DNA of 64,000 nucleotides from Candidatus Omnitrophota bacterium (lineage in GTDB: Bacteria > Omnitrophota > Gorgyraeia > Zapsychrales > JBAZNR01). Positions 1 to 64,000 of the stretch are shown piece after piece. Location: contig JBAZNR010000001.1 in NCBI GenBank assembly GCA_041649175.1, positions 322,332 through 386,331 of the forward strand, in the 5' to 3' direction. A program made the translations under genes and the position numbers. Every line of letters starts with the position of its first letter. The stretch's first letter is position 1. Under the pieces are notes generated by a model, which made no database searches, had not been told where the DNA came from, and was given only the letters and a program-made list of their open reading frames with translations.

Positions 1-3000
1 CAATCTCCCGGTTTTCCTAAAGATTCAGGAAGGCCGTTGATGACAACCTCTGAGAAATTTGTCCCTAAATAATCTTTGCCGGCTTCTCTTAAAACACCAA
101 TTCTTTCCGCGGGAACTTTTTTTGATATTCCCGAAACATAAAGGCTGAAACTATCGCGCAGTCTGGTTTTTTCTAAATCCAAATTAAGTCTTTTAGCGCG
201 CTTGATAACACCTGCCCTGGTTAAATTAAGCCGGTCGGATAATTCCACCACATGCGGCAGGCGCTTTTCTTTTGAGGCGGCTATCTCTCTTTTGATCTTT
301 AAATAAGTATCGATAAGATCCACATCGTCTTCTTTAGTCAGCACAATATTTAATACCTTAGCGCGGTGCTGGGTCCACGTTATGGATTGATTTGTCCTTC
401 TTGCTAATTCGATTTTTGTCGGAGCTCTTTGATAAATTTGAATGAGCTCTTGATAAACAGCCCTTAAAACATCATCAGTGATTTCGGTCGTGAAAAGGCC
501 GCTGGTTACGTTTCTTGACTTATTCGCTGCGGCGTTTTCTGCGTTTACTGTTCCCCAGAAAAATGATCCAAACAATAAACCGCCCGCAAAAGCATTCAAA
601 TCAGTTTGATTGCTTTCTTTTTTTGGTTCAGATAAAAGCCCTTTTTTGCGCCCAGAGCTCGGACGTAATTCTGCCGCAACCCATGATCTCTTAGGCTGGA
701 GCATTTGATATCTTTGATAAACAATTTCCGCCGCTCTTGTCGCGTACCTAAACCAGAAATGATTGGCAACAGAATTGGTGTGTGCTAAAGAAGCTCCGAT
801 GTCAGGATGAGTCAACATTGATACTTTTCGTTTAAGTCTTTTAATATAATCTTCTTCCATCTCATGTAGCTCATCCGGGTTAATACCAAAAACACGGCAC
901 GCGATTTTATAATTATTCGGCTGATCCCCCAGGTTCCCAGGGGCTTGGTTGTAAAGATCAGGTTTCTCTCTCCTTAGAGCAGCAAGGCTACCGGCTTTCT
1001 TTAAGGCATCATTGATCAAGCCACAGATAGATGTTTTGACAAGCCTTTGAGCATTTTCAGTATTTTGATGCCTTTGCGTCTTTTGTTCGTAATATTTAAT
1101 TGATTTACTTAACTGCGAAAAGAGATACTGATTTTTCTGAATATGTTCACGGACTGCCCCCTGATGGCTAAGCTTAAGCATTTTACCGGCTTTTGCTTGA
1201 TTACCGTTATTCAACCGTAAGGCCGCGTAAATAACCATAGATTTGAATATCTTTACGGGAGGATAGAATGGAAAATCGAAAATCGCAGCATCTCCGGCTA
1301 TCGATTGTCTGTCAATTCCGTGCTTTCTTTTTAGAGCATCTCGATAGCTCTGATCTCCGCCCAGAATAATATCCGCTTCTTTATCTCTCCACGTTCGTTT
1401 CAGTACGGTAAGAATATACAAATACTCGATTTCTTCCCAAGAAGAACCCGCGCGCATAGCTTCTTGTAGTGTTGTAATCATAGTGGATATTTTAGCAGCA
1501 GGCTTTTTAAGAAGCATATATGTGGTCATGGTGCGGGCAAAAACGCTTTTTATCTCCTGCAATGATCTCTCTAATTTAGAAAATTCCATTTTTCCGTCAT
1601 TTATAAATTCATAAACTGTTTCTTTGTTTATGCCGAGTATCTGAGTAGATTTTTCTTTATTGTTCTTTGACAAAAGCAAAGCCGTATAAACAGAGAATAG
1701 TTTTAAAGTATGGACTGTCGGGAAGAAAGGCAAGTCAAGGTTAATAAGGCCTGACGGAACAGATTGATGAGTAAGCTGATACTTCCTCATGCTTTTTGCT
1801 AACGTATCCTGTTCTTGCATCCCTAACACAGCTCTAGCGTTTCCTTCATGCCATTTGTAAAATTGCAGAACATGGTAAATATATGACCGTTCGATCTCTG
1901 CCCATTTATGCTGGGCCAACAGGTCTTCCAAACGCTTCACCAAAGCTCTTCTTTGCTGGATAGAAATATTATCAAAATCAGATATTGCTTGAGAAACTTC
2001 TGTTGGGCTGTTTTCCACACTTCCCCATAAAATCGGCAAGATGGACGGAATAATAAAGGCATTAAGCGTTTTTTGCTTAGATAGGGACGGAATATTTTCT
2101 CTTACCGGTAAAGGCCAGCCGTGCTTTTCAAATTCGGCAATAATTTCAGCGCGGCGATTGTAATAAACGACCTTAAACGTCGAATTGATCATGCGGGCAA
2201 GTTCTTCCCAGGAAATCGGTTGCCAATCTTTTCGCGGAGTAGATTCGTAATAAGCATCCACTTCTCTCACCAATTGCTCCATCGAGAAAAATTGAAAAAC
2301 AATTTTTAATCCGTCATTGAGTTTTCCGCGCAGCGACGCGCTACCTGGGCTCATCGCTAATTGCTCAGCCAGGCGAATATTATTCCTATCCTTATCGATG
2401 ATATCTACTTTAAGATTTTTTAACCTTTGTACTTGCGTTAAATGATCCTGCAATTGAGCGAGTAAGCGATTTTTTATTTCTCTTACCTTGCCCTCTCGAA
2501 GGCTTAACACAATACCAACTTCGTCATAGCTCCACTCTTTACCGTTTTTGGTCCCTATTCCGTAAAGCAAGAAAAGGATGAGCCGCGACCGAGGATCTTT
2601 TAAAGAAAAAATAACACGCAAGAAAAGATCATTTTGCTGATCAACAATAAGCCATCTCTTTTCCGCGGCCACAGCGGCAATTTCGTTGAAATGTCGTTGA
2701 AGATCAGAAGCTTTAAATCCGGAATATTTTGAGAGAACTTCTAATGTCAAAGGAACACGCTGATCAGCGGGGATTTCTAGCAAGGCCTGTTCAACCCTTT
2801 GCGCAAAGGCTTCCCTTTCAAATTGAGGAACCGGGATAACCTTAACTTTAGGTTTCGGCGGATTATCTTCTTTTTTAGGTTCCCGTTTTACATTTGTGTT
2901 TTCTTCCTTGGGCCTCTTTACGGTAACGATTGCCAAAGGTTGGCGATTTTCTTTTCTGGGATTTTTTCTACCACGAGCCGCGCGCGAAGGCTTTACGATC

Positions 3001-6000
3001 TCTGCCTCTTTTTTCGAGATTAAATTTTGTAAAGCAGCTTTAAACTCGCCTTGCAGCCTCTTCGTCTGGGCCGCTTCCATTTTAGGATCATAATCTAAGG
3101 CTTCTTTAAGCGCCTCAGCCGCGCGGATAGTTTTTTCCAAATTGGCCCAGGAATGTTCTTTGATCTTTCCATCAACAATAAATTTCTTAAATTTTACCCC
3201 GAGTTCTTTTGTCTTCTTTCCAACGATCTGCCGGACGCGTTCTTTGGTCAATTCAAAAATACCGGCGATATCCTCCAAATACCAATGTTCTTTGGGATTT
3301 TCGGCAATGATCCGATAAAAGAGAACTAAAATCAAAGCATCTCTTTGATTGTTCATATCTGCTAAAAGCCACAAGATTTCTTCTCTTTGAGATGAGACAT
3401 CTAACTCCCATTCCACGTTAGGAACGGTATTCTGCTCAATTTGCAAGCCTTCGTGAGCTTCAACACTCTTCCGTCCTTCCACTGGATCCCCGAGGCGAAC
3501 AAAGGTAATGCGCGGTCTGCTTTCTTTTTGACCTCCATTGTTCCTCTGCTCTTTACTTTGTTTAGGAATTCTTATCGTACGGCTATACTTGGCCTTAAGC
3601 AAGTCATGGACTCTGTGCCGTATCCAATTAATGGTATAGGTCATTAATTGTATCCCGCGCTCTTGATCAAATCGGCCGGGCCTTAAAGCAAAGAAGACGC
3701 CTTCCCTGGCAATAGCCAGAAGTTCTTTATCAAGAAAAGCATGATTTAAATATTTCCCAAATTCTTGAAAAATCAATCCCGTATTGGACTCCACAAAATA
3801 ATTGATAATCTTTGACCTTAAATATTCAAATTGTTCCTGCAAAGACGCATCAAAACTGACCAGCCGATAAGCTTTCACTAATATAAGCTCTTCTTCCGGT
3901 GTAAGATTGTGGACGGGCTTACCTAAAATTGTCTTGGCCGCATTGATCGCCGTCATTTCCGCAGATTCCTGATCAGTATTATCGGTGGAAACTACTCCGA
4001 ATAGGGACATCGGAATAAAACAATTTACTGAACTGCCCTGGGACGACTCACTTTCAGGTTCCAAAAACTGCTTATCATCTCTGACAACTTTGTCTTGCAC
4101 AATGCGATAGTTCACTGTTCTTGCAGTCGCTCCGGTAAGATTTTCTCCTCTTTGCGGAAACGCCCTTCTTAAAGAAGGAGAAGAAAATTGAGCAAAGTTC
4201 CAGACGATGGCGCTGATGTTCAAATGATCTGTCTTTATAATGACTTTTTTGCCGCTTTTGTCCTTAAATCCGTCAACGGTAATCTCATAGGGGCCGACAC
4301 GAATTAACTTAGTAACATATTGCCCCGTTTTCCCGTCAAAGAAAATAACTTCATCACGTTCCCATTCAGAGTCCCGCCGGGAAATACCTAAACGGCGCTC
4401 AATATAAAATGGAGTTTTATAATACCAGCTCACTCGGGTAGAGCCGACGGTGGTCCCGCCTCCCTTGTTAAATGTCACTTCTCTGGGGCGAAGGATATTC
4501 CGGTCAAAATTCTGAAATGCCTTGACGCTAAAGGGGCGTAAGTAACCGTTTGTGATTGGAATAACTACGTTTGAATTATCCTTCCCGTCGCCCAGAAGAT
4601 AAAACACATTACCTTTTTTCTCAAAAACAACATAATTAACAGGATTATTCCGCTCAACAACAGCCAAGTAGCGCGACTGAGCCCTTTCTCTGTAAAAAAT
4701 AACCGGAAATGGATCACGGGAATAAAATCTAATAAATCGAATTCTCAGATTTCCGAACAAAATTTCGTTATGGTCTTTTGGCAACGTAAAAGGTTTATTT
4801 TGGCTTAAATATTTCATCACGGCTTGTTTGCGCGGCAGCTGATAAACATTTTCTAAAACCCGGTCGGCAAATTCCGCTGCCGCGCCGTTATAATAAAGAT
4901 CAACCGAAGTAGCTTTGTCTCTGAACTGGATTTCTTCCTTAATGGACGGATAATTTTTATAGGCCGGAACCCAAGCAAATATTCGGCCTTCTTTTCTCCT
5001 CAAAATAAGGACATTGTCTCGGTCGGTTAAGTCAACCAACTTCACCTCAACACCAACAATGCGTTCAACTCTCACCACGCCGGAGAGCTCCTGCGGAAGC
5101 AAAATAACAAGATCCCCTCCCATTTTTATTCTTGGTTTTGACAATACGTAAGTTAATTTCTTTTCTCCCGCGCTGACTAATCCGAACAGAACCGGAACGC
5201 CCAATATAAAACATCCTAAAGATTGCGTCTGATTTTCCGATCGGCTGATACCCGCTACTTGTTGCGGTATTTCATCTTCCCATGCAGGCGTAAAGGCAAA
5301 ATAGATAAGTTCCGTCGAATGGCCCAAATGATATTTCTGAATAAAATCTTTAACACGGTTATACCGGTCTCGAGAATCTTCGGCGAGAAACTCTTGATTG
5401 GTCCTCGGGAAAATGTGGTGCAACTCTTTTCTTTGAGCTCTGTTAAGATCCTTTCGCAGCATAGCCTCAACGATCAAATGCGCCCACAAATACGGCTTAT
5501 GCTCTAAAACAAGGTTGGTGTAAAACAGCTCTCTTAAGATCTGTTTACGGGCGTGTAAATTTTCTTCTGAGAAAGATTTTCGGCTCAGATGTGATTTAAA
5601 AGCGGTCCAGTGATATACAGCCCGCAAATAGACCATATCTAAACGATTCGTGACCCTCATCCATTGACGCTGTCCAAAAGGTGTGCGAGCCCACCGGTAT
5701 AATTTTTGATAAAGGTATGTTTCTTCGATCTCTGTCACAAGATTATGGGGTCTTCCGGATAAGACATCAGAACCAAGCGGGATAACGATTTGCTCGATAT
5801 TTTGATCCTGAAGAAAATAATCCAATCTAGAACGCGGCGCTACGGCATACCCTCTGGCCGCTTGGATAGATTTGAACAACTCCGCCTTGCGTTGTCCACG
5901 GTTTCCTCCGATGCGATTAAATAAATTCCAACGTTCGGCTAAAAACTTAACCGTTTGCCAACGGGATAATTCATGCAAAATGATGATGCGGTCAACTTCC

Positions 6001-9000
6001 ACAAAATTTTGCTGCGGCAAGATATCTGTGGCCTGTTTTTGCCCGTTGTGATCGGTATAATAAAATGCTTGATACTCCTCAGGAACATATTCTAGCGGCA
6101 TCATACCGGCAAAAATAGAATCGCCTAAGATCATGACCTGGATCTCCGAAGTTCCTACCAAAGACCAGCGTCCGGTTTGAAGCATCTGGTAAGTTACGCG
6201 CGATTCTAAAATCGGGTCACGGCTAATTAAGAGAACAACTTCTTTTTCTTTGGATACATTATTTTGGATAACATCACAATTCCACCGGGAACGTTCAATA
6301 AAGGGAAGTAAATTTTCGGCAATGAGGAATATATTTTTTCCTTGTTCTTCCTCGGCTAATTCCGATCCGGAGAAAACAATATTAAATTTCCTCAAGAATT
6401 TAACCACATCCGGCAAGGGATCGCTCAAGCTCACGGTAATTTTCTGCGCGTCGTCCGAAGAAAGCTTTCCGTAAGCCGCCAAATTCACCAAACGAACAAT
6501 GAGATTCTTTAACTTTCTAGAGATCGGTGAACGCAAATAATAACCGATGGTTCTCCACGCTGTTAGACGCTTATGTATTTCTTCTTCAGCCTTTTGGGCG
6601 TCTTTCTCCAGGCTATGCGCGACAAGAACAAGCCAATTTCTTAAACGCTGTGACAAGGTATCCAGGTATTCATCTTCTTCGACGAGCTGCCTCGAAAAGA
6701 TCGTTTGAGGATCATTTTTATCTTTCTGAAATAAACGCACGCCGTTTTCACCCGCCATCAAAAGACTTTCAGAAATCCCAAAATACCCTCTTTGCGGAAT
6801 ACTGTTTTGAACGGGGTGAGATGTAACGATCATATTGACTTCCCGCCCGGTCCTTCCAATAAAATGGATCTTGTCAATAAATCCCTCACGAGATTGAATG
6901 TCAGAGCGGATATCACCCATCAAAGGCGAATAAGCGTCAAACAAGGCTTTTAAAACAGGGGCTTTTAATGATTCGATGCGTCTTAGATCCCGTTCCATCA
7001 TATCCAAAGCGGTCACGCCGGAAAATCCCGCGTAATTAGCTTCCAAGACCGGGCCGCCATGAATAACTAAAATGCCCTGACGCCCGTAATGATAGATATA
7101 ATAATGTTCTTTCATCCAGGCAAACATTTCCTGCATCAAGGGATCTTGCCGGAAATTTTCCATAGTCAAAGGCTCTTGGCCTTCTTGAAGCAAGGTTTGA
7201 TTATATTCTTCAAAAATAAATTTCCCACCGCCCATCGCAAACCAAACTTTCGTTAGCTGCTCGTGATCCATCATGGCCGCGATAAATTCAACTTCATTCG
7301 AACCATAAAGAAGAATAAGGGGAAGTCCGTCGACTTCTTTGTAATGGCGCAAAATTTGATAAATACGTAAATTTTCTTTTCCCTTGCCGAATATGTCCCC
7401 CGTTAAAACGATCTTGGTGGCGCCTTGCGCGAGCGCTTCCGCCATTAAAAGCTCTAAAAGTTCACCGTCGCCTTCAATATCGCCGATAAAAGCAGTACGG
7501 GGAACCTTGGAAGGTTTTCCACTTTTGTATTTCTCGATCTCACGGATAAGTTTTAATTTATTGCGGGCAAAGATCAGTTTCTTTATTTGAACCGCCAACT
7601 CCTCAATGCCGATGACCACCTGGGAACCGGAACGAGGGTCTTCATAAAAAAGCCCTTTAGCGGATTTAATGAGTTCCAACAGCGGCGGTAAAACAATAAG
7701 AAGCCCGTCTCTGGTATAAATTTCCCGGACACTTTTTGTAATATAATAATGATTTGCTTTTAGTTTTTTCTTCAACTCCCGAGCAATATCAATAAGTGTG
7801 CGCAAATGGTCGTGGGAAAATATTTTCTTATGCTTATCCATGTACACAGCCATTTGTTCCAATGTCTCATCCGAAAAGATAAGAAGCTTGGCCAATTTAG
7901 TCAAAAGGCCGAATATCTTAACCACATTTTTAGCCAACATGCGGTCTTGGCCGATGATTTCCCTGCTGTAGGCTAAAACCATTTCTTCAAAGATCAATTC
8001 CCAAACCTGTTCGGCGATCTCAACGGGCGGATGCGTTTTAGGGTCAGCTAAAGCCTCATGAAGAAGAACCACGCCGTCTTGCGGCGACTTATAAGCTAAG
8101 TGCTTAAGATCAGGGCTGAATTTGAAAATAGCTCCGTGAGCCATCTCATCTTTCAGCCGTTCTCTGATGACTGAAAATTCTTTTTCGTTTTGCCCTAAAA
8201 TTTCCGTAAGAAATTCTATGTAAACTTCTCCGTCGGCAATGATGTTGTCTCCTTGAAGCGTCAGGCTTCCGGGATGGCGGGCAAAGAAGTATCCGTTGAC
8301 CGTCCCAAAAATAAACGGAACGGAAAAGATCGGTAAGGCGGCAAATGAATTAAGCGTTTGATTTGATCTATGTTGCGGCTCTAAACGCACAACTCCGGGC
8401 TCATGAATAGATTGCACGCGCCGGCTGATGATCGTTTTATGTTTTAATCCGGCCTTTGTGAATAACGGTTCCCAAATAAATAATCGGTCCAAATAAATAG
8501 CAAAGATCCCATAGCCTTGAGATGAAAAATGTTTTGGCAATTGCTTTAAAATAGCCTGCATTTTTCTCTTAGAAATAAAATCGTTGTGGTTATTTGTCTT
8601 TCCATCGACCGGTTCCGGCGCATGCCAAATGATCACATCGTAAATACCCAGCCCACGCAAACTATTGTGTTTGAACACGCGAACGTTGTTTGTCAAGCCG
8701 TTATGCACAAGATTATGCCCCGTCAGCAAAATACTTTCTTCGGCAATATCGATCGCGTCTACCTGCTTGGCCCCGGCTAATATAGCGGCGATGACATCAA
8801 TGCCGTTTCCGGGCCCGATCACAAGAACTTTGCTTTCAGGCTTTAAAGTGCCCGGGATCTCTAGCGCGCGCACCATGCGCAGAGACTCAAAATGACGAAT
8901 ATCATCGGCAAAAACGATCGTCTGATAGATTCCGGGATAATTAAATACGGTTAGCTCACGGCCGAACATAGGGACAACGGAAGGCGATAAAAGGCTTGGA

Positions 9001-12000
9001 TTTAGATCTTGTGCGGATCCTGTCGAAGACTTGCGGAAAATCAAAACCGCCATGCCGGCTTTAGCTATCCCCCACCAGCCACGGAAAGGTAAGACAGCTA
9101 AATAAAGCGCCGACATGACGGAAATTTTGTCGTCTGAGACGTCGTTAATTTTATTGTAACTCGGTGCCCGTGATTGAAAAGATGTTTCTAAGATTTCTTG
9201 GCGGCCTATCTTCACTATGAAAATAACTAAAAGGGTTGCCAAAGACATTAAGACGCCATAGAGAACAAATCCATTAAGAGAATTTAAATTTTCTAATTTT
9301 TTATGCCGTCGGTAAAGATCGACCAAATGTTCGGTCGCTTTGGCCTGGCCGACAACGAACGGTAACGCCGTTTTTTCCGGAGAGAAATCGTTCCAAGAAA
9401 GCGGAAAAAGGAACGCTCCATCCATCCGATAAACGCGCAAACCCGCCGTCCGCAATAACACCGCGGATGGAACAACATCGTGAACGCCGCCGGTCATTGA
9501 CGTAAACGCGGCATGCCGCCGTTCTCTGCTGAAAATAAGGCGCGTTGCCGTATAAATAAAAGACGACTGCTGTTTAGAGATCACAAAATATCTACTGCTC
9601 TCTAAAACACCACGCAGCGGATGCGGCTCGCCGCTCCAATCGGCAATAATAACTTTATGATCAGCGGAATCTTCCGGGGAAAATTTAATCGGACGGTTGT
9701 TGACAGAAACTTCCCGAGTTAACGCATTGGATTCGAATGTCTCATTTAGATCCGGAGCAATGATCATAGAAATCAGCGGCCAGCCTTTATAAAGGACGCT
9801 TAACGCGAAAACATATTCGTTTGTGTCCTTTTGGGCATAAGCCCGCGTTCCGTCAATGGGGTCGATCACCCAAATAAAATTCGTGTGGCCGAAGTTAGCA
9901 CTATTTTGCCGGATCAAGGGCTCTGGGAGGCCGATCTCTTTTAGATCTTCCTCGGCATGAATATAATGCGTCGGGTATTTTGTAGATATGAACTCAAATG
10001 CCATTTTTTGCGCTAAATGATCTGACGATGTAACCAAAGATCCGTCCGGCTTTCTTTTGACAACCGCCTGATCACGATTCATTTTGATCGTATCAGCGAT
10101 ATGATTTGACATGTTTCTGGCAAAGCGCACTATATCACCGACAAAATCTTCGTCTAATTCTTGGGCCACCGCCGTCACGTTTAATTTCTCTAATTCCGGG
10201 CGATATAATCTGTTGACCCGATTATGGAAAATCGTCTGGATACGAAGCGGAATAAGCGAATTCGGATGAGACACAAACCATTCGGTCGATTGAACATAAG
10301 ATTTGGCGGCCGCCATTGTGTATTTATAACGCGGTGTGGAGATATTATGCAGTCTGTCGGCGGCTTTAATGATCTGCAGATATTTCATTAGTAAATGGTT
10401 TGTAACATCAAAGGCAAGCAGGCGGCCTAAAAATGTTTCATCTTCTTCTAACGAATATTTCTTGCTCAACAGAAGAATACATTGAATGATCAGCTCAACC
10501 GCTGCTGCGTCATCAGTTAATTTTAGTAATTTTCCTCTTAACTCTTCGATCAACTCCGTCCGGGATAACGGACCCTTGTAATCTTCCAAAACATCGTGCA
10601 ATAGCGCGACCGCCGAAATAATTTCAAACCAGAATTTCGGCATATGGTCAAATTCAATTTCTTCGTAAATTCTAAAACTAAAAACCAAAGTTTTAAGCGT
10701 GCTTAATAAATGCAAAATATACGGTTCCCCGTTAGAACGGATCTGACCGGCATGATATTCTCGCGCTATGCGAAATACGCCGTCTAAGAAGCGCTCATCA
10801 AACCATGGCCGGAAAGATTTGATCTTGCGCAAGATCCTTTTAAACTGATTTTCAATGAATTTCTCCGTATATTCGGCCGCGATTTTCTTATAAAGATAAA
10901 CACGGCCAAAGATCGGCTTGCCAAGATACTGGCTTTCAGTGCTATCCTTGGAAACGAATGCACGGACGGAATAGGGGATCACCAGCCAATAAGAATCAAA
11001 GAATTTTTCCGCCGTCATCAAGATCAAACCGCCGTGGCGCGCATTATTAACGATATTGCCGGCCATGATATTGACCGCCCAGGGCTGGTCTTCTTGGGCA
11101 TTTAGCTCTAATTTATATTCGACAAAGTTATAAGTAATAAGATCAAATTTTTCGTCTTCTGAGTTCACTCGGTAGTCGATAATATTGTCGAGGTAAACAA
11201 TTTCGATTTTCTCCTCGATCTCCGGCTTTAACCTAAAGCGGCCTGTCGCAGTTTTATTAAAAGAAATGCTAATACGCCGCTCTAGATCTTCACTTAAAAC
11301 TTCATTGGGCTTAAGAAACCAATGCAGGCCGTAATCTTGCTGCAGCAACACATTCTGTTGGCTCTTAGAAGCCGTCACAATGATCTTGAAATCCCGAAGC
11401 CCGGCTTCCCACATCAAAGCGGCAAAGCGCTGGGCTTTAAAATTGTGCCAGCCGTCTTCATATTGCGATATCCCTCCGACAACATTAGCGCGCATCGTTC
11501 TCCCGGAATCTTTCTTCTGTGTTTTAAAAAGCTCCGGAATGATGACGCGGGTCAAATGCTGATAGATCCCGCCTTTTTCATCAAAAAAGTAAGGATGATT
11601 AATGGATCTTTTTTGGGCAAGATAGGCTTGGAATTTCGTACTGCGCCAGATCATGGCTAAGATAAATCCCAAAGCGCTTAATCCTAAGAAGAATTCTGCA
11701 AAGATAAACAATTCTTCACGGTGATCAGAAGGAGTGGCATCATGAGCAGGAATCGCCCATCCTCTTTCCGAAAAAAGCGATTTGATCCTATCTCGATGAT
11801 CGGAAGTAAGCCGCCTAACATGAAGAATTTCTCTAATTTCTTTCCATGTCAACTGATTACGACGCCCAATAGACATTGCGTCAACTCGCTGGGCTAAGAA
11901 ATCCATTTCCCTTTTTAAGAACATTTCTTTTTCTTTTGCCAACTGCGCTAATCTTTCCGGGCTAAAGACCGGCGTTGGCCAGCCATAATCACGAAATAAC

Positions 12001-15000
12001 CTCCAGTAAGCAAATTTATAATCACTGCGCGCCGAAAGCTCTTTAACACCTGTCATTTCGCCAAGTTCTTGATAGGTGATCGGCTTTCGGTTTTGACGAT
12101 CAATGCCTTTGTAACGAGCAGACATGATGACCTTTAATCGTTTTATTTTTTCCTCATAGTTATTACGCGGCTTAAGAGGCCGTGGTAGATATTGCGCATC
12201 AAAGAAGGCGATGATTTCCAATGTAAAATCCTTTGATCCGATCCCTAAAAGATTGAAGATCTCTTCAAGTGTGAAATTATATTTTCCGATACGGATATTT
12301 TCCAAGCCGATCTCTTCAACTCTCTGGTTCAAAAGATCTTTATAATCCCTATCGAAATCAGGTTTTTCAACCACCGGACTTTCTGCAACCGTTTCTTCTG
12401 CAGCAGCCCCCAATATTAGAACTTTAGGATTTAGTCTTGCCGATGGGATAAGAACTTCCTCTGTTGCTTCAGGGGCTTCGCTGCGCACATGAGGAACTGG
12501 CCAATTTCGTTTTCTTAAAGTTTTAACAATATTTCCTTGCCGGTCAGGAAGAGCAGCTGCTACCGTCAGGATTTCTTGAACTCTACGTTTGCCCAAAGGC
12601 CTTCTCTGCACAATCGGAACACCTCGATACAGGTTCTGAGCTTGCGCCACGAAAGAGCTTTCAAAGTTATTAAAGTCTGCTATCGACCTAATAACAACAG
12701 TCCTTACGTCTTCAGGGCGTGTGCGGCTTAAGCGTGACGCTTGCCCTGAAAAATCATACAAAGAACCATTGCGTACAGTTTTTTCATAAGATGTTTCACT
12801 TGAACCGCTCATGCGCCAATCTTCAGCTTTTTGAACATCCGCATCGTCATCTTTCCCGGCATATCTTGGCAAAAGATCCCAGTTAATTTGATGATTTTTC
12901 ATCGCCGCTTTTAAGGGTTTTTCAAAAATAGAAATTATTTGATTTATGCGCTGGGGTGACACATCTAAATATTTTGCAATTTGCTCTCTGCTCCACGGCT
13001 GCCCGTCAACAGCCCCTAATCCGGTTAATAATTTCAAGATAAGCCGGTCATCGGGATTACTGAACACGGTGACCAGATCGCGCAAATATTCTTCAAATGC
13101 TTGCGCTTGTCCCTCATGCCGGGTTTTCTTCCGGCCTATAGCACGCGGAGATACAAAAACTAATTTTCCTTGGCCTGACCTGGCTTCCCGGCGCGTTACA
13201 ACATTTTGTGAAGTGATCGCCGTAATAGCTTGGTCTATTTCAGGATTAGATTCTTTATGTTTGAATAAAGTTAGAGGATTTATTCCGGCTTCGTGAGCGA
13301 TCATTCTTTGAGTGATCGTGAGGTATCCTTGCCTTTGCAAAGATCCGATGGCCGCTAAGATGCGAGAATCCGTGGACTGCTTGCCGCCGCTGGACGCCAC
13401 CGTGCCGAAAACCGCAAAGAGCATCGAAAAACCAAGCGGCCCAATAACGGCGTTAAGCTTTGTTTCTTTTTCCACTTGCCCATTTTCTAATGAGCGGATA
13501 AGTTTGAACAGCTCATAGCCAGGCTTCTTGGCCTCCACGGCCGCGATAATTTCACTGACAGCCGCTGTCGATAAATGATCATTGGCCTTGACCATAGCAG
13601 TGACGACTGCCTCGATCTCACGCCAATCTAAACTATCGTGATGGTCTAGCTCGATGGCAAGCTTTCGGTATTCTTTGATCACCAAACCGTGATGCTGCAT
13701 AATAAAATAATCCGCAAACCATGACCACACGCCGCCTGAATAAAGCAGGCGGACATCATCAGTCATTTGTCGATCGCTTGCCTTCTGAGCGCGCCAGAAC
13801 ATGATCACCTGCCGCACGCGGCGATTATTGGTCCAGCTTTCAGGAAGGCCGCGCAGAACAATTTGCATCGTTCGCTCTTGGTTTTCATATTCTTTCATCA
13901 GGGCTGCATCAATTTTATTTTCTCTTAAAAGCTGTGCGGCTTTTCCGTATTCGCCTTCAAGAGCAAGAACATGAATTTCATTTTTGATGTCTATCAAATC
14001 AATATATTTTTGCAACTTTGTTTTGAATGTCGCAAAAAATGGGTGAGCAAAATGTTTAGAATCATCTGTTAGGTCAAACAATGCGCTAATCTCGTCTTCA
14101 TCGCTGTTTCTAACAGCTGTTTCAAACCGTGTTTCTAATTCGTCCAATTCAGATTGCCAAATGGCTTTGATTTTCTCTTTTAAAGCGGAAACTTTTTCCT
14201 GCTCTTCGGTCCTATGCTCCGCGATAAGATCAAGAACTTCCACCGAAATACTCCCCGGAAAATCTTGCCCTAACAAGATCAATAAGGAACCGTAAAATCC
14301 AAATTTCTTGATCAGTTCTTCTTTTTCTTCCTTTAAAATACGTAAATTTCTCTTAGCGGTTTTAAACGATTCTTCTTCGGCCGCTGATCTCTTCTTTTTT
14401 CCTCCGTTGCCGTTTCTTTGTTCGTCAAAAACTTTTTGCGCGGCTTCGATGTCTTCATTTTTTCGCCGTAACATATCCGCATGCGTTTTAATGTAACCGG
14501 ATAAAAGGTCGATCAGATTCACAATTTCATCGGTCACGCTGCCATCTTCCCCATAAAATCCTTTGGCAATATCGAAAAATTTATCCGCATTTACTTCATC
14601 GGAAAGTGAAGCAAAAAGCACATCGGCAGATCCAAGCTCAGGATTACGCAAATATAAGAAAATACGATAAACGGCCAATAAGCTTTTAAATGGTTCACGT
14701 AGATCACCTTCAGCCGCCGCATAATGGGCCTGAGCCTGAGCAAAATCATTTTCCTGGTGCCTGATAGTTCCTAGGAAGAAATGAAGTTCGCCGTCTTGCG
14801 GAGAAAATTCAAGAGCCTGCGTTAGATAAACTTTTGAATTTTCCTTATCTTCAACGGCGCCGTAACAAATCCCTAAACTCCTGATACTGTCCCGGCGAAC
14901 GGTTTCCGTCGGATTTCCGTCAAGAACAGCCTTGAAAGTTAAAATAGCATTTTGAAATGATCTTTGGTTATGCAGGCTCACCGCCGCCGCATAAAGCGCC

Positions 15001-18000
15001 GATGTATCAAGCTTTAATTTTAAGGATTGCGCTTGCGTATAAGCATCTTGAGCTTTATCGTATTGCGCCATATCGCGGTAAAGGACAATAAGCTTGCCAT
15101 AAATAAACGCAGCGTCTTCTCTTAAGCTTTCTGTCAGTTCCGGTTGACCTGGATCTTGCGTACGAACCATAGCTTTGACTATTTCAAATTTCTGCGCCGC
15201 AGTGCTTAAAGCTTTTCGCAACTTTTCGCCGTTGGCATCATTTTTATATTCGGCCACCAAAGCCTCTTGCCTGGCGTTTTCTGCCAAGCCGGCAAGGCTG
15301 CGTATTTCCCACTCTTTAAATCTCCATTGGCGGCTGATATCGACCGCGCGATTAAAGAAGGCCAAAGCTTCTTTGCGATGCCCCGTTTCCTGAAAACAAA
15401 TTCCAACCGTATAGACAACGCCGACGTGGTTGGCGGCTTCTTCCGATTTATTAAAATCCTGTTTAAGGATCGGCATACGGTATGGCGCGTAAAGCTTGAG
15501 CGCTTCTTCATACCTAGTTAAACGCGAATAAAGGTACCCTAAGCGGAATGCTTCAGAGATCTCCTCTTCCGAACGGCTTCCTTTTTGAATGTTGTAATTC
15601 GCCTCCACATACTCAATAGCTTCCGCGATCAGAGCAGCTTCTTTTTCCTTTTCCAGTGTTTGGTCGATCTCGTAGATGATCATGGCGGAAAGTTCATTCC
15701 AAAGCCAAATTAAGAGCTTCCGATTGGAAGGATCACGGACAATGTGTTCTTGCGCAACTTTCTTGGCTTCAACGACATTTTGGTGCATCAGATCAAATTC
15801 TTTGGCTTCCTTATAAATACGCGCCTTGGAAACAAAGATCCGCGCTAAAAGCTTCCATTTTGTCTTATCGTCATTCTCCACAATGCTGTCAACCGCTTGA
15901 GCCATTAAATCCAAAGTCTTTAGGCGAAGTTCTTTACTTTCCGGTGTTTTGATCTCTTCATACAATTCATCAATTTCTTTTTCTAAAAATGCCGGCAATT
16001 GTAAGGCACTATCCGCCGATAAAATTCCGGATAAAAATTGCCGCAAGCCCTCTATCTGCGTCTCGCCTTCTTCGCCGTAATATAAAAGGATCTGGGTCAT
16101 GATAACCGTTCGCAAATTATCCGAAAAGTCTTCTTGAGGGATCAAAAGATTATCTTGAGCCAAGCGATAATATTTTCTGACATTGTCTCGATCGCCCATT
16201 TCACGGTAAATATCCGTGTACTGCATGAGCAAAATGGGATGATTGGGCGCCACCATTAAAGCTGAGTCAACGTAAGTAAGAGCTGTTTCATAGTCTTTTA
16301 AGTATAGATAAGCCTGGCTTAAAGAAAGCCGCATGCGAAGCAGGCGGATCTTAAGCCATTCGAATTTTTCTTTCGGTAAACGTGCCAAGCTTTCCGGGCT
16401 GTCATCCAAAAGCCCAAACTGGCCTAAAAGCAATACTCTGGCTTTTAAATAAGTGTCTCGCGCTTCTTCATATTTTTCTTCATGAGAAAGTTCTATGGCT
16501 TTATTCCAAGCCGATTGCGCGTCTTCCCAGGATTGTCCCAGAATGAACGGATTTTCATTGGCCACCGTTGCCCATAATCCTAATGAGAAAATGTTTGGAA
16601 TAAACGCCGCCAAAGATTGATTTTCTTTCTGCTCGCGGCTTACGGCTATTTTTCCGTTGGGATGAAGACGAACAGTAAGCAGGCCGCTTTGCATATCTAC
16701 CTGAGCTGGATAAGAAAGTTGGAGAAGCTGTTGCGAAACATCCGAATAAATTTCCACTTCATCATAATTGCCCATAATTAAGTCATTTTCTAAATAAACA
16801 AAATCATCCAGCAGCGGCCTAAGCGATGCATCAATGCCGCAGTCAAAAATTGCCGTTGAGATATGGTCTATCTTTTTGCCAACCGGCATATCAACAAGTA
16901 AGATCCGACTTAATTCCATGCTATAAAGCTGATAATTAAATTCTATCGGAATAAGTTGATTATCTTGTTTCTGTAAAGTTATGAAAAACCCGCTTCTGCC
17001 CACTAAAATCAATCCGCCTTCCCGCAAAGCCCCGGATAAAAACCCTAAAGCACGTTTTGATTTCTCATGAGAGTAATGGATAAGCACATTAGCAACACGA
17101 ATGATACTGGCTTGATTCGCATAAAGCGCAGCCGGAAGGTCAAACGTTCCGTAATAAAGAAACGTATTAAATATGGCCGGATCAGCATCGGTCAAATAGT
17201 CTTTTGTCAGAGTCACCGCTTCTACGTTATTGTCAAAACCGGCCAAACGGTAATGCGGATTTTCTCTTTGCAGGCGCCGGGCTAATTCCGTAAAGGTCGG
17301 CGCGGGCGATTGTTCTTTGCGTTTACGTTTTCCCGGTTCCACAAGCCCAATGCCAAAATCAATAACAAGAATTTCTTTTTGAGCCTGAGACTTAGAAGCC
17401 TCCACGCTTGCCGCTAACCGCCCTGCGATGTAATCGTCATAGATAAAAAGCCTGCCGGGATAAGTTATGGTTTTCGTTATCTTGCTTAATTCATGTAAAT
17501 TTTCCGGATCAACAACCACACCGAATAAACCAAAAGCCCCAAATCCTAAAAATCCGTAAAGTTTAATTCCCCCGTTATCGGCGTGGCGGGCGTCGTAAGG
17601 CCAGCCGGCAAAATCCAAAAGGGCGACGCGCATACTTTCCCAAATCCTATCCGGCGCATACATAATGGCCCGAGAATCTATGGTTTGAGAATCATAAATA
17701 GAGAATTTGGTAATTTCATGGATTTCCGGGCCCGTGGCCAACGGCGTTGATTGGTAGCCTGTCGAGCGAAGGGTCACTCGAAGTTTTAATTTAGTATCGT
17801 TTTCGGCCTTTAATAATTTTCCCGGGGCTACCATGATCTCTCTATTTTTTCGATGAACATCGGCTGTCGGCGACGATAAAACCTGATAAATAAGCCGTTC
17901 GATCACTTCCGGCCTAAAGTTAAGTTTTCTGATAAAATCATCTTCCAGGATCGAACGTAAACCGCTATGGCCAAATTTATTCTCCCAATAAAGCCTTACG

Positions 18001-21000
18001 GCAATGCCGTGCTCTTTGAGAGCTTCTTCACTGACAGAGGTAGGAAGAAGATTGACATTGGTCGGATTAAGAAAGATTCTGGAACCGGTTTTCTCCATCA
18101 CTTGCCGGCCAACTTTTGGATAAGCCGTTACAACGATCATTAAACGTCCGTATGGTTTAGCCACTAAGGCAACGCGCGCCATATCGGAATTGCCGGTATA
18201 CCAGACATAAACATTTTCATAAACCGGCCATCCCCACCGCATCGCTTCCGTGACAATGCCTTTGATGTCTCGAGCAGTAAGCAAATACGGGAAATAGATC
18301 GAATTACCGTTAGCTTCTGCTCCGATAAAACGCGGTAATTGTGAATGCCGGGCGATAATATGATCAAAGGCATTCTCGGAGAGATAAAGCTTTTGGGCTG
18401 TTATACGGTTTACTTCGAACAGTCCCGCTATTCTTCTCCTGGGCTTTCCTATTTCTACTTTTGACGGCACGGGAACAATAGTAGCGGCAATAGCGGCATT
18501 CGAAGCCAAGCCTAAACGAAGCTCGATATTAGATACCAATTGATCAATATCGGAAATAACGGCTTCATCCCTCGAGGTTTCCCTGATCAATGAAAGAATC
18601 TCTTTAATGGCCTCATCAAATCTTTTTCTTTCATTAGATTCGGCCTTACGCTCTTTGTTCAACGTTTTTGTTTCTTTAAGATAAGCAACAAAGCGTATGC
18701 CCTGCTGGGTCAAACTTTCCTTAACAGCATTGATCTCGGTTTTTCGGTTGAGCCCGCCTCCTTTTTTAAGATCAACTCGAATTTTAACGATAAGAAACAT
18801 AATCAACGCATCAAGAGCTCGATCGTCATTCATCATTCCTAAAAACTCGATAAGCTTAAGGTGTTTTTCTAAACCGCTGTTGTTCAGCACAAAATCAACC
18901 TCCGCAAAAAGTTGCGGGCGTAAATTTTCGGTTTTTTGTAAAACATCTTCGGCGGAAATATTCCCCTTCAAAAACTCTCCGAGAATATTTTTCGCCGTTT
19001 CTTCCAATATGGGTTCGGCTTTTTCCGTCGGATGGGCGGCACGCTCTAAACGCCTTCGAAGAACTTTGCGCTGCGTTTCTAAGCGGCGCCAAAATTTGGC
19101 TATATCTCTTCTGAGCTTTCCTAATTTCTTAATTCCCAAAGGAATAAGGTCAGCCGTCAATGAATAAATAAACGCCGCAACGATGCCGACAATAACTAAC
19201 AGCGCCCGTGTTTTATGCCACGTCCATTCACCCAGCCAAGCCTTCGTTGAGTCATTTGCCGCCGCTTGCAATAAAGAGAACGCTCCGGATAATAAAACAG
19301 CCACCACCACCTTTACCGGCGTGGCCCACGACGGTAAAAACGCGTACAAACGGCTGACGGCTTGTTTCACATCGGGCTGGGTTTTAGCGCGATGCACGAT
19401 CGCTGTGGCGGGGATATTAAGTTTTCTCGATAAGTTTCGGCTGACCGTATAAATATTCCTAGGCTTATGAGAACGTGTTTTAAACACGCTAGCTTCGTCA
19501 ATGATCGCCTGGTTGATTTTTTGATTAAGTTTATCAATGGCCTGCCTGACCCTTAGACTTCGTTGACGGCTTTCTAAAACCGTCCTGACGGAAAATCCCG
19601 ATCGTGCGGCGATCGCTTCATAAACAGTTCCTTCAAATCCCTTCTTGGTAACTGTTTTGCTGATCTCTCTGACCGCAGATAAAATAAGCGAATCAACCTG
19701 CGCTTTACGGTTTATTTTAAGGTTTATAAACCACTTTGATTCATAAGCTGTTCCGACAAGGATTCCGGCCTTCTTGGCAATATCTGCTTTATCAAATAAT
19801 CCGCCTTGTTTCTTAAGCTCCCGGTAGGCTTTCTTTAAACGAAATTCGGAGGAAAGTTTCTTTCTAATTACGCGTAAAGCTTTGCCGATTTGAGAATTTA
19901 ACTTTTCTCGATGGTAAACAGTCGCGACGGCGACAACCGCTCTAACGGCAATTTCCTCATAAGGATTAATGTTAAAATTTCCGTTATCGACCATTGCTTC
20001 AACTTGCGGAATAGCGGCAAGAATACGCAGATCAGACTCCAGGACAACATCGTTTGATGTCAGCATATTAAACCAGAATATCTTTTGCGCAGTTTCTCTA
20101 GCCACTCGCGCTTTTTGTAAAACCATCTTCCGGTTGAAAAGAATTCCTGGTTTTTTGAATTCTTTTCTCGCGTCCGCAACGCGATGGCCGGCAGAGGTTT
20201 TTCTTAAGACTAAGTCCTTAACATCGGAATTATCCTCCAATAAATCATAAAGTTCTCGCGTGCTTATCCCCATTTCCCGAGCGATATTTCCTCTGGTTAA
20301 ACGCTCTTTACGTTCAAAAAGAATTTCAAGGGCAGATTCAACTCTTGCTTTTAGATCGTTCTCTTTTGAGGGATCAACCAATCCAAAGGCAAGCGGAATG
20401 AGCCCGCCAATAAATGCGTTAAGCTGCGCATCGGCCGGTTTTTTGAATCCATCAACATAATATTCTCGAAGAATTCCAAACGGAATGCGAACAGCGTCAG
20501 ACAACCCGCCGTTGGTAAGTTTTTTCAGGAATATTTCGGGGACAGACAAAATAAAATCCTCATCTTCTTCGCTGATCGGCTGATTTTCTTTCATCGCATC
20601 GTTAAAGCGGTCATAGACATTTGCTAATTCACCGATAAGGGGGTTATCCTTCGTCCAAAAACTCAAAACCGCAATAAGATAAGATGAAAACTCTTTAAAA
20701 AATTCACTTTTACCAAGTAAGGCAACAATTTTCTGGCGCTGACCACGATTCATCAATCCCGAAGATATGGTAACCATGTGCATAATAGCAATGATCTTTT
20801 CTTGACGGGTCAACCGGTAATAGTCAGCGTGATAAATAACTTCCAAGTTGCTTATGGCCTCAAAATAATTATTGCGCTCTAAGGCCCCGACGATACCCTC
20901 ATTCATAAGTTCGGTTCCCTTAAAGCGAGCGATCGCCTTGATCTTAAGCAATGAAACCAAAAGATTAATATAGTCCGCGTTCGCATCAAAATAAGGAACC

Positions 21001-21719
21001 GTAACAATGATAGACTGGAATTTTCCGTCTTTAATATTGATGCCCAGTGTAAATAAATTGCTTTTCCCGTCCTGATCCTGCTTGGTCTGATAAAAATCAA
21101 TTTTGTAAGCATCAATGACCGCCAAAAGGTTTTCTAAAACTACCCCTTGCCCTAAGCGATGACGCAAAGCGCTTCTTATTTCTACCGTTATATCCGTCAT
21201 GAAGACAACTTTGACCGGACGGATCTTCTTTAAAGCAAGCTCCCAATCAAGTCTTGGATTTATTTTGTAACGTTCCTGGCTGAACAACAGAACCTCGATC
21301 GTATCCCTGAGGATATCTTGATGATCTGATAAATATTTAATGTCTTCTTGAATGATCTCTTCTTCGCTTAAATGGGGTTGAAGGATACGCGTTTTTTCAT
21401 GTTCGAGGAATCCTAAAACAGCGGCCGGGTGGTCTTTCATCAGCTCAAAAACTCTCCAGTGAATAAGCAAAGTCCCTTCGCTTTCGGAGACCATCATCGC
21501 CGGGCCGGGTAAAGCAACGATGACAATGCGAGTTAATTTCTTAGAAACAATAAGATTACCTAAGTATGGAACGATCTCTTCGACCTGCCCGTAGAGCTCT
21601 TCTTCTTCATCATGGGTGAGAAAGCCATTATGGATCTTAGAAATAAAAAACTTGCTCAGGACATTGGCAGATAAAAATACGGTGGGCCTTTCAATGGCGG
21701 CAAACTCGGCCGGATAAGC
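1..21719 (-). CDS. Segment C of the giant ORF: C-terminal side, 3' end beyond the window start. The first in-frame ATG is at 21495-21497, but protein-like sequence begins at 21719.
   Basis: Frame decoded at 57, 181, 541, 781, 2101-2340, 3181-3300, 7381, 8761, 9841, 10021, 10561, 12901, 15361, 20281-20460 and 21481-21719. Confidence 0.6.
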
Positions 21720-24700
21720 CTTAAATCCGCGTAAATCAGGGACAGTCCCCAGCTCAAGTTGGGGACTGTCCCTGTGTAAACGTCGAATTTCTTGTTCATA
21801 TGCATCGCGCCGGTCACGGCCTTCATATGTCCAAGCTAAAGCTGTATTATCTTCAATAAAACGTTTTAAAATATCCGCCAGTGCTTTTAGGGTTTCTTCA
21901 CTTTGAGGGCCCGTGAGCCTAACTAAAATTATTTCCTGAGGATCAATCGATAGGAGAATAAGCCCGATAAGGTTTTGGGCTATATTATCCACTTCTTTAA
22001 TATCTATTAGATTACCGCTGCTAAAAGTAATTATATCGGCCTGGACATTGAAAAGCTTTTCTATGGTTTTAGCTTTCCAGCTGATCATCTCCGATGGAAA
22101 AACATGAAGCCCGCGCGGATTAGTCACCTGCGCGGAAAACGCCACTTTATTGACCACACCGAATATTGTTGGAATAAATATAAACGAAGGCGCAAAGCCG
22201 TGAACGGTCATTCCCTTCACGGGAAGCTTAGAGGACCCGGACATTGTTCGATGAACCGCAAACGCTCCCAAAATCAAGCGTTCGGTTTCCCTAACAACAC
22301 TCATCCATTCTTTTTGATTAATGGCATAAGATAAATACCCGGATACGAGGGCTTTGAGCGCTTCGGCAGATTGCAAGGCTGATTCATAATTCTTATATTC
22401 TATGGCTGATTCGATATCGATCTCTAAGAGTTCAGCGATCCGGTGTGCTAAATCTTCAGCTTTTCGCACGGTATCGGTAAACGGATTATGCGTCAAGTGG
22501 AGGATCGCTTTTTTGCGATCACCGGATAAAAGATAGGCAACAATAAGAATTTCATATTGCATCTCTAGATCATCATCATTGGGATGAAGATTTCCAAGGT
22601 AAGATAAAACATCTATCGCTTCTTGATAATCTCTAACATAAATAAGAGCATTGCCGAAATGAACGCGAGTTGCATTGTCGATCAACTTCATATTAATGTG
22701 GCCTTTGATCAAATAATAAAACTGCGCTATATCTTCAATGATCTTTTGGCCCAACGATGAATAAGGATTGGCTTTTGAATCAAATAAAACGGCCGCCATT
22801 TGATGGATATGCTGATCAACGGTGCTCACCGAGATGAACCCGTGCGGGCTAATGCTCGGCCCATGATCATTGTCGCTGTCAACGACCACGCCCCAAATAC
22901 CCGCCAAGGCGCCAAAAGCAAACATCGGCGCAAAGGCAGCCAAAGAAGCAAGCCGCGTAGAGTTGCTGCTGACTTTTCGTGAACGTAAAAAGTAAGCATG
23001 TTCGTGGCCATGATTGAGGTGTTCGCCTAAAATAATATCGCTAAGCCCAAGTCTTTTGAACAATTGCCCTATAACGGTCGACTCAAGGATCTTTTCTCCG
23101 TTTTTAATAAGCCGAACGGACTGATCTGCCGCTGTCGAATCACTATAGGGATCAATGTATGTAAACGAGGGTGAGACCTGGTTTAAATATTCTACGGTCG
23201 GTTCATTGCCGATCACACCATCTACCATGACACCCGCCGGAAGCTTATCCAACAGCGCTTTTAAGAATTGGGTGGCTAGTTTCTCTCCGGTCAAATGGCC
23301 CATGCTGATATATAAGAAAATTCTCTGCGTCGAACTATACATGTGACCTTTAAACGAGGACGCATCAAGAGGACGGATATTGCCAATATCAAAAATTCCT
23401 CCGGTGTTAAACTCATAGGTCCCAAGAATTTCCGGATTGTCATCCCCTGCTACGAGAGGAAGATTTTCTTGATGTTCAAAAACACCAGCCTTCCAGATAA
23501 TTTCTGCCTTTTGAGATCCGGGATCACTAAAGGTAACAATGAACTGATACCGTTGTCCGTTTTTAGCGCCAACGGCTTCAAAACCACTTAGGCTGGTGAT
23601 CACCGATATAAAGCTAACCATATCCAAATACATTCCCGGCGCAAAGGCGGAAAGAGAACTAGACCCTGAGGATGGGGATTCTCCTGTCTTAAACGGCGCG
23701 AACATGTTGAATTTATCCGCAAAGTCATCACGCAGATCCGTAAGTGATCTGATGTCTCGGTCTATTCCGTAAGCTTTGCTGCGGGCAATAGTAAGCAATT
23801 CGTCAATGATGGGTAAAATAATTCTTGTCTGGTCATGGATATTAATATACTCCCCGACGTGCCCTTGTAATTGCGGGCTGTCCAAGCGATCAAGATAGAT
23901 CTTCTTTAAGGCTTCGCTTAATTCTTCTTGTGACGGCCGAACAAAATTGTAAGCAATTAACTCTACGGCTAAGACTTTACTGATCATTTCGATCCAGCGC
24001 ATCGACTTCATAAAGCGTTTTTCGTTGGAAGGAATTTCGGAGTTTCGGATGTAATCAAGAGAACGGCTTTCTTGGATCACGCCGCTAACAAGCGTGATCA
24101 ATTCCTCAATGCTAAAGCCTAAAATAGCGTTTAATTGAGCGGCGTTCGCGTTTCTATTGGGATCGGTGGAATAAAAATAGTTCGCGCCGAAATTCGCCAT
24201 TATTAGAGAAGCTGTCGCATCCACCGCTTCATAGCGGAAATTGCTCGGCCAAATGCCGTCTTCGGGGCCGATCATGGCCCAAAGTCCGCCGGTCGTTTCG
24301 TTTTGAGTTTCTGAAATAGAATCGATAATGGCGGCGGCCTCTTGTTCACCGCCCAAGGCTTTAAAGGCCGCCGCCATCCCTAAAGTCGCTTCCAGCCAAA
24401 CGGATGTAGTGTCACCCATCTTTTTGGCATAACCGATAAGTTCTACGCCGTTAATGGAAACATGATTGGCATTGATCCAATGAAGCGCGGAAATATAATG
24501 AATGGGGTCAATATTAAGAATCGCGCGCGCCTGATGAAGCGCTAAAATGCTGATATATTGAACGTCTAATTTTTCATCCGTCGCAAAATCAATGATACCG
24601 TCGCGCGACCAAACAGATTCAAAATGTGTGGGGCGCCACATTTTCCCGGTTAACCAGTTAGCCAGTTCGCGGGTTATGTTGCGGTAAGATTCACGGGTTT

Positions 24701-27700
24701 CTTCGGAAATGGAAGTTTGTTGAGATAAAACATTGAATAACATAATAGCGCGGGCATTGTGTTCGGTAGAACTCCAAATGAAAGCTTGTCCTTGAGCATC
24801 TTCCCCGCCGCGCAGGAAATGATAAACAGTTTGCGTTTGAGGATCTGTCCAGTCGCCGTAAAAACGCATCATCCAAGTAGCGGCGCGCTGAGCGGCGTTT
24901 AAGAATTCTTCATTGCCGGTTTTTGTATAAAGATCTACCAAGGCGCGCGCCATCGTTGCCACCGGCCCAACCATACGAAGTTCGCGGACATAATTGACTA
25001 AAATTTCTCCACTTGTCACATCGTAGGCATTGGCCCACCAACCATCCGCGTGTTGAACATTGATAGCGCCTTGAGCCAAACGGCTGGCATTTGCAACATC
25101 ATCCATCGCTAAAAAGGCACCAATTGCCAAAGCATTATTAAAGATCCATGACGCATTGTAAGACGCGTCTGTTTCGGGAACGCCGATAAAGCTGCGGATA
25201 AGATTGGTATCAGAATTAATATTATTCACCAAGAATTGTTTGGCTAAGGCGTTTCGTTCTTCCGGTGTTAAGGGTTCTTCTTCTTGCGGTTCGGTAGGAT
25301 TTTTCTTACTGCAACCTTCTAATAATGGGCCGGAAACAGCCGCTAAGGCCACGATCACCGCGAATTGCTGAAGGAATTTCCGACGAGAGATCGCGCGCAA
25401 AGGCAGCGTTTCCTTGCCGAATAAAATAAATAAGGATTCAAAGATTTTTGAAAGAAGCCCAAATCCGGCAGGGATTATGGCGTTAAGTCTGGTTTTATCT
25501 TGATGCTTTTCTATTTCTTTTTGCTCTTGTTGTTTTTCATAAATACCGCCCGAACCAAAGACTTTATCTCCTAGCTTCTCTAACTTTTCTTGATATTTCT
25601 CTTCTAATTCTCCAAACTTTTCTAATGAGTAATGATCGCTTAAGAATTCTTCAATAAAATTAAAAACTTCTTCGCTAAGATCATGACCCCATTGATTCTT
25701 AACCGAAACCGAAATAACCTGATCTTCTAGGGGCATACTTTCGATATGATCGAAGAATTGCGCAATCGCCATATTGCTTTCGAAAGTATACAAATCGATG
25801 TCGTTAATGGAAATTAGAACTGTTACATGTATGTCAGAGTATATTGCCTCAATCATTTTTTTCATATTCCAAACAGGTGCAAAATGTATCTTATAGACCG
25901 GATGGTACTGCTTGATGATCCAGCCATTGACTTCTCTGGTTTCTGAAATTTGCACTATGCCAAATACCACCGGTGTAAATGCCACAAAACCATTAAGCGC
26001 TGTCGCGGCTGATGCTACACCCACCAGCCACGGAGAGGTTGGTAGCATCGGAATTGCTTCCTGCCGCGACAGCGCTAAAATGACAGATAGTCTTTCTATT
26101 TCTTTTTTATACTCGGCGGATACTTCCCCATCCGCAACTAAAGCATCGGCATCGTTTAAGAATCTTTCAATTAAGGCTAAAATTTCTTCCGTAAATTTAT
26201 TGCCAAATTTATTTTGAACTTTCACGGCTAATACTTGCTCTTCTAAGGGCAATCCTGCTCGAGCGACGAAAAATTCCATTAAACCGGTATGGGCGTTAAT
26301 AAAAGATTTTAAATTAACTCCGCCAAAATAGATCTCAACCGAAATGCCTAAGGTTCTCTCAATAGCGCCAGCTAATTTATTAATATTCGAAACAGGAACG
26401 AAATGAATTCTATGTTTGGATGTTATTTGCCGCTCGACCCAGATTTCTTGAATAGATTGAACTGTTCCAAGAAACAGGAAACTAGACGAAACAAAACTAT
26501 TAAGTTCACTTAAGCTTCGTTCATGATCAATTTCCGATTTCTTTATGATTTCGGCTTTAAGGATCTGCAGAGACTTACTCACTAATTCCCCGAATTTGAA
26601 AATATAAAGGCTCATCCCACCCATGTAATTAAAATCCATCCAATCTTCTTGATCTTCAAACGCAGGATCCTGCCAGGGAAGCCGCTCTAAACGGCCCAAG
26701 AAAAATTCACGGTAAAATTCATCAATACGGATATCTTCAATAAGAATTTCAGGCGCCAGGTTCTTATGAAAAACAAGATTCGTCAATAGATCGTAAGCAA
26801 AAGCATAGGCATCAAAATAACGCTTCCATTGCTTGCGGTGATCTCCCATCGTCCCTAAACCAAGCTCCAGATTTCCCGCCGGAATAAGGCCGGTTGAATA
26901 AGTCACCATTTCTTCATAACTTGGGTCGGGTAAATTTAAGGATCCTGCATCGCCGTGGACAACAACGCCCGTTCCATGAAGAATTAAGGCGATATTCGTC
27001 CGGATGGATAATTGCGTAATCTGATTCCTATTGCTTAAGTTCTCTATACCAGTGACATTGTACGCAACAGCAGGTAATCCGTTCGAAATATGGGTCACGC
27101 CCGAATTCTGGGAGCTTCCTTTGACAATAATCACCACATCAAGGTCATTAGGTAAATTGTTCTGGGCGTGCCAAAGATAGTCGCCAAATACAATGATAAT
27201 AGGATTTTGAATATCCTGTATCGTCAGCCCGTTGTTGCCTTTTTGGGCGATTTGCTCAAGTAAGTCTACTAAATTTCCGGCAACATCTTCTCTCTCTAAT
27301 AATGTCGTTAATCTTTCTTTCATCATAGAAACAGCTTGCGGCTCATTTCTAATAAATGTCCACAGAGGTCGGTGGGAATGGTCAAGGTCAAATAAAATAT
27401 CATCAACTGTTTTTCTGTTATTAATTTCTCTGACAAAACCGAATGCAGACAACCCAAATCCAAAAAACGCGGAAAGTTTTTCTTCTTTCGTATCTTTGAC
27501 AAGAGAAGATGGCGCCGACTTTAAATATTCAATAATGGCCGGCGCTAAAGAGATCGTGCGCGCCGCAGAATCCAAAGAATTAGTTGCCACTACTTCGTTA
27601 AAATATTTTTCAAACTGTTTGAGGCCGGTGGAGAAAACACCGTGCGCCGCTCCGGCGTAAACTTTACTCGCGCCCAAAGCGCGCACCGCTTTAGCGAAAG

Positions 27701-30700
27701 CGTTCATCGTGCCACCGGTTGAGATAATGTCGTCCAAGACAATGATAACTTTTCCGTTAAAATCGATATGTTTGAACCTGTCGTTTAAAACCATCAATAC
27801 ATCTTCGGAACTTAAGCGAATTTTATCCATATGAGCGACTTGCGTATATAGATCCATCCCTAATTGAGATGCCGCTTCCCTAACATAATCATAAACTCCG
27901 TCATCCGGGCCCATCAAAATAATGTCTTCCAAGCGAAGCCCATGTTTCTGAATAAGATTGCGGACGATAAGGCCAAAGGCGTTAATATTAAAAACTTTTA
28001 GGTTTTCCGCTCCTTCAAAGGTGAATTCCCCGCTTTGATCCAAGAAATGAACGTTCACCGTAATGATACGATCGGTGAACTGACTGATCATCGACACAAT
28101 GGCGCGAGCGCTATTGACCGCGCGCGCTTTGGGATAAATAAAACGCAGCTGGTCTTTTTCTTTTAGCGTATAGCTTTGATGCTGACGGGCATAAGCAAAA
28201 TACGGCATAAAGACACCACGCAGCGACGCGTTCAGCACACTTCTTAATTCATGCAGGATCATCATTAGCTCCACGATACCCTTGTTGGTACGCGTCGCGT
28301 GGATCAAAAGATTATTCAATTCTTTTACCTGCGCAGGAATAAGTGTATTCATGTGCCGATGCTCTAGAGTATCAATTTTGATCTCGTGGATTTGCCCCTG
28401 CTCCATTTGCTTAGCTACTTCGCGTTTTAGATCAGCGTGTTCCGGAGTAAAAAGGACCGAATTGATATCGGGAAGGGCTGTTGCTTTTCTTTGCCGTAAA
28501 GGCCGAGATATGTGAACCAGCCGGATCAATTTTTCTCGGATATGATCGATCTTTTCTTCGGCTAATGACCTCTTAGAATAACGAAGCGGACGAATAGTGG
28601 AAAGTTCGCTTTTAATATCAAATACATTGTTATCCATCAGATAAATTTCAGCTTGGGCCGACAAAATATCTAAAATAGCGTCATATTGCCCGGACCGAGC
28701 AGGCAAGAAAACCCTAACCGAGCGCGCGCCAAAATCATTTTTGAGCCCATCGATCATGAAAAGCAGGATAACAATATCCTCGTCGGTCTCTAAGCTTTTG
28801 ATGATGCTAATATCTTTGCCTTCAAAAGCTTCGGAATTTTTGGCAAGAACTTCTACTTCTCCGTCGGGAAATCGGCGGGCGATGATCTCGGAGGAAATGG
28901 ATCCGTAACGCTTGGCTAGCTTAATACGAAGAGCGGCATCTTTATCATTAAAAATAAGATCTATCTTTTTGCTTTCTCCGCCCCGCTGGTTAATAGTATG
29001 TTTCCACTCTTTTATTCTTGACCGGGATGCCAGAGAAACGATCATTCTTTTGTGATTGCTCGGCGCGCGGCCTACCCCTAGCAATCCTTTGATGAGCTTC
29101 GCTAAATATCCGATCACCATACCAAAACTTGGGATAACGGCATTAAGCAAAGAAATGCTTCCGGCATTGTCAGGTGCATTTCGAACAACAGCCGGAGGAT
29201 AAATGCGAATATTTTCCGGCTTTAATTGAGATATCTTCTTTGTTATGACAGGAACAGCGACTTCAAATCCTCCATAAATTTTATAAACGCTTGCAGCGCG
29301 TTCAACAACAGTAGAATTTTGAATAACAAAATACAAAATATCTTCATCTTTAAAATGAGTCACTTCTTTTATTTTAGAAACCAGAAGAACGGAAATCGCA
29401 GCCTGAGCTTTAGTAGAAATTAAATTACTATTGGGCTCTGATGAAGTTCTTCGAGGGGCGCGTGCTTCATCTGGAAAATACACAACATCTACTGAAATTC
29501 TTATCAAAGCCAAAGTTGCCGCGGCTGAAAAGAACGCTGCAGCAAAGCCAAACCTTAAGCCAAAATTATCTAAGGAGAAATAGAACATAACAATAGCAAA
29601 TGCGGGTATCACTAATGCTGCCATTAAAGCCGGTACACCGGGATGTCTAAATATTTTCGTCATCAACGAAGTAACCTTTTTATGTTCTTTGTCTTGAGCG
29701 ACGAAAATCACCATGCCAATTGCAAGTACCACAAGGATAATTTCAATGGCTCCTACCCCTAACAATCCTTTGATGAGCTTCGCTAAATATCCCACCATCA
29801 TGCCAAAGGTGGGAATAACAGCATTCAAGGCTGTTAGCTGAGGCGCTTGCCCGCCATGATCGGCCATTTGTCTTTCCAAGAATTTAGTAAAGTCATAACG
29901 GTATTTGATATGCCGCAACCGGTCAATAAGTTTTCGCTTGCTGGAGTATTTAATATCGGAAGAAATATTAAGATATTCCTTGGCATTATCAGGGCTAATA
30001 ACAAATCCCGGCAAACCATGTTTTTGTAAAATAAGGCTTACGATCAAAGCTCCGGTGCGATGGTTCCCTTCAATAAATAATTGCTGTTGGCTTAAAATCT
30101 GCACATAAACCGCTGCGGCCTTCGCGTAAACAGAAAAATACGAACGGCTTTGATATTTTTCCCACACAGCTTCAATACCCTTACCAAAAGATCTCTTTAC
30201 CGCCTGCACATATTGATTTCGCTCTAAGCGGACGGCAAAAACATTTCCCATCAACACCAAGTGATTCAATTCCAGAAAATCTTCTCTACTGATTTCTCTA
30301 TTCTTTCCAAGTAGACTGTTGACACACGCATAACCTAAAATAATTCTATCAATTGTCTCCTGTTCGGGAAGTTCGCGCGGCGTATCAAGCTGGTGATTAA
30401 GCTCGGAAAATCCTTCTAAGAATTCCTGCAGTGATCGGCGTACCGTATCCATATCCATTGCCAAGTCGGGAGTTTCTAATCTCGTGGCGGCAAGTAATTT
30501 ATCTCGAGATAAATTTTTTCGTTGATGGCGTAAAGCTTTTGTTATAGCTACCACCGGCGCGATCATGGGATAAATGATCACATACCAAATCTTGTGGCGC
30601 AGATGTTCGGCCTTGATCATAAATCCGTTCTTATTGACCATCCAAGAATAGAATAAGGAGAAGAACTGCGTGGAAATTCCATCGACCACAACTTGAATAG

Positions 30701-33700
30701 CCGGATGAGAAGCCTGCACGGCGTAGGTGCGGATAATGGACGGCAAGCGCGTCATCCAAAACGCTTCATGTTGTTTCTCTTGGGCTAAAGGATTTTGATT
30801 GACCGTGTCTTTCTTGGCATGTTTAACGACCGCGGCATAAATAAATGTCCGGACTCTTACTACCGCCATCAGGCCAATAATGCGAAGCGCGGTGGCGGCA
30901 TAAAATTCCGCGCCTTTATCTAAGGTAACATCAAATTGCGCGTGAATGAATTGAACGATCTCAAAAACAGCAATAACGGCAACACTTAAAATCGGAGCTA
31001 AGAAAAATGCTTTGGCGATGGCCGGTATTTCTTTTTTGCCTATTTTCTTTCTTTGAACAATCTGGCCGAAGGTAAACACGGTGACCATAAATACTGATAC
31101 CGCCAAGATCGACGCGATAATTCCTGCTCCTGCAACACTCGTTGAAACCATCGCGTTTAAAAACATCATACTAAGGGCTGAAACAAAGGCCATTAAAAAT
31201 CCACCCGGAACAGCCAATAAAACTTGTTTTTTATTGATGCCATGCCCGGCCATCCATTGGCCTAAAATATCCGTAACAACAACGAATTGCGTAAAGATGA
31301 TGATATTGGCGATGAAAACTCCGATGAGACGGCTTAAAAGATGGGGCGCGTTAAATCCGTAGACAGTTGCGGCAAAAATCCCCAAAATGATAAAACTAAC
31401 GGCAAATTTCTTACCTAACGACAACGGAATTTGACTTTTGGGCTTAGGAATAAAGTTGCTGTCTTGTTGTACCGGTTCGCTCGCGCTGTTGACCAAACCA
31501 AACAAGGCAAAAGGTAAAATAAACCCAAAGGTAAACGCATTTAATTCTTGTTCTGCGACATCTAAACGTTTACTTTCCGGATAAGGTAACAAATCAGGCG
31601 TTTCTCCACGCCTAACTTTTTCTTGAGTTTCTTTCCACCACTTTGCCGTCACCAAATCGCCGTGTACCGTCATAAAATGATCTTTATATCGTTCCGGAAC
31701 AGAAAACTGTATTAGCTCGGAAGGAAAGACATCTCCATCGGAAACTGATATCCATTCGCTCTCATCCATCATGCTTTCCCAATCATCTTGTGGTTTCGGT
31801 TTGTCTCTAAAATTATAATTAAGAATTGAGTCAATTTCGTCATAATCATAACAGCAGACGCGTCCATGAGAAGTCACGCCAAAATTTTTGCTAAAATAAT
31901 CACCCATAAAGATTCCCATTTCGGCTAGATCTTTAACACAATACCCATAATCAATAACGGCTCGTCGGGCTGATTCGGGATCTGCTTCTTCAAGGAAAAT
32001 ATTTAGCGGAGTAATTCTGCGTTCAATATAGACGTGATGGATAACCACATAGTCGCCGCTTAACGTAACAACATTTCCGGCTGTTTTAAGCAACTTTTCT
32101 AAAAGTTCGCTCGGAAATCTATGACGCCTAAAACGCAAGTGTTCGAATTCCTGTGTATCTAAAAGCCTCCCTCCGCGTTCGTGACGGAAAACAAAATTGT
32201 AACGGTCTTTGATCCTTTCTCGCGTCATGTCTTCTTTAGCCAAAAAGCTCTTGATCAGTTTAAATACCATATTGATCTTATTGAGGGCCGCAACGGTCAT
32301 GGACATCCCCTCGATCCCGCGGGCGATCACAAAGGGTTCATTGGTTGTATCAAGATGGTTAATAAGCTCCCGATAAAGAACGGTTTTTCCATGCTTGTTG
32401 TAACCGATAGATATGTAAAGTTCGGAAACTCGTTTAAGTGGCATAATAGATTTAAGGAATGTGATCAACGCCACATGGTCACTAATATCAACATGGAAAT
32501 AGGAACGTGTAAAACTAAAAACGATGCTGGCATCCGTCTGATTAAGTAAAACAGCATCGACCGCAATGCCTGCCCCTGTGTTGACCAACGGTAAAACAAA
32601 CGGGACAGTCATAAAATCTTCTTCCGGAGTTCCGACAATGATACGCCCGATCATATAGGCGCGCTTGTCGCGATAGAATAGCGGCTTTAAGATCTCAACG
32701 CGAGCGATCTGAGAATCGCCCCAAACATTGATAAGATGATGCGTGATTTCTTCGGCAACAGCCTTTGAGTTTCTTTCCAAATCTTTAAAGCCAACAGAAA
32801 ATGCATGCTCCGAAAGAATGCGCCGGACCATCTCTTGTGTTGTTTCCGTGCGGTGATATACAGTGTAGATACCATCCTTATCGCTCGTATACTCAACATT
32901 GGAATGAACAAATTCAATAGACGGATTGACGCCTTCGGTGGTAAATATTTTACGCGTAATCGAATTAAAGAATGTTTCCGCAAATTCTCCGTCACGATAG
33001 TCTTCTAACATTCTAAATGTGATCATTTGGTTATATTTGACTTTCATCGTCGACCATAATGTTCTATCGTATTTATTCTCTCCTAGTATTCCGCTCCATT
33101 GTGAACCGGCCAATGAAGCAACCGTTTCGCTGATGATCTTTCCATAAAGATCAATACGATCCATTTTGTCTTGCTGGTCACCCTGCCAATCTCTTTGTTC
33201 AAACCGTGTTTTCGCGCGCAAGGTGATCTCTCTAAACTCACGATGATAACGGTCAAAGGCGTCATAGATCATTTGGGCGCTTCTTTGCGCTAAGACGTCC
33301 CGGCTTTCGCTATTTGCCTGCACCGTCGCCCAGAACCCAAACGGCATCAACAATCCCGCGAAACCGTTTAAAGCTTCTTCAGGATCTTGTTCATTAGCAT
33401 TTCCATTGATCGGACGTAAAGCATTATGCCAGCCTTCGGTTTTCTCGCTGTCGACACCCACCACCATAAGCATATTGCCCAGCACATAAAGGCTGGTATC
33501 GGTTTTTATACCGACCGCTTCGCTGGTGATCTTCAGATGGACTCCATTATCGCTAAGCCTGCCTAATTCCTTAAGGATCGGATGAGAAACCATCAGGGCA
33601 TCTTTCATTAACCGGAGAGCGAGAGGAAAAATAATATAACGCGCTAACGGTGTCCTAAAATAATCATAAATATTTAATTTTCCGAAAGTTTCGATAAGCC

Positions 33701-36700
33701 AATTGGTGAGCTCGCGATTTCTTTTAAACGAGGTCCTCGAAAGCGCGGACCAGAATAACGGATCCAAATGATGAAAATAATGAAGCACCGCTTCGATGAT
33801 CTGCGCATCCGCTAAGGTAGCGTCTTTGCTAAGATTCCGATGAGACAAAGCATTATGATAAAGCAGTTTAATAAGGCAAGGGATGTCTTTTAATTCATAC
33901 AGCTTGACTATATCCCACAGCTGATGTCTTTCTAGTCTGGACAAAGAACGGCGCAAAACTCGCTCCATAATAAAAATATCCGGATCGTCTATATTAAGCC
34001 CGTCCATGTATCCTTTGAAGATAAGCGCTAAATCCGGATGATGTTTGCTTAAATAAGAATAAACACGGTCATAGATCTTTTCTTCTCCGGTCGGCAGATT
34101 ACCGTCGCCAAATCCGATGATCTTCATGGTACGTTTATTCACTAAAGCCCTCATTAACCGGCGCCTGGCATCACGAAATACTTCAGGAATGATCCCCGGA
34201 TAAGCCTTAACTGTAACTACGCCCTTTTCGTAGGCGTCCTCGTAAAACTCATGGCCGACAAGTTTATGGAACGTATCGACTAATTTTTGATAAAGCGATC
34301 TTTCCTGCGGAATATAACTTAAAACTTCCGCGGCCATATTGGCCTGAACATACCGAGGAATATCCTCAAAGGCGATATTTGTACGCAAAAGCCATGTTAA
34401 CTTGGTCCAAACTTTATGATAGAGTGTAAATTTAGGGATAAGGATGAAGTGCTTTGACCCAATTTTCTCCCACACTTTTCGAGAACCAAAAATAATCGTA
34501 ATTTTATTTCGATATAAATCTTCCAATACCCCTTTGATTTCTTTTAACCGCTTATTCCCCGAGAAATCTCCCTGGATGACTAAGCCGAATCTTTGCCCAT
34601 GTTTGCTATTTTCTTTGAGGTTAAGCAGCCGGTCTGCGGCATCTCCAAAAGTCCCTAAGCCGGTCGCCTCCGTAACCACAATATGCTCAACATAACCAAA
34701 CGGCCTTTGCGGATCTCTAGCAAGAGGCGGCAATGGGTCAGGCCTATTTTCAATGTATTTATCATGATAAAATTCAACCCTGCTATTTTCTGGATTTATC
34801 TCTCCGACTCTTCCCTGCAAAGAATCAAAATAAGGCTCATCCGGGTGGTCTTTCGGATCGGCCGCCATTTTACGCACGCCACCAGGAAGATGAATACTGC
34901 CTAAAATCTCCACATAAACATCCACCGGAATATCTTTGTCTAAAGCTATCAAGATTGCGTGGCGCAAGTTAGGAAGCGCGTCAGATGAAGCAATAGGATT
35001 GCCGTCATTATCAAAAGGCGGTGTATGAGAAGCCGTAAAAACAATCGGAAACGGTAACTGCCCCTTAAATTCCAAAGACATAATGAATGATGTAAATGAC
35101 AGCGTATCAGTGCCATGAGTAAGCACAATGCCGGCCGGACGCGGCAGATCGCCAACGTTCGCCTTTTCCTTAAGGCGCTGGTAGGCATCCATTTTCAATG
35201 CGACAGCGGCCCGAATGGACCTTTCAATTACTTCCCAATGTTCCGGTGACATATTGCTGGAATCCGGAGGATTGTCAAAAATTCTCTGCTGGTAAAGAAT
35301 ACTGCCGCCAATTTCGCTTACTAATTTTTCAATACTGCCGCCGGCTGTACGCGATGTTTCTCCGGCCATGTTAATCGTTCCGCCGGCGTTAAGCACAATG
35401 ACTTTGCCAAAAATATCTTCATCAGAATAAACTTGCGGCGCAACCGTTCCCCAGAACGCGAAGGGTACAAATAATCCTGCAAATGAATTTAGCCTTTCGG
35501 TATTTCTTAACGCATCGATCTGGCTTTGGGAATTTTCTTCAGTCAGTGTTTCTAAAAACTTCCCAAGCGCCTCATAATTGACCCCTGTGGTTAATTCATA
35601 ACGCGTGTATTCGCGAATGCCTTCATCAATACTGACCCAGCGGATCGTATCAAACAGATTGGCTTCAAATAAGGTTTTGGAGCCGATAAATATTCGTCGT
35701 GACGTTCCAGCTTCCCCAAAAGTAATTTCGTCATCCGGATATTCAGGTTGTTTGGTTCTACGCTTATATTCAATGGCTGCATTTTCCCGGAAATGGTCAG
35801 CGAAAACTAAAATATGATTCCAAAGTATTTTTCGTAAATTCGGATTTCGGGTCGTATGCTTAATGGTGGCATAGACACCCAAATGATCCGTGTTGGCATC
35901 AAAACCTAAAGCCAGAACATTTTTAGAATCCATCTTCTTAGCGACATGCACGATATGGTTACCCGTAATACGGCCGATCAAGCGGCCGAAAATATTATAA
36001 AATAGGTAGGCATAGCTAAGAGGGATAGCGCTATAAAACCAGGAAATGATAAATAAGAAGAATTCTTCAAAGCTCACCGGAACGCCAAAGTCAACCCATT
36101 GACGGCTCCAAGCTAAATAGGTCAGCCCCATAAACGAAGTGATGAAAACCGCAAATTCCATCAGAAGATATCCCAATATAATTCTGGCAGCCGGAGCGGC
36201 AATATCTTCATCTCCATTTTCGATAAGTTGTTTACGATACTCGCGGACGGTTAAGCCTAAACTGATGATAAGCCAGGCGAAAACAATGCCCGCGAAAATA
36301 AGGATAAAGTTAGTCGTTGATCGGCCTTCAAAGCCCGCTCCTAATGCTGTTGTGAAAAGCCCAAGAGTCATCGCTATTGTCCATCCGGCAAAACTATATA
36401 AGCTTCTACTTCCCGAAAAACCTGCGCGGCCTAAAGGCCTAGCAAATTCACGTTCATCACCCATGAACCGATACCAGGGCGTCACAATTTCTTTACCTTG
36501 AATGTGACGCATTCCCTTCGCAAAGAATTCAAACGGTAATTGATCCAAAGTTTCCAGGCCTGTTCTTGTCAGGATCAATGAGCTTCCAATAATAATACTT
36601 CCATCTAAATGCGTCCTAAATCCGGATATCTCTACACGATCCTTGCCCAAGCTTTCCTTCAATGTGGCAATCAAAGCACCGTTAAGAGGGCGATCTTTGA

Positions 36701-39700
36701 GAAGTTCTTGAGATTGTGACGGAATAAGATCCAACTGGGTCAGATCGATAAACAACTTTCCGGCAGGATTAAGCAATCGATATAATCTCTTGAGGACATC
36801 GATCTGGTCGGGGATATACGCTATAACGGCGCGCCCGACAATGATCATGTCAAATTTAGATTGCAACTCAGCAAATCCAACTTGTTTACTTACGTCAAGA
36901 ACGCGGTGATGACGATGGATCTGGTAAAAAACTCTCAAGGCAAAGGTTTCAAATCTTTCCCGGCTTGGATAAAAGACATCTTCTCCACTTTGCTCCAAAT
37001 ATTCAATAACGTGCGGTAGATCATACAAAAGCCCTTCTTCCTTGTTGATAGAGTGATACTCAAAAGCATCTCCATATTTTAAAATAAGATCAATAATGGC
37101 TCTGCCACGGCCTACTCCCACAAATAAAAGACGGAACTGGGTTTTGCGGCTTTCATAACGCTCTGATAACTCACCTAAAACCTCACGGACATGCGGAAAG
37201 TGTTGCTCGTAAATCTCTATTTGTTCGCTAAGATCACGATTAACATAATCTTCTCTTCCTTCATATGCCTGCGGAGCAGAAATTTGGACGTAAGTGTTGT
37301 GTTTTACTTCGGTCAAAGAGACATTTTCACTATCATCTTTAATTTGCGCGCGCACAAAACCAAAAAACGCAAAGAAAGAAGGTAAAAGAAAAGCGTTCAA
37401 GTCCTCTGACCGCGCTTCTTTAAACTCGATCAGCGAGGCATCGTAATCAGCGGGTTTTTCAAAGCCTAAAAGATTTAAGATGGTGGCGGCAATATTGGAA
37501 AGGCCGGTGTTTTCTACTTCGGTTAAGGAATATTCTCCGCTATATTGCGGATCAACGATAATGAACGGAACAGGATTAAGGGAGTGGCGGGTGCTGACGA
37601 CCTTGTTCCCTTTCTTATCGAGCGTAAACATCTCATCAGCATTGCCGTGATCGGCGGTTACGATGGTAATGCCGTTCAACGCGCTCACCGCGTCAATAAG
37701 CTCGGCCACACACTCATCAACCGTTTCCATCGTTTCAATGATCGCTTTTTCAACACCCGTGTGCCCGACCATATCGCCATTAGGAAAGTTAAGGCTGATA
37801 AATTTGTATTTTCCCGTCAATAAAAGTTCTTTTACCTTTTTGGTGATTTCATAAGCCTTCATGGCCGGCTTTTGGTCAAAAGTAATATCTTTATCCGACG
37901 CAATCTCAATATATAATTCCAAACCTTCATTGATATAGCCGGATCTATTGCCGTTCATAAAATAAGTTACATGGCCGTATTTTTGTGTTTCCGATATACG
38001 CACCGTTGTAACGCCGTTATCACAAAGATATTCTCCCAAGGTGCGGGAAATGGCAGGCGGAGCAACCAAATAATTTTGCGGAACCATCAGATCACCGTCA
38101 TAAAGCATCATGCCGGCATAAAGCACATCGGGGGTACGTTCGCGGTCAAATTCTTTAAAATCTTTCTCTCCAAAAGCGCGGGAAATTTCAATGGCACGGT
38201 CGCCGCGGAAATTAAAGAAAACAACCGAATCTCCGTCTTCGATCGTTCCCATCGGTTTTTCATTCTCGTCCACGATCACAAACGCAGGAAGATTTTGATC
38301 CTGTGCGTCTTTACCACTCGCCTCTTCGGCTTCCCTATATAATGTTTCAACAGCTTCTCGAACAGATCGAAACTTTCTGCCGCGCCCTAAAACATGCGTA
38401 TCCCAGCCGCGCTTGACCATATTCCAATTATCGTTATATCGGTCCATAGTGGTCGTCATTCTTCCGCCGCCCGAAGCGAACGCGTAATCAAAACCAAATT
38501 CATGATTGATCTGCGCGAAAAATTCTTCCGCTCTATCAACGTAGGTCAAAGCTGATTTTGGATGAACATCACGTCCGTCTAAAAGCGGATGAACTCTAAC
38601 GCGTTTGACACCCCTGTTGGCGGCTTCTTTAAGAAGAACAAAAAGATGATCAATATGCGCATGGACATTTCCGTCGGATAAAAGGCCGATAAAATGCATG
38701 GTTTGACCATCACGCTTCGCCCGTTCAATAAGATCATTCCAGATAGCCGTTGTGAAAATATCTCCGCTTTCGATGGCTTGATTGATCAGCTTAGCGCCCT
38801 GATCAAAAATACGTCCGGCTCCGATAGCGTTATGCCCGACTTCGCTATTTCCCATATTGCTGTCATCGGGAAGGCCGACAGCTGTGCCGTGCGCTTTGAG
38901 TTTTCTGAAAAACGGGCTTTTTAATAATGCATCCAGACGCGGCGTTTTTGCCAGATAAACTCCATCGGATTCATCATTGCTTCCTAAGCCAACTCCATCC
39001 ATGATAATAAACAAAAGCGGCCCCTGCCGCCCTGAGAATTCCTTCAGCCGCGGTAAAACAAGTTTTGTCTCTGAAACAGAGCCGATGAATGCCAGCGGCG
39101 CGAAGATAAATGGAACAACAAATCCCTGCAGATCTTGTTGGCTGTCTTCTGTATTCCTCCAATAGGAATTCCGGCCGTCAAACTGAAACGCGCTTAACCC
39201 TAAAGACGAGAATTCTTGATCTATTTTTGTCACACGAAATGAGATCGTCGAGCGTTTTAAAGGCGAAAGCCGCATCATATGCTGCGCGCCTACAGTCTTT
39301 TCCACAGCTTGAGAAACTAATTGCGATATTTCTTCCGTCGTATGCAATTTTCCGGAAACCCTCTGGATCGCCATCGTAACAATGTAGGCGAATAATGTTC
39401 CGTTTGTCTTAAGAAGACGGTACAAGTTATTAGCAACCGCTACTTGATCGCGGATATATTCCATCACCCAAGTTCCGATAACAATGAGATCAAAATCAGA
39501 AGGAAGTTCTCTTAGTTGGGCGGCGCTCGTAACATCAGCACGGTGGAAATTCTTGTGCAAGATTTCAAAAGCCTTCAAGACATTGGGATCGGTTAAATCC
39601 CTATCCATAAAGAATGAAACCTCGGGTAAATCATATAGAAGATTGCTTTCAACATTGATGGAGTAGTATTCAAACTTGTCACCGAATTGTTCGATAAGAT

Positions 39701-42700
39701 CAAGAATGACCCGCCCGCGTCCGGCGCCGACTAAAAGAATTTTTGGTTTATTCACACCATCTGAATTTTCTTTAAGTTCTACCAAATCTTGAAGCAATTG
39801 TTCTCTACCGGCATCATCACGATACAATTTGCTTAAGTCAAAAAGCCCGCGGTTGACAGCCCCTTCATCGCCGTACAGCGACGGAACAGGATGCGAAACA
39901 TATGTTTTTGGATTTACGACAACTCCCAAAGCTGAAATCGGCGCGAAGACGAACGGCAAAAGGAAGCTGTTCAGGATTTCTCTTGATTGTTCTCTATCGT
40001 CCGCCAGTGCGTCTAAAGAAGTAAGCGGCAATTCTCCCTCTTCGCCCCATTCGCTTTCATCCGGCAGCACATCGCTTCGGTCGGTATGCGAATGCGGGAA
40101 CATCACAATGAATTTTGTTCCAGCCTCATGTTTCAAAGAATCATCGGAAATCGGTTGAGGTTTTCCGAATTGCCCATTAACATAGTCCAAACGATAAGCA
40201 AGCTGGCCACTCACTCGGCTGATGACCGTGATAGTTCCGCCATACATATCCACAATATTTCTTACTTCGGCTAATCCAACGCCGCCACCGGCAAATTTTC
40301 TAAAAGCGCTCCCTTTTGTTTCGCAAACATAAAATACAGCTTCAAGCTTATCCGCCGGAATTCCTACCCCGTTATCTTCGATGGTGTAATAATAACCTCC
40401 ATCGCGATCCGCATAGTCTTGATAGATCAACCCTTCTTTTCTGTCTTCACCCGGAATATTGGGTAGATACACAACCGCATTCTTAAATAATTCTGTAAAG
40501 ACAATTTGGATCGTTAAGCCGAACACTCGACGATTCATAATAATTTGAGTATCTTGATGAACACGTGTAACACCGGAAATATCAATGTCTTCCTCTAATA
40601 AAAACGCCTCCTGAAAAGCTCTCCAGGGGTCAGTTTCCATTTCGAAACCAACGATCGTATCAAAACTTCCGTTATAAATAGCGCGAATGGCTGAGAATTG
40701 CCCTTCCATAAGGACAGGGACCATAAACTCAATAAGCCGTGCACTGTCAAAATCAATTTCATTCATGCGCTCTAATATTTCCTGTATCTTTGGCTCATGC
40801 GCTCTTTGCGCTAAAACCGCCGTGAATGTTCTGGTGACCATCACCGGGTATCGATTGCTGCCAAGGTCGCGATCTAAATCAAGGAATAGATCGGCTACCA
40901 ATTTTATAGCTTTTTGATATGCCATGTATTCCCGGCTATTGTGTAGCGCATAGGCTTCTTCAAAAGCATTGATAATGCGTGACTTCATAAGGCTAATGGC
41001 TGTAATACGGTCATTGAGGATATGCCCTTGGAATAAGGGGCTATCTTGTCCCAAGCGTGAATCTAATTCTCTTAAAAGCCGGGCAAACTCATTGAGGAAA
41101 AGATACAACTTATTCATAACTACCATGCCCATCTCAGCAATATTGACACGGTTTTCCTGAAGCGGATAAATGCGAAGATACATTTCCACAAAATCTCTCA
41201 TATTACGTATCCGCTTAGAACGCGGAGCGAGTATGACGCCAATACTAAATATTTTCTCATCAAAGATCTGCGGGACAGAAGTTTCATCTTGCCCTAAAAG
41301 AAACTCAGCCAAAAGAACATTACGAGTGCTTTCTTCCGGATTTCCCAAAGGCGGCCTCAAGCCTCCCATAATAACATCACGTTCAAAATCAAAAGTTGAC
41401 CCGCCTTCTTCCTGGCGCTTGGTTATTTCATGATAAGCGACATGCGCGTTTATGACTTCTCGTTCGCGCACTTGGAGGTTTTTAAGGATCAAGGCAAAAT
41501 TTGGTGACGAATCAACATGGGAAATTCTAATGAGCAAGTTGATCGCCTGGGAAAATTTTTCCGTCGTAGCGTCATTACGTCCAATAAAATTAGATAAAAA
41601 TGTAACGCCTTCTTGATTTAAGGACATTGACCTGAAAGCTAGCTCTGCTCTTTGTTGTATTCCTTCGGGAAGTTTACTCCTAACGAGTTCTCTTAATCCA
41701 AAATGCAAAGGCCTGTTAAGATGCCATCCTTGGATATTGTCTCTGAACAGCGCTTCGGGAATTTCTGTTTCAAGAACATCGCCTGTTTGTTCAATGCGAA
41801 CAACAACTTTCTCTAATTCGCTTTTGATCTGCTGAACTATCGCAGTGATATCATCACGCGTTAAAGATATTTCATCGGCCATATCCCAGATCTCATGGAT
41901 GCCTTCGGGCACAGGGACAAATATTTCTGACAACACGCTTGCCCTAAATTCCTCATCGTTTAAGAATTTTCTGAGTGACGCCTCTTCGCGGATCTCTTCG
42001 GCCAAAGCATAGACCAAGCGCAGCGCATCATCGTCGAGAACGATCAAAGAGAAATGTTTCTTAAGCTTTTCCGTAATAATTGCCAGGCCTTCCTCTTTGG
42101 ATCGGACGAGTCCAAAGATCATCGGAGCAAAGGGCAAGATAAAACTATTGGCAGTTTGCACGCCGTTTTGCGCCTTTCGGCGGTTAAATTCCTCAATGGC
42201 CGCAACCGCTTCCTGCGCGGAATCGACGATGGTATAAAGCGTTATATCTCCTTCAGAGACAACGCCGGATTTCACTAAGACTTCCTTAAAATACGTATCC
42301 CACGGCTGCCAAAATTCGCGGTCGATCAAAATAAGCGGCTTCTTTTCAACTTTACGTGTTTGCATCAAAACGATCGCTTCAAAAAGCATATCCATCGTTC
42401 CCATACCGCCGGGGAAGAAAATAAGTCCCTGGTCGCTGTGGCGCATAATGGCTACTTTTTGTAAGAACATATGCGAGAAACCCACGGATGTCCTTGCCCA
42501 GCTCAAATCGTCAAGGCCGTTTAAGCCTAATAAGATCAAACGCCCCGAATGATAAAACGCGTTTTTCTTTGCCGCTTCTTCAATGCCATCTTTGACCGCA
42601 ACACCAATGCCTTTATCGCTTCGCACAATGGTGGAGATATGTTTTTCCGCTAAGCGCCGGGCAAGGTCTCTGGCTAAGATATAATTCAGATCGGATTTGG

Positions 42701-45700
42701 ATGTTAAATGACCGCCCATAATTGTTATAACCCGTCCGGTATTGCTAAGCGCACCGGTTACTTCCGCAAACTCTCTTGCCACCGAGTCAAGGTCAAGCGG
42801 ATCCACAACACGATTGGGAGCCGCATTCACTAAAGCAACAAGGTCTCTTCCTCTATCTAGCATCTGCACTAATTGATGAGCCGGTTTCTTTAGAAATCCG
42901 CGGCGCTCCATATCATTAATGCGTTCCATTAAGGGGCCATAAAATGTTTTTCCATAGACAATAACGGGCATATCTTCCGGTAAAGCGCCGGAATCTTTAA
43001 GCGCTAATGTCTCAAAAAGCTCAGCCATAGTGCCAAAGCCACCGCGCATATGGACAATTGTTTTAGCTACTCTAAAAAAGGTCGTTTCCCGCGAGAAGAA
43101 ATAATCAAAAAATATCTGAATATTGGCAAAAGGATTGACGGCTTCCTCGAAAGGAAGCTTTATGGGCAGCGCGATGGAGTCATGCCCTGCGGCGGCCGCA
43201 CCCTTATTGCCCGCTTCCATAACGCCCGGCCCGCCGCCGGTGGTAACGGGGCTATTGAATAAAGCCGCGACCATTTCGACAAAACGATAATAATGGTGGC
43301 CTAATGTTCTGCGCGCCGAACCAAAAATAATATCGGTGGCGCCGATAATGTTTTGGTAGAACTTTTCAACACGAGATAATTCCGCGATGGCTTTATCTAA
43401 GAAATATAATCCGCGCTGAATTGCTTCGCGCTGTTCTTTTTCCCAGATGGCGAATTCCCGTTCGGCTTGTTCGTTTTCTTCGTGAGTAAGTCCGTGTAGT
43501 TCGTGATGCAGGGTGCGGGCGAGATAGTTATTAAGATTGGTAGCGATGAGGAAGGTCTTGTCATTATTGGCTCCATAAAAAACGCGCTTTTCGTCAGGCC
43601 CGGCGAGTAATTTTCCGGAGCGAATAAGCTGTAAGAGGCGCTGATAGCGAATTTCATCGCCTTTATATTGATAATAAACTAAGTTAACCTTCACCCAACC
43701 CGGCATGGCATCTTCGCTGACCGCGCTAAATCCCGGAAATCCCTTTGCCTTCAGTTCTTCAAATCTTCTTTCAGCATCTTGCCGTACATATCCTTCACGC
43801 GGTTTGGCGGGATCAAGCGGAGCATTGTCTATAGGTTTCGCCGGATACGTGTTATTAATAAATGCAAGTAGATCTCGAATGGGTTTCGGTAAAATGTCAT
43901 CAGATTTACTGCCCTCAGGTATTTTTTCTCTAAATAGTTCTGTCTGCCACCCAACAGTCCCTTCATTTTTATGCGTGGCAAACATCTCCGGGGTCATCTC
44001 CATAAGCCCGGCTAAAAAGATATAATTTTGGCCTCTAGAAAAATACCTCTTTATCAAAGGTGTTACTCCATAAACGTGAACAATATTGACAACGAGTTGG
44101 TTTAAGCGGTAAATATTATCGTTGTGTAGCTCATCACGCAGCGATCTTCCCTGCTCACGTAATTTAGAGGATCTAGAAATAAGGGCATCCGTGGCCTCTT
44201 GGGAACCGGAAATCCGCTCTCCCATGGAACTCGCTTCATCTACCAGCCTTGCGACTTCCTCAAGGTCATCATTGCTTAAAGCCTCATCCAAACGCGATGA
44301 AAGGAAGATAACAGAAATTTGCAACCGATGAGCTTCATCACTTAATTGATTTTCTTGTTCATTAAGATCATCAACTTCTTTTGTTTTCTTATTAATTTCA
44401 GTTACTAAATTTTTCATCCATCGGTATAAATCTTGCAAACTGAACCCTTTAGCTTGCAGCGCGCGTATTTTACCAAGGATCTCTCCGGCTTCTTTTTCCA
44501 TAGCCGCTTTGCGCTCATTTTCATTTTGCTCTAAACCGCCATTAACCAAACCAAGGATCCCGAAAGGCAATAACGCGATAAAGCTGTTTAATTGAATACT
44601 CCGGGTCACTTTATAGAGGTCTCCCTGCCCGGACACGTGATCAGCAAATTGGAAAGGAACTTCGGAAAGCAATTGATGCGTCGGCAGTGATTTAACCAAT
44701 CTGAAAGAAGCGTGATAATCATCCGGACGAAGAACATTGCCTGCGCCCAAAATTCGTGTTAGTTCACCGATGATAACATGGCTAGCTAAAACACCTTTTT
44801 CATAAGGCGATGCTAAACGAACGGACTCAAACTCCGTAACCAATTGCCCGCCCGGGACTAAAAGATCATATAAGTTAACATTCACTCTGATCTGATCAGG
44901 GATATACATAATGACCATACTTCCAACGATAACCAGGTCAAATTCACCTTGCGCCCTGACCTGCTCAAGGTTTCGCCCATAACTGATATTTAAAACAAAA
45001 TGATGTTGATGAATCTTTTCTAAAAGATCTTTTGTCATTTGCGGATCTTCTTTCAAATCTCGATGATTACGTTTTAAATAGCCGGACAAGCCATTAAAGT
45101 CAAACAACAAATTCTCTTCCCGATTGATGGAATATATTTCGAACTTACCGCTCTTTTTCAAAAGATCGATCGTAAGCCCACCGCGCCCAACTCCTACGAT
45201 GAGGATCTTGGCATTCGGCTTTTCACTAGCTAACACACTCAAAACCTTCTCTAAATCACCATGACGTATGGTCAAGTGACTTAATCCTCGAGAAATAAAC
45301 CCTTCCGCCGGATACCTCGCCGGAGGCGGGATCTGCCTATAATCGATGAGGCCGGAAGCGACTGTCCCAAATAAAAATAACGGCACAAAACATGCGCAGG
45401 AACTGATAGGCGCTGAAAGTTGTTTTCCTGTCTTACGCAAGATCGTGACCGATCCTTGTCCGTTATATTCTTCCCCTTGTTGCACAACTGTAAATACTCC
45501 TTGGGTTCTGATCTCTTCGGGAAGATGAGCAAAACCTATAAACCATCCGCCCTTTTTAAGGAGCTGATGGATTTTTTGCCAAGACCTTACAAGGTTGATA
45601 AATCCTTCTTCTTGCACATCGTTAAGTAAAACAGCGTGCGCGTAAATAAAATCAAAACTTGCGCTCTGCAGCCGAAGCTCTTCGACCGCGCTGCTGTAAA

Positions 45701-48700
45701 TCTTGATTTTTTGCCGGCTGCCGTCATATCGCGGGAACAATAGATCTTTGGCTAATCCGGTAAAATGGTTTATGGTAGGTTCAACGATAACCAAACGCCC
45801 TAACTCCGGAATTTCTTCCAAAAGCGCTGAAACTTCCCAATCGGTTTGCCCCGGGCCGATCTCAAGCAGTGTTTTTTCGGAGAATTGAACTGATTTACTC
45901 TTTAAAAGAGCAACGCTGTCTCTGACGGCGTCCCTTATGTCAGCACGAGTAACATGCCAATGGCGCTGAACCCGATTAAAAGGAACTTGATCAAAGATGT
46001 GAACATATTTGCGATGCCCCGCAATGATCCTATTTTCTCGAGGAGTAATAACCGTATGGGGATTTTCAAAACGTATTTCATAAGTCCAGTGGGGAGAAAG
46101 ACGATTTAAATACTCCATCGCTCTGTCGCGGCTGACCAGCCAGGCTTCTTTAGGGAAATTGCTCGTAGATGTATTGACAACTTCCCCAAACAATACCGGC
46201 AACACAAACGGCGCAAAACCAAATCCGGCAAAGGCGGATAATGTTTCGCGCGAGTCTGTTGAGCGCGTCCTGTCATCGGAGACGCGGAACACAAGCTCAT
46301 AACCTATCTCGCCTGTTCTTAAAAGCAGGTCACGAACAACCAATGTATCGACATCAACGGCAATGATCGGTTTTAAATCGCGAAAAACTAATCTCTTGTT
46401 AATGCTGCGTCCAATGGCGGCCGATATAATTTTATAAGAAGAACGGGCCATTTCGCCGTCAAAGAATTGAAATATTTCCATTGTGACACGTTCTTCTTCT
46501 TGTTGGGCTAAACCACTTTCCAAAGATCCAGAAACAAAGTTGACGGATAAGCCTTCACTTGTTAAGGCCATCAACTCAGCTATATCGCTATCCGCCTGCG
46601 GGTCTATAGCGCGAGATAATTTATCAAAATCAATCTTTATAATCCCCAGCGGATACTGATTGATCATAACCAAACCATATTCGCCATGAGTTATCCGGCT
46701 TTCAAAAAGTTCGTCTAAAAGACGTTGGTCTCCGGCCGTAACATGTTGGAATAAGGCAAAGCGAATTTGCTGAGATTCGAATGGAAATACAATGGCCTGA
46801 TCGGTCAAGTAACGTAAGGCAAATTCTTTTCCAAAAAGCTCTCTGCTGGGCGAGCCTGCGCTAGGATTAACACTACCAAACAATACCGGCACAAACCCAA
46901 ATCCGACAAAGGCGGGAAGCGCTTGGCTTCCCGATAAATATTCATACGTTTCACGGCCGGTTTCGTGTTCAACAAACTTAAACGGCAAGTCATCAAGAAC
47001 AAAAGCTCCGGGCTCTTTTTTCATCATCAGGCTAACCCATCCTTGAAAATTATTATCAGTATCAATGCGAATAATATTTTCCGGTCTTAAACGATACTGG
47101 ATTTCGTTGATCACCATAGATTGGGCAAGGCGGCCTGAAGTATTTTGAGACGTAAAATCAATTTGATTAAATCCACTAAATAAATATCCTCCCGGACGAA
47201 GTAAATGATAGAGGGCTCTGTTGACCGCAATTTGATCGGGGATATAGGATAAAACACAATATCCCATAATGATCAAATCAAAGTTTCCTTCAATTCTTTC
47301 GAGGTTTTTTCCGTAACTTATATCCATCACATAATGATGCTGATGTAAACGGGCAAGAAGGTCATCCATATTAGAAAATGGATGAGAAAAATAATCGTAC
47401 CGTTGATGCTCAAAATATTCTTTTAAATGGGCAAGATCAAATAAAAGCCCTTCTTCCAGATTGATGGAATGATATTCAAAATCATACCCTTCTTCTAAAA
47501 GTTCAATGATACTAACCCCGCGCCCAACGCCAACGATAAGAACTTTAGGCATTGTTCCTTGTTCTCGATGTTGCCGTAATAACATTGTCAGAGCCCCCGT
47601 AAACCAACGCTTTTTGTCAGAATAAAGCTCGTGCAAAGACGCAACCCCGCGGCTCACCGCGTCTTCGCCGATCCGCTTCGCATAATTCTCAGGGACAGGT
47701 ATTTGACGATAAGATGCTAGTGTATTCCCCATGCTATCAACCAATCCAATGATTACCGGCACAAATCCAAATCCGGCGAAGGCGGAAAGTACGCCAACAG
47801 TTCCAGCGGTTGTCCGAGCGCCTTCAAAAGCCGCCGCGCGCAATTTATCCGCGTCGAGCTTGCGCAGATCAATATAGATCTTTCCGTATGTTTCTTTGTG
47901 ATCGGTTTTTCTGATCCGGTAAAGCCTTCCCGACTTCTTCCATAAAGAAAGGGTTTCAGCAAAGAACCTGGCGCCATCGGGCAAGGTCAGAGTTGAGCTA
48001 ACAGATGTAAAGCCTCGGCCTTTGACCCAGAAAAGAAGAATAGCTAAAGCGGTTTCGGAATACTGCGCCCGTTGATCTTTGTTCATAATACTGAAGATCA
48101 ACCTCGTAATACGTGTTCCCTTAGATTCAATGGCGAACACAATAGCGCCCTTGTCGGTTGTTATTTGCCCGTGAAGAATATTATCGCTGTTTTCTTCGAT
48201 ATGAAGCGAATCAACGATATCCTCTAAAGATGTCCCTGAAATCCACTCTCGGTATAAAGCCTTTTCTAATTCAAAGAGGTTTGGCGTAGCGGCAACCAGA
48301 AGGCTCGACACACCAAATCCGGCGAAAGCATGAACGGACACAGAGGCTTGTGAACCCGAAGAAACCGTTTTCTCGACGGGTAAAATAAATAATCCTTCCA
48401 AGCGCTTTACAACATCATTCATCGTTTTGGGCTTACGTTTTTTCCGATTTTCCTGCGACATCTGTTGGATAAGCAAGGAAATCCCGCTAATGCCGGCAAT
48501 GTCATCATCCATTTCCAGGACGAAATCGATCACTTTCGCGAAACTATAAATGTCAGATGCAAAAAATCTTTTGGTTTCCGGCGCGGAAAAACCATTTGAT
48601 CCACCTTTCATCGGCCGGCCCTTGCGTACGGACAAACCAAAATCAACGATCATCACTTCTTTAGCTGCGTTCACTAGAATATTGTCCGGCTTAATGTCGC

Positions 48701-51700
48701 CATGAACCCATCCGGCTTTATGGATACGCGCCAAGATCTTAGCGGCTTTGATGAGAATATCCATTTTGTCTTTGGCGCTAAAGTTAAGGAAAAGTTCTGA
48801 ATCTAAATCGTAGCCGTTAGAAATTCCTTTAAGCTTGATCCAGAAATTCCCTGATTTATCATTGCCCGCCGAAATAATTTGCGGAATTCCCTCTTTAACA
48901 CCACGCCTGCTTAGATCACGTAAGACAAGAACTTCATCTGTATTAAGATCGTGGGCTACACCGGAATTCGCGGTTACCTTATAAAAGACAGCTGAATCTT
49001 GCGGGTCTTGATAAATATTAGAGAAGCTGCCATTGCCCAAAACAATTGCAACGGGAATATCTTGCCCTGCGGAAATTTGAGCAGAAGTTGCTTCGGTCCC
49101 AATGCCGGTTTTTGGTAATAGGCTTTCATCGAATACGACTTGCCCTGGTAAAGCTGGGACATCGCCCCAGATAGACACATCCAATAGATGATCATCAGAA
49201 ATAGAAGAGGCCGCTTGATGATTAAACTTTTTCCACCAGCCACGGTAGGCGAAAAGTCTCAAGCGGCCTTTTAAACCAATCCAAGATAATTGTAAATTTA
49301 AACTCAAGAATCTTAATCTGCTTTGAACAGATTCAAACCATTTCTTGATCTCTTGACGATAAATCCATCCAAAAACCGCTATGCCGATACCAGGAATAAA
49401 AACCAACAGATGAAGCGGCACTAAAAAGACAAAGAGCTGATTTTCATGTTCACGATCTGTGCTAGCAGCCGCTAATCCATTCGGAGAGCCTGCTGGTAAG
49501 CGCCTGCCTATATTTTCTTCATCAGCAACAAAAGCAACCACACCACCTTGCTGATCTCTAACCGTCCTAAACCCGGAATACTCTTCTTGACCTGTCAGAT
49601 CAATCCAAGATTGCCATCCATCAAACCGCTTGATCCCCTGAGCACCGAAATTAGGACGATAAAAATTCCTGAGCAGCCCTTCCGTAGTCCATATGCTCGC
49701 CGTCGTTGCTTGATGACGTTCTCGGCCAATGGTCAGCGCCGCGGCTATAAGGACCCGGCTTAAAATACGTAATCCTTGTTTTCCTTTATTGCGATAATCA
49801 GGATGAACGAAAAGCCCGTCTCCTTCTTGAGAATACCTTAAGTCATTTTCCCGAAGGAAAATAATGCCATAACGCCTAAGGTTTTTCTCTGCTTCTTTAT
49901 TAAAACCGATATTATTAGAATTCCTATCAGCCGCTTCAAACAACATTTTACGTCCTCTATCCTTAGATGACGGATAGACCGCAAAATCCAAATACGCGAT
50001 GTGACGTTTTTTGCTTAGATCAAAAGTGTCTAATAAATAGTAGGCATTGCTCACCGTTGACACCACAGCAGCGCGCAAAGTAAAGAGAATTGTATTTTTC
50101 CCTGAACGATAAACCGTCCATCCTTGCTTGATAAGTTCGTCAAAATTTAAAACACCCTCCGGCCTTTTAACCATACCCAAGGCCACCAACCCAAATACCG
50201 GAAAGATCATGCTATGGAGAAGCTGCATTTTTTTGGCCTCGGAAACACCTTGATCGGACTCAAGCCGGTAGAAGTAAATCCCGGAAGCCTGGCTGGAAAG
50301 ACCGAGAGAAACGGTGTGGCGCCCGATAGAACGTATTCCAAGGTCAACATGCTGAACTTCGCGGCCTAAAACATCAAAGACCTTTAAAACAATTTTACGC
50401 GGCCGGTCTAATTCAAATTCAATAGTTGTTTGTCCGTTGAACGGATTGGGATAATTTTGTTTTAATTGGAAGCTTTGTGCTATCGGATGGAGAGGGTCGA
50501 CCGCTGTCGTCCCGGAAAGAGAATCAGCCATATTGATAATATCGTCTGCGGTCATTTCGTCGGTTACAGAAAACGCGGTCGCATCAAAATGAGTATCCAG
50601 CCACTGACGATCGTCATCGGAAATCGGACGCGTGTGCACATTAATGCCGATAAAATCATACCCTGTTGAGAACGGGCCGATCAAAGCCACGTTAAAGCGA
50701 TAGACTGTATTTCCGTCAATAACAACATAATTTCTTTCAACCGTATACGTGGTATCTAATCCGGCAACCGCGCTATCAAAGGCGGCATATGTCGCATCAA
50801 GATCGACATTCGTTAAAGAAGCCATCGTATTGTCGATCCAGTTATTGTATTGCGTGTATTCTGTATACGCAGGTATTTCAAAAGAAGCAACTCCTTCAGA
50901 TTGAAACATCAGAGCAAGTAATTGCGGGCTAAGATCGCGCTCTTCATCGTGAAAAGCAACCCAGGTTGTATCAACCCCAATACCATTTTGGCCCTGCCCG
51001 GCAAAAGCAGGAGTGAATGCAGTCGGAGAATTCGGCGGAGGAGGAATGTAAAGATATTCTAAAAGAAGTCCTTGCAGATCAAGATAATAATCCCTTAGAC
51101 GAAAATACATATAACGCTCACGCGTTGTCACGTCAAGCTCGTCCAAGGTGTGACGAGGTTCTTTAGTGACAACAGGCGGAGCGCGCGGATCATAAATTTC
51201 ATATTGTCCGTTAGATAAGATCTTAATATCACCAGAAGCAAGTGCCGCGCGCCAAGGCAAGACAACAAAGAATGCCATCATCATGCCGACAAATAACGTC
51301 ATAAATTTTCGCACAATGGGGCGCGTGATCGCTTGATTGATAGACGTTATGACCCCTTTGGGATCAGAAGGCAACATTTGCGCCCTTGAAAACGTTTTCT
51401 TATTTTGAAAAATAAATCCATCTTTTTTAAGATGTGAATAATAGAGCCCGGCAAAAACCGCTAATCCAACGATGGGAACAAAGATAAAAGGCGTGATGGA
51501 TAATAATTTATCTGTTCTTGTTCCGCCGATATGGTTGAGCGCTTTAAATTCTTGAGGCCGTTCGATATCAACGGTAACAATACCTTCGATATTTCTCACC
51601 AACGTATCAACAATTTCTTTATTGGTCACATAGTTAAATCCGGATAATCTAAAGACCAAAGTCCCTTCGCTGGGCTCACCGACCGGAACATCAACGCTTT

Positions 51701-54700
51701 CCACGTGCGCGACCAGCGGATTATCCTTAGCCACTAAAAGTTCTCCGATGCGCTTGGCAATGCCCGGAATATTTTTTACTAAAACTTTAACCGTAATACT
51801 AATACGTCCTGCCACATAGGCATAAACCGTAGCGGCGTCAACTAGCCCAAGGCCGATCGCTAAATGCAACTCATCGCGGTCAAATTGCGAAAAGCGCTTC
51901 GGAGAAAAACGAGCCGGAAGAAGAGATATGGACTTATCCGGGCCTACGAAAAGGCCCATCTTTTCTGTAAATTCATTGATCAGCCTATAGGTCGCTTCTG
52001 TCATTCCTACCTTAGAAAATTCTTCTTTCAAGCGCCGTTCGCCCTCACGAATAAGAGCTAATTTGAATTCATCGGCAGTCATTTTTCTTTTCTGCCCCTT
52101 GGTCATAAATTTCCGGACAAAATCTTCATTTTCAAACCTTGTTATTAACTCTAAGGATAGCCGTGTGCGCAAAAGCTTGGCCAGCGAAATAAGCCCTTTG
52201 TCTTTGATATTCTTGGCAGAAATAGCAAAACCGGTGATCTTATGGCTAAGCGCATTTTGAAAGATCATACCTGTTTCTAATGGAGTATTTTCCAAAATAG
52301 CGCGAGATAGCGGTGTCGCCGGAGAAACCGCATCCAATAAGGCATCATCAAAGATCATAAAACCTTGATACCCTTCATCAAGGCCAAGTTCGGGATAATA
52401 CGCCAGATCAAGCGCGACAGCTCCTTGGGGAAGCTCAGTCACCAAAAGGCTTGATCCGGATTTTCGGTCTCTTTCCTTTAGGAATCCGACATAAATATTC
52501 CCGTTTAATGAGTTGTAGATCAGGTTCAAATTATCCCTCGGGTCTTCGGTGAGCATAATAGCGTCGGAGATCAGTTCTTGATTGATCTTTTGGCTTTTTA
52601 AAAACCCTTCTAATTTAAATAACCAATGAGGCTTGACCGCTTCACTGCCGATGCCATAACGATAGCGCCGGTAATCCTGATGGCTCATGATCTGCAGCTC
52701 CCAAGGACGGATGCGCATATCCTCTTTAAATTCCACCACGTCCGTAAAATCAACGTGAATAGCGTAATAACCTTTTCGTTTAAACTCCGCATTCTCGGCT
52801 TTGCCTTTTAGCTCCCAACTTAATTTTCCAAAGGCTTTATCAGGGTCACTTACTAAAACCATGACCCCTAAAAGATCGGGCAGTTCGGCTAAAGCACTAC
52901 GGCTTGAGCGGGAAGAATGGATCTTTTCATAAATAGCGGCAATGCTTTTAGCTCGCACCATAACGATCACGCTATCATCGCCATCTTCCCTGATAAGAGC
53001 CTCGAAACGTCTTTTCACTTCGTCTAAAATAGCTTCAATATCGCCATAATTTTCCACGCCTAAATAGTCGGCAACAGCCGCCTTTGTTTCCTGATATTCT
53101 TTAGGCATGGTGATCATCATGACTCTGTTTTGCAAACCAATGACCATGCGGGGAAAATCAATACGGTCGGCCAGCGGAATAAAGATGTGTTCTATTTTCT
53201 TAAGCATCGCTTCTTTTTTATTCTTAGCATCTTCAGCCTGGCGGCTGTCTTTGCGGGCTTCGGCTTCTTTTTCCCTAACGGCGGCCAAACCGGCAGAAAT
53301 AATAAGATCGGCCGCCGCTAACATCAAGACCCTGATCCGGCCGTCGGTCAATCGGATGACCATATTCATATAATATTGGACAGCCCATCTTCCTGCCAGC
53401 GCGCGGACCACTTGATTTAAATACGGAAGATTGATGATCTCACGGCTGCGCTTTATGGTAGGGCCGATCACTTTTAGATCTTCTGCCCTTGAGGGGAATT
53501 GGGCGGTTAACTGTTCTATGACCTCACGTCGGGTCCTTTCCGAAATATGCCAAGAATGAAGAAGCCCGGCAATGATCGTCGTATCCACGCCTAGCCAACG
53601 GGCTAAAACATAAGCCACATCTAATCCGTGCTGCATAATGCCTTCGGCGGTGTTGAAGCGTTCATCTAAAGAAGAAAGAGGAGTCGCTTTTAGTTTTTCT
53701 AATACAATGCGATAAGCTTGTTCAATGATGCGCGCATCAGCATTAGGATAATTGTTTTTAAAGGCACCGGTAACGTCGGATAATTCCATATTTCCTTCCC
53801 CATACGGAAAATCCGCCACAATGCCGAAAACCGACAAACCAAAAGGAGAGAAGATAAATGAGCTGAGCTTCGTTTCTCCTGTTTCTGCTATTTCAGCCGG
53901 CTTAGATACTTCTTCGACCAGTTTTATCGGCGTAACAGCTGCCATCGTCTCCACAGGCTTATGGTTCGGCTTTCCTGACCTTTTTGTCATACTGCGATCG
54001 GTAAAGTGAACAACGATCAAATAAACGATCATCCCGCCGATCATAGTCGCTAAGAACTTTGTCGTGCTCACATGATAGGAGCGGGCATACGCAGCTGCAA
54101 AGGCGGGAGAAGTAAGAATAAAGCTTAAAATTAAGGCGATCATTCCACTCGGTAAAATAGCGTTAAGGACTGTTTCGTTACTTTCTCCATCGACGGCGGA
54201 ATTATTTTCCCCTGAGATTTTGATCTGATAAACTTCGCTGTTTTCCATGCTTAAGAAAGGACCCATATCTTGGCTGACAAGCTTAATTCCCGGGAAACGC
54301 GTTAGCAAAAGATGCCTGGTCGCCTCGGTGGTGACCACCATCGTAAAAATTCCTCCCTTAAAATGAGTCTTTACAAAATCCGCAAAGAAGTCGAAGACGC
54401 GCGACGCGAATCCTTGTCCGGCAAGGCTTCTATGAAGAGCAATGCTGCCGGAATCAATGTCGATCCGCCCGCTATCATGCCGCTTAACACTGAACTCTCT
54501 TAAGAATAAAACACTGCCATCACCTTCATAAACATGGCTGTAATAATGAACAGCGTTTTCTGTCTCGAGGTAGCGATTTCGATTAACATTCGATCTCCCT
54601 CTGCCTTGATACGGCTCAAAAAGAGCAGATTTTTTAACAACAATGAAGCGATAGCTTGTAATTTCATCCCGCTCATCGATAACAGAAGCATAAACATATT

Positions 54701-57700
54701 CATCTTCTACCTGGCCAGCCAAAGTAGACAGTTGCGCTTTCCAGTTCGAGTAAAATACTTTTTCTCTCTTAACCCCATACACATGAATAATAGACAGCGG
54801 TTTACCGCCATTTATTTCTTCTAATTTTTCTTTAAGCGGGCCGAGCCATTCCATATTTAAAAAACCAATCGGCAAAGAAACAAATAAGGCATAAAGTTTC
54901 CGCTGCGAAGACTGTTCAAATTGATCAGGATTAGCGGCTTTAACCATTCCAATAAAATGTTCCCTGCCAAGATCTCGTGACCGCAAGAAAGAAAGATCAA
55001 TGCGATTGTGGCTTATTCCGTTAAGTCCGTACAAGCGCAACAAGGCGTTGGCAATATTCATATATATCGAATTGTTAACTTGCCTAAATAACCAGCTTGA
55101 GTAAAGGTTTGTAACGACGTCAACGGCGATCACTTCAACCGCGGCTTCCAAATTTTGACTTTCCGGTGCAATATTCATTAGTTTTCGTAAGCCAGCTAAA
55201 ACACGTCCTAATTGTTGCTCGATGACCTCATGCTCCTGGATAAATTCTCCGGCAACATCTCTCATGTCGGCTTCGTTGTAATGCTTAACTCGGTAAACGG
55301 TATTGCCGTCTTCGCCTAAGATCATGGTCGTATTAAGTTTAAGCATAAGCTCGACGATGTCTTTTAAGCTTTTGAGTTCAATATTGCGTAAGAATTCTAC
55401 GAAGATCCGGCGAACCGCAAAATTATTTTTCAGGTAATTTTTTTGATTTTCCGTTTTTGGAAAAGGATGTTCCTCTGGGTATCTGACCATCTCAACCCAA
55501 GGAGATACCAGGCTATAAGTCCAATTTAATTGGGCGACAAAACCGAAAACTCCAGAAATACCAAATCCCGGGACAAAGGCATTGATTGGGCTCGCTCCTT
55601 GAACATCTTCCCCGTTTTCATCGAAGGCGATCCGAATTAATCTTGCTTCTGTGTCTATAAAAACAACATCATTTCTATAACGGATACTGCCATTGACCTT
55701 TGCGTACAGCCGTTCGGCTTCTTGATCATGATGATTATGGCGCGCGATAGCCGCCAAGATCTCAATTTCGCTTCTGTGGCGTTCGTTAAACTTCTCATCA
55801 TCAGAATTTCCAAAGCGCTTCAAATATTCGGATAAAAATTCTAAGATATTCTTCGCGCGAGTCGTTCCGACAACTTCCGCCATACCGCTTAATAACCAGC
55901 CGACATAATCATATATATTGCTGTACGGCTGTTCATCATCTTCCAAGGAAACCGAACTATAATCCAAAAGCACAATAAGAAATTCGAGTTTTTCTGTTTC
56001 CTGCAAATTAAACATGATGCTGGGATCTAAAACTAAACGATTAAAGTTAAAGTCCATCCAAACCTTATCGGTTGTTGGCATATTCGCTAAATAATAACCG
56101 TCAAACTCTCCTGATAACATGGCTAATCTCATCCAAGCCTCGGCGTAATGAACGATCATCATCTTAATATTGAGAGGATTACGATGGGTAAATTGCGCCG
56201 GATATTGATACAACATTTGTAAATTGGAAAATCCGTTGCGGCTTTCATGCAGATAAATTCCGGTATTGTTTTCTAATGTAAAAGCACCTGGCTTAAGGAA
56301 AAATCGATAACCTAAACGATGCTCTTCATTGACCGCTTCAATGGTTTCAAAAAGGCGAGAAATATCCTCGGCTGGCATGGCAAGTTGCTGCTTGGAAATC
56401 GCATAAATACCTAAATGATAAACCTTCATTCTGTTCTGGTAAGGCAATTTGGCCGTTAACGATAAGGGGAGCTTTCCTTCTTCTCGGGCAACGCGCTCCA
56501 TACGAGCAAGTGATTCACTGCCTTCGGTAGCCGACTGCACGGTGATAACAGCGCCTTCGGGGATTTGTCCGTCAGATAAGATCTCTTTAATGAAATGATC
56601 ATCACTAAAAACATTGAGAAGCGCTCGGGCTAAAAAGTTTGTTTCGCCTAATTGGCTGGATAAAGCGCGGCGCACGCGGTTACGGATAGGCGCGGGGATA
56701 AAATTGTTAGGATCAATAAATTGAAGGCCTCTAAAATCAAATGTGGATTCTTGCGAGAAAACGGTTCCCCATATTCCAAAAAATAAAAACATAAGAGGCG
56801 CAAACGAATGAAGTTTTTGAGTTTTTTCTCTGTATCCGACGGCACCAGTATTGTCTAAAGCGCTTTCAAATAATAATCCGTATTTTTGGATCATAACCGC
56901 AATGTCAACTTTTTGATGCGCGCCGATAAAAGCTTGTTTCATTCCATCGATCCATAACGTTGACCGGCCTGCATGGTATTGACGATATGAAGTTATTGCT
57001 TCTGTTAAATGTTGGGCTAATTGCAACATACCTTGTTCTTCGAAGGTGCGAATGATATTTCCGTCCCCGGATTCAAAGCGGCGGACAACATCTTCAAAAT
57101 TCCATCCCTTGAACACATCTAAAAACCATCCTGTTTGACCGTGAATAATATATTCAAGCGGCCCGCCGGTAGCTGTTGCGATATTGTAATGGCCATTAAA
57201 AGCCGCACGCTGGTCGCTGGTGCCGCAGGCTTCTCTGGTGGGGCGCGGCATACTGACCCAAACATCACTGGCGGCAATAGCCTTTTGCATAAAATCAATG
57301 CCGCTTTCGGAAACGAAAACAAATTTACCCTTTAGTGCGGGATCTTCCATCATGGACCTGAATTGCCAAACCCAATGACGCCCGATATCATCCAAGCCGC
57401 GCCCGCCGATAAGAACATTAGCCCCTAATCCCGGTTTTTCTCCCCACGGCGTTTGATACATTTGATCGGGCTCCCCGGTGATCCATTTGATCAGAGGAAT
57501 GATGATGCCTTGTTCTTTGTAAGCCACTAAACGGCGCACCAAACCGACCAAAGGACGGCTTGTGTCGTTAAAGGTGAATTCTGCGCCAAAATTTTCACTC
57601 ATAAAATCATTAAGGACGCTCTTTTGTCTTTGACCGATCTCAAAGAGTTTTTGTCCGGAAATATTTTCTAAAGAATCCAGCTCTTTAACATATTCTCTTA

Positions 57701-60700
57701 AATCGCCGGAATACCAAAGGGTGGGGTCTGAGCCGTTAACGATCCCGACGATCTTTTCTTTAAATTCTGGGAGGACAACGATCTTTGTGATTTCGGCGTG
57801 TTCTTCGGCAACGCCGTTGATGACATTGGCCATGCGCGCCAAACCAATAGCCGCGTGGGCAACATAACCATCGGCAACAACTTCTCTGGCTCCATCCCAA
57901 TCGCGGATCAGATCCGGCCCTAATAAGGTTTTAAGCCACTGGGCCGGCCAAGAAGGAAGCGCCGCGCGTTCGGGAGTGTGAGTAGTCATTACAATTTTTG
58001 TTTTATCAAAAATACTTTTCTGGTTTTGGCTATTGAACCAGTCAATATCATTTTTCATAGCGGTCGCCACAAAAACCAATTGTGGTTCATTGAGCCGCGC
58101 GACATTGGGGTGGATCTCTAATTGCTTCATTAATTCCACATAGGCGCGGGCAAAAAAGCCGAATTGGCGCGTCTGGCGTTCATCGCCGGGATACAGGCGG
58201 TTGAAGATAGAATCTTCGCCTAAATGGCGGATCAAGAATATCGGAATACCATTACGATTGATCCAATAAACCTGTACGGTATTATGCGGATGATGATTGA
58301 AATCAACACTAAAGGTAAGCGGCACGAGTTGATTGCGGTTATCTAAGATCACCACCGGTTTGATGCCGGATTCATTTTGCCAATTGATCTGGACACGGCT
58401 TCCCTGCGCGTCGTAATAACCTTCGTAAAGCGGCATCACGCCGATAGCGGAGAATTTTTTCAAGAGATGATATGCACCCCAGGTTTCGCCGGTTAAAAAT
58501 CCAAGCCCGCCGGCGGCTAGGGCTTTTTGAGCCAGGCCTTTTAATTCCGGTAAGAAGGCTTCCAGGGAAACATCGGTCACGATCGGTTTGCCGGATGTTC
58601 TGATGCTATTTAACATCGGCCCCAGCGTGTCATCGGCGATAACAAAACCAAATATTCCAAATCCAAAAAAGCTTGGAGTAAAACTGAAAAGTCCCGTTCT
58701 TTCGCCTGTGGATAACTCATTAGGGACGTTTCTGTTCTGTATCTCAGAACTGTCCCTTTGAGCTATAGCCTGTGAATTCGGGGACAGTTCTGAGCGCTGC
58801 GGCAGAAACGTCCCTAAATCTAAAATAGACCGTATTAATGATTTGCCCGTAATGCGTTTAATGGCCGGCCCGTCTGTTTTTATGGAACAGCCCAGTAATT
58901 CTGATAAATGGAAGAATGTTTGAATACCAATTAATATTTTGAGAGAAACTGAATTAACAAAGAATATCGTGATGCCGCCGGCAACAAAAAGGAAGTGAGT
59001 GGCCAGCGGCGCAAATAACACAATGAGGCGTTGAGAATCAGTCGCACGTTCGCTTCTGTGGTGCCGCACATTATATCGGCTCATCAACCATGCCGGAATG
59101 ATGTGCATCAAGGCATGAATAACGGGAACGCTAAACGTAGTAGCGGCAACAACGGCGCTCATCATGGTGATGCGCGATAAATCCAACGCTATTCCAATGT
59201 TATCTTCGATTTTTAACGCGATGAAAGAAGCAAAAATAGAGTAAACGAAGTATAGTAAAGACCCAAAGCCGATATCTTGTTTCTGCCAGTAATGATCACT
59301 GATAAATCCATTTTTGTTAAGCCCTAAGAGCTGACTTTTAATATATTTGAATATGTTTTGGATTCCCAAGCCAAAAACAATCGGGCCAAAAGCGAAAAGC
59401 TTTGAAGTGCGTCCGACTTCTGCCGTAACTTTCTCAACTAGATTTTTTTGCTCAACGGAGACAACGCCGAAACGCTCGGAAGAGTTCGGGATCCAGCCAT
59501 GAGAAAAATCAGTTGTCACGACAACCGTTGGAGTTTTGACTAAGTAAGCGGCGTGAACAATAGCTGTATCGATGGTCACCACTTGGTTAACTTGGCGTAA
59601 AAGCTCAATAGTGGCCGCGCGGCTTTCCCAGTCGGTGTTGACTTGGCGGCTGATATCCCAAAGCTTTACGTTAGGGTGTTGCGAAAATCCTTCGATCAAA
59701 TATCTTAAACGCGCCGAAACCACATTTTCAATATTGGTATTAACGATCACCGTGAAGCCTTTTTGCAAAAGCTGTTCAATGATCCCGGCCCAATTTTGCC
59801 TGGATGAATCTTCGGATGATGTACTAGCTAAGAAGTTAACGAAAATAACCGGCGATGTAGAGGAAATACTGTTTCCGGTAAAGAAATCCCGAACGATTTT
59901 CTGAGTTTGAGAGAAGCTCGGCAGAATATCTGTTTCGCTGGGAAGCTCAAATCCATATTCTAATAAAGCGGCGCGAATACCCACATGAGCATCTAATCTG
60001 CCCCATGTTTGACCGCTTAAAATATTGATCACATTACCGCCGTAAATATCAATGCCATGCATATTGATAACCATGTCGTACAACGGGAAGATCACGTCAC
60101 GTAATGTCGATATCTGATAAAGGCTAGGCATATCAAGCTGGGCAAAACGAGCTGTCTTGTGATCGTTTAATTCTCGATAGGGATCCTCCATGCCGTTTAA
60201 ACTCAAGGCAAAGATGCTCAAATTCTCTAAATTCGGGAAATTATGCGAAAGTGTTTTTGCGATGATCGGTAAGTAAGCCAACATCTTTCCCCATGTTCCG
60301 GTCCCGGCATAAATGAAGACTCTTTTTACTTTTGAGAAATCTAAGCTTCGCACTTCTTCTGCTCTCGGCGTTAAATCTCCGTTATTGAATAATGATTGGG
60401 ATCTGGAATCTCCCTGCGTCGCTACAAAGCCAAAAACCGCCACAGGAACAAACGCGAAGCTGTGAAGAGCGCTGACACTAGAATTTGAAATAAAGGCTGC
60501 TGCCGGGTGATTCCCCAATCCAGCCACGGAAAGATTGGAATCATTTTTATTCGCCGGCAGCAGCCCAATATTTTTATTCGCTAAACGCCATACGCTATAC
60601 GCTGAGCCTTTAACTCTGTCCCCTATTTTTACAAACCAATCTCTAAGCAAAGAAACGATTCCGGAAATTCCTAACCCCAGCACAAACGCGGCGAGGTTTT

Positions 60701-63700
60701 GGCCGGAGTTTTGATCGGAACCCTTAGAGCTCTTGGGATCAAATTTGACCATAGGAACAATTTGTATCTGCGCTTCCATACCTTCGGATTCAACCAGTCG
60801 ACCTTGATCATTAACAAACAATCCTGCCTCTTTCGCAAACATTAACCCGGCACCAAAATCATCACCGTTTTGAAGAAGAGCGCGCACCGTATCAATATGT
60901 TCTTGCGTGGTCAGCGTATTCGGATCGATCTTCTCTTCTTTTAAGTAATTAATCACCCAATCGCCTAATTTTTCTATGATCAAAGCACGGATTTGAACGT
61001 CGGTGAGCTCGCGGATCTTTTGAGTTTCTTGGGTCTTTTGGGTTGATTGGGTCTCTTGAGTTCTTTGGGTCTTCGTCATATCCCAAAGACTACGTAGCCT
61101 AATATAAGCAAAGAATGCTCCCAGGCCAATCAGCGTTGAAGCAAAGATCGTGACAAGCAAAGTAAGAAGAACGGTTCCGACAACAATATCCAAAGCCAAT
61201 TTAGATACGAATTTGATCGTTTTGACGGCAAAGTTTTTAACACCCTTCCAACCGAACTTGCGGTAAACAATAGCACTCACGACAATCGTTGCCATTATTT
61301 TCGCGACGGCCAGACTAAAAATGATCGGATGGGACGCAACAAAACTTTCCACAAATCCTTTAAGATTTAAGAATAATCCGGCTAACATAGCGATCGTCGC
61401 CGCAACAATTGTTGTCGGGTCAAAAAATCCTCGATCACTTCTAGAATGATAATGTTTCATGCGATAACTAAGCGTCACACTCGGCAACATAGCCGTCGCG
61501 AGAGTTAAAATCGCAACGCCCGCGCCCACGTAAAGCACGATGGGTGAACTTTCGATAACGTAAAATCCGAACGTAAATATCGTCGCCACAAACCCGATCA
61601 TAAATGTCTTGGCGGCAAACTTGTGATTGTGATGACGGCGTTTCCAGGCAGATTTTAAATTTGATTTAGCAATGATCATCGCTATCGTCAGCGCGAGAGA
61701 AGCCGCGATCACAATCTTCATTCCTAAAAGAACATTATCTTCATTGCTCAACAAACCGTTTAAGGAAGATGTTAATCCGCCAAAAATTCCCAGAACCGGC
61801 ATAAACGTGAACGCGTTGAGAGCAATTTTTTTGGTGAGTTCACGTTCTAAAGCGGCGATGACCGTATTGATCATGGCGTTGGCTTCTTCTATTTCTTCAC
61901 GGGTCGTAAGTCTGCCTACCGCGTGGAATTCGGCAGAATCATATTTATTTTCAAAAGTTTCAAAGGCGGCGATCGTTTTAGAGTCGTTGATAAGTTTTTT
62001 CATGACGATCAGGCCAATTTTTCCAAAAACCAGAGACCACCAGCCGCGCTGAGCCTTATAGTTAACGCCATCGGTGCTATGAACAACACTATTGGGAAGC
62101 TCATCACGGTAATCGCTTTTCAGTTTTTTCAAATCAACAATGGCTTTTTCAATGGAAGATTGCCGCTCCTGAGCCAAGATACGCCCAAGGGATTTTTGTA
62201 ATGTTTTAATGTCTTTTTCGATAGCGTCATGAAGAGGAAATGTCGTTATGCCGTTTGACCTTACGGGAATACTTAAAGCTCTCCGGGCTGATTTTTGTAA
62301 TTGCTCAATGGATCGTTCGATATCTTCCCGGCCGGCTTTCGCGGCAATGACTTTGACGACTGTTTCACGTAAACTTACATCATCTAAAATTTGAATAATA
62401 TATACGATAGCCTGATGAGTGCCAAATTCACCTAAAGCTTCAATGGTATCAAGCTTAAACTTTTGTTCTTTTTCTTTTCTTAATAATTGCTTTCCTAAGA
62501 TCTCAATAGCTTTTTCGCCTAAAATCACTTGAACCGCTTTAGCCTCGCCGTGGCGCCTTAAGAAACGCACTTGCCAAGGCGTTGGAGTTTTTATTCCATA
62601 GGATTTGAGAATAATGCGTGCCAAAACTTTTTCATTTTTGATCTCTTTATAATTAATAACCCAGGCCAAAGCCACCACGGCTAACGAAAGCGCGAGTGTT
62701 TTAAAGCCGTCTGAACTTAAAATTCCGTTAAGATCCATCATCGCCAAAACGGGCATGAATGTAAACGCATTAAGAGAAACCCGCCCGCCGTTGGCACGCA
62801 AATCGGCCACTTCTTTCATTAGCGCTTCGTGGAATTCCGCAACCAATTTATGATCTGAGGTAGAATACAATCGTGATGTTGCGGCGATCACTTGCCTTAT
62901 CGTCGTATAGCGAGAAATAGTTACGAAGATATTGTGAACTTCCTGGGCTACTTCGCCGGGGCGAAGTTCACGAGCGTGTTGGCCAAGAATGCCTTTGGTT
63001 AAAATATAGTCCAGGTCAATATTCAGGATAATGCCTTCGGTAAAATTAGGCGCATTGCCGCGCATGACCGCTTCTAAGTCGCTGGAAACGGCCGACCAAT
63101 GGTCCATATCTTCGGAAAGGACTATGCGGCCGTGCTTGGGATAAATCCAATACACATTGCCGACCAAATTAAATCTGAGTAAGAATCCTATCCAATTGCC
63201 GCAGTCGATCTCTACGGCGCGGCTATTGGTTAAAATCCCGATAATATGCGTATCATCGCTATGATAATCAAGAAGGACATGCGGTAAATGATTGGAGATC
63301 ACGCCTTGACGGATAGCCTGCTTGATGACAGAAAACGTTCCGCCGTGATCATCAAAAATATCGAACGGGATACGAGAGGCAGTTGCAGGCTGATTCCCCA
63401 ATCCAGCCACGGAAAGATTGGAACCATTTTTAGATGCCTGCAACTGCCCAATTCGATTATTTTTTAAATTAGTTTTTCCATTTTTATTCGCGGCATTACG
63501 CGCGAGGACGATCAAGATCCCTAATGCAAAACCAAAAGCGGCCGGAATAAAGATAAAAGCTTCCTCTTGCCCTTGTTTGCCGAAATCCTTATGAACATCT
63601 TCCACAAACACCACTGTATACATCCAAGAGTTGCCGGGGCCAAAATCGCGGGAAAGACGCACCAACCCTTGTTGTTCTAATCTTTCTAAAGTTTTCTGCA

Positions 63701-64000
63701 TACCAACATTGTCGTATTCGGTCGATACGGTCATTCTGTTCTTTTTATTAACCTGAAGGAAGCTGATATATTCTTTGACCAAGGCAAGGCCGATTCCGGA
63801 TTTACGATATTCTTTTCGTACGGCAATAAAGTTAAGCTGAGCCTCATCATCCGTCAATAAATACACCAAATAACCGGCAACTTCCTTGCCGTTTTTGGCT
63901 AGAATAAAATTCATTTCAAAAGAAGCTTCGCTGGTAAGTTGAGCATCAGCCCATTCCGTTAACATTCCGTTCCAGTCAAACATCTTTTCCGGCGCTATGC
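1..64000 (-). CDS. Interior of one giant minus-strand ORF (more than 21,000 codons in-window, both termini outside the window). It is a chimeric chain of enzyme- and regulator-like modules, locally frame-disrupted at 21720-21900 and 58742-58801.
   Basis: About 60 hand-decoded 60-nt blocks between 57 and 63960 are all in the same frame (plus-strand codon start divisible by 3), protein-like and stop-free. Contiguous decodes include 31501-33300, 50041-50250 and 21481-21720. Module junctions at 541-600, 20341-20460, 29761-29880 and 31501-31560 have no stop, no ATG and no RBS. The other two minus-strand frames are full of stops. Confidence 0.8.
150..240 (-). other. HTH segment (sigma region 4-like), the last recognisable module before the window start.
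   Basis: Decoded SDRLNLTRAGVIKRAKRLNL at 181-240. NFSEVVINGLPESLGKPGD at 2-58 runs out of the window. Confidence 0.35.
540..602 (-). repeat. Conserved hydrophobic junction motif (protein-level repeat), instance DLNAFAGGLLFGSFFWGTVNA.
   Basis: Decoded codon by codon. Consensus over at least 45 instances: L-[NS]-[AS]-F-x-[GP]-[FL]-x-[PF]-x-x-F-G-x-V. Confidence 0.8.
780..960 (-). other. J-domain (DnaJ-like, HPD motif).
   Basis: Decoded RLKRKVSMLTHPDIGASLAH at 781-840. Manual translation of the preceding residues gives NYYKIARAVFGINPDELHEMEEDYIK. Confidence 0.5.
3100..3985 (-). other. Module: sigma-70 family factor domain (regions 2-4).
   Basis: Decoded ENPKEHWYLEDIAGIFELTKERVRQIVGKKTKELGVKFKKF at 3181-3300 (region 4.2 HTH). 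Region 2-like LTPEEE and TINWIRHRVHDL...RTIRIP blocks upstream are from manual translation, with AINAAKTILGKPVHNL decoded at 3901-3960. Confidence 0.6.
6600..7600 (-). other. Module: PPP-family (calcineurin-like) metallophosphatase.
   Basis: Decoded AQGATKIVLTGDIFGKGK (GDxxDRG-type block) at 7377-7430. Manual translation adds FIGDIEGD upstream and LYGSNEVE downstream (GNHE-like). Confidence 0.5.
8400..8900 (-). other. Module: SAM-dependent methyltransferase (PrmA-like GxGxG fold).
   Basis: Decoded ESKVLVIGPGNGID at 8796-8838. Confidence 0.45.
9000..9950 (-). other. Module: inositol monophosphatase / CysQ / FBPase-family phosphatase-like.
   Basis: Decoded NFGHTNFIWVIDPIDGT (IMPase motif W-[IV]-D-P-[IL]-D-G-T) at 9846-9896. 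Confidence 0.6.
10300..11000 (-). other. Module: HD-domain segment (SpoT-type metal-dependent hydrolase motif).
   Basis: Decoded AVALLHDVLEDY at 10570-10605. Confidence 0.45.
12900..13010 (-). other. HTH segment, sigma-70 region 4-like.
   Basis: Decoded DGQPWSREQIAKYLDV and VSPQRINQIISIFEKPLKAAM at 12903-13008. Confidence 0.4.
14300..16600 (-). other. Module: TPR-like helical repeat region.
   Basis: Decoded GVVYTVGICFQETGHRKEALA at 15361-15420. Nucleotide periodicity and manual translation suggest repeated A-x-x-x-Y-x-x-A-L-x-L-x-P helix pairs. Weak. Confidence 0.3.
20368..20427 (-). repeat. Junction motif instance QLNAFIGGLIPLAFGLVDPS.
   Basis: Decoded at 20341-20460 with flanks YYVDGFKKPADA / KENDLKARVESALEILFERKERLTRGNIA and no stop. 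Confidence 0.8.
21720..21900 (-). other. Frame-disrupted segment 1. About 60 codons read cleanly only in the frame whose codons start at plus coordinates with remainder 2 mod 3. The main frame has 8 stops here (21720, 21735, 21753, 21795, 21813, 21822, 21846, 21897).
   Basis: The shifted frame gives GEETLKALADILKRFIEDNTALAWTYEGRDRRDAYEQEIRRLHRDSPQLELGTVPDLRGF, with no ATG and no stop between 21923 and 21722. The implied +1/-1 indels lie in short runs (minus-strand AAA at plus 21902-21904 and TTTAGG at plus 21719-21724). Confidence 0.7.
21736..21773. repeat. Palindromic element 1: a perfect 14-bp inverted repeat (cagggacagtcccc / ggggactgtccctg) with a 10-nt loop, inside frame-disrupted segment 1.
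   Basis: Read directly. Left arm 21736-21749, right arm 21760-21773. No U-tract follows on either strand. Confidence 0.85.
21897..58742 (-). CDS. Segment B of the giant ORF (about 12,000 codons). The first in-frame ATG after the upstream stop is at 58614-58616, but coding clearly continues from 58740, so the true start is uncertain. It ends at a TGA at 21897-21899.
   Basis: Same frame decoded at many points between 22441 and 58740. The plus-strand triplet 'tca' at 21897-21899 reads TGA on the minus strand. Confidence 0.6.
22965..25400 (-). other. Module beginning with a lipoprotein-like signal peptide (RRKFLQQFAVIVALAAVSGPLLEGCSKK); remainder unassigned.
   Basis: Decoded KFLQQFAVIVALAAVSGPLL and LEGCSKKNPTEPQEEEPLTP at 25262-25380. 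Confidence 0.45.
27495..29080 (-). other. prs: Module: ribose-phosphate pyrophosphokinase (PRPP synthetase, Prs)-like.
   Basis: Decoded VIIVLDDIISTGGTM (PRPP-binding site) at 27690-27750. Manual translation also gives RRFPDGEVEV... and ...VFMPYFAYARQ (the Prs RFSDGE and PYFGYARQ-type blocks). Confidence 0.65.
29082..29160 (-). repeat. Junction motif instance GSISLLNAVIPSFGMVIGYLAKLIKGLLG. Its 3' 30 nt are identical to 29763-29792.
   Basis: Decoded. The DNA string caatcctttgatgagcttcgctaaatatcc occurs at 29082-29111 and again at 29763-29792. Confidence 0.8.
29763..29850 (-). repeat. Junction motif instance QLTALNAVIPTFGMMVGYLAKLIKGLLG (duplicate of the one above).
   Basis: Decoded at 29761-29880. 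Confidence 0.8.
29830..31475 (-). other. Module: polytopic membrane segment of unknown function.
   Basis: Decoded DVAEQELNAFTFGFILPFALFGLVNS at 31475-31555. Manual translation of the remainder shows multiple hydrophobic stretches down to AAAVYVQILSQQQLFIEGNH (30061-30120, decoded). Confidence 0.4.
31550..33320 (-). other. aceK: Module: isocitrate dehydrogenase kinase/phosphatase (AceK)-like.
   Basis: Thirty consecutive lines (31501-33300) were decoded with no stop. They include ...YRDKRAYMIGRI... and the C-terminal ...GRVCCYDYDEIDSILNYNFRDKPKPQDDWESMMDESEWISVSDGDVFPSEL..., which closely resembles the AceK C-terminal region of E. coli ([25 protein letters not shown]...PWYSVSPGDVFPEEF). Confidence 0.65.
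34500..35435 (-). other. Module: L-asparaginase / GatD-like amidohydrolase.
   Basis: Decoded PRPAGIVLTHGTDT at 35103-35145 (asparaginase hinge motif). The upstream VIVLNAGGTINMAGE (TGGTIAG-type) is from manual translation. Confidence 0.55.
37410..39075 (-). other. gpmI: Module: cofactor-independent phosphoglycerate mutase (iPGM, GpmI-like).
   Basis: Decoded QGPLLFIIMDGVGLGS at 38962-39009 (iPGM N-terminal block) and NGITIVTADHGNADEM at 37640-37690 (iPGM C-terminal ADHGN block). Confidence 0.7.
42170..43560 (-). other. Module: tandem LOG-family (Rossmann-fold nucleotide-binding, PpnN/YgdH-like) domains.
   Basis: Decoded LIFFPGGMGTMDMLFEA (the LOG PGGxGTxxE motif) at 42395-42445. An upstream half with GGGPGVMEAG comes from manual translation. 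Confidence 0.55.
46930..47740 (-). other. Module: class I SAM-dependent methyltransferase-like, paralog 1 of 5.
   Basis: Manual translation gives KVLIVGVGRG...FEYHSIN...DLIIMGYCVLSYIPDQ...LLRPGGYLF. HHYVM was decoded at 47325-47340. Paralogs lie at 45420-46185, 44600-45365, 39140-39915 and 36440-37345. Confidence 0.45.
47800..50165 (-). other. Module: receptor-like Hanks-type Ser/Thr protein kinase. An N-terminal domain and a TM segment precede a kinase core at about 48450-49250.
   Basis: Decoded AGWVHGDIKPDNI (catalytic loop HGDxKPxN) at 48675-48710 and IVDFGLSVRKGRPMKGG (DFG) at 48605-48655. Confidence 0.7.
50200..51440 (-). other. Module: secreted-type beta-rich protein ending in a T9SS (Por) C-terminal sorting domain. 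The CTD spans about 50200-50459.
   Basis: Decoded QNYPNPFNG at 50432-50459, the canonical start of the T9SS CTD. Then ...ASGIYFYRLESDQGVSEAKKMQLL, running with no stop into the next module: HSMIFPVFGLVALGMV (50165-50215), EGVLNFDELIKQGWTVYRSGKNTILF (50041-50160). Confidence 0.7.
51520..53825 (-). other. Module: RelA/SpoT homolog, long-form (p)ppGpp synthetase/hydrolase (HD, synthetase, TGS, ACT).
   Basis: Decoded TIIAGLLHSWHISE (HD-domain LLHD-type block) at 53535-53578. The synthetase-like (...GYYAIHVDF...) and C-terminal ACT-like (...IEGIVTVDIERPQ...) segments come from manual translation and were not all re-verified. Confidence 0.5.
56830..58640 (-). other. Module: alpha-glucan (glycogen/maltodextrin) phosphorylase, GT35-like.
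   Basis: Decoded DVWVSMPRPTREACGTSD at 57215-57270, which resembles the GT35 PLP-site block R-P-x-x-E-A-S-G-T-S-x-M-K. The Lys position reads Q here (EACGTSDQR). The remainder is from manual translation. Confidence 0.55.
58722..58815. repeat. Palindromic element 2: a nested hairpin. Outer 13-bp stem agggacgtttctg / cagaaacgtccct (58722-58734 / 58803-58815), inner 12-bp stem cagaactgtccc / gggacagttctg (58744-58755 / 58780-58791), 24-nt apical loop. It shares the GGGACAGT/ACTGTCCC core with element 1.
   Basis: Read directly. A frame TGA at 58743-58745 sits at the foot of the inner stem. Codons 58742-58801 read only in the shifted frame (PQRSELSPNSQAIAQRDSSE), and the main frame resumes at 58740 (EQNRNVPNELSTGERTGLFSF). 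Confidence 0.85.
58743..64000 (-). CDS. Segment A of the giant ORF as a strict gene caller would see it: N-terminal side, 5' end beyond the window, ending at an in-frame TGA at 58743-58745 inside palindromic element 2.
   Basis: The frame is open from 63960 down to 58746. The plus-strand triplet 'tca' at 58743-58745 reads TGA on the minus strand. Confidence 0.6.
58830..59345 (-). other. Module: membrane fatty-acid hydroxylase / sterol desaturase superfamily-like (His-box enzyme).
   Basis: Decoded PVIHALMHI (H-x3-H) at about 59105-59130 and IPAWLMSRYNVRHHRSERA (H-x-H-H) at 59045-59100. Flanking segments are hydrophobic. Confidence 0.5.
59400..60420 (-). other. Module: glycosyltransferase family 9 (ADP-heptose:LPS heptosyltransferase)-like.
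   Basis: Decoded HGIDIYGGNVINILSGQTWG (60001-60060) and VTIDTAIVHAAYLVKTPT (59540-59595), which resembles the GT9 motif T-x-D-S-G-x-x-H-L-A-A-A-x-G-x-P. The rest comes from continuous manual translation. Confidence 0.45.
60508..60548. repeat. 41-nt DNA repeat copy B.
   Basis: See copy A. Confidence 0.8.
61021..61075 (-). repeat. Short in-frame tandem repeat encoding a T/Q-rich run (TKTQRTQETQSTQKTQETQK).
   Basis: Plus strand reads gagtttcttgggtcttttgggttgattgggtctcttgagttctttgggtcttcg, with a period of about 9-12 nt. Confidence 0.6.
63391..63431. repeat. 41-nt DNA repeat copy A (tgattccccaatccagccacggaaagattggaaccattttt), encoding ...SNLSVAGLGNQPA.
   Basis: A 40/41-identical copy lies at 60508-60548 (...SNLSVAGLGNHPA). 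Confidence 0.8.
63560..64000 (-). other. Module: GNAT-family N-acetyltransferase-like, C-terminal part (start beyond the window).
   Basis: Decoded ...NFIAVRKEYRKSGIGLALVKEY... at 63790-63870 (GNAT motif A, R/Q-x-x-G-x-G/A) and TEWADAQLTSEASFEMNFIL at 63901-63960. Confidence 0.5.

What the first reader, a model, noticed from the sequence alone, without database searches (positions are those of the whole stretch)
22965..53825. Topological paradox: cytoplasmic enzymes, membrane enzymes and secretion-signal-bearing modules share one polypeptide
PRPP synthetase, iPGM, AceK, the sigma-70 domain and RelA/SpoT are strictly cytoplasmic. The same chain contains a lipoprotein-type signal peptide (25300-25370), a T9SS CTD (50200-50459), a receptor kinase with a TM segment, and multi-pass membrane modules. 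A single intact protein cannot satisfy all these localisations, so the product must be processed into pieces or translated or expressed modularly.
Basis: inference. Interest (0 to 1): 0.8.

Follow-up and report, generated by a model that had tools for sequence, protein, structure and literature searches.

The report
Giant gene of many whole proteins
The whole 64-kb window is one uninterrupted reading frame that strings together about 40 complete, ordinary-sized proteins (real cytoplasmic enzymes plus a few with their own export signals) through a conserved short hydrophobic junction, which looks like an Omnitrophota-type giant gene and gives candidate sites where such a giant protein could be anchored to the membrane or cut.

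Summary
The minus strand of the window (3..63998) is one stop-free frame of 21,332 codons, open at both ends. HMM analysis confirms the modules: AceK (605 bits, cut-off 488), iPGM (426, cut-off 331), PRPP synthetase, a Ser/Thr kinase, a T9SS-type CTD at exactly the stated coordinates, and a divergent RelA/SpoT-like region. The "lipoprotein signal" is a Tat-type signal (TIGR01409, 20.9 bits, cut-off 16.7) with an imperfect lipobox. The sigma-70 domain is real but lies outside the stated span.

New here: about 40 copies of a hydrophobic junction (L-N-x-F…P…F-G-x-V) cut the chain into modules with a median of 472 aa. 33 copies are found by HMM, against 0 in shuffles, and conservation is at the protein level only. 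Where testable, modules are complete proteins end to end. Sorting signals abut junctions as if junctions were protein termini.

The "paradox" is not forced. Runs of cofactor-dependent enzymes are separated only by single junctions, which therefore probably do not cross the membrane, and the two export-type modules carry their own signal-like segments. No evidence supports internal starts or promoters. Processing at junctions is plausible but unproven. The object fits the known Omnitrophota multi-enzyme giant proteins. The junction grammar is not described in the papers I read.

The parts
3..63998 (-). Single open reading frame of 21,332 codons, open at both ends (part of a gene longer than 64 kb)
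   Evidence: 0 stops in this frame against about 1,000-1,650 in each other frame; ordinary protein composition; uniform GC3 of 0.37-0.48
63678..63923 (-). GNAT acetyltransferase domain (aa 26-107)
   Evidence: PF00583 E 5e-10
52398..53636 (-). Divergent RelA/SpoT-like region (aa 3455-3867)
   Evidence: TIGR00691 E 5e-10, 38 bits, far below cut-off 499; PF13328 HD_4 20 bits, below gathering score
51234..51335 (-). Internal Sec-type signal-peptide-like segment RPIVRKF-MTLFVGMMMAFFVVL-PWRAALA|SG (aa 4222-4255)
   Evidence: Read from the sequence; no model hit; no signal-peptide predictor available
50220..50453 (-). T9SS type-A C-terminal sorting domain, internal (aa 4516-4593), running to its natural end ...KKMQLL
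   Evidence: PF18962 36.1 bits against 27, profile 2-72 of 75; TIGR04183 35.6 against 23; sequence
48438..49040 (-). Ser/Thr protein kinase domain (aa 4987-5187)
   Evidence: PF00069 E 5.6e-10; PF07714
46920..47738 (-). Methyltransferase module (aa 5421-5693), one of four junction-to-junction paralogues (others aa 6214-6469, 8028-8289, 8883-9502)
   Evidence: PF08242 E 6e-12; module-vs-module blastp 31-40% identity over nearly the whole module
42195..43328 (-). LOG / TIGR00730-type nucleotide hydrolase domains (aa 6891-7268)
   Evidence: PF03641 E 1.6e-37; TIGR00730 115 bits against 96
40095..40511 (-). Histidine-kinase-type ATPase domain (aa 7830-7968)
   Evidence: PF02518 E 1.7e-12
37416..39068 (-). 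Complete cofactor-independent phosphoglycerate mutase module (aa 8311-8861)
   Evidence: TIGR01307 425.6 bits against 330.65; PDB 3nvl E 3e-167 with the catalytic Ser motif and metal ligands kept; 65% identical to standalone iPGMs of about 542 aa, aligned Met1 to C-terminus; AF2 core pLDDT around 90
34827..35405 (-). Asparaginase N-terminal domain (aa 9532-9724)
   Evidence: PF00710 E 8e-18 and 1e-13
31545..33314 (-). Complete AceK (isocitrate dehydrogenase kinase/phosphatase) module (aa 10229-10818)
   Evidence: NF002804 605 bits against 488, profile 6-578 of 582; PDB 3eps E 2e-100 over 566 aa; 49 of 53 conserved columns kept
29490..31406 (-). Multi-pass hydrophobic region, about 10 TM-like segments, no family assigned (aa 10865-11503)
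   Evidence: Kyte-Doolittle scan; no Pfam or NCBIfam hit
27513..28457 (-). PRPP synthetase (ribose-phosphate diphosphokinase) module (aa 11848-12162)
   Evidence: NF002095 and TIGR01251, split over two scan chunks: 119+95 and 112+84 bits; Pfam PF13793, PF00156, PF14572
25311..25397 (-). Internal twin-arginine (Tat) signal with lipobox-like end: SRRKFLQQFAVIVALAAVSGPLLEGC|S (aa 12868-12896).
   Evidence: TIGR01409 20.9 bits against cut-off 16.7, E 3e-4; only RR+h-region of its kind in the ORF; LEGC fails the canonical lipobox
21864..22136 (-). HPr phosphocarrier domain (aa 13955-14045)
   Evidence: PF00381 23.2 bits against 23
14709..16337 (-). TPR repeat region (aa 15888-16430)
   Evidence: Several TPR families
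9402..10124 (-). Inositol-monophosphatase/CysQ-type domain (aa 17959-18199)
   Evidence: PF00459 E 1e-19
3207..3806 (-). Sigma-70/ECF-type domain (aa 20065-20264), outside the finding's span
   Evidence: TIGR02937 68.2 bits against 42.9; PF04545 E 6e-8 at aa 20468-20517
62718..62774 (-). Junction motif aa 409-427
   Evidence: HMM
61773..61820 (-). Junction motif aa 727-742
   Evidence: HMM
60423..60467 (-). Junction motif aa 1178-1192
   Evidence: HMM
58641..58691 (-). Junction motif aa 1770-1786
   Evidence: HMM
56760..56813 (-). Junction motif aa 2396-2413
   Evidence: HMM
55536..55586 (-). Junction motif aa 2805-2821
   Evidence: HMM, weak
54858..54896 (-). Junction-like variant aa 3035-3047
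   Evidence: Regex only
54129..54167 (-). Junction-like variant aa 3278-3290
   Evidence: Regex only
53817..53867 (-). Junction motif aa 3378-3394 (the finding's end, 53825, falls here)
   Evidence: HMM
51444..51506 (-). Junction-like variant aa 4165-4185
   Evidence: Regex only
50184..50228 (-). Junction-like variant aa 4591-4605 (MQLLHSMIFPVFGLV), directly after the T9SS CTD
   Evidence: Regex and sequence
49362..49415 (-). Junction-like variant aa 4862-4879, upstream of the kinase
   Evidence: Regex only
47739..47789 (-). Junction motif aa 5404-5420
   Evidence: HMM
46869..46919 (-). Junction motif aa 5694-5710
   Evidence: HMM
46179..46241 (-). Junction motif aa 5920-5940
   Evidence: HMM
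45360..45419 (-). Junction motif aa 6194-6213
   Evidence: HMM
44544..44591 (-). Junction motif aa 6470-6485
   Evidence: HMM
42105..42152 (-). Junction motif aa 7283-7298 (12 aa after the LOG C-terminus equivalent)
   Evidence: HMM; profile coordinates
39918..39974 (-). Junction motif aa 8009-8027
   Evidence: HMM
39075..39131 (-). Junction motif aa 8290-8308 (ends 2 aa before the iPGM Met1 equivalent)
   Evidence: HMM; alignment A2
37353..37400 (-). Junction motif aa 8867-8882 (starts after 5 linker residues following the iPGM C-terminus equivalent)
   Evidence: HMM; alignment A2; modelled as an isolated low-confidence helix
35442..35492 (-). Junction motif aa 9503-9519
   Evidence: HMM
33321..33371 (-). 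Junction motif aa 10210-10226 (ends 2 aa before the AceK Met1 equivalent)
   Evidence: HMM; profile coordinates
31491..31544 (-). Junction motif aa 10819-10836 (starts at the AceK C-terminus equivalent)
   Evidence: HMM; profile coordinates
29103..29147 (-). Junction-like variant aa 11618-11632
   Evidence: Regex only
27432..27476 (-). Junction motif aa 12175-12189 (12 aa after the PRPP synthetase C-terminus equivalent)
   Evidence: HMM
26460..26504 (-). Junction motif aa 12499-12513
   Evidence: HMM
25953..25997 (-). Junction motif aa 12668-12682
   Evidence: HMM
25413..25487 (-). Degenerate junction-like segment aa 12838-12862, about 7 aa before the Tat signal
   Evidence: By eye from the sequence
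22884..22943 (-). Junction motif aa 13686-13705 (the finding's start, 22965, is 22 nt away)
   Evidence: HMM
22152..22205 (-). Junction motif aa 13932-13949 (ends 2 aa before the HPr Met1 equivalent)
   Evidence: HMM
20376..20423 (-). Junction motif aa 14526-14541
   Evidence: HMM
17514..17561 (-). Junction motif aa 15480-15495
   Evidence: HMM
16563..16613 (-). Junction motif aa 15796-15812
   Evidence: HMM
13398..13457 (-). Junction motif aa 16848-16867
   Evidence: HMM
8298..8354 (-). Junction motif aa 18549-18567
   Evidence: HMM
5175..5219 (-). Junction motif aa 19594-19608
   Evidence: HMM
3990..4028 (-). Junction motif aa 19991-20003
   Evidence: HMM
2016..2066 (-). Junction motif aa 20645-20661
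   Evidence: HMM
546..599 (-). Junction motif aa 21134-21151
   Evidence: HMM

Best explanation
The window is an internal piece of a giant gene of the kind described in Omnitrophota ('multi-enzyme' giant proteins).

Shown:
- The gene is an in-frame concatenation of about 40 protein-sized modules with a median of 472 aa.
- Where a family model allows the test, a module is a complete protein from its Met1-equivalent to its natural C-terminus.
- Modules are joined by a conserved hydrophobic junction of about 17 aa: polar linker, L-N-x-F, F/G/P-rich core with a central Pro, F-G-x-V, polar linker.

Inferred:
- Most junctions do not cross the membrane. They dip into it or are recognised by a common partner, so the runs of ATP-, SAM- and PRPP-dependent enzymes all stay on the cytoplasmic face.
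- The few export-type modules (a Sec-like signal followed by a T9SS-type CTD, and a Tat/lipobox-like signal followed by a dark module) are put across by their own signal-like segments.
- There is therefore no forced topological paradox.
- The junctions are most likely also the places where the chain is cut into individual proteins. I put this step at about 45%. The reasons are the residue-specific conservation of the junction and the fact that N-terminal signals and a C-terminal sorting domain lie right next to junctions.
For: - Single frame.
- Module identities and completeness. The iPGM termini align 2 aa after and 6 aa before junctions, with Met1 replaced by Thr. AceK profile 6-578 of 582 fits between junctions with gaps of 2 and 0 aa. 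HPr starts 2 aa after a junction. The CTD ends at the start of a junction-like segment. The Tat signal lies about 7 aa after a degenerate junction.
- Junction: 33 HMM copies against 0 in each of 10 local shuffles and 2 in the reversed sequence. Third-codon-position identity at identical residues is 0.29, so conservation is at the protein level. Seven further variants.
- Junction properties: F 19%, G 14%, P 7%, with net acidic flanks on both sides, whereas the other TM-like segments have net basic flanks.
- Parity: from the kinase (aa 4987) to AceK (aa 10818), eleven cofactor-dependent domains are separated only by junctions and one TM pair.
- AF2 puts the junctions outside the iPGM fold.
- Lineage and class: the named nearest iPGM relatives are mostly Omnitrophota. 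Domain repertoire and hydrophobic-segment density (1 per 368 aa) match the published class.
- No signs of modular expression.
Against: - No peptidase domain (C39, S8, rhomboid, signal peptidase) was detected in the 21,332 aa seen.
- The junction profile finds no other multi-copy carrier among 1.84 billion representative proteins, so there is no comparative support and no known protease-substrate system.
- By apolar run length, junctions are not distinguishable from the other TM-like segments (16 vs 17 aa, p = 0.31), so some or all could span the membrane.
- Published DeepTMHMM surveys of similar giants place much enzyme content outside.
- Internal Tat motifs can act inside intact polytopic proteins (the Streptomyces Rieske protein; my own knowledge), so the signals do not require cleavage.
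- The signals could be fossils of recent fusions.
- The gene's ends, its neighbours and the organism were not recovered.
Confidence: 0.6

Rival explanations
1. Intact membrane-tethered scaffold. The product stays one chain. [quoted passage not shown] The Sec-, Tat- and CTD-like signals act only as start- and stop-transfer segments or are evolutionary leftovers of the fused genes.
For: - No protease domain in the window.
- The parity of hydrophobic segments allows a consistent topology.
- Nearly half of published Omnitrophota giants are read as 'membrane-anchored cytoplasmic-domain' proteins.
- Peptides of one giant ORF were detected in V. archaeovorus.
Against: - Residue-specific conservation of the junction (near-invariant F, G and V; N at position 2) goes beyond what a generic anchor needs.
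- A Tat signal above its model cut-off and a CTD preserved to its last residues would be useless inside an intact chain.
- Several modules normally work as free oligomers or mobile factors: PRPP synthetase hexamer, HPr shuttle, sigma factor (established knowledge of these families).
Confidence: 0.3
2. Modular expression. Individual modules are made separately from internal promoters or internal translation starts.
For: None found. It is suggested only by the protein-sized modules.
Against: - Met1-equivalent codons are not start codons, e.g. ACA for iPGM.
- SD+ATG within 40 aa after junctions: 0 of 33 (0.8 expected). With GTG and TTG included: 2 of 33 (2.9 expected).
- Promoter-like sites 47 against 40.6±5.4, and terminator-like sites 26 against 22.5±5.7 in shuffles.
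- No Rfam element and no tRNA.
- The frame is kept open for 64 kb, which separate genes would not need.
Confidence: 0.04
3. Weaving chain with enzymes on both sides, or delivered effectors. Junctions are true membrane spans. Many enzyme modules face outward, where they act on or inside an attached prey or host cell as a multi-effector array comparable to MARTX toxins.
For: - Junction apolar runs are as long as those of the other TM-like segments.
- Published topology predictions put much giant-protein content outside.
- The phylum is thought to be episymbiotic or predatory.
- Several modules (AceK, RelA/SpoT-like, kinases, LOG-type nucleosidase, sigma factor) could reprogram a bacterial victim. 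This last point is inference.
Against: - ATP-, SAM- and PRPP-dependent enzymes have no cofactors outside the cell.
- Junction flanks are acidic on both sides and show no positive-inside signal.
- West-Roberts et al. themselves call such localisations 'highly unlikely'.
- No translocation or autoprocessing domain was seen in the window.
Confidence: 0.06

Closest known systems
Omnitrophota giant proteins, 'multi-enzyme metabolic cluster' class (Nielsen & Lui 2026, bioRxiv 10.64898/2026.06.07.730766; West-Roberts et al. 2023, bioRxiv 10.1101/2023.11.21.568195; Seymour et al. 2023, PMC10066038)
   Same: - ORF far above 10,000 aa.
- Many unrelated Pfam families tile the chain.
- The same signature families are present: PF08241, PF02518, PF00583, PF08323, Lysine_decarbox, TPR, HD.
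- About one hydrophobic segment per 370 aa.
- Mostly orphan sequence.
- The nearest relatives of the iPGM module are Omnitrophota proteins.
- The same unresolved question of topology and cleavage.
   Different: - No SecA_DEAD, C39 or S8 domain in the 21,332 aa seen.
- The conserved L-N-x-F…F-G-x-V junction, the end-to-end completeness of modules, and the internal Tat and Sec signals and CTD abutting junctions are not described in those papers.
- The junction profile finds no other carrier in 1.84 billion representatives.
Viral polyproteins threaded through a membrane (flavivirus type); comparison from my own knowledge
   Same: One ORF encodes many complete proteins. Internal signal and stop-transfer segments set a mixed topology. 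Recurrent junction sequences mark the unit boundaries.
   Different: Bacterial chromosomal gene, about ten times longer. No protease domain seen. Cleavage not shown. The junction is a hydrophobic F/G/P-rich segment rather than a short protease site.
MARTX multifunctional autoprocessing toxins; comparison from my own knowledge
   Same: A large bacterial protein carries an array of unrelated enzymatic modules, which in MARTX are released at inter-module linkers.
   Different: MARTX toxins have glycine-rich repeats, a cysteine protease domain and type I secretion. None of these was found here. The modules here are housekeeping-type bacterial enzymes, not eukaryote-directed effectors.
T9SS cargo proteins with a type-A C-terminal domain
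   Same: A Por_Secre_tail domain above threshold, preserved to its usual last residues, preceded about 260 aa upstream by a signal-peptide-like segment with an A-x-A site.
   Different: Both elements are internal to a chain of more than 21,000 aa. Whether the organism has T9SS machinery is unknown.

Membership tests
Omnitrophota multi-enzyme giant proteins | Single ORF of at least 10,000 aa | tested here: met
   At least 21,332 codons without a stop, open at both ends
Omnitrophota multi-enzyme giant proteins | Many distinct Pfam families with none dominating by copy number, including PF08241, PF02518, PF00583 and PF08323 | tested here: met
   More than 25 families, all four signature families present; definition
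Omnitrophota multi-enzyme giant proteins | Numerous TM-like segments, roughly 1 per 370 aa | tested here: met
   58 Kyte-Doolittle segments in 21,332 aa, or 1 per 368. This is a crude predictor and about 5 of the segments are buried cores of enzyme domains.
Omnitrophota multi-enzyme giant proteins | Encoded in an Omnitrophota genome | tested here: inconclusive
   The named nearest relatives of the iPGM module are mostly Omnitrophota. The source contig was not found in viral, GTDB or JGI collections.
Omnitrophota multi-enzyme giant proteins | SecA_DEAD and/or C39/S8 peptidase domains (present in most full-length examples per West-Roberts 2023) | tested here: not met
   None in the window. The gene is incomplete, so the domains may lie outside.
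Processed polyprotein | Several complete functional proteins in one ORF | tested here: met
   iPGM, AceK, HPr, PRPP synthetase, LOG and the CTD module all reach their profile ends next to junctions
Processed polyprotein | Conserved sequence at unit boundaries | tested here: met
   33 HMM copies plus 7 variants; 0 in shuffles
Processed polyprotein | Protease in cis or dedicated protease | tested here: not met
   No peptidase family detected in the window. Neighbouring genes were not available.
Processed polyprotein | Cleavage products observed | not testable with these tools
   Needs proteomics or immunoblotting
T9SS type-A cargo | Por_Secre_tail domain above the curated threshold | tested here: met
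   36.1 bits against 27 (Pfam) and 35.6 against 23 (TIGR04183)
T9SS type-A cargo | CTD at the extreme C-terminus of the polypeptide | tested here: not met
   aa 4516-4593 of a frame that continues for more than 16,000 further codons
T9SS type-A cargo | T9SS machinery in the genome | not testable with these tools
   Only this window is available
Tat-exported lipoprotein signal peptide | Twin-arginine motif plus h-region | tested here: met
   TIGR01409 20.9 bits against 16.7
Tat-exported lipoprotein signal peptide | N-terminal position | tested here: not met
   aa 12868-12896 of the frame
Tat-exported lipoprotein signal peptide | Canonical lipobox [LVI][ASTVI][GAS]C | tested here: not met
   LEGC has Glu at -2. 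The only canonical match in the ORF is ISSC at aa 6198.
AceK (NF002804 equivalog) | Full-length match above the equivalog cut-off with kinase motifs | tested here: met
   605 bits against 488; GD..KNFGV and YDYDE kept
iPGM (TIGR01307) | Full-length match above cut-off with catalytic Ser and metal ligands | tested here: met
   425.6 bits against 330.65; GNSEVGH, DG, DMVGH and ADHGN kept; 179 of 193 conserved columns kept
RelA/SpoT | Family-level score | tested here: not met
   38 bits against cut-off 499; HD_4 20 bits against 27.2. This is a divergent resemblance only.

The most novel reading that the evidence does not exclude
This is a bacterial polyprotein. About 40 or more complete proteins are translated as one chain of more than 21,000 aa and then cut at a conserved hydrophobic junction (L-N-x-F…F-G-x-V). 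The proteins include housekeeping-type enzymes, regulators, a sigma factor and secreted proteins with their own Sec, Tat and CTD signals. After cutting, each piece goes to its own compartment. An extension is that the array is a pre-packaged set of enzymes used at, or delivered to, an attached prey cell.
Probability: 0.35. Interest if true: 0.85.

Novelty: new variant of a known kind. Interest (0 to 1): 0.66.

Why it matters
Giant genes of Omnitrophota take up a sizeable share of very small genomes, yet nobody knows whether their products act as one molecule or as many. Published topology predictions contradict each other. [quoted passage not shown]

The junction motif found here gives about 40 exact, testable boundary positions in one gene. 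It also shows that the units between them are whole proteins, some with their own sorting signals. That turns a vague question into specific experiments: look for neo-termini or junction-spanning peptides, and place topology reporters after a junction. It also offers a simple reason why TM predictors place ATP-dependent enzymes outside the cell. If processing were confirmed, it would be a polyprotein strategy of a scale unknown in cellular organisms.

Tried and rejected
- **Alternative genetic code, or non-coding DNA:** rejected. The minus-strand frame has no stop of any kind.
- **Locating the source contig or close relatives:** failed. I tried an exact 40-mer in viral contigs and protein-pattern scans of GTDB genomes and JGI metagenomes. 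The junction alignment was too degenerate for a pattern scan.
- **Junction profile against 1.84 billion representative proteins:** returned only one irrelevant repeat protein, P0041. I could not verify that very long proteins are in that library, so this absence is weak evidence.
- **Homologs of a 1,200-aa dark segment (aa 12150-13349):** none among 5.8 billion proteins.
- **Known sorting-signal models against all 33 junction copies:** no match.
- **Single-sequence AlphaFold of aa 5380-5980:** uninformative, pLDDT 34.
- **"Junctions are too short to span the membrane":** abandoned. Apolar run lengths do not differ from the other TM-like segments.
- **SEA-type (G|SVVV) or Nup98-type autoproteolysis, C39 double-glycine sites and 2A-like skipping:** considered and set aside. 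The position after the conserved Gly is usually aliphatic, the residue before it is F or W rather than G, and there is no NPGP.
- **Recent DNA duplication as the origin of the junction:** rejected (third-position identity 0.29; almost no tandem repeats).

Full report

Yes. The ORF listing shows only one ORF of at least 150 aa in the window, but that tool omits frames that run off the ends. Counting stops per frame shows that the minus strand, window 3..63998, has 21,332 codons and no stop at all. The other five frames have about 1,000-1,650 stops each. The translation has ordinary protein composition apart from very low Cys, and GC3 is uniform along it. The finding's span, 22965-53825, is aa 3392-13678 of this frame. 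In what follows, aa i corresponds to window bases 63999-3i to 64001-3i on the minus strand.

**2.

Mostly yes.

| Module | Position (aa) | Support |
|---|---|---|
| AceK | 10234-10816 | Pfam E 9e-93 and 2e-85; NCBIfam equivalog 605 bits, cut-off 488 |
| iPGM | 8328-8854 | 425.6 bits, cut-off 330.65 |
| PRPP synthetase | 11848-12162 | NF002095, TIGR01251; Pfam PF13793, PF00156, PF14572 |
| LOG / TIGR00730 | 6891-7268 | 115 bits, cut-off 96 |
| Ser/Thr kinase | 4987-5187 | PF00069 E 5.6e-10 |
| HATPase_c | 7830-7968 | PF02518 E 1.7e-12 |
| Asparaginase | 9532-9724 | PF00710 E 8e-18 |
| HPr | 13955-14045 | PF00381 23.2 bits, cut-off 23 |

Several methyltransferase domains are also present.

- AceK aligns over 566 residues to E. 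coli AceK (3eps, E 2e-100) and keeps the kinase motifs.
- iPGM aligns end to end to 3nvl (E 3e-167) and keeps the catalytic Ser motif and metal ligands.
- Against their closest free-standing relatives, the modules keep 179 of 193 (iPGM) and 49 of 53 (AceK) near-invariant columns. They are largely intact, with a modest excess of substitutions.

- The RelA/SpoT resemblance is weak: 38 bits against a cut-off of 499.
- The sigma-70 domain is real (68 bits against 42.9) but lies at window 3207-3806, outside the span.
- No membrane enzyme family was identified in the multi-pass regions.

**3. The claimed lipoprotein signal.**

At aa 12868-12896 the sequence reads ISRRKFLQQFAVIVALAAVSGPLLEGC|SKKNPTEP. 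It passes the NCBIfam twin-arginine signal model (TIGR01409, 20.9 bits against 16.7). It is the only such RR-plus-h-region in the ORF. Its LEGC end fails the canonical lipobox.

A second signal-like segment, RPIVRKF-MTLFVGMMMAFFVVL-PWRAALA|SG (aa 4222-4255), lies about 260 aa upstream of the T9SS-type CTD. No predictor was available to score it.

**4. A conserved junction.**

A hydrophobic motif recurs between domains. An iterated profile finds 33 copies. There are none in ten shuffles that keep local composition, and two in the reversed sequence.

- The consensus is polar linker, L-N-x-F, three to five hydrophobic residues, F-x-P, three to four residues, F/W-G-x-V, polar linker. F, G and V are nearly invariant.
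- Codon third positions at identical residues agree only 29% of the time, and tandem DNA repeats are almost absent. The motif is therefore kept by selection on the protein, not by recent duplication.
- Seven more variants are visible by regex or by eye, giving about 40 copies.
- No NCBIfam sorting-signal model matches the motif.

**5. Modules are whole proteins.**

Cutting at the 40 junctions gives modules with a median of 472 aa and a range of 87-1,681 aa.

| Module | Boundary evidence |
|---|---|
| iPGM | Met1-Ser2 of free-standing enzymes aligns to Thr-Lys 8311-8312, two residues after the junction's last Val; their C-termini (…SLIEFK) align to aa 8861, six residues before the next junction |
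| AceK | Profile 6-578 of 582 leaves gaps of 2 and 0 residues to the flanking junctions |
| HPr | Starts 2 residues after a junction |
| Asparaginase | Starts about 10 residues after a junction |
| PRPP synthetase, LOG | Each ends about 12 residues before a junction |
| T9SS CTD | Runs to its usual last residues (…KKMQLL), where a junction-like segment (LLHSMIFPVFGLV) begins |
| Tat signal | Begins about 7 residues after a degenerate junction |

AlphaFold models the iPGM core confidently and leaves both junctions outside the fold. The C-terminal junction is modelled as an isolated low-confidence helix.

Modules are mostly unrelated to one another. The exceptions are four methyltransferase modules that match junction to junction at 31-40% identity, and one tandem pair.

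**6. Topology.**

From the kinase (aa 4987) to AceK (aa 10818), eleven domains that need ATP, SAM or similar cofactors are separated only by single or double junctions and one pair of strong TM helices. If each junction crossed the membrane, several of these enzymes would face outward, where those cofactors are absent.

Junction flanks are net acidic on both sides, whereas the other TM-like segments have net basic flanks. Junctions are also much richer in Phe, Gly and Pro.

Junction apolar runs are not shorter than those of the other TM-like segments (16 vs 17 aa, p = 0.31). Length therefore gives no argument, and the case for non-spanning junctions rests on the parity logic and the flank charges.

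With non-spanning junctions and TM hairpins, all enzyme modules can share the cytoplasmic face. The two export-type modules start with their own signal-like segments, and each is followed by a junction with an apolar run of 20-24 residues that could return the chain. A single chain can therefore satisfy the localisations, and the paradox is not forced.

**7. Modular expression.**

I found no support.

- Met1-equivalent codons are not start codons.
- SD-plus-start combinations are not enriched after junctions.
- Promoter-like and terminator-like sites are at shuffle level.
- There are no Rfam families or tRNAs.

**8. Processing.**

This remains open. In favour:
- The conservation of specific junction residues.
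- The placement of N-terminal signals and a C-terminal sorting domain next to junctions.
- The nature of several modules, which normally act as free oligomers or mobile factors. This point rests on established knowledge of PRPP synthetase, HPr and sigma factors.

Against:
- No peptidase domain in the window.
- No comparative data.
- Internal Tat motifs can work in intact polytopic proteins (my own knowledge of the Streptomyces Rieske protein).
- The signals may be fossils of recent gene fusions.

I put processing at junctions at about 45%.

**9. What it belongs to.**

- The iPGM module is about 65% identical to ordinary 542-aa iPGMs, and the named ones are mostly Candidatus Omnitrophota.
- The AceK module is 42-45% identical to standalone AceK proteins.
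- A 1,200-aa dark segment has no homolog among 5.8 billion proteins.
- The domain repertoire and the density of hydrophobic segments match the 'multi-enzyme metabolic cluster' class of Omnitrophota giant proteins.
- Giant ORFs are documented across the phylum.
- The literature already asks whether these proteins are cleaved, and notes that predicted localisations are unreliable.
- None of the papers I read describes a junction motif or end-to-end modules, and no paper in the library pairs Omnitrophota with 'polyprotein'.
- The junction profile finds no other carrier among 1.84 billion representatives. I could not confirm that very long proteins are in that library.

**10. Verdict.**

The object is a new variant of a known but poorly understood kind. 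Its main value is that it supplies explicit candidate boundaries for testing whether a bacterial giant protein is a polyprotein.

Noticed in passing
window 3-63998 (-), whole ORF: Cysteine is almost absent: 24 Cys in 21,332 aa (0.11%). The iPGM and AceK modules have 0.4-0.5% Cys, against about 0.7% in their free-standing relatives.
   Followed up: partly
window 46920-47738, 44592-45359, 39132-39917, 35493-37352 (-): Four methyltransferase modules (aa 5421-5693, 6214-6469, 8028-8289, 8883-9502) are paralogues at 31-40% identity and match almost from junction to junction. This suggests ancient duplication of whole module-plus-junction units.
   Followed up: partly
window 25488-26459 (-), aa 12514-12837: Two adjacent modules of about 155 aa with no family assignment are 33% identical to each other and are separated by one junction.
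   Followed up: no
window 23952-27551 (-), aa 12150-13349: A 1,200-aa stretch has no detectable homolog among 5.8 billion proteins. Its only family hint is a sub-threshold GH127-like hit at aa 13016-13059. It lies downstream of the Tat-like signal, so it may be an exported module.
   Followed up: partly
window 37416-39068 (-): The iPGM module and its Omnitrophota relatives are much closer to the trypanosomatid-type iPGM structures (3nvl, 3igy; E 1e-167 to 1e-164) than to the Bacillus-type ones (1ejj; E 1e-100).
   Followed up: no
window 3207-3806 and 2450-2599 (-): A sigma-70/ECF-type domain (68 bits against 42.9) and a further region-4 match sit inside the giant ORF. A weaker region-4 match lies at aa 16981-17023. 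A transcription factor embedded in a membrane-associated giant chain is odd unless it is released.
   Followed up: no
window 10337-10777 (-), aa 17742-17888: A second weak RelA/SpoT-type HD region (TIGR00691 E 1e-7) lies just upstream of the inositol-monophosphatase-like domain.
   Followed up: no
window 1-64000: GC skew on the + strand is negative in almost every 2-kb bin and the cumulative skew falls steadily. The coding (minus) strand is therefore G-rich over C throughout, as expected for one long transcription unit or leading-strand placement.
   Followed up: no
window 61016-61073: This is the only notable tandem DNA repeat: an 18-nt unit, 3.2 copies, 80% matches, in frame within the ORF.
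   Followed up: no
window 63381-63470 and 60498-60587 (-), approx. aa 178-207 and 1139-1168: A 30-aa linker-like stretch (…VAGLGN.PA…) is repeated at 70% identity in two otherwise unrelated modules.
   Followed up: no

Follow-up and report, generated by a model that had tools for sequence, protein, structure and literature searches.

T9SS C-terminal sorting domains (CTDs) normally close a protein, and the question raised by this locus is why one of them lies in the middle of a giant reading frame. The window, the whole 64-kb stretch of DNA that was analysed, is one minus-strand frame of 21,332 codons with 0 stops, and each of the other five frames contains 943-1643 stops. This frame (3..63998, minus strand) is open at both window ends, carries domains in the same frame throughout and is a giant-gene fragment. 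Amino acids were numbered along it from the first codon, which starts at window position 63998.

We began from the original prediction, in which the motifs QNYPNPFNG...GIYFYRL...KKMQLL were taken for a T9SS CTD. The motifs are encoded on the minus strand, and both relevant models matched above their cut-offs. The TIGR04183 search that had been proposed as a check gave 42.2 bits against a cut-off of 23 (E 5.7e-11 for an 89-aa piece, 1.4e-8 within a 5000-aa chunk), and PF18962 gave 34.9 bits against 27. Together with the homologues and the AlphaFold2 (AF2) model, these matches define an intact T9SS type A domain at aa 4508-4595 (50214..50477, minus strand); the span first proposed, 50200-50459, agrees with this to within about 20 bases at each end. 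A search of 5.8 billion proteins returned 892 relatives at E<=1e-3 (best 2e-16, 55% identity), every match being confined to the ~90-aa CTD stretch, and at the sequence level the similarity is far beyond chance. Among the matches listed (120 of 892), all proteins were 500-1600 aa long and all those with a named source belonged to the FCB group; the hosts of such CTD-bearing cargo are Ignavibacteriota, KSB1, Zixibacteria, Marinimicrobia, Chlorobiota and Bacteroidota. For the nearest CTD homologues, a cluster look-up gave no names.

The domain is well preserved. In a 25-row alignment of the window CTD and 24 homologues, 13 of 13 invariant columns were kept with no indels of note, and against a profile of 124 homologue CTDs the window CTD scored 108.9 bits, the homologues themselves scoring 99.5-144.6. 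It shares with type A CTDs (TIGR04183/PF18962) the NYPNPF, FDVLGREV, SGIYFYRL and KKMxLL motifs, the ~88-aa length, the 7-strand Ig-like sandwich and an identity of up to 55%. AF2 modelled this sandwich with a pLDDT of 90-97, and a Foldseek search with the model returned chain D of 8gl8, a T9SS translocon entry (75 residues, TM 0.67, rmsd 3.1), among many generic sandwiches. Only one CTD copy is present in the ORF, and NCBIfam models detected no PEP-CTERM, LPXTG or similar sorting signal across it.

The position of the domain is what differs. Such CTDs are indeed normally terminal, as had been assumed: for 124 CTD homologues, the alignment ended within 5 residues of the homologue's C-terminus in 113 of 128 rows. 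The homologues close with ...KKMxLLK and a stop, whereas the window counterpart reads KKMQLLH and coding continues past H4595. The canonical last residue of the homologues aligns to H4595, the terminal K/R having become H with KKMQLL kept. Where the CTD of T9SS cargo occupies the extreme C-terminus, at least 16,737 further codons follow here in frame. The absence of a stop after the CTD, also part of the original prediction, was borne out by the frame being open from window 3 to 63998, and the next features are, as foreseen, a junction motif (aa 4593-4610) and then a module containing a Ser/Thr kinase domain (aa 4987-5142).

We then considered the frame that surrounds the CTD. Pfam and NCBIfam profile scans placed more than 20 distinct families along its at least 21,332 aa, without one family dominating. 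Several modules cover nearly the whole of their profiles, including AceK (positions 6-578 of 582; 603 bits, cut-off 488), iPGM (3-500 of 504; 425 bits, cut-off 331), PRPP synthetase (3-297 of 309), LOG (5-176 of 178) and an ECF sigma factor (3-159 of 165). Judged by these profile matches, which are nearly end to end, the giant ORF strings together modules that each correspond to a whole protein. Between them recurs a conserved hydrophobic junction, LNAF...FGxV, present in about 40 copies and built as polar linker, LNAF, 3-12 residues, FG[FLTIV]V, polar. Where junctions were mapped, iPGM and AceK each fill the space between the flanking ones; the asparaginase module starts directly after a junction, and four paralogous methyltransferase modules align junction to junction.

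The junction motif itself was supported in two ways. A junction HMM found 25 copies scoring at least 13 bits and 0 in 20 shuffles, and an independent regex found 16 where 0.16 were expected. The conserved residues are encoded by many synonymous codons, indicating constraint at the protein level. An RNA-level cause, such as a ribozyme or recoding signal, was rejected, since the window contains no Rfam family and the motif is written in varying synonymous codons. The junction cores are short and rich in G, P and F, show neither positive-inside bias nor alternation, and were modelled by AF2 as weak helix or coil, being unstructured in the methyltransferase module. Reading them as ordinary alternating transmembrane helices is doubtful, given the missing positive-inside signature, and is also strained because single junctions split enzymes with cytoplasmic substrates (methyltransferase, iPGM, methyltransferase). 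The motif does not occur in three long proteins that carry iPGM, of which one is labelled Omnitrophota.

Within this chain the CTD closes a 408-aa module (aa 4188-4595) composed of a leader-like segment, a 253-aa passenger and the CTD, so that it marks the end of a module and not of a protein. The N-terminal edge of the module is a degenerate junction, J' (ALNHIGGTRTDKLLSITPFIFVPIVGLAVFAGLYY, aa 4153-4187, 51438..51542, minus strand, read from the sequence), which has a Kyte-Doolittle value of 2.34 and resembles the LNAF...FGxV consensus, yet obtained no junction-HMM score. A basic linker follows (aa 4188-4225, 51324..51437, minus strand), with 7 K/R against 2 D/E, or 9 K/R with the adjoining RPIVRKF n-region included. 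The signal-peptide-like segment (aa 4226-4254, 51237..51323, minus strand) reads RPIVRKF / MTLFVGMMMAFFVVLPW / RAALA, and a cut is predicted before SGD. Judged by eye and a crude regex, it has a basic n-region, a 17-residue h-region and an AxA site; T9SS cargo likewise carries a leader upstream of its CTD, but there the leader is N-terminal and here it is internal. Across the 21,332 aa the crude signal-peptide pattern has no other clean match, its second hit (aa 13675) falling on a junction motif, and AF2 modelled the leader-like segment as a helix with a pLDDT of ~84. Between leader and CTD lies the passenger region (aa 4255-4507, 50478..51236, minus strand), which has no detectable homologue: 0 matches were found among 1.84 billion representatives and no Pfam family at E<=1. 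Its AF2 model, mostly with a pLDDT below 50, was too poor for a meaningful fold search. Codon usage of the module lies at the 71st percentile and GC3 at the 29th percentile of the ORF, values typical of it, and neither composition nor codon usage breaks at the CTD boundary. Because GC, GC3 and codon usage match the ORF, a recent, detectable horizontal transfer of the CTD module was rejected.

At its other end the CTD adjoins a junction without any linker, the boundary reading ...MQLLHSMIFPVFGLVALGMVK. This junction (LLHSMIFPVFGLVALGMV followed by KRPEG, aa 4593-4610, 50169..50222, minus strand) overlaps the last CTD strand and was matched by the junction HMM at aa 4577-4611 with 18.0 bits; it comprises ~15 uncharged residues, for which AF2 gave a weak helix with a pLDDT of 50-69. 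The preceding canonical junction (...LSSFIFSPFGLSVFGIVADF, aa 3362-3397, 53808..53915, minus strand) scored 24.9 bits, and the next one (...LSAFAGFGFVPVIIGLV, aa 5389-5423, 47730..47834, minus strand) 18.7 bits. The upstream module (aa 3398-4152, 51543..53807, minus strand) is RelA/SpoT-like (HD_4 and RelA_SpoT), with a TIGR00691 match at aa 3455-3867 of 36 bits and weak Pfam matches; RelA/SpoT-like proteins are a cytoplasmic enzyme type. In the downstream module (aa 4611-5388, 47835..50168, minus strand), Pfam detected a weak GNAT-like region and a Ser/Thr protein kinase domain (aa 4987-5142, window 48573-49040).

We consider it probable that a complete T9SS-cargo-type gene, with the CTD as its last domain, was fused in frame into the giant modular gene. 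A fused-gene origin of the CTD is well supported by sequence, because the CTD ends at the position of the homologues' stop, the junction motif found between all the other modules adjoins it without a linker, and a leader-like segment lies ~253 aa upstream. Leader-like segment, passenger and CTD together make a complete cargo-precursor layout, of which the leader is predicted. The source gene would have encoded a signal-peptide-like leader, a ~253-aa passenger and a type A CTD. The conserved hydrophobic junction would have taken the place of every ancestral stop, intergenic region and start, so that the CTD would now stand at the C-terminus of a module and not of the translation product. An intact cargo-type unit exactly between two junctions thus suggests that the junctions are boundaries between former whole genes, and the CTD, as the end of an apparent captured secreted-protein gene, would mark such a boundary between the building blocks of a giant multi-enzyme protein. 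We infer that the module goes back to a cargo gene that once stood alone, either in an FCB-type lineage or in the host's own T9SS regulon, and that its stay in the ORF has been long enough for it to adopt the ORF's codon usage. The original prediction had offered two explanations, a relic of a fused gene or a signal acting after release of the upstream module. The first agrees with the CTD end, the junction and the leader; as to the second, the unit for release would be the 408-aa module and not the RelA/SpoT-like one.

With lower confidence, we propose a topology for the fused module. The h-region of the leader may insert from in to out and the post-CTD junction may return the chain from out to in, so that passenger and folded Ig-like CTD would be exposed at the outer face of the cytoplasmic membrane, as a loop between the cytoplasmic RelA/SpoT-like and GNAT/kinase modules. 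While covalently tethered, the CTD would be unable to serve as a classical T9SS export signal. This in-out-in loop is uncertain, because the returning segment has only ~15 uncharged residues, the junctions lack positive-inside bias and alternation, and AF2 modelled them as weak helix or coil.

The intact CTD and its ameliorated codon usage are a hint that selection continues, as would be expected of a working signal more than of a passive relic; this hint counts against the fused-gene explanation favoured here. A working sorting signal in a polyprotein is a possible, though unlikely, alternative: the chain would be cut at or near the junctions, the 408-aa module would be exported by Sec by means of its own leader, and a T9SS would then read the now terminal CTD and carry the module over the outer membrane. 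A full-length ECF sigma factor, AceK, iPGM and PRPP synthetase would scarcely function as links of a chain of more than 21,000 aa, which argues for release, and the predicted leader and CTD, intact and in native codon usage, are as selection would give. Cleavage has also been raised as an open question for giant genes (10.1101/2023.11.21.568195), and P. gingivalis tolerates short C-terminal extensions of the CTD, of 6-8 His (PMC11285876). PorU, PorZ and PorA keep the CTD after secretion as a folded domain, so that its removal is not obligatory (PMC11285876), but these CTDs are truly C-terminal, followed by no more than 1-3 residues, whereas the window CTD is internal. Against a working signal, T9SS genes are reported from FCB phyla only (PMC11285876) and the giant architecture is described for Omnitrophota only. 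Furthermore, no peptidase domain was detected in the window's 21,332 aa (Pfam E<=0.01, NCBIfam E<=0.001). To our knowledge, the junction is also like no known cleavage site or nameable protease recognition site.

The more general proposal, that the giant ORF is a bacterial polyprotein whose LNAF...FGxV junctions are processing sites, with the modules released and sorted individually and the embedded leader-plus-CTD unit as the telling sign, is improbable in our view. RNA-virus polyproteins yield many mature proteins from one ORF, which is cut at conserved junction sites. By analogy only, the window ORF shares with them whole units in series and a short motif recurring between functional units. 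As differences, no cognate protease was found in the window and the junction is a hydrophobic island with many G, P and F residues.

We regard it as distinctly improbable that domain shuffling alone placed the CTD here, an Ig-like Por_Secre_tail having been recruited as a spacer or binding domain downstream of a hydrophobic stretch that is a mere membrane segment. This would be compatible with the generic Ig-like sandwich, for which Foldseek gives many unrelated sandwiches, with a passenger that no homologue links to known cargo, and with the frequency of hydrophobic segments in such giants, 59 being present in this ORF. However, the CTD stops exactly at the canonical C-terminus and adjoins the junction without a linker, the upstream segment with its basic n-region, 17-residue h-region and AxA site is near-unique in the ORF, and wherever else a module matches a family strongly, it is a whole protein. 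Finally, an artefact, whether through loss of a stop codon, a chimeric join in the assembly or a CTD-model match by chance, is very improbable, given zero stops over 64 kb in one frame only, post-CTD sequence in frame with the same junction grammar as at ~40 other sites, unbroken composition and codon usage across the boundary, and E-values that exclude chance. In favour of an artefact, an exact 40-mer from the CTD had no match in genome, metagenome and viral contig collections that could serve as an independent sequence.

Giant genes of tens of thousands of codons are already known, and their products may act as a single chain or be cut into pieces; missing information on cleavage points has blocked their analysis (10.1101/2023.11.21.568195). 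The module described here provides a concrete marker, as termini at ALA|SGD and ...KKMQLLH would indicate processing and peptides spanning the CTD-junction boundary would indicate none. If the polyprotein reading were true, the middle of a precursor of more than 21,000 aa would give rise to a Sec/T9SS cargo, the locus would be the first evidence at sequence level that giants are processed into functional proteins, and the cleavage map that published work calls missing could be read from the junctions. For work on T9SS, the locus offers a naturally occurring CTD that is fully conserved yet extended very far beyond its C-terminal end. Should the host not belong to the FCB group, the CTD would also have been kept without the machinery that reads it.

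We compared the ORF with known giants. Protein searches with aa 3398-4640, 4501-5421 and 8286-10851 gave only CTD or ordinary iPGM matches and no giant-gene relatives, and a profile of the four methyltransferase paralogues gave no confirmed locus in genome, metagenome and viral collections. Neither a T9SS CTD nor a conserved junction motif is mentioned in the two descriptions of Omnitrophota (class Gorgyraeia) 'multi-enzyme metabolic cluster' giants (Nielsen & Lui 2026, bioRxiv 10.64898/2026.06.07.730766; West-Roberts et al. 2023, 10.1101/2023.11.21.568195), and the text of one giant-gene supplement likewise does not mention PF18962 or T9SS. The window architecture resembles these giants, which are ORFs of at least 10,000 aa with many enzyme Pfams and none dominating, a description that suits the window ORF. 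Their commonest families (methyltransferase, HATPase_c, GNAT, HD and the starch-synthase family PF08323) also occur in it, and both are largely orphan sequences. The 59 hydrophobic 19-mers of the window ORF correspond to ~1 per 360 aa, compared with ~1 per 370 in the densest case among the Omnitrophota giants. The iPGM module is 27% identical to its counterpart in a long protein labelled Candidatus Omnitrophota.

The original prediction had read a minus-strand peptide as a type IX secretion system (T9SS) C-terminal sorting domain (CTD), and both TIGR04183 and PF18962 matched it above their cut-offs. With TIGR04183, the HMM proposed for checking this assignment, the score was 42.2 bits against a curated cut-off of 23 (E-value 5.7e-11 on an 89-aa piece and 1.4e-8 within a 5000-aa chunk), while the Pfam model PF18962 gave 34.9 bits against a cut-off of 27. 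The domain occupies aa 4508-4595 (window 50214-50477, minus strand; residues are numbered as codons of the minus-strand frame starting at window 63998). The ORF holds a single NYPNPF (aa 4515), and no second CTD copy was found in its 21,332 aa. We then compared aa 4501-5421 with 5.8 billion proteins and obtained 892 matches (E<=1e-3). The best 120 of the 892 were all confined to the ~90-aa CTD stretch, with identity up to 55%, and all were ordinary proteins of 500-1600 aa; named sources among the matches listed were Ignavibacteriota, KSB1, Zixibacteria, Marinimicrobia, Chloroherpeton, and Bacteroidota.

The match ended at most 5 residues from the homologue's C-terminus in 113 of 128 alignment rows (124 CTD homologues), the typical ending being ...KKMxLLK followed by a stop. 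Alignment with 24 homologues revealed no notable indel in the window CTD; all 13 invariant columns of the 25-row alignment were kept, and H4595 was the counterpart of the homologues' final residue. A profile made from the 124 homologue CTDs gave the window CTD 108.9 bits, at the low end of but within the homologue range (99.5-144.6), and its mean identity to the homologues was 45%, compared with 52% among the homologues themselves. AlphaFold2 (aa 4222-4625, with homologues as alignment rows) modeled the CTD as seven strands with pLDDT 90-97. A Foldseek search of the PDB with this model returned Ig-like sandwiches, a generic fold, and the matches included chain D of the T9SS extended translocon 8gl8 (75 residues; TM 0.67, rmsd 3.1 Å).

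It had further been claimed that the CTD is not at the C-terminus of its polypeptide and that a junction motif, then a kinase module, follow it directly. Both claims held, as the same frame carries on without a stop, and SMIFPVFGLVALGMV-KRPEG, which directly follows H4595, is one copy of the junction, a hydrophobic motif recurring between modules across the ORF. The minus-strand frame is stop-free over window 3-63998 (21,332 codons, 0 stops) and open at both ends, and therefore the CTD sits within a giant-gene fragment extending past both window ends. In each of the remaining five frames there are 943 to 1643 stops. Just one other ORF in the window reaches 150 aa; this antisense ORF of 156 aa (window 18697-19167, plus strand) is probably spurious. 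Cysteine is very scarce across the giant ORF, at 24 of 21,332 residues (0.11%).

The junction consists of a polar linker, LNAF (or LSAF, LNSF, LNAV), 3-12 mostly hydrophobic residues in which P or G is frequent, FG[FLTIV]V, and a further polar stretch; examples among about 40 sites lie at window 53808-53915, 47730-47834, 37335-37439, 31479-31589, and 3969-4076, all on the minus strand. A profile built from 26 instances found 42 sites in the ORF, of which 25 scored at least 13 bits, compared with 0 sites at that score in shuffled controls (n=20), and an independent regular expression found 16 sites against 0.16 expected. Conserved junction residues are encoded by six Leu codons, 4/4 Ala codons, 4/4 Gly codons, and both AGY and TCN for Ser, indicating that the constraint acts at the protein level and that the motif is neither a DNA repeat of recent origin nor an RNA signal. 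Rfam families gave no match across the window. We also considered ordinary transmembrane helices as an explanation of the junctions and found it doubtful, given their short uncharged cores (13-35 aa; 13-22 aa in tight copies of the motif), which are G/P/F-rich and show neither positive-inside bias nor alternation. Enzymes that all depend on substrates in the cytoplasm lie only one junction apart, and AlphaFold2 of a methyltransferase module left the junctions unstructured.

Several junction-bounded modules are whole proteins, matching NCBIfam models above curated cut-offs, with Pfam equivalents also matched. On the minus strand, these are AceK (window 31551-33299; NF002804, profile 6-578 of 582, 603.5 bits, cut-off 488), iPGM (window 37437-39017; TIGR01307, profile 3-500 of 504, 425 bits, cut-off 331), PRPP synthetase (window 27516-28457; TIGR01251, profile 3-297 of 309), a LOG family protein (window 42825-43328; TIGR00730, profile 5-176 of 178), and an ECF sigma factor (window 3207-3806; TIGR02937, profile 3-159 of 165). 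For iPGM and AceK, whose flanking junctions were mapped, the match occupies the full space between junctions, and profile position 1 of an asparaginase domain falls ~10 residues past a junction. Four paralogous methyltransferase modules (window 46854-47846, 44523-45446, 39069-40031, and 36354-37466, minus strand) share 31-41% identity by pairwise BLAST and 50 invariant columns, including GxGRG and FE[YI][HY]SINxE; they align junction to junction, so the unit of duplication is the junction-bounded module. Since such modules are whole proteins, the CTD, ending exactly at a junction, lies at the C-terminus of its module.

Two hydrophobic segments lie ~290 aa upstream of the CTD. The first (aa 4153-4187, minus strand), ALNHIGG...PFIFVPIVGLAVFAG, looks like a degenerate junction, and a strongly basic stretch comes next. 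The second, a leader-like segment (aa 4226-4254), reads RPIVRKF-MTLFVGMMMAFFVVLPW-RAALA|SGD, the bar marking the predicted cut; with a positive n-region, a 17-residue h-region, and an AxA site, it has the predicted layout of a Sec signal peptide. AlphaFold2 modeled it as a helix (pLDDT about 84), and it was the sole clean match to a crude signal-peptide pattern in 21,332 aa, the only further match (aa 13675) falling on a junction motif. Between leader-like segment and CTD lies a passenger of 253 aa (window 50478-51236, minus strand). A search of 1.84 billion representative proteins found no homologue of the passenger, Pfam gave no match to it at E<=1, and AlphaFold2 modeled only one short confident beta-sheet in it (model residues 198-237). 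With leader-like segment, passenger, and CTD together, aa 4188-4595 is therefore laid out like a full T9SS cargo precursor. GC, GC3, and synonymous codon choice in this cargo-like module are all typical of the ORF and thus give no hint that it was acquired recently from elsewhere. Its neighbors, both cytoplasmic types of protein, are a RelA/SpoT-like module upstream (window 51543-53807, minus strand; HD_4 and RelA_SpoT; TIGR00691) and a GNAT-like region with the Ser/Thr kinase module downstream on the same strand. The ORF holds two separate weak RelA/SpoT-like regions, one within this upstream module (aa 3455-3867) and the other at about aa 17737-17888 (window 9000-11000, minus strand), the latter adjoining an inositol-monophosphatase/CysQ-like module.

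The suggestion of a fused gene gains support from the intact CTD, its position at a module end, the in-frame junction after it, and the leader-like segment within the module. From these features we infer, with good confidence, that the giant gene took up an entire cargo gene in frame. What the module does at present is far less certain. Should both the leader-like segment and the junction cross the membrane, the passenger and CTD would be exposed as an outside loop flanked by cytoplasmic modules, and a CTD so tethered could not pass through an outer-membrane translocon; CTD extensions tolerated in experiments were 6-8 added histidines, not thousands of residues (PMC11285876). Alternatively, the product may be a polyprotein that is cut at the junctions, the freed module then being exported through Sec and T9SS. 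Some weight for this comes from the sigma factor, present at full length, and the glycolytic, regulatory, and other metabolic enzymes, whose tethered function in a chain of more than 21,000 aa is hard to picture, and the intact sorting signals together with the native codon usage also favor it. Against it, no peptidase was found within the window; we regard it as rather unlikely. Pure domain shuffling as the source of the CTD is more doubtful still, because the CTD end coincides exactly with the canonical terminus and a leader-like segment is present. An artefact is very improbable given 64 kb without a stop and a regular junction grammar on both sides.

No related giant protein was recovered by protein searches, including that of aa 4501-5421 against 5.8 billion proteins. 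In genome, metagenome, and viral contig collections, an exact 40-mer from the CTD had no match and profile scans with the methyltransferase module gave no confirmed locus. The iPGM module weakly matched iPGM domains within three long proteins, one labeled Candidatus Omnitrophota (27% identity), and the junction motif was absent from all three. The ORF architecture does fit the Omnitrophota "multi-enzyme metabolic cluster" class of giant proteins, which carry many distinct Pfams, foremost methyltransferase, HATPase_c, GNAT, HD, and starch synthase PF08323 (10.64898/2026.06.07.730766). About one transmembrane helix per 370-1000 residues is predicted in that class (10.64898/2026.06.07.730766), compared with one hydrophobic 19-mer per ~360 aa (n=59) in this ORF. 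Neither T9SS domains nor the junction motif are mentioned in the giant-gene papers 10.64898/2026.06.07.730766 and 10.1101/2023.11.21.568195. The host phylum matters because FCB phyla are the only ones from which T9SS genes have been reported (PMC11285876). Both the CTD as a domain and giant multi-enzyme genes have been described before; a whole cargo-type unit, its sorting signals intact, that is set between conserved junctions within a giant gene has apparently not been described so far, and it offers a direct handle on whether giant products are processed.

Two clusters of 7-8 tightly grouped, strongly hydrophobic segments, at aa 724-952 (window 61143-61829) and aa 10856-11155 (window 30534-31433), both on the minus strand, resemble genuine polytopic membrane domains and differ in this from the isolated islands at junctions. 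Local tandem duplications were also observed on the minus strand, at aa 11376-11416 and 11606-11643 (63% identity; window 29751-29873 and 29070-29183), aa 12497-12638 and 12666-12810 (32% identity; window 26085-26510 and 25569-26003), aa 20691-20814 and 20846-20968 (window about 1095-1926), and aa 14596-14694 and 14710-14807 (window about 19575-20213).

Follow-up and report, generated by a model that had tools for sequence, protein, structure and literature searches.

A nested REP-like palindrome read in frame within an inter-module linker of a giant Omnitrophota open reading frame

Rickettsia palindromic elements (RPEs), as Ogata and colleagues are said to have described in 2000, are inserted in frame in protein-coding genes. 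Stable hairpins inside coding regions are also a feature of translational bypass and programmed frameshift sites, such as the hop in T4 gene 60. REP, REPIN and BIME elements are mobilized by REP-associated tyrosine transposases (RAYTs) (Bertels & Rainey 2011, PMC3116915; PMC3337134). REP units carry a terminal tetranucleotide tag, GTAG or CGTC, and intragenic REP dimers coding for 20-30 aa have been described (Di Nocera et al. 2013, PMC3733652). The giant genes of Omnitrophota ('Archaeovorin'-type; West-Roberts et al. 2023, 10.1101/2023.11.21.568195; 10.64898/2026.06.07.730766) are tens of thousands of codons long and encode many transmembrane (TM) helices and central-metabolism enzyme domains. 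Neither of these papers contains the words 'palindrome', 'hairpin' or 'inverted repeat', so that intragenic hairpin elements are undescribed there.

The stretch of DNA analyzed here (the window, 64,000 nucleotides) is read through by a single minus-strand ORF. No stop codon was found in minus-strand frame 2 over all 64,000 bases with the standard code, and an alternative genetic code was rejected, one frame being fully open without it. The ORF listing contained few long ORFs because it omits those running off the ends. The giant ORF is made of ordinary enzyme domains in series, with TM-rich linkers between them. Its Pfam domains include GNAT, GT5/phosphorylase-like, iPGM, LOG, asparaginase, AceK, PRPP synthetase, HPr and IMPase, and its top homologs are named Candidatus Omnitrophota or Omnitrophica. 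The gene fits the published description, and the 64-kb ORF is most likely an Omnitrophota giant gene. The coordinates of the features discussed below are collected in Table 1.

Table 1. Position of the giant ORF, its modules and its hairpin elements in the window.
Feature	Position	Strand	Remarks
Single ORF, 21,332 codons	1..64000	-	runs off both window ends; minus frame 2
Alpha-glucan-phosphorylase-like module	56823..58643	-	aa 1786-2392; homolog alignments
TM-like segment LFSFTPSFFGFGIFGFVI	58635..58691	-	aa ~1770-1788; hydropathy scan
Element 1, CAGGGACAGTCCCCA-N8-TGGGGACTGTCCCTG	21737..21774	.	in-frame reading (H)RDSPQLELGTVPD
Element 2, 98-nt nested palindrome	58720..58817	.	in-frame reading LGTFLPQRSELSPNSQAIAQRDSSEIQNRNVPN, aa ~1727-1759 of window ORF
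Element 2, outer stem left arm TTAGGGACGTTTCTG	58720..58734	.	core copy GGGACGTTTCTG at 58723-58734
Element 2, inner stem left arm CTCAGAACTGTCCC	58743..58756	.	core copy CAGAACTGTCCC at 58745-58756
Element 2, apical loop, 24 nt	58757..58780	.	
Element 2, inner stem right arm GGGACAGTTCTGAG	58781..58794	.	core copy GGGACAGTTCTG at 58781-58792
Element 2, outer stem right arm CAGAAACGTCCCTAA	58803..58817	.	core copy CAGAAACGTCCC at 58803-58814
Type B copy B1	63378..63448	-	loop motif CCGTGGCTGG at 63403-63412
Type B copy B2	60495..60565	-	inner part nearly identical to B1; flanks unrelated
Type B copy B3	49208..49269	-	
Type B copy B4	25996..26076	-	
Type B copy B5	9047..9121	-	outer stem with two U.G wobbles

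Element 2 is built from the 12-mer GGGAC[GA][TG]TTCTG, present four times in alternating orientation. These copies can be described as two 12-N10-12 units located 24 nt apart; in the alternative pairing, they form a nested hairpin with an outer stem of 15 bp and an inner stem of 14 bp. Both stems are perfect and longer than the 13 and 12 bp given in the earlier note, which was right about the nested hairpin itself. The two 8-nt strands of the internal loop (58735-58742 and 58795-58802) are mutually non-complementary. When folded as RNA, the element reached -50.5 kcal/mol (z = -8.24), and none of 200 shuffled sequences was as stable. Its translation is a hydrophilic linker of 33 aa, with a TM helix following 11 aa further downstream.

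The earlier note proposed a local disruption of the reading frame, caused or marked by the palindrome and overcome by programmed +1/-1 frameshifting or by ribosome hopping. A very stable hairpin is indeed present, with a coding-strand TGA inside it, but this proposal is already refuted at the level of the sequence and retains practically no probability. Minus frame 2 is open over the full 64 kb and continuous through both elements, so that no recoding event is needed. The TGA, formerly taken as a main-frame stop, is the minus-strand reading of 58746-58744, and it is out of frame because it straddles the in-frame codons TCT-GAG. The peptide PQRSELSPNSQAIAQRDSSE, once assigned to a shifted frame, lies in the globally open frame of the ORF, from 58802 down to 58743. 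The peptide and the TGA had been placed at 58742-58801 and 58743-58745, respectively, one base off, hence the apparent shift. Element 2 resembles bypass and frameshift sites in being a stable hairpin within a coding region, but it displays no frame change, in-frame stop or coding gap, and there is therefore nothing to bypass. A false lead is thereby removed, as element 2 involves neither recoding nor a frameshift or hop.

Element 1 forms a perfect 15-bp stem (21737-21751/21760-21774; fold z = -7.98) and sits about 30 aa past an HPr-like domain. Elements 1 and 2 (type A) both carry GGGACAGT/ACTGTCCC, an 8-mer occurring 7 times in the window for 0.51 expected, which confirms that they have a core in common. 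The window contains, besides these two type A elements (6 core-like arms), three solo GGGACAGT sites. A separate hairpin family with the loop CCGTGGCTGG, type B, is present in 5 copies in the window ORF and in 3 copies in related giant genes. Perfect stems of at least 13 bp were 6 in number, against 0.135 in 200 synonymous-codon shuffles, and those of at least 14 bp were 4, against 0.045. The earlier idea of a repeated palindromic family inside the coding frame is thus borne out by the common core, the type B copies and the hairpin excess, but without the compensated shift each time. A chance palindrome or an assembly artifact, for which we found nothing specific, is hardly credible given this excess of stems of 14 bp or more, the fold z-score of element 2 (-8.2), the identical core variants present in independent assemblies and the fact that element 2 leaves the frame open.

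Several known classes of elements were rejected. No direct repeats that could represent a target-site duplication are visible on either side of element 1 or element 2, which excludes a MITE (TIR + TSD) in both cases; the TTA/TAA and CA/TG flanks of the two elements belong to the palindromes themselves. An intrinsic terminator was discarded, since the terminator scan flagged neither element and the stems lack a following T tract. On inspection, the arms show no GTTRRRY/RYYYAAC core sites, contrary to an attC site. Membership of an Rfam family was also rejected, the window scan at E<=1 giving one weak unrelated match only. Against the same database, the matches of REP hairpins from Omnitrophota were confined to generic miRNA-precursor models and stayed below threshold, and type B hairpins matched no family.

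On balance, we favor the view that element 2, and probably also element 1, is a REP-type palindromic repeat (REPIN/BIME-like) lying in frame in a linker of the giant gene. Like REP, REPIN and BIME elements, it is built from a short palindromic unit, with inverted doublets folding into a longer structure and clustered alternating units. It differs from them in being located inside an ORF and translated. The GTAG tag is absent; the arms of element 2 end in ...CGTCCC (outer) and ...TGTCCC (inner), which recall CGTC/TGTC tags, but here the tag is inside the stem. Several features weigh against the REP assignment, including the lack of a visible target-site duplication. There are only two elements in 64 kb, and their arms share only 8-9 nt. 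Element 2 does not have the x-core-x' layout typical of the GGGAC-core family, as the core itself forms the stems. Its perfect stems and TM-adjacent site would also fit a selected function, the more so as the corresponding junction of the related giant ORF L123 carries a type B hairpin.

Comparison with other genomes argues for the REP assignment. The pattern GGGACRKTTCTG-N(4-30)-CAGAAMYGTCCC was detected at 120 genome loci at least, in many phyla. A caveat is that the family was found by querying with the arms of element 2 itself, so that membership rests on a core of 11/12 nt, on exact matching of the rarer variants and on the hairpin setting. Among the matches listed for this pattern, more than 85% correspond to one variant (GG), as would not be expected from random hairpins, and 9 loci come from 6 Omnitrophota MAGs. 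In other Omnitrophota MAGs, core hairpins are multi-copy and fill short gaps between genes; in three loci (L027, L048 and L093), nine perfect GGGGACGGTTCT hairpins of 13-22 bp were found between genes within 24 kb. The copies are therefore not always intragenic, a point on which the earlier note had asked for a check, the same core forming intergenic hairpins in other Omnitrophota and in many other phyla.

Four loci (L047, L058, L037 and L103) contain a Y1_Tnp / NF047646 REP_Tyr_transpos gene, encoding a RAYT (Y1/HUH transposase), and two of the three RAYT proteins scanned scored above the curated cut-off. Core hairpins (GGGAC[GA][GT]TTC) are located within 100 nt or less of each RAYT gene, on both sides in L047, L058 and L037. 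Both variants of element 2, CAGAAACGTCCCC and CAGAACTGTCCCC, occur in L103, about 5.5 kb from the RAYT gene in the same 8-kb locus. Moreover, in Lachnospiraceae AC2029, 12-N7-12 units recur as tandem pairs with a spacing of 60-86 nt, an arrangement resembling that of element 2. Thus, the flanking of RAYT genes and the multi-copy, intergenic distribution of the 12-nt core were seen in other genomes, whereas for the present host the analysis covered the 64-kb window, all of it one ORF. No RAYT gene was found in this window by tblastn with RAYT proteins, and the GGGAC-core family is absent from the other Omnitrophota contigs L125-127 and L200-202. Searching the literature for the literal core sequence returned only unrelated primer-type matches. 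For a REP family that flanks RAYT genes, conservation of the 12-nt core across phyla is unusual, because classical REPs are largely species-specific.

Intragenic REPs and RPEs are mostly dimers or clusters of in-frame palindromes which add about 20-30 residues to permissive parts of the protein and keep the ORF; element 2 is likewise an in-frame palindrome through which the ORF stays open. It belongs to a different sequence family, however, and lies between modules, in a linker beside a TM helix, within a host ORF of over 21,000 codons. RPEs and CGTC-type repeats flank no dedicated RAYT gene, whereas the core of element 2 does in other genomes. Since both the host phylum and the core differ from those of RPEs, the likeness to RPEs can serve as a working analogy only. 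An in-frame REP-type palindrome within a giant gene would represent a familiar type of event in a novel context. Element 2 might have arrived by RAYT-type single-strand hairpin mobilization or, having once lain between genes, might have been retained as modules fused. Its persistence would be favored by the lack of stops in the frame used and by a tolerant linker between modules. Ribosomes would have to unwind an mRNA hairpin of about -50 kcal/mol, and may pause there.

Searches for orthologs returned homologs of modules. There was no alignable ortholog of the element 2 linker: protein, representative and collection searches gave distant module-level homologs only, and a protein scan of genome contigs gave no match. 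One partial match in the protein search did not cover element 2, and the module-level homologs from the metagenome scan and protein search (43-64% identity) have unrelated upstream sequence. The regions upstream of the stand-alone homologs yielded no GGGAC-core hairpin. An exhaustive representative search around element 1 yielded 2 weak matches. What the window shares with the related giant ORFs L123 and L124, and with stand-alone proteins 650-1200 aa long, is the phosphorylase-like module only. In alignments with P0009, P0018 and P0020, the TM-like segment following element 2 matches the position of the signal peptide of the stand-alone homologs; since these start with a signal peptide at the TM of the giant ORF, the hairpin occupies a would-be intergenic position.

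Such a position raises the question of a relic, in which the in-frame fusion of separate genes for secreted or membrane proteins trapped an intergenic REP hairpin, kept open thereafter by selection for read-through. The modules do resemble ordinary stand-alone enzymes, with the N-terminal signal peptide of the homologs matched in position by the TM segment right after the hairpin, and Por_Secre_tail, a 'C-terminal' domain, is internal in the giant ORF (aa 4516-4590). Element 1 lies just past an HPr-sized domain, and hairpins with the same core occupy short intergenic gaps in other Omnitrophota. However, an old relic would be expected to decay, yet both stems are perfect, and most module junctions are without such a hairpin. 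The module order varies among the window, L123, L124 and P0001, so the junctions are not ancient. We regard a relic as improbable, and retain the REP-type repeat as the preferred reading.

In the hydropathy scan, none of the seven hairpin elements of types A and B in the window was more than 50 aa away from a TM-like segment, for a random expectation of 0.29, a result that also speaks for the REP-type reading. Moreover, the phosphorylase-like module follows element 2 and a TM segment in the window, and in L123 it follows a type B hairpin and a TM segment. Type B hairpins are in sense orientation in 8 cases out of 8, with covarying stems and sense-specific G.U pairs. These observations, together with the perfect pairing of both stems of element 2 despite unrelated internal-loop strands, are consistent with an RNA (or single-stranded DNA) structure that is under selection and marks the module junction, the REP-like core being exapted or coincidental. 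Such a structure might make ribosomes pause ahead of the next TM segment and domain, block 3'-5' decay of the mRNA or provide a processing site, and element 2 would then be functionally equivalent to type B hairpins. Several properties of type A do not fit well with this: there are no G.U pairs and no sense-strand bias, the antisense strand folding slightly better, and we found no sign of selection on its sense-strand RNA structure. There is no conserved asymmetric motif, and the giant ORFs L123, L124 and L127 yielded no hairpin with the GGGAC core. Finally, this core is common to intergenic, RAYT-flanking repeats of unrelated phyla. A selected structure at the junction is thus a possible explanation for element 2, but one that we hold only tentatively, and a REP-type repeat appears preferable.

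The giant genes of Omnitrophota, about whose biology very little is known, thus contain discrete hairpin elements, defined at the nucleotide level, in the linkers between their modules. Hairpins of both types provide a handle on the assembly of giant genes from modules resembling stand-alone genes, and on the translation and stability of transcripts of at least 60 kb. A bolder proposal, which we consider a long shot, is that the junction hairpins of types A and B are not passengers but signals that define and shuffle the modules. They could be, for example, in-frame sites for HUH/RAYT-type single-strand recombination, or RNA signals coordinating translation with membrane insertion of [TM + enzyme] modules. 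If true, this would explain why one module has different neighbors among giant genes.

So far, type B hairpins have been seen only in giant ORFs. Between B1 and B2, 3 of 13 aligned outer-stem pairs are changed and all three changes are compensated, in a count that is partly circular, as the stems were detected from the motif and the excised arms, picked for complementarity, were then aligned. Type B stems are too variable for MAFFT alignment. The two U.G wobble pairs in the outer stem of B5 are valid solely in the sense RNA. In the viral collection, the type A pattern was present at 2 loci only; the type B motif, for which this collection was used only as a negative control, was present at 70 loci.

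The minus-strand frame 2 contains no stop codon across the whole window (six-frame count), and the window forms a single ORF of 21,332 codons, open at both ends. The near-absence of long listed ORFs had suggested a reassigned stop codon, which was ruled out by this stop-free frame. An earlier note had described a local frame disruption at element 2, the nested palindrome at 58720-58817. In the ORF frame, this region translates as ...SILDLGTFLPQRSELSPNSQAIAQRDSSEIQNRNVPNELSTGERTGLFSFTPSFFGFGIFGFVIADD..., and the peptide thought to be read only in a shifted frame is in fact the ORF-frame product of codons 58802 down to 58743. Read on the minus strand, 58746-58744 gives the TGA, which overlaps the in-frame codons TCT-GAG. 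The apparent shift arose because the coordinates used were one base off. Translation in the ORF frame likewise showed no disruption at element 1, the hairpin at 21737-21774. Thus, nothing requires frameshifting or hopping: a repeated palindromic family does lie in the coding frame, and the compensated shift or hop proposed with it is set aside by the continuity of that frame.

Element 2 reads TTAGGGACGTTTCTG-TTCTGTAT-CTCAGAACTGTCCC-(24 nt)-GGGACAGTTCTGAG-CGCTGCGG-CAGAAACGTCCCTAA. A repeat search and our own scan both gave perfect outer and inner stems of 15 and 14 bp, confirming the nested hairpin with stems slightly above the 13 and 12 bp first reported. The RNA of a 114-nt region folded as this nested hairpin at -50.5 kcal/mol, as compared to -23.3 ± 3.3 kcal/mol for dinucleotide shuffles (z = -8.24; 0 of 200 as stable). 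Element 1 has a perfect 15-bp stem with an 8-nt loop (z = -7.98). The core said to be shared by the two elements was also recovered: the 8-mer GGGACAGT is common to both and occurs 7 times in the window, for 0.51 expected. Perfect hairpins in the window numbered 6 with stems of at least 13 bp and 4 with stems of at least 14 bp, versus 0.135 and 0.045 in 200 shuffles preserving protein sequence and codon usage. Hence, the palindromes exist and arise neither by chance nor as a by-product of the encoded protein.

Each of the four arms of element 2 carries a copy of one 12-mer, the orientation alternating from arm to arm. It can therefore be read in two ways, as two adjacent 12-N10-12 inverted doublets, 24 nt apart and with 2 central mismatches each, or as a perfect nested hairpin. 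Since its spacers are mutually unrelated, it is not a simple inverted duplication. A terminator scan detected no terminator-like character in elements 1 and 2. For these REP-like hairpins (type A), the sense strand had no folding advantage (-49.8 kcal/mol sense, -56.0 kcal/mol antisense), which is more in keeping with a palindrome at the DNA level than with an mRNA structure under selection. Solo copies of GGGACAGT were also observed, which could be decayed half-sites or chance G-T-V codons. Three more perfect hairpins belong to neither type A nor the second family described below (type B); low-complexity coding sequence may explain the one made of Ala/Gly codons.

Positions of hairpins, repeat copies, REP regions with transposase genes and protein features in the window and in other genome loci (L numbers).
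Feature	Source	Position	Remarks
Element 2, outer stem	window	58720-58734/58803-58817	
Element 2, inner stem	window	58743-58756/58781-58794	
12-mer copy GGGACGTTTCTG	window	58723-58734	
12-mer copy CAGAACTGTCCC	window	58745-58756	
12-mer copy GGGACAGTTCTG	window	58781-58792	
12-mer copy CAGAAACGTCCC	window	58803-58814	
Element 1, stem	window	21737-21751/21760-21774	
Solo GGGACAGT	window	14886-14893, 32602-32609, 45361-45368	without palindromic partner
Other perfect hairpin	window	24328-24340/24365-24377	13 bp; ATGGCGGCGGCC/GGCCGCCGCCAT
Other perfect hairpin	window	18255-18266/18363-18374	12 bp
Other perfect hairpin	window	20136-20146/20157-20167	11 bp
REP units with RAYT gene	L047	4236-5218	upstream inverted units GCGACAAG-GGGACGGTTCTC-GTTTTGTCGC; downstream GCGACAAATC-GAGAACCGTCCCC-GTGTCGC
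REP units with RAYT gene	L058	1542-2459	core hairpins both sides
REP units with RAYT gene	L037	5173-6149	core hairpins both sides
REP units with RAYT gene	L103	53-1063	core hairpins one side only
Palindrome GTAGACCTACGCGGTCTACA-tata-TGTAGACCGCGTAGGTCTAC	L027	1518-1561, 4533-4574, 7590-7633	
Palindrome GTAGACCTACGCGGTCTACA-tata-TGTAGACCGCGTAGGTCTAC	L093	3959-4004	
Contig-end palindrome	L043	7342-7483	69 bp, perfect; 4-nt loop
Type B hairpins	window	63378-63448, 60495-60565, 49208-49269, 25996-26076, 9047-9121	coding strand = minus
Type B hairpins	L123	8578-8640, 9851-9917	
Type B hairpin	L124	7758-7833	
Type B loops continuing as GCTGGTGG	window	26024-26041, 9067-9084	minus strand
Type B loop continuing as GCTGGTGG	L124	7796-7813	
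Por_Secre_tail	window ORF	aa 4516-4590	
Phosphorylase-like module	window ORF	aa 1786-2392	
TM-like junction motif (examples)	window ORF	aa 1770-1788, 1175-1193, 12664-12682, 5693-5711, 5920-5938, 13683-13701	

A search for GGGACRKTTCTG-N(4-30)-CAGAAMYGTCCC in one genome of each GTDB species yielded core hairpins at at least 120 loci. The variant GGGACGGTTCTG/CAGAACCGTCCC made up more than 85% of the 141 matches listed, among which the GT and AG variants seen in the window were less frequent and AT did not occur. So skewed a distribution is not what random hairpins would produce. The 12-mer core GGGACGGTTCTG is kept across many phyla (L001-L120 and L128), including Lachnospiraceae and other Bacillota, Bacteroidales, Omnitrophota, Planctomycetales, Aminicenantes, Elusimicrobiota and Thermotogota. 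For a REP core, such cross-phylum conservation is unusual. Searching the literature for its literal sequence returned no relevant paper. Outside and inside the constant core, the stems vary between genomes with complementarity kept, and the arrangement, x-core-x' ... x-core'-x', places the reverse complement of a unit after the unit itself. Among the matches listed, several genomes (e.g. RUG12082, AC2029, RUG375) carry many copies; in AC2029, simple 12-N7-12 units recur as tandem pairs 60-86 nt apart, which resembles the layout of element 2.

Omnitrophota accounted for at least 9 loci from at least 6 MAGs among the matches listed. In one Omnitrophota MAG (L027, L048, L093), nine perfect 13-22-bp GGGGACGGTTCT hairpins within 24 kb occupy short gaps between genes; Rfam holds no model for them. 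The core family was absent from the other Omnitrophota contigs examined. The MAG of L027, L048 and L093 also contains a second family of perfect palindromes, GTAGACCTACGCGGTCTACA-tata-TGTAGACCGCGTAGGTCTAC, beginning with GTAG, the classical REP tag. The long palindrome of L043 coincides with the very end of a contig from an Omnitrophota MAG and is most likely an assembly fold-back artefact.

When all ORFs of the matched loci were clustered, one of the recurrent families proved to be a REP-associated tyrosine transposase (RAYT). RAYT proteins match Pfam Y1_Tnp (E = 1e-13 to 1e-16), and two of the three scanned scored 84.6 and 88.1 bits with NCBIfam NF047646 (cut-off 80). In 4/4 loci, core hairpins lie no more than 100 nt from the RAYT gene; L103 is flanked on one side only because the other side runs off the locus. 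A transposase gene placed between inverted repeats is what defines the REP-RAYT arrangement (PMC3116915, PMC3337134). Moreover, CAGAAACGTCCCC and CAGAACTGTCCCC, both element 2 variants, are found on the same 8-kb locus as the L103 RAYT gene. The core of element 2 is common to RAYT-flanked intergenic repeats, those of its own phylum included.

The window ORF is a series of ordinary enzyme domains: GNAT, GT9-like, alpha-glucan-phosphorylase/GT5-like, methyltransferases, LOG, histidine-kinase ATPase, iPGM, asparaginase, AceK, PRPP synthetase, HPr, inositol monophosphatase (IMPase) and TPRs. They are separated by 59 TM-like segments (hydropathy scan), and only 24 of the 21,332 codons encode Cys. 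Por_Secre_tail, a 'C-terminal' domain, is internal, which hints at modules derived from stand-alone secreted proteins. The closest homologues carry the names Candidatus Omnitrophota/Omnitrophica, and the ORF matches the giant 'Archaeovorin'-type genes reported for Omnitrophota (bioRxiv 10.1101/2023.11.21.568195; 10.64898/2026.06.07.730766), in the texts of which 'palindrome', 'hairpin' and 'inverted repeat' are absent. Also recurrent in the ORF is a TM-like motif at junctions, of the form (S/A)F(A/T)xFxPxxFGF (e.g. LFSFTPSFFGFGIFGFV, SFAFVPVAVFGFV, GFVAFTPVVFGIV, AFAGFGFAPFVLPVLFG), which resembles a linker or signal-anchor repeated between modules.

Element 2 codes for 33 hydrophilic residues. 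Upstream of its linker lies a membrane domain with a weak FA_hydroxylase-like match; 11 aa downstream, a TM helix begins, directly followed by a phosphorylase-like module. This module is the only part common to the window ORF and the giant ORFs of L123 and L124, where it shows 53% identity and begins exactly after the TM. Its stand-alone relatives (650-1200 aa, in Omnitrophota and Elusimicrobia) start with a signal peptide where the giant ORF has the TM; element 2 therefore takes the position that intergenic DNA would have next to a stand-alone gene. Comparison with the homologous proteins P0001-P0026 and both loci showed that the module also occurs as a stand-alone secreted protein and that its neighbours differ from one giant ORF to another (P0001 has a PRK domain there, L123 and L124 have unrelated sequence), a pattern suggestive of shuffling of modules between giant genes. 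Element 1 follows an HPr-sized domain by about 30 aa, and 7/7 hairpin elements of types A and B are within 50 aa of a TM-like segment (0.29 at random positions). Protein searches and scans of genome contigs and collections found no sequence alignable to the element 2 linker.

Altogether, element 2 is best read as an in-frame REP-type palindrome, a new member of a known sort of element in an unusual host gene. Its closest precedents are intragenic REPs and the Rickettsia palindromic elements, which occur mostly as dimers and contribute 20-30 in-frame residues (PMC3733652). On balance we favor the view that element 2, and probably element 1 also, is a REP/REPIN-like palindrome that lies in frame within a tolerant linker, is translated along with it and would be a tolerated passenger. 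RAYT-type single-strand mobilisation may have brought it in; alternatively, an intergenic REP could have been kept when modules fused. The value of these observations lies mainly in the giant-gene context, the cross-phylum REP core with RAYT and the type B family.

Type B is defined by the 10-mer CCGTGGCTGG, found 5 times in the window (0.02 expected) and 3 more times in the giant ORFs of L123 and L124, always on the coding strand. In 8/8 copies it occupies an apical loop enclosed by an 11-18-bp stem, the sequence of which is different in each; among 78 motif occurrences in 70 unrelated viral loci, only 2 had an enclosing stem of at least 9 bp. Translation of the motif occurs in all three frames (SVAG, PWL, RGW), indicating conservation at the nucleotide level. 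Window copies B1 and B2 are nearly the same in their inner parts and unrelated in their flanks, and the 3 of 13 aligned pairs that differ in their outer stems are all compensated. In the excised-arm alignment, 100% of cells pair and 11/11 pairs covary, a partly circular result as arms were chosen for complementarity. The sense strand folds better in 6/8 copies (17 versus 7 G.U pairs, some of them sense-only). Reversal would leave the frame open in 7/8 copies, and avoidance of stop codons is thus not enough by itself to explain the orientation. The phosphorylase-like module that follows element 2 and a TM in the window is preceded in L123 by a type B hairpin and a TM. No Rfam family matched type B, which has so far been found only in giant ORFs and seems to be a structured element that is specific to them. 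Given type B, the junction hairpins may have a function; the family merits a study of its own. The loop of three copies runs on into GCTGGTGG, which is the Chi octamer of E. coli, probably by coincidence since Chi sequences are species-specific.
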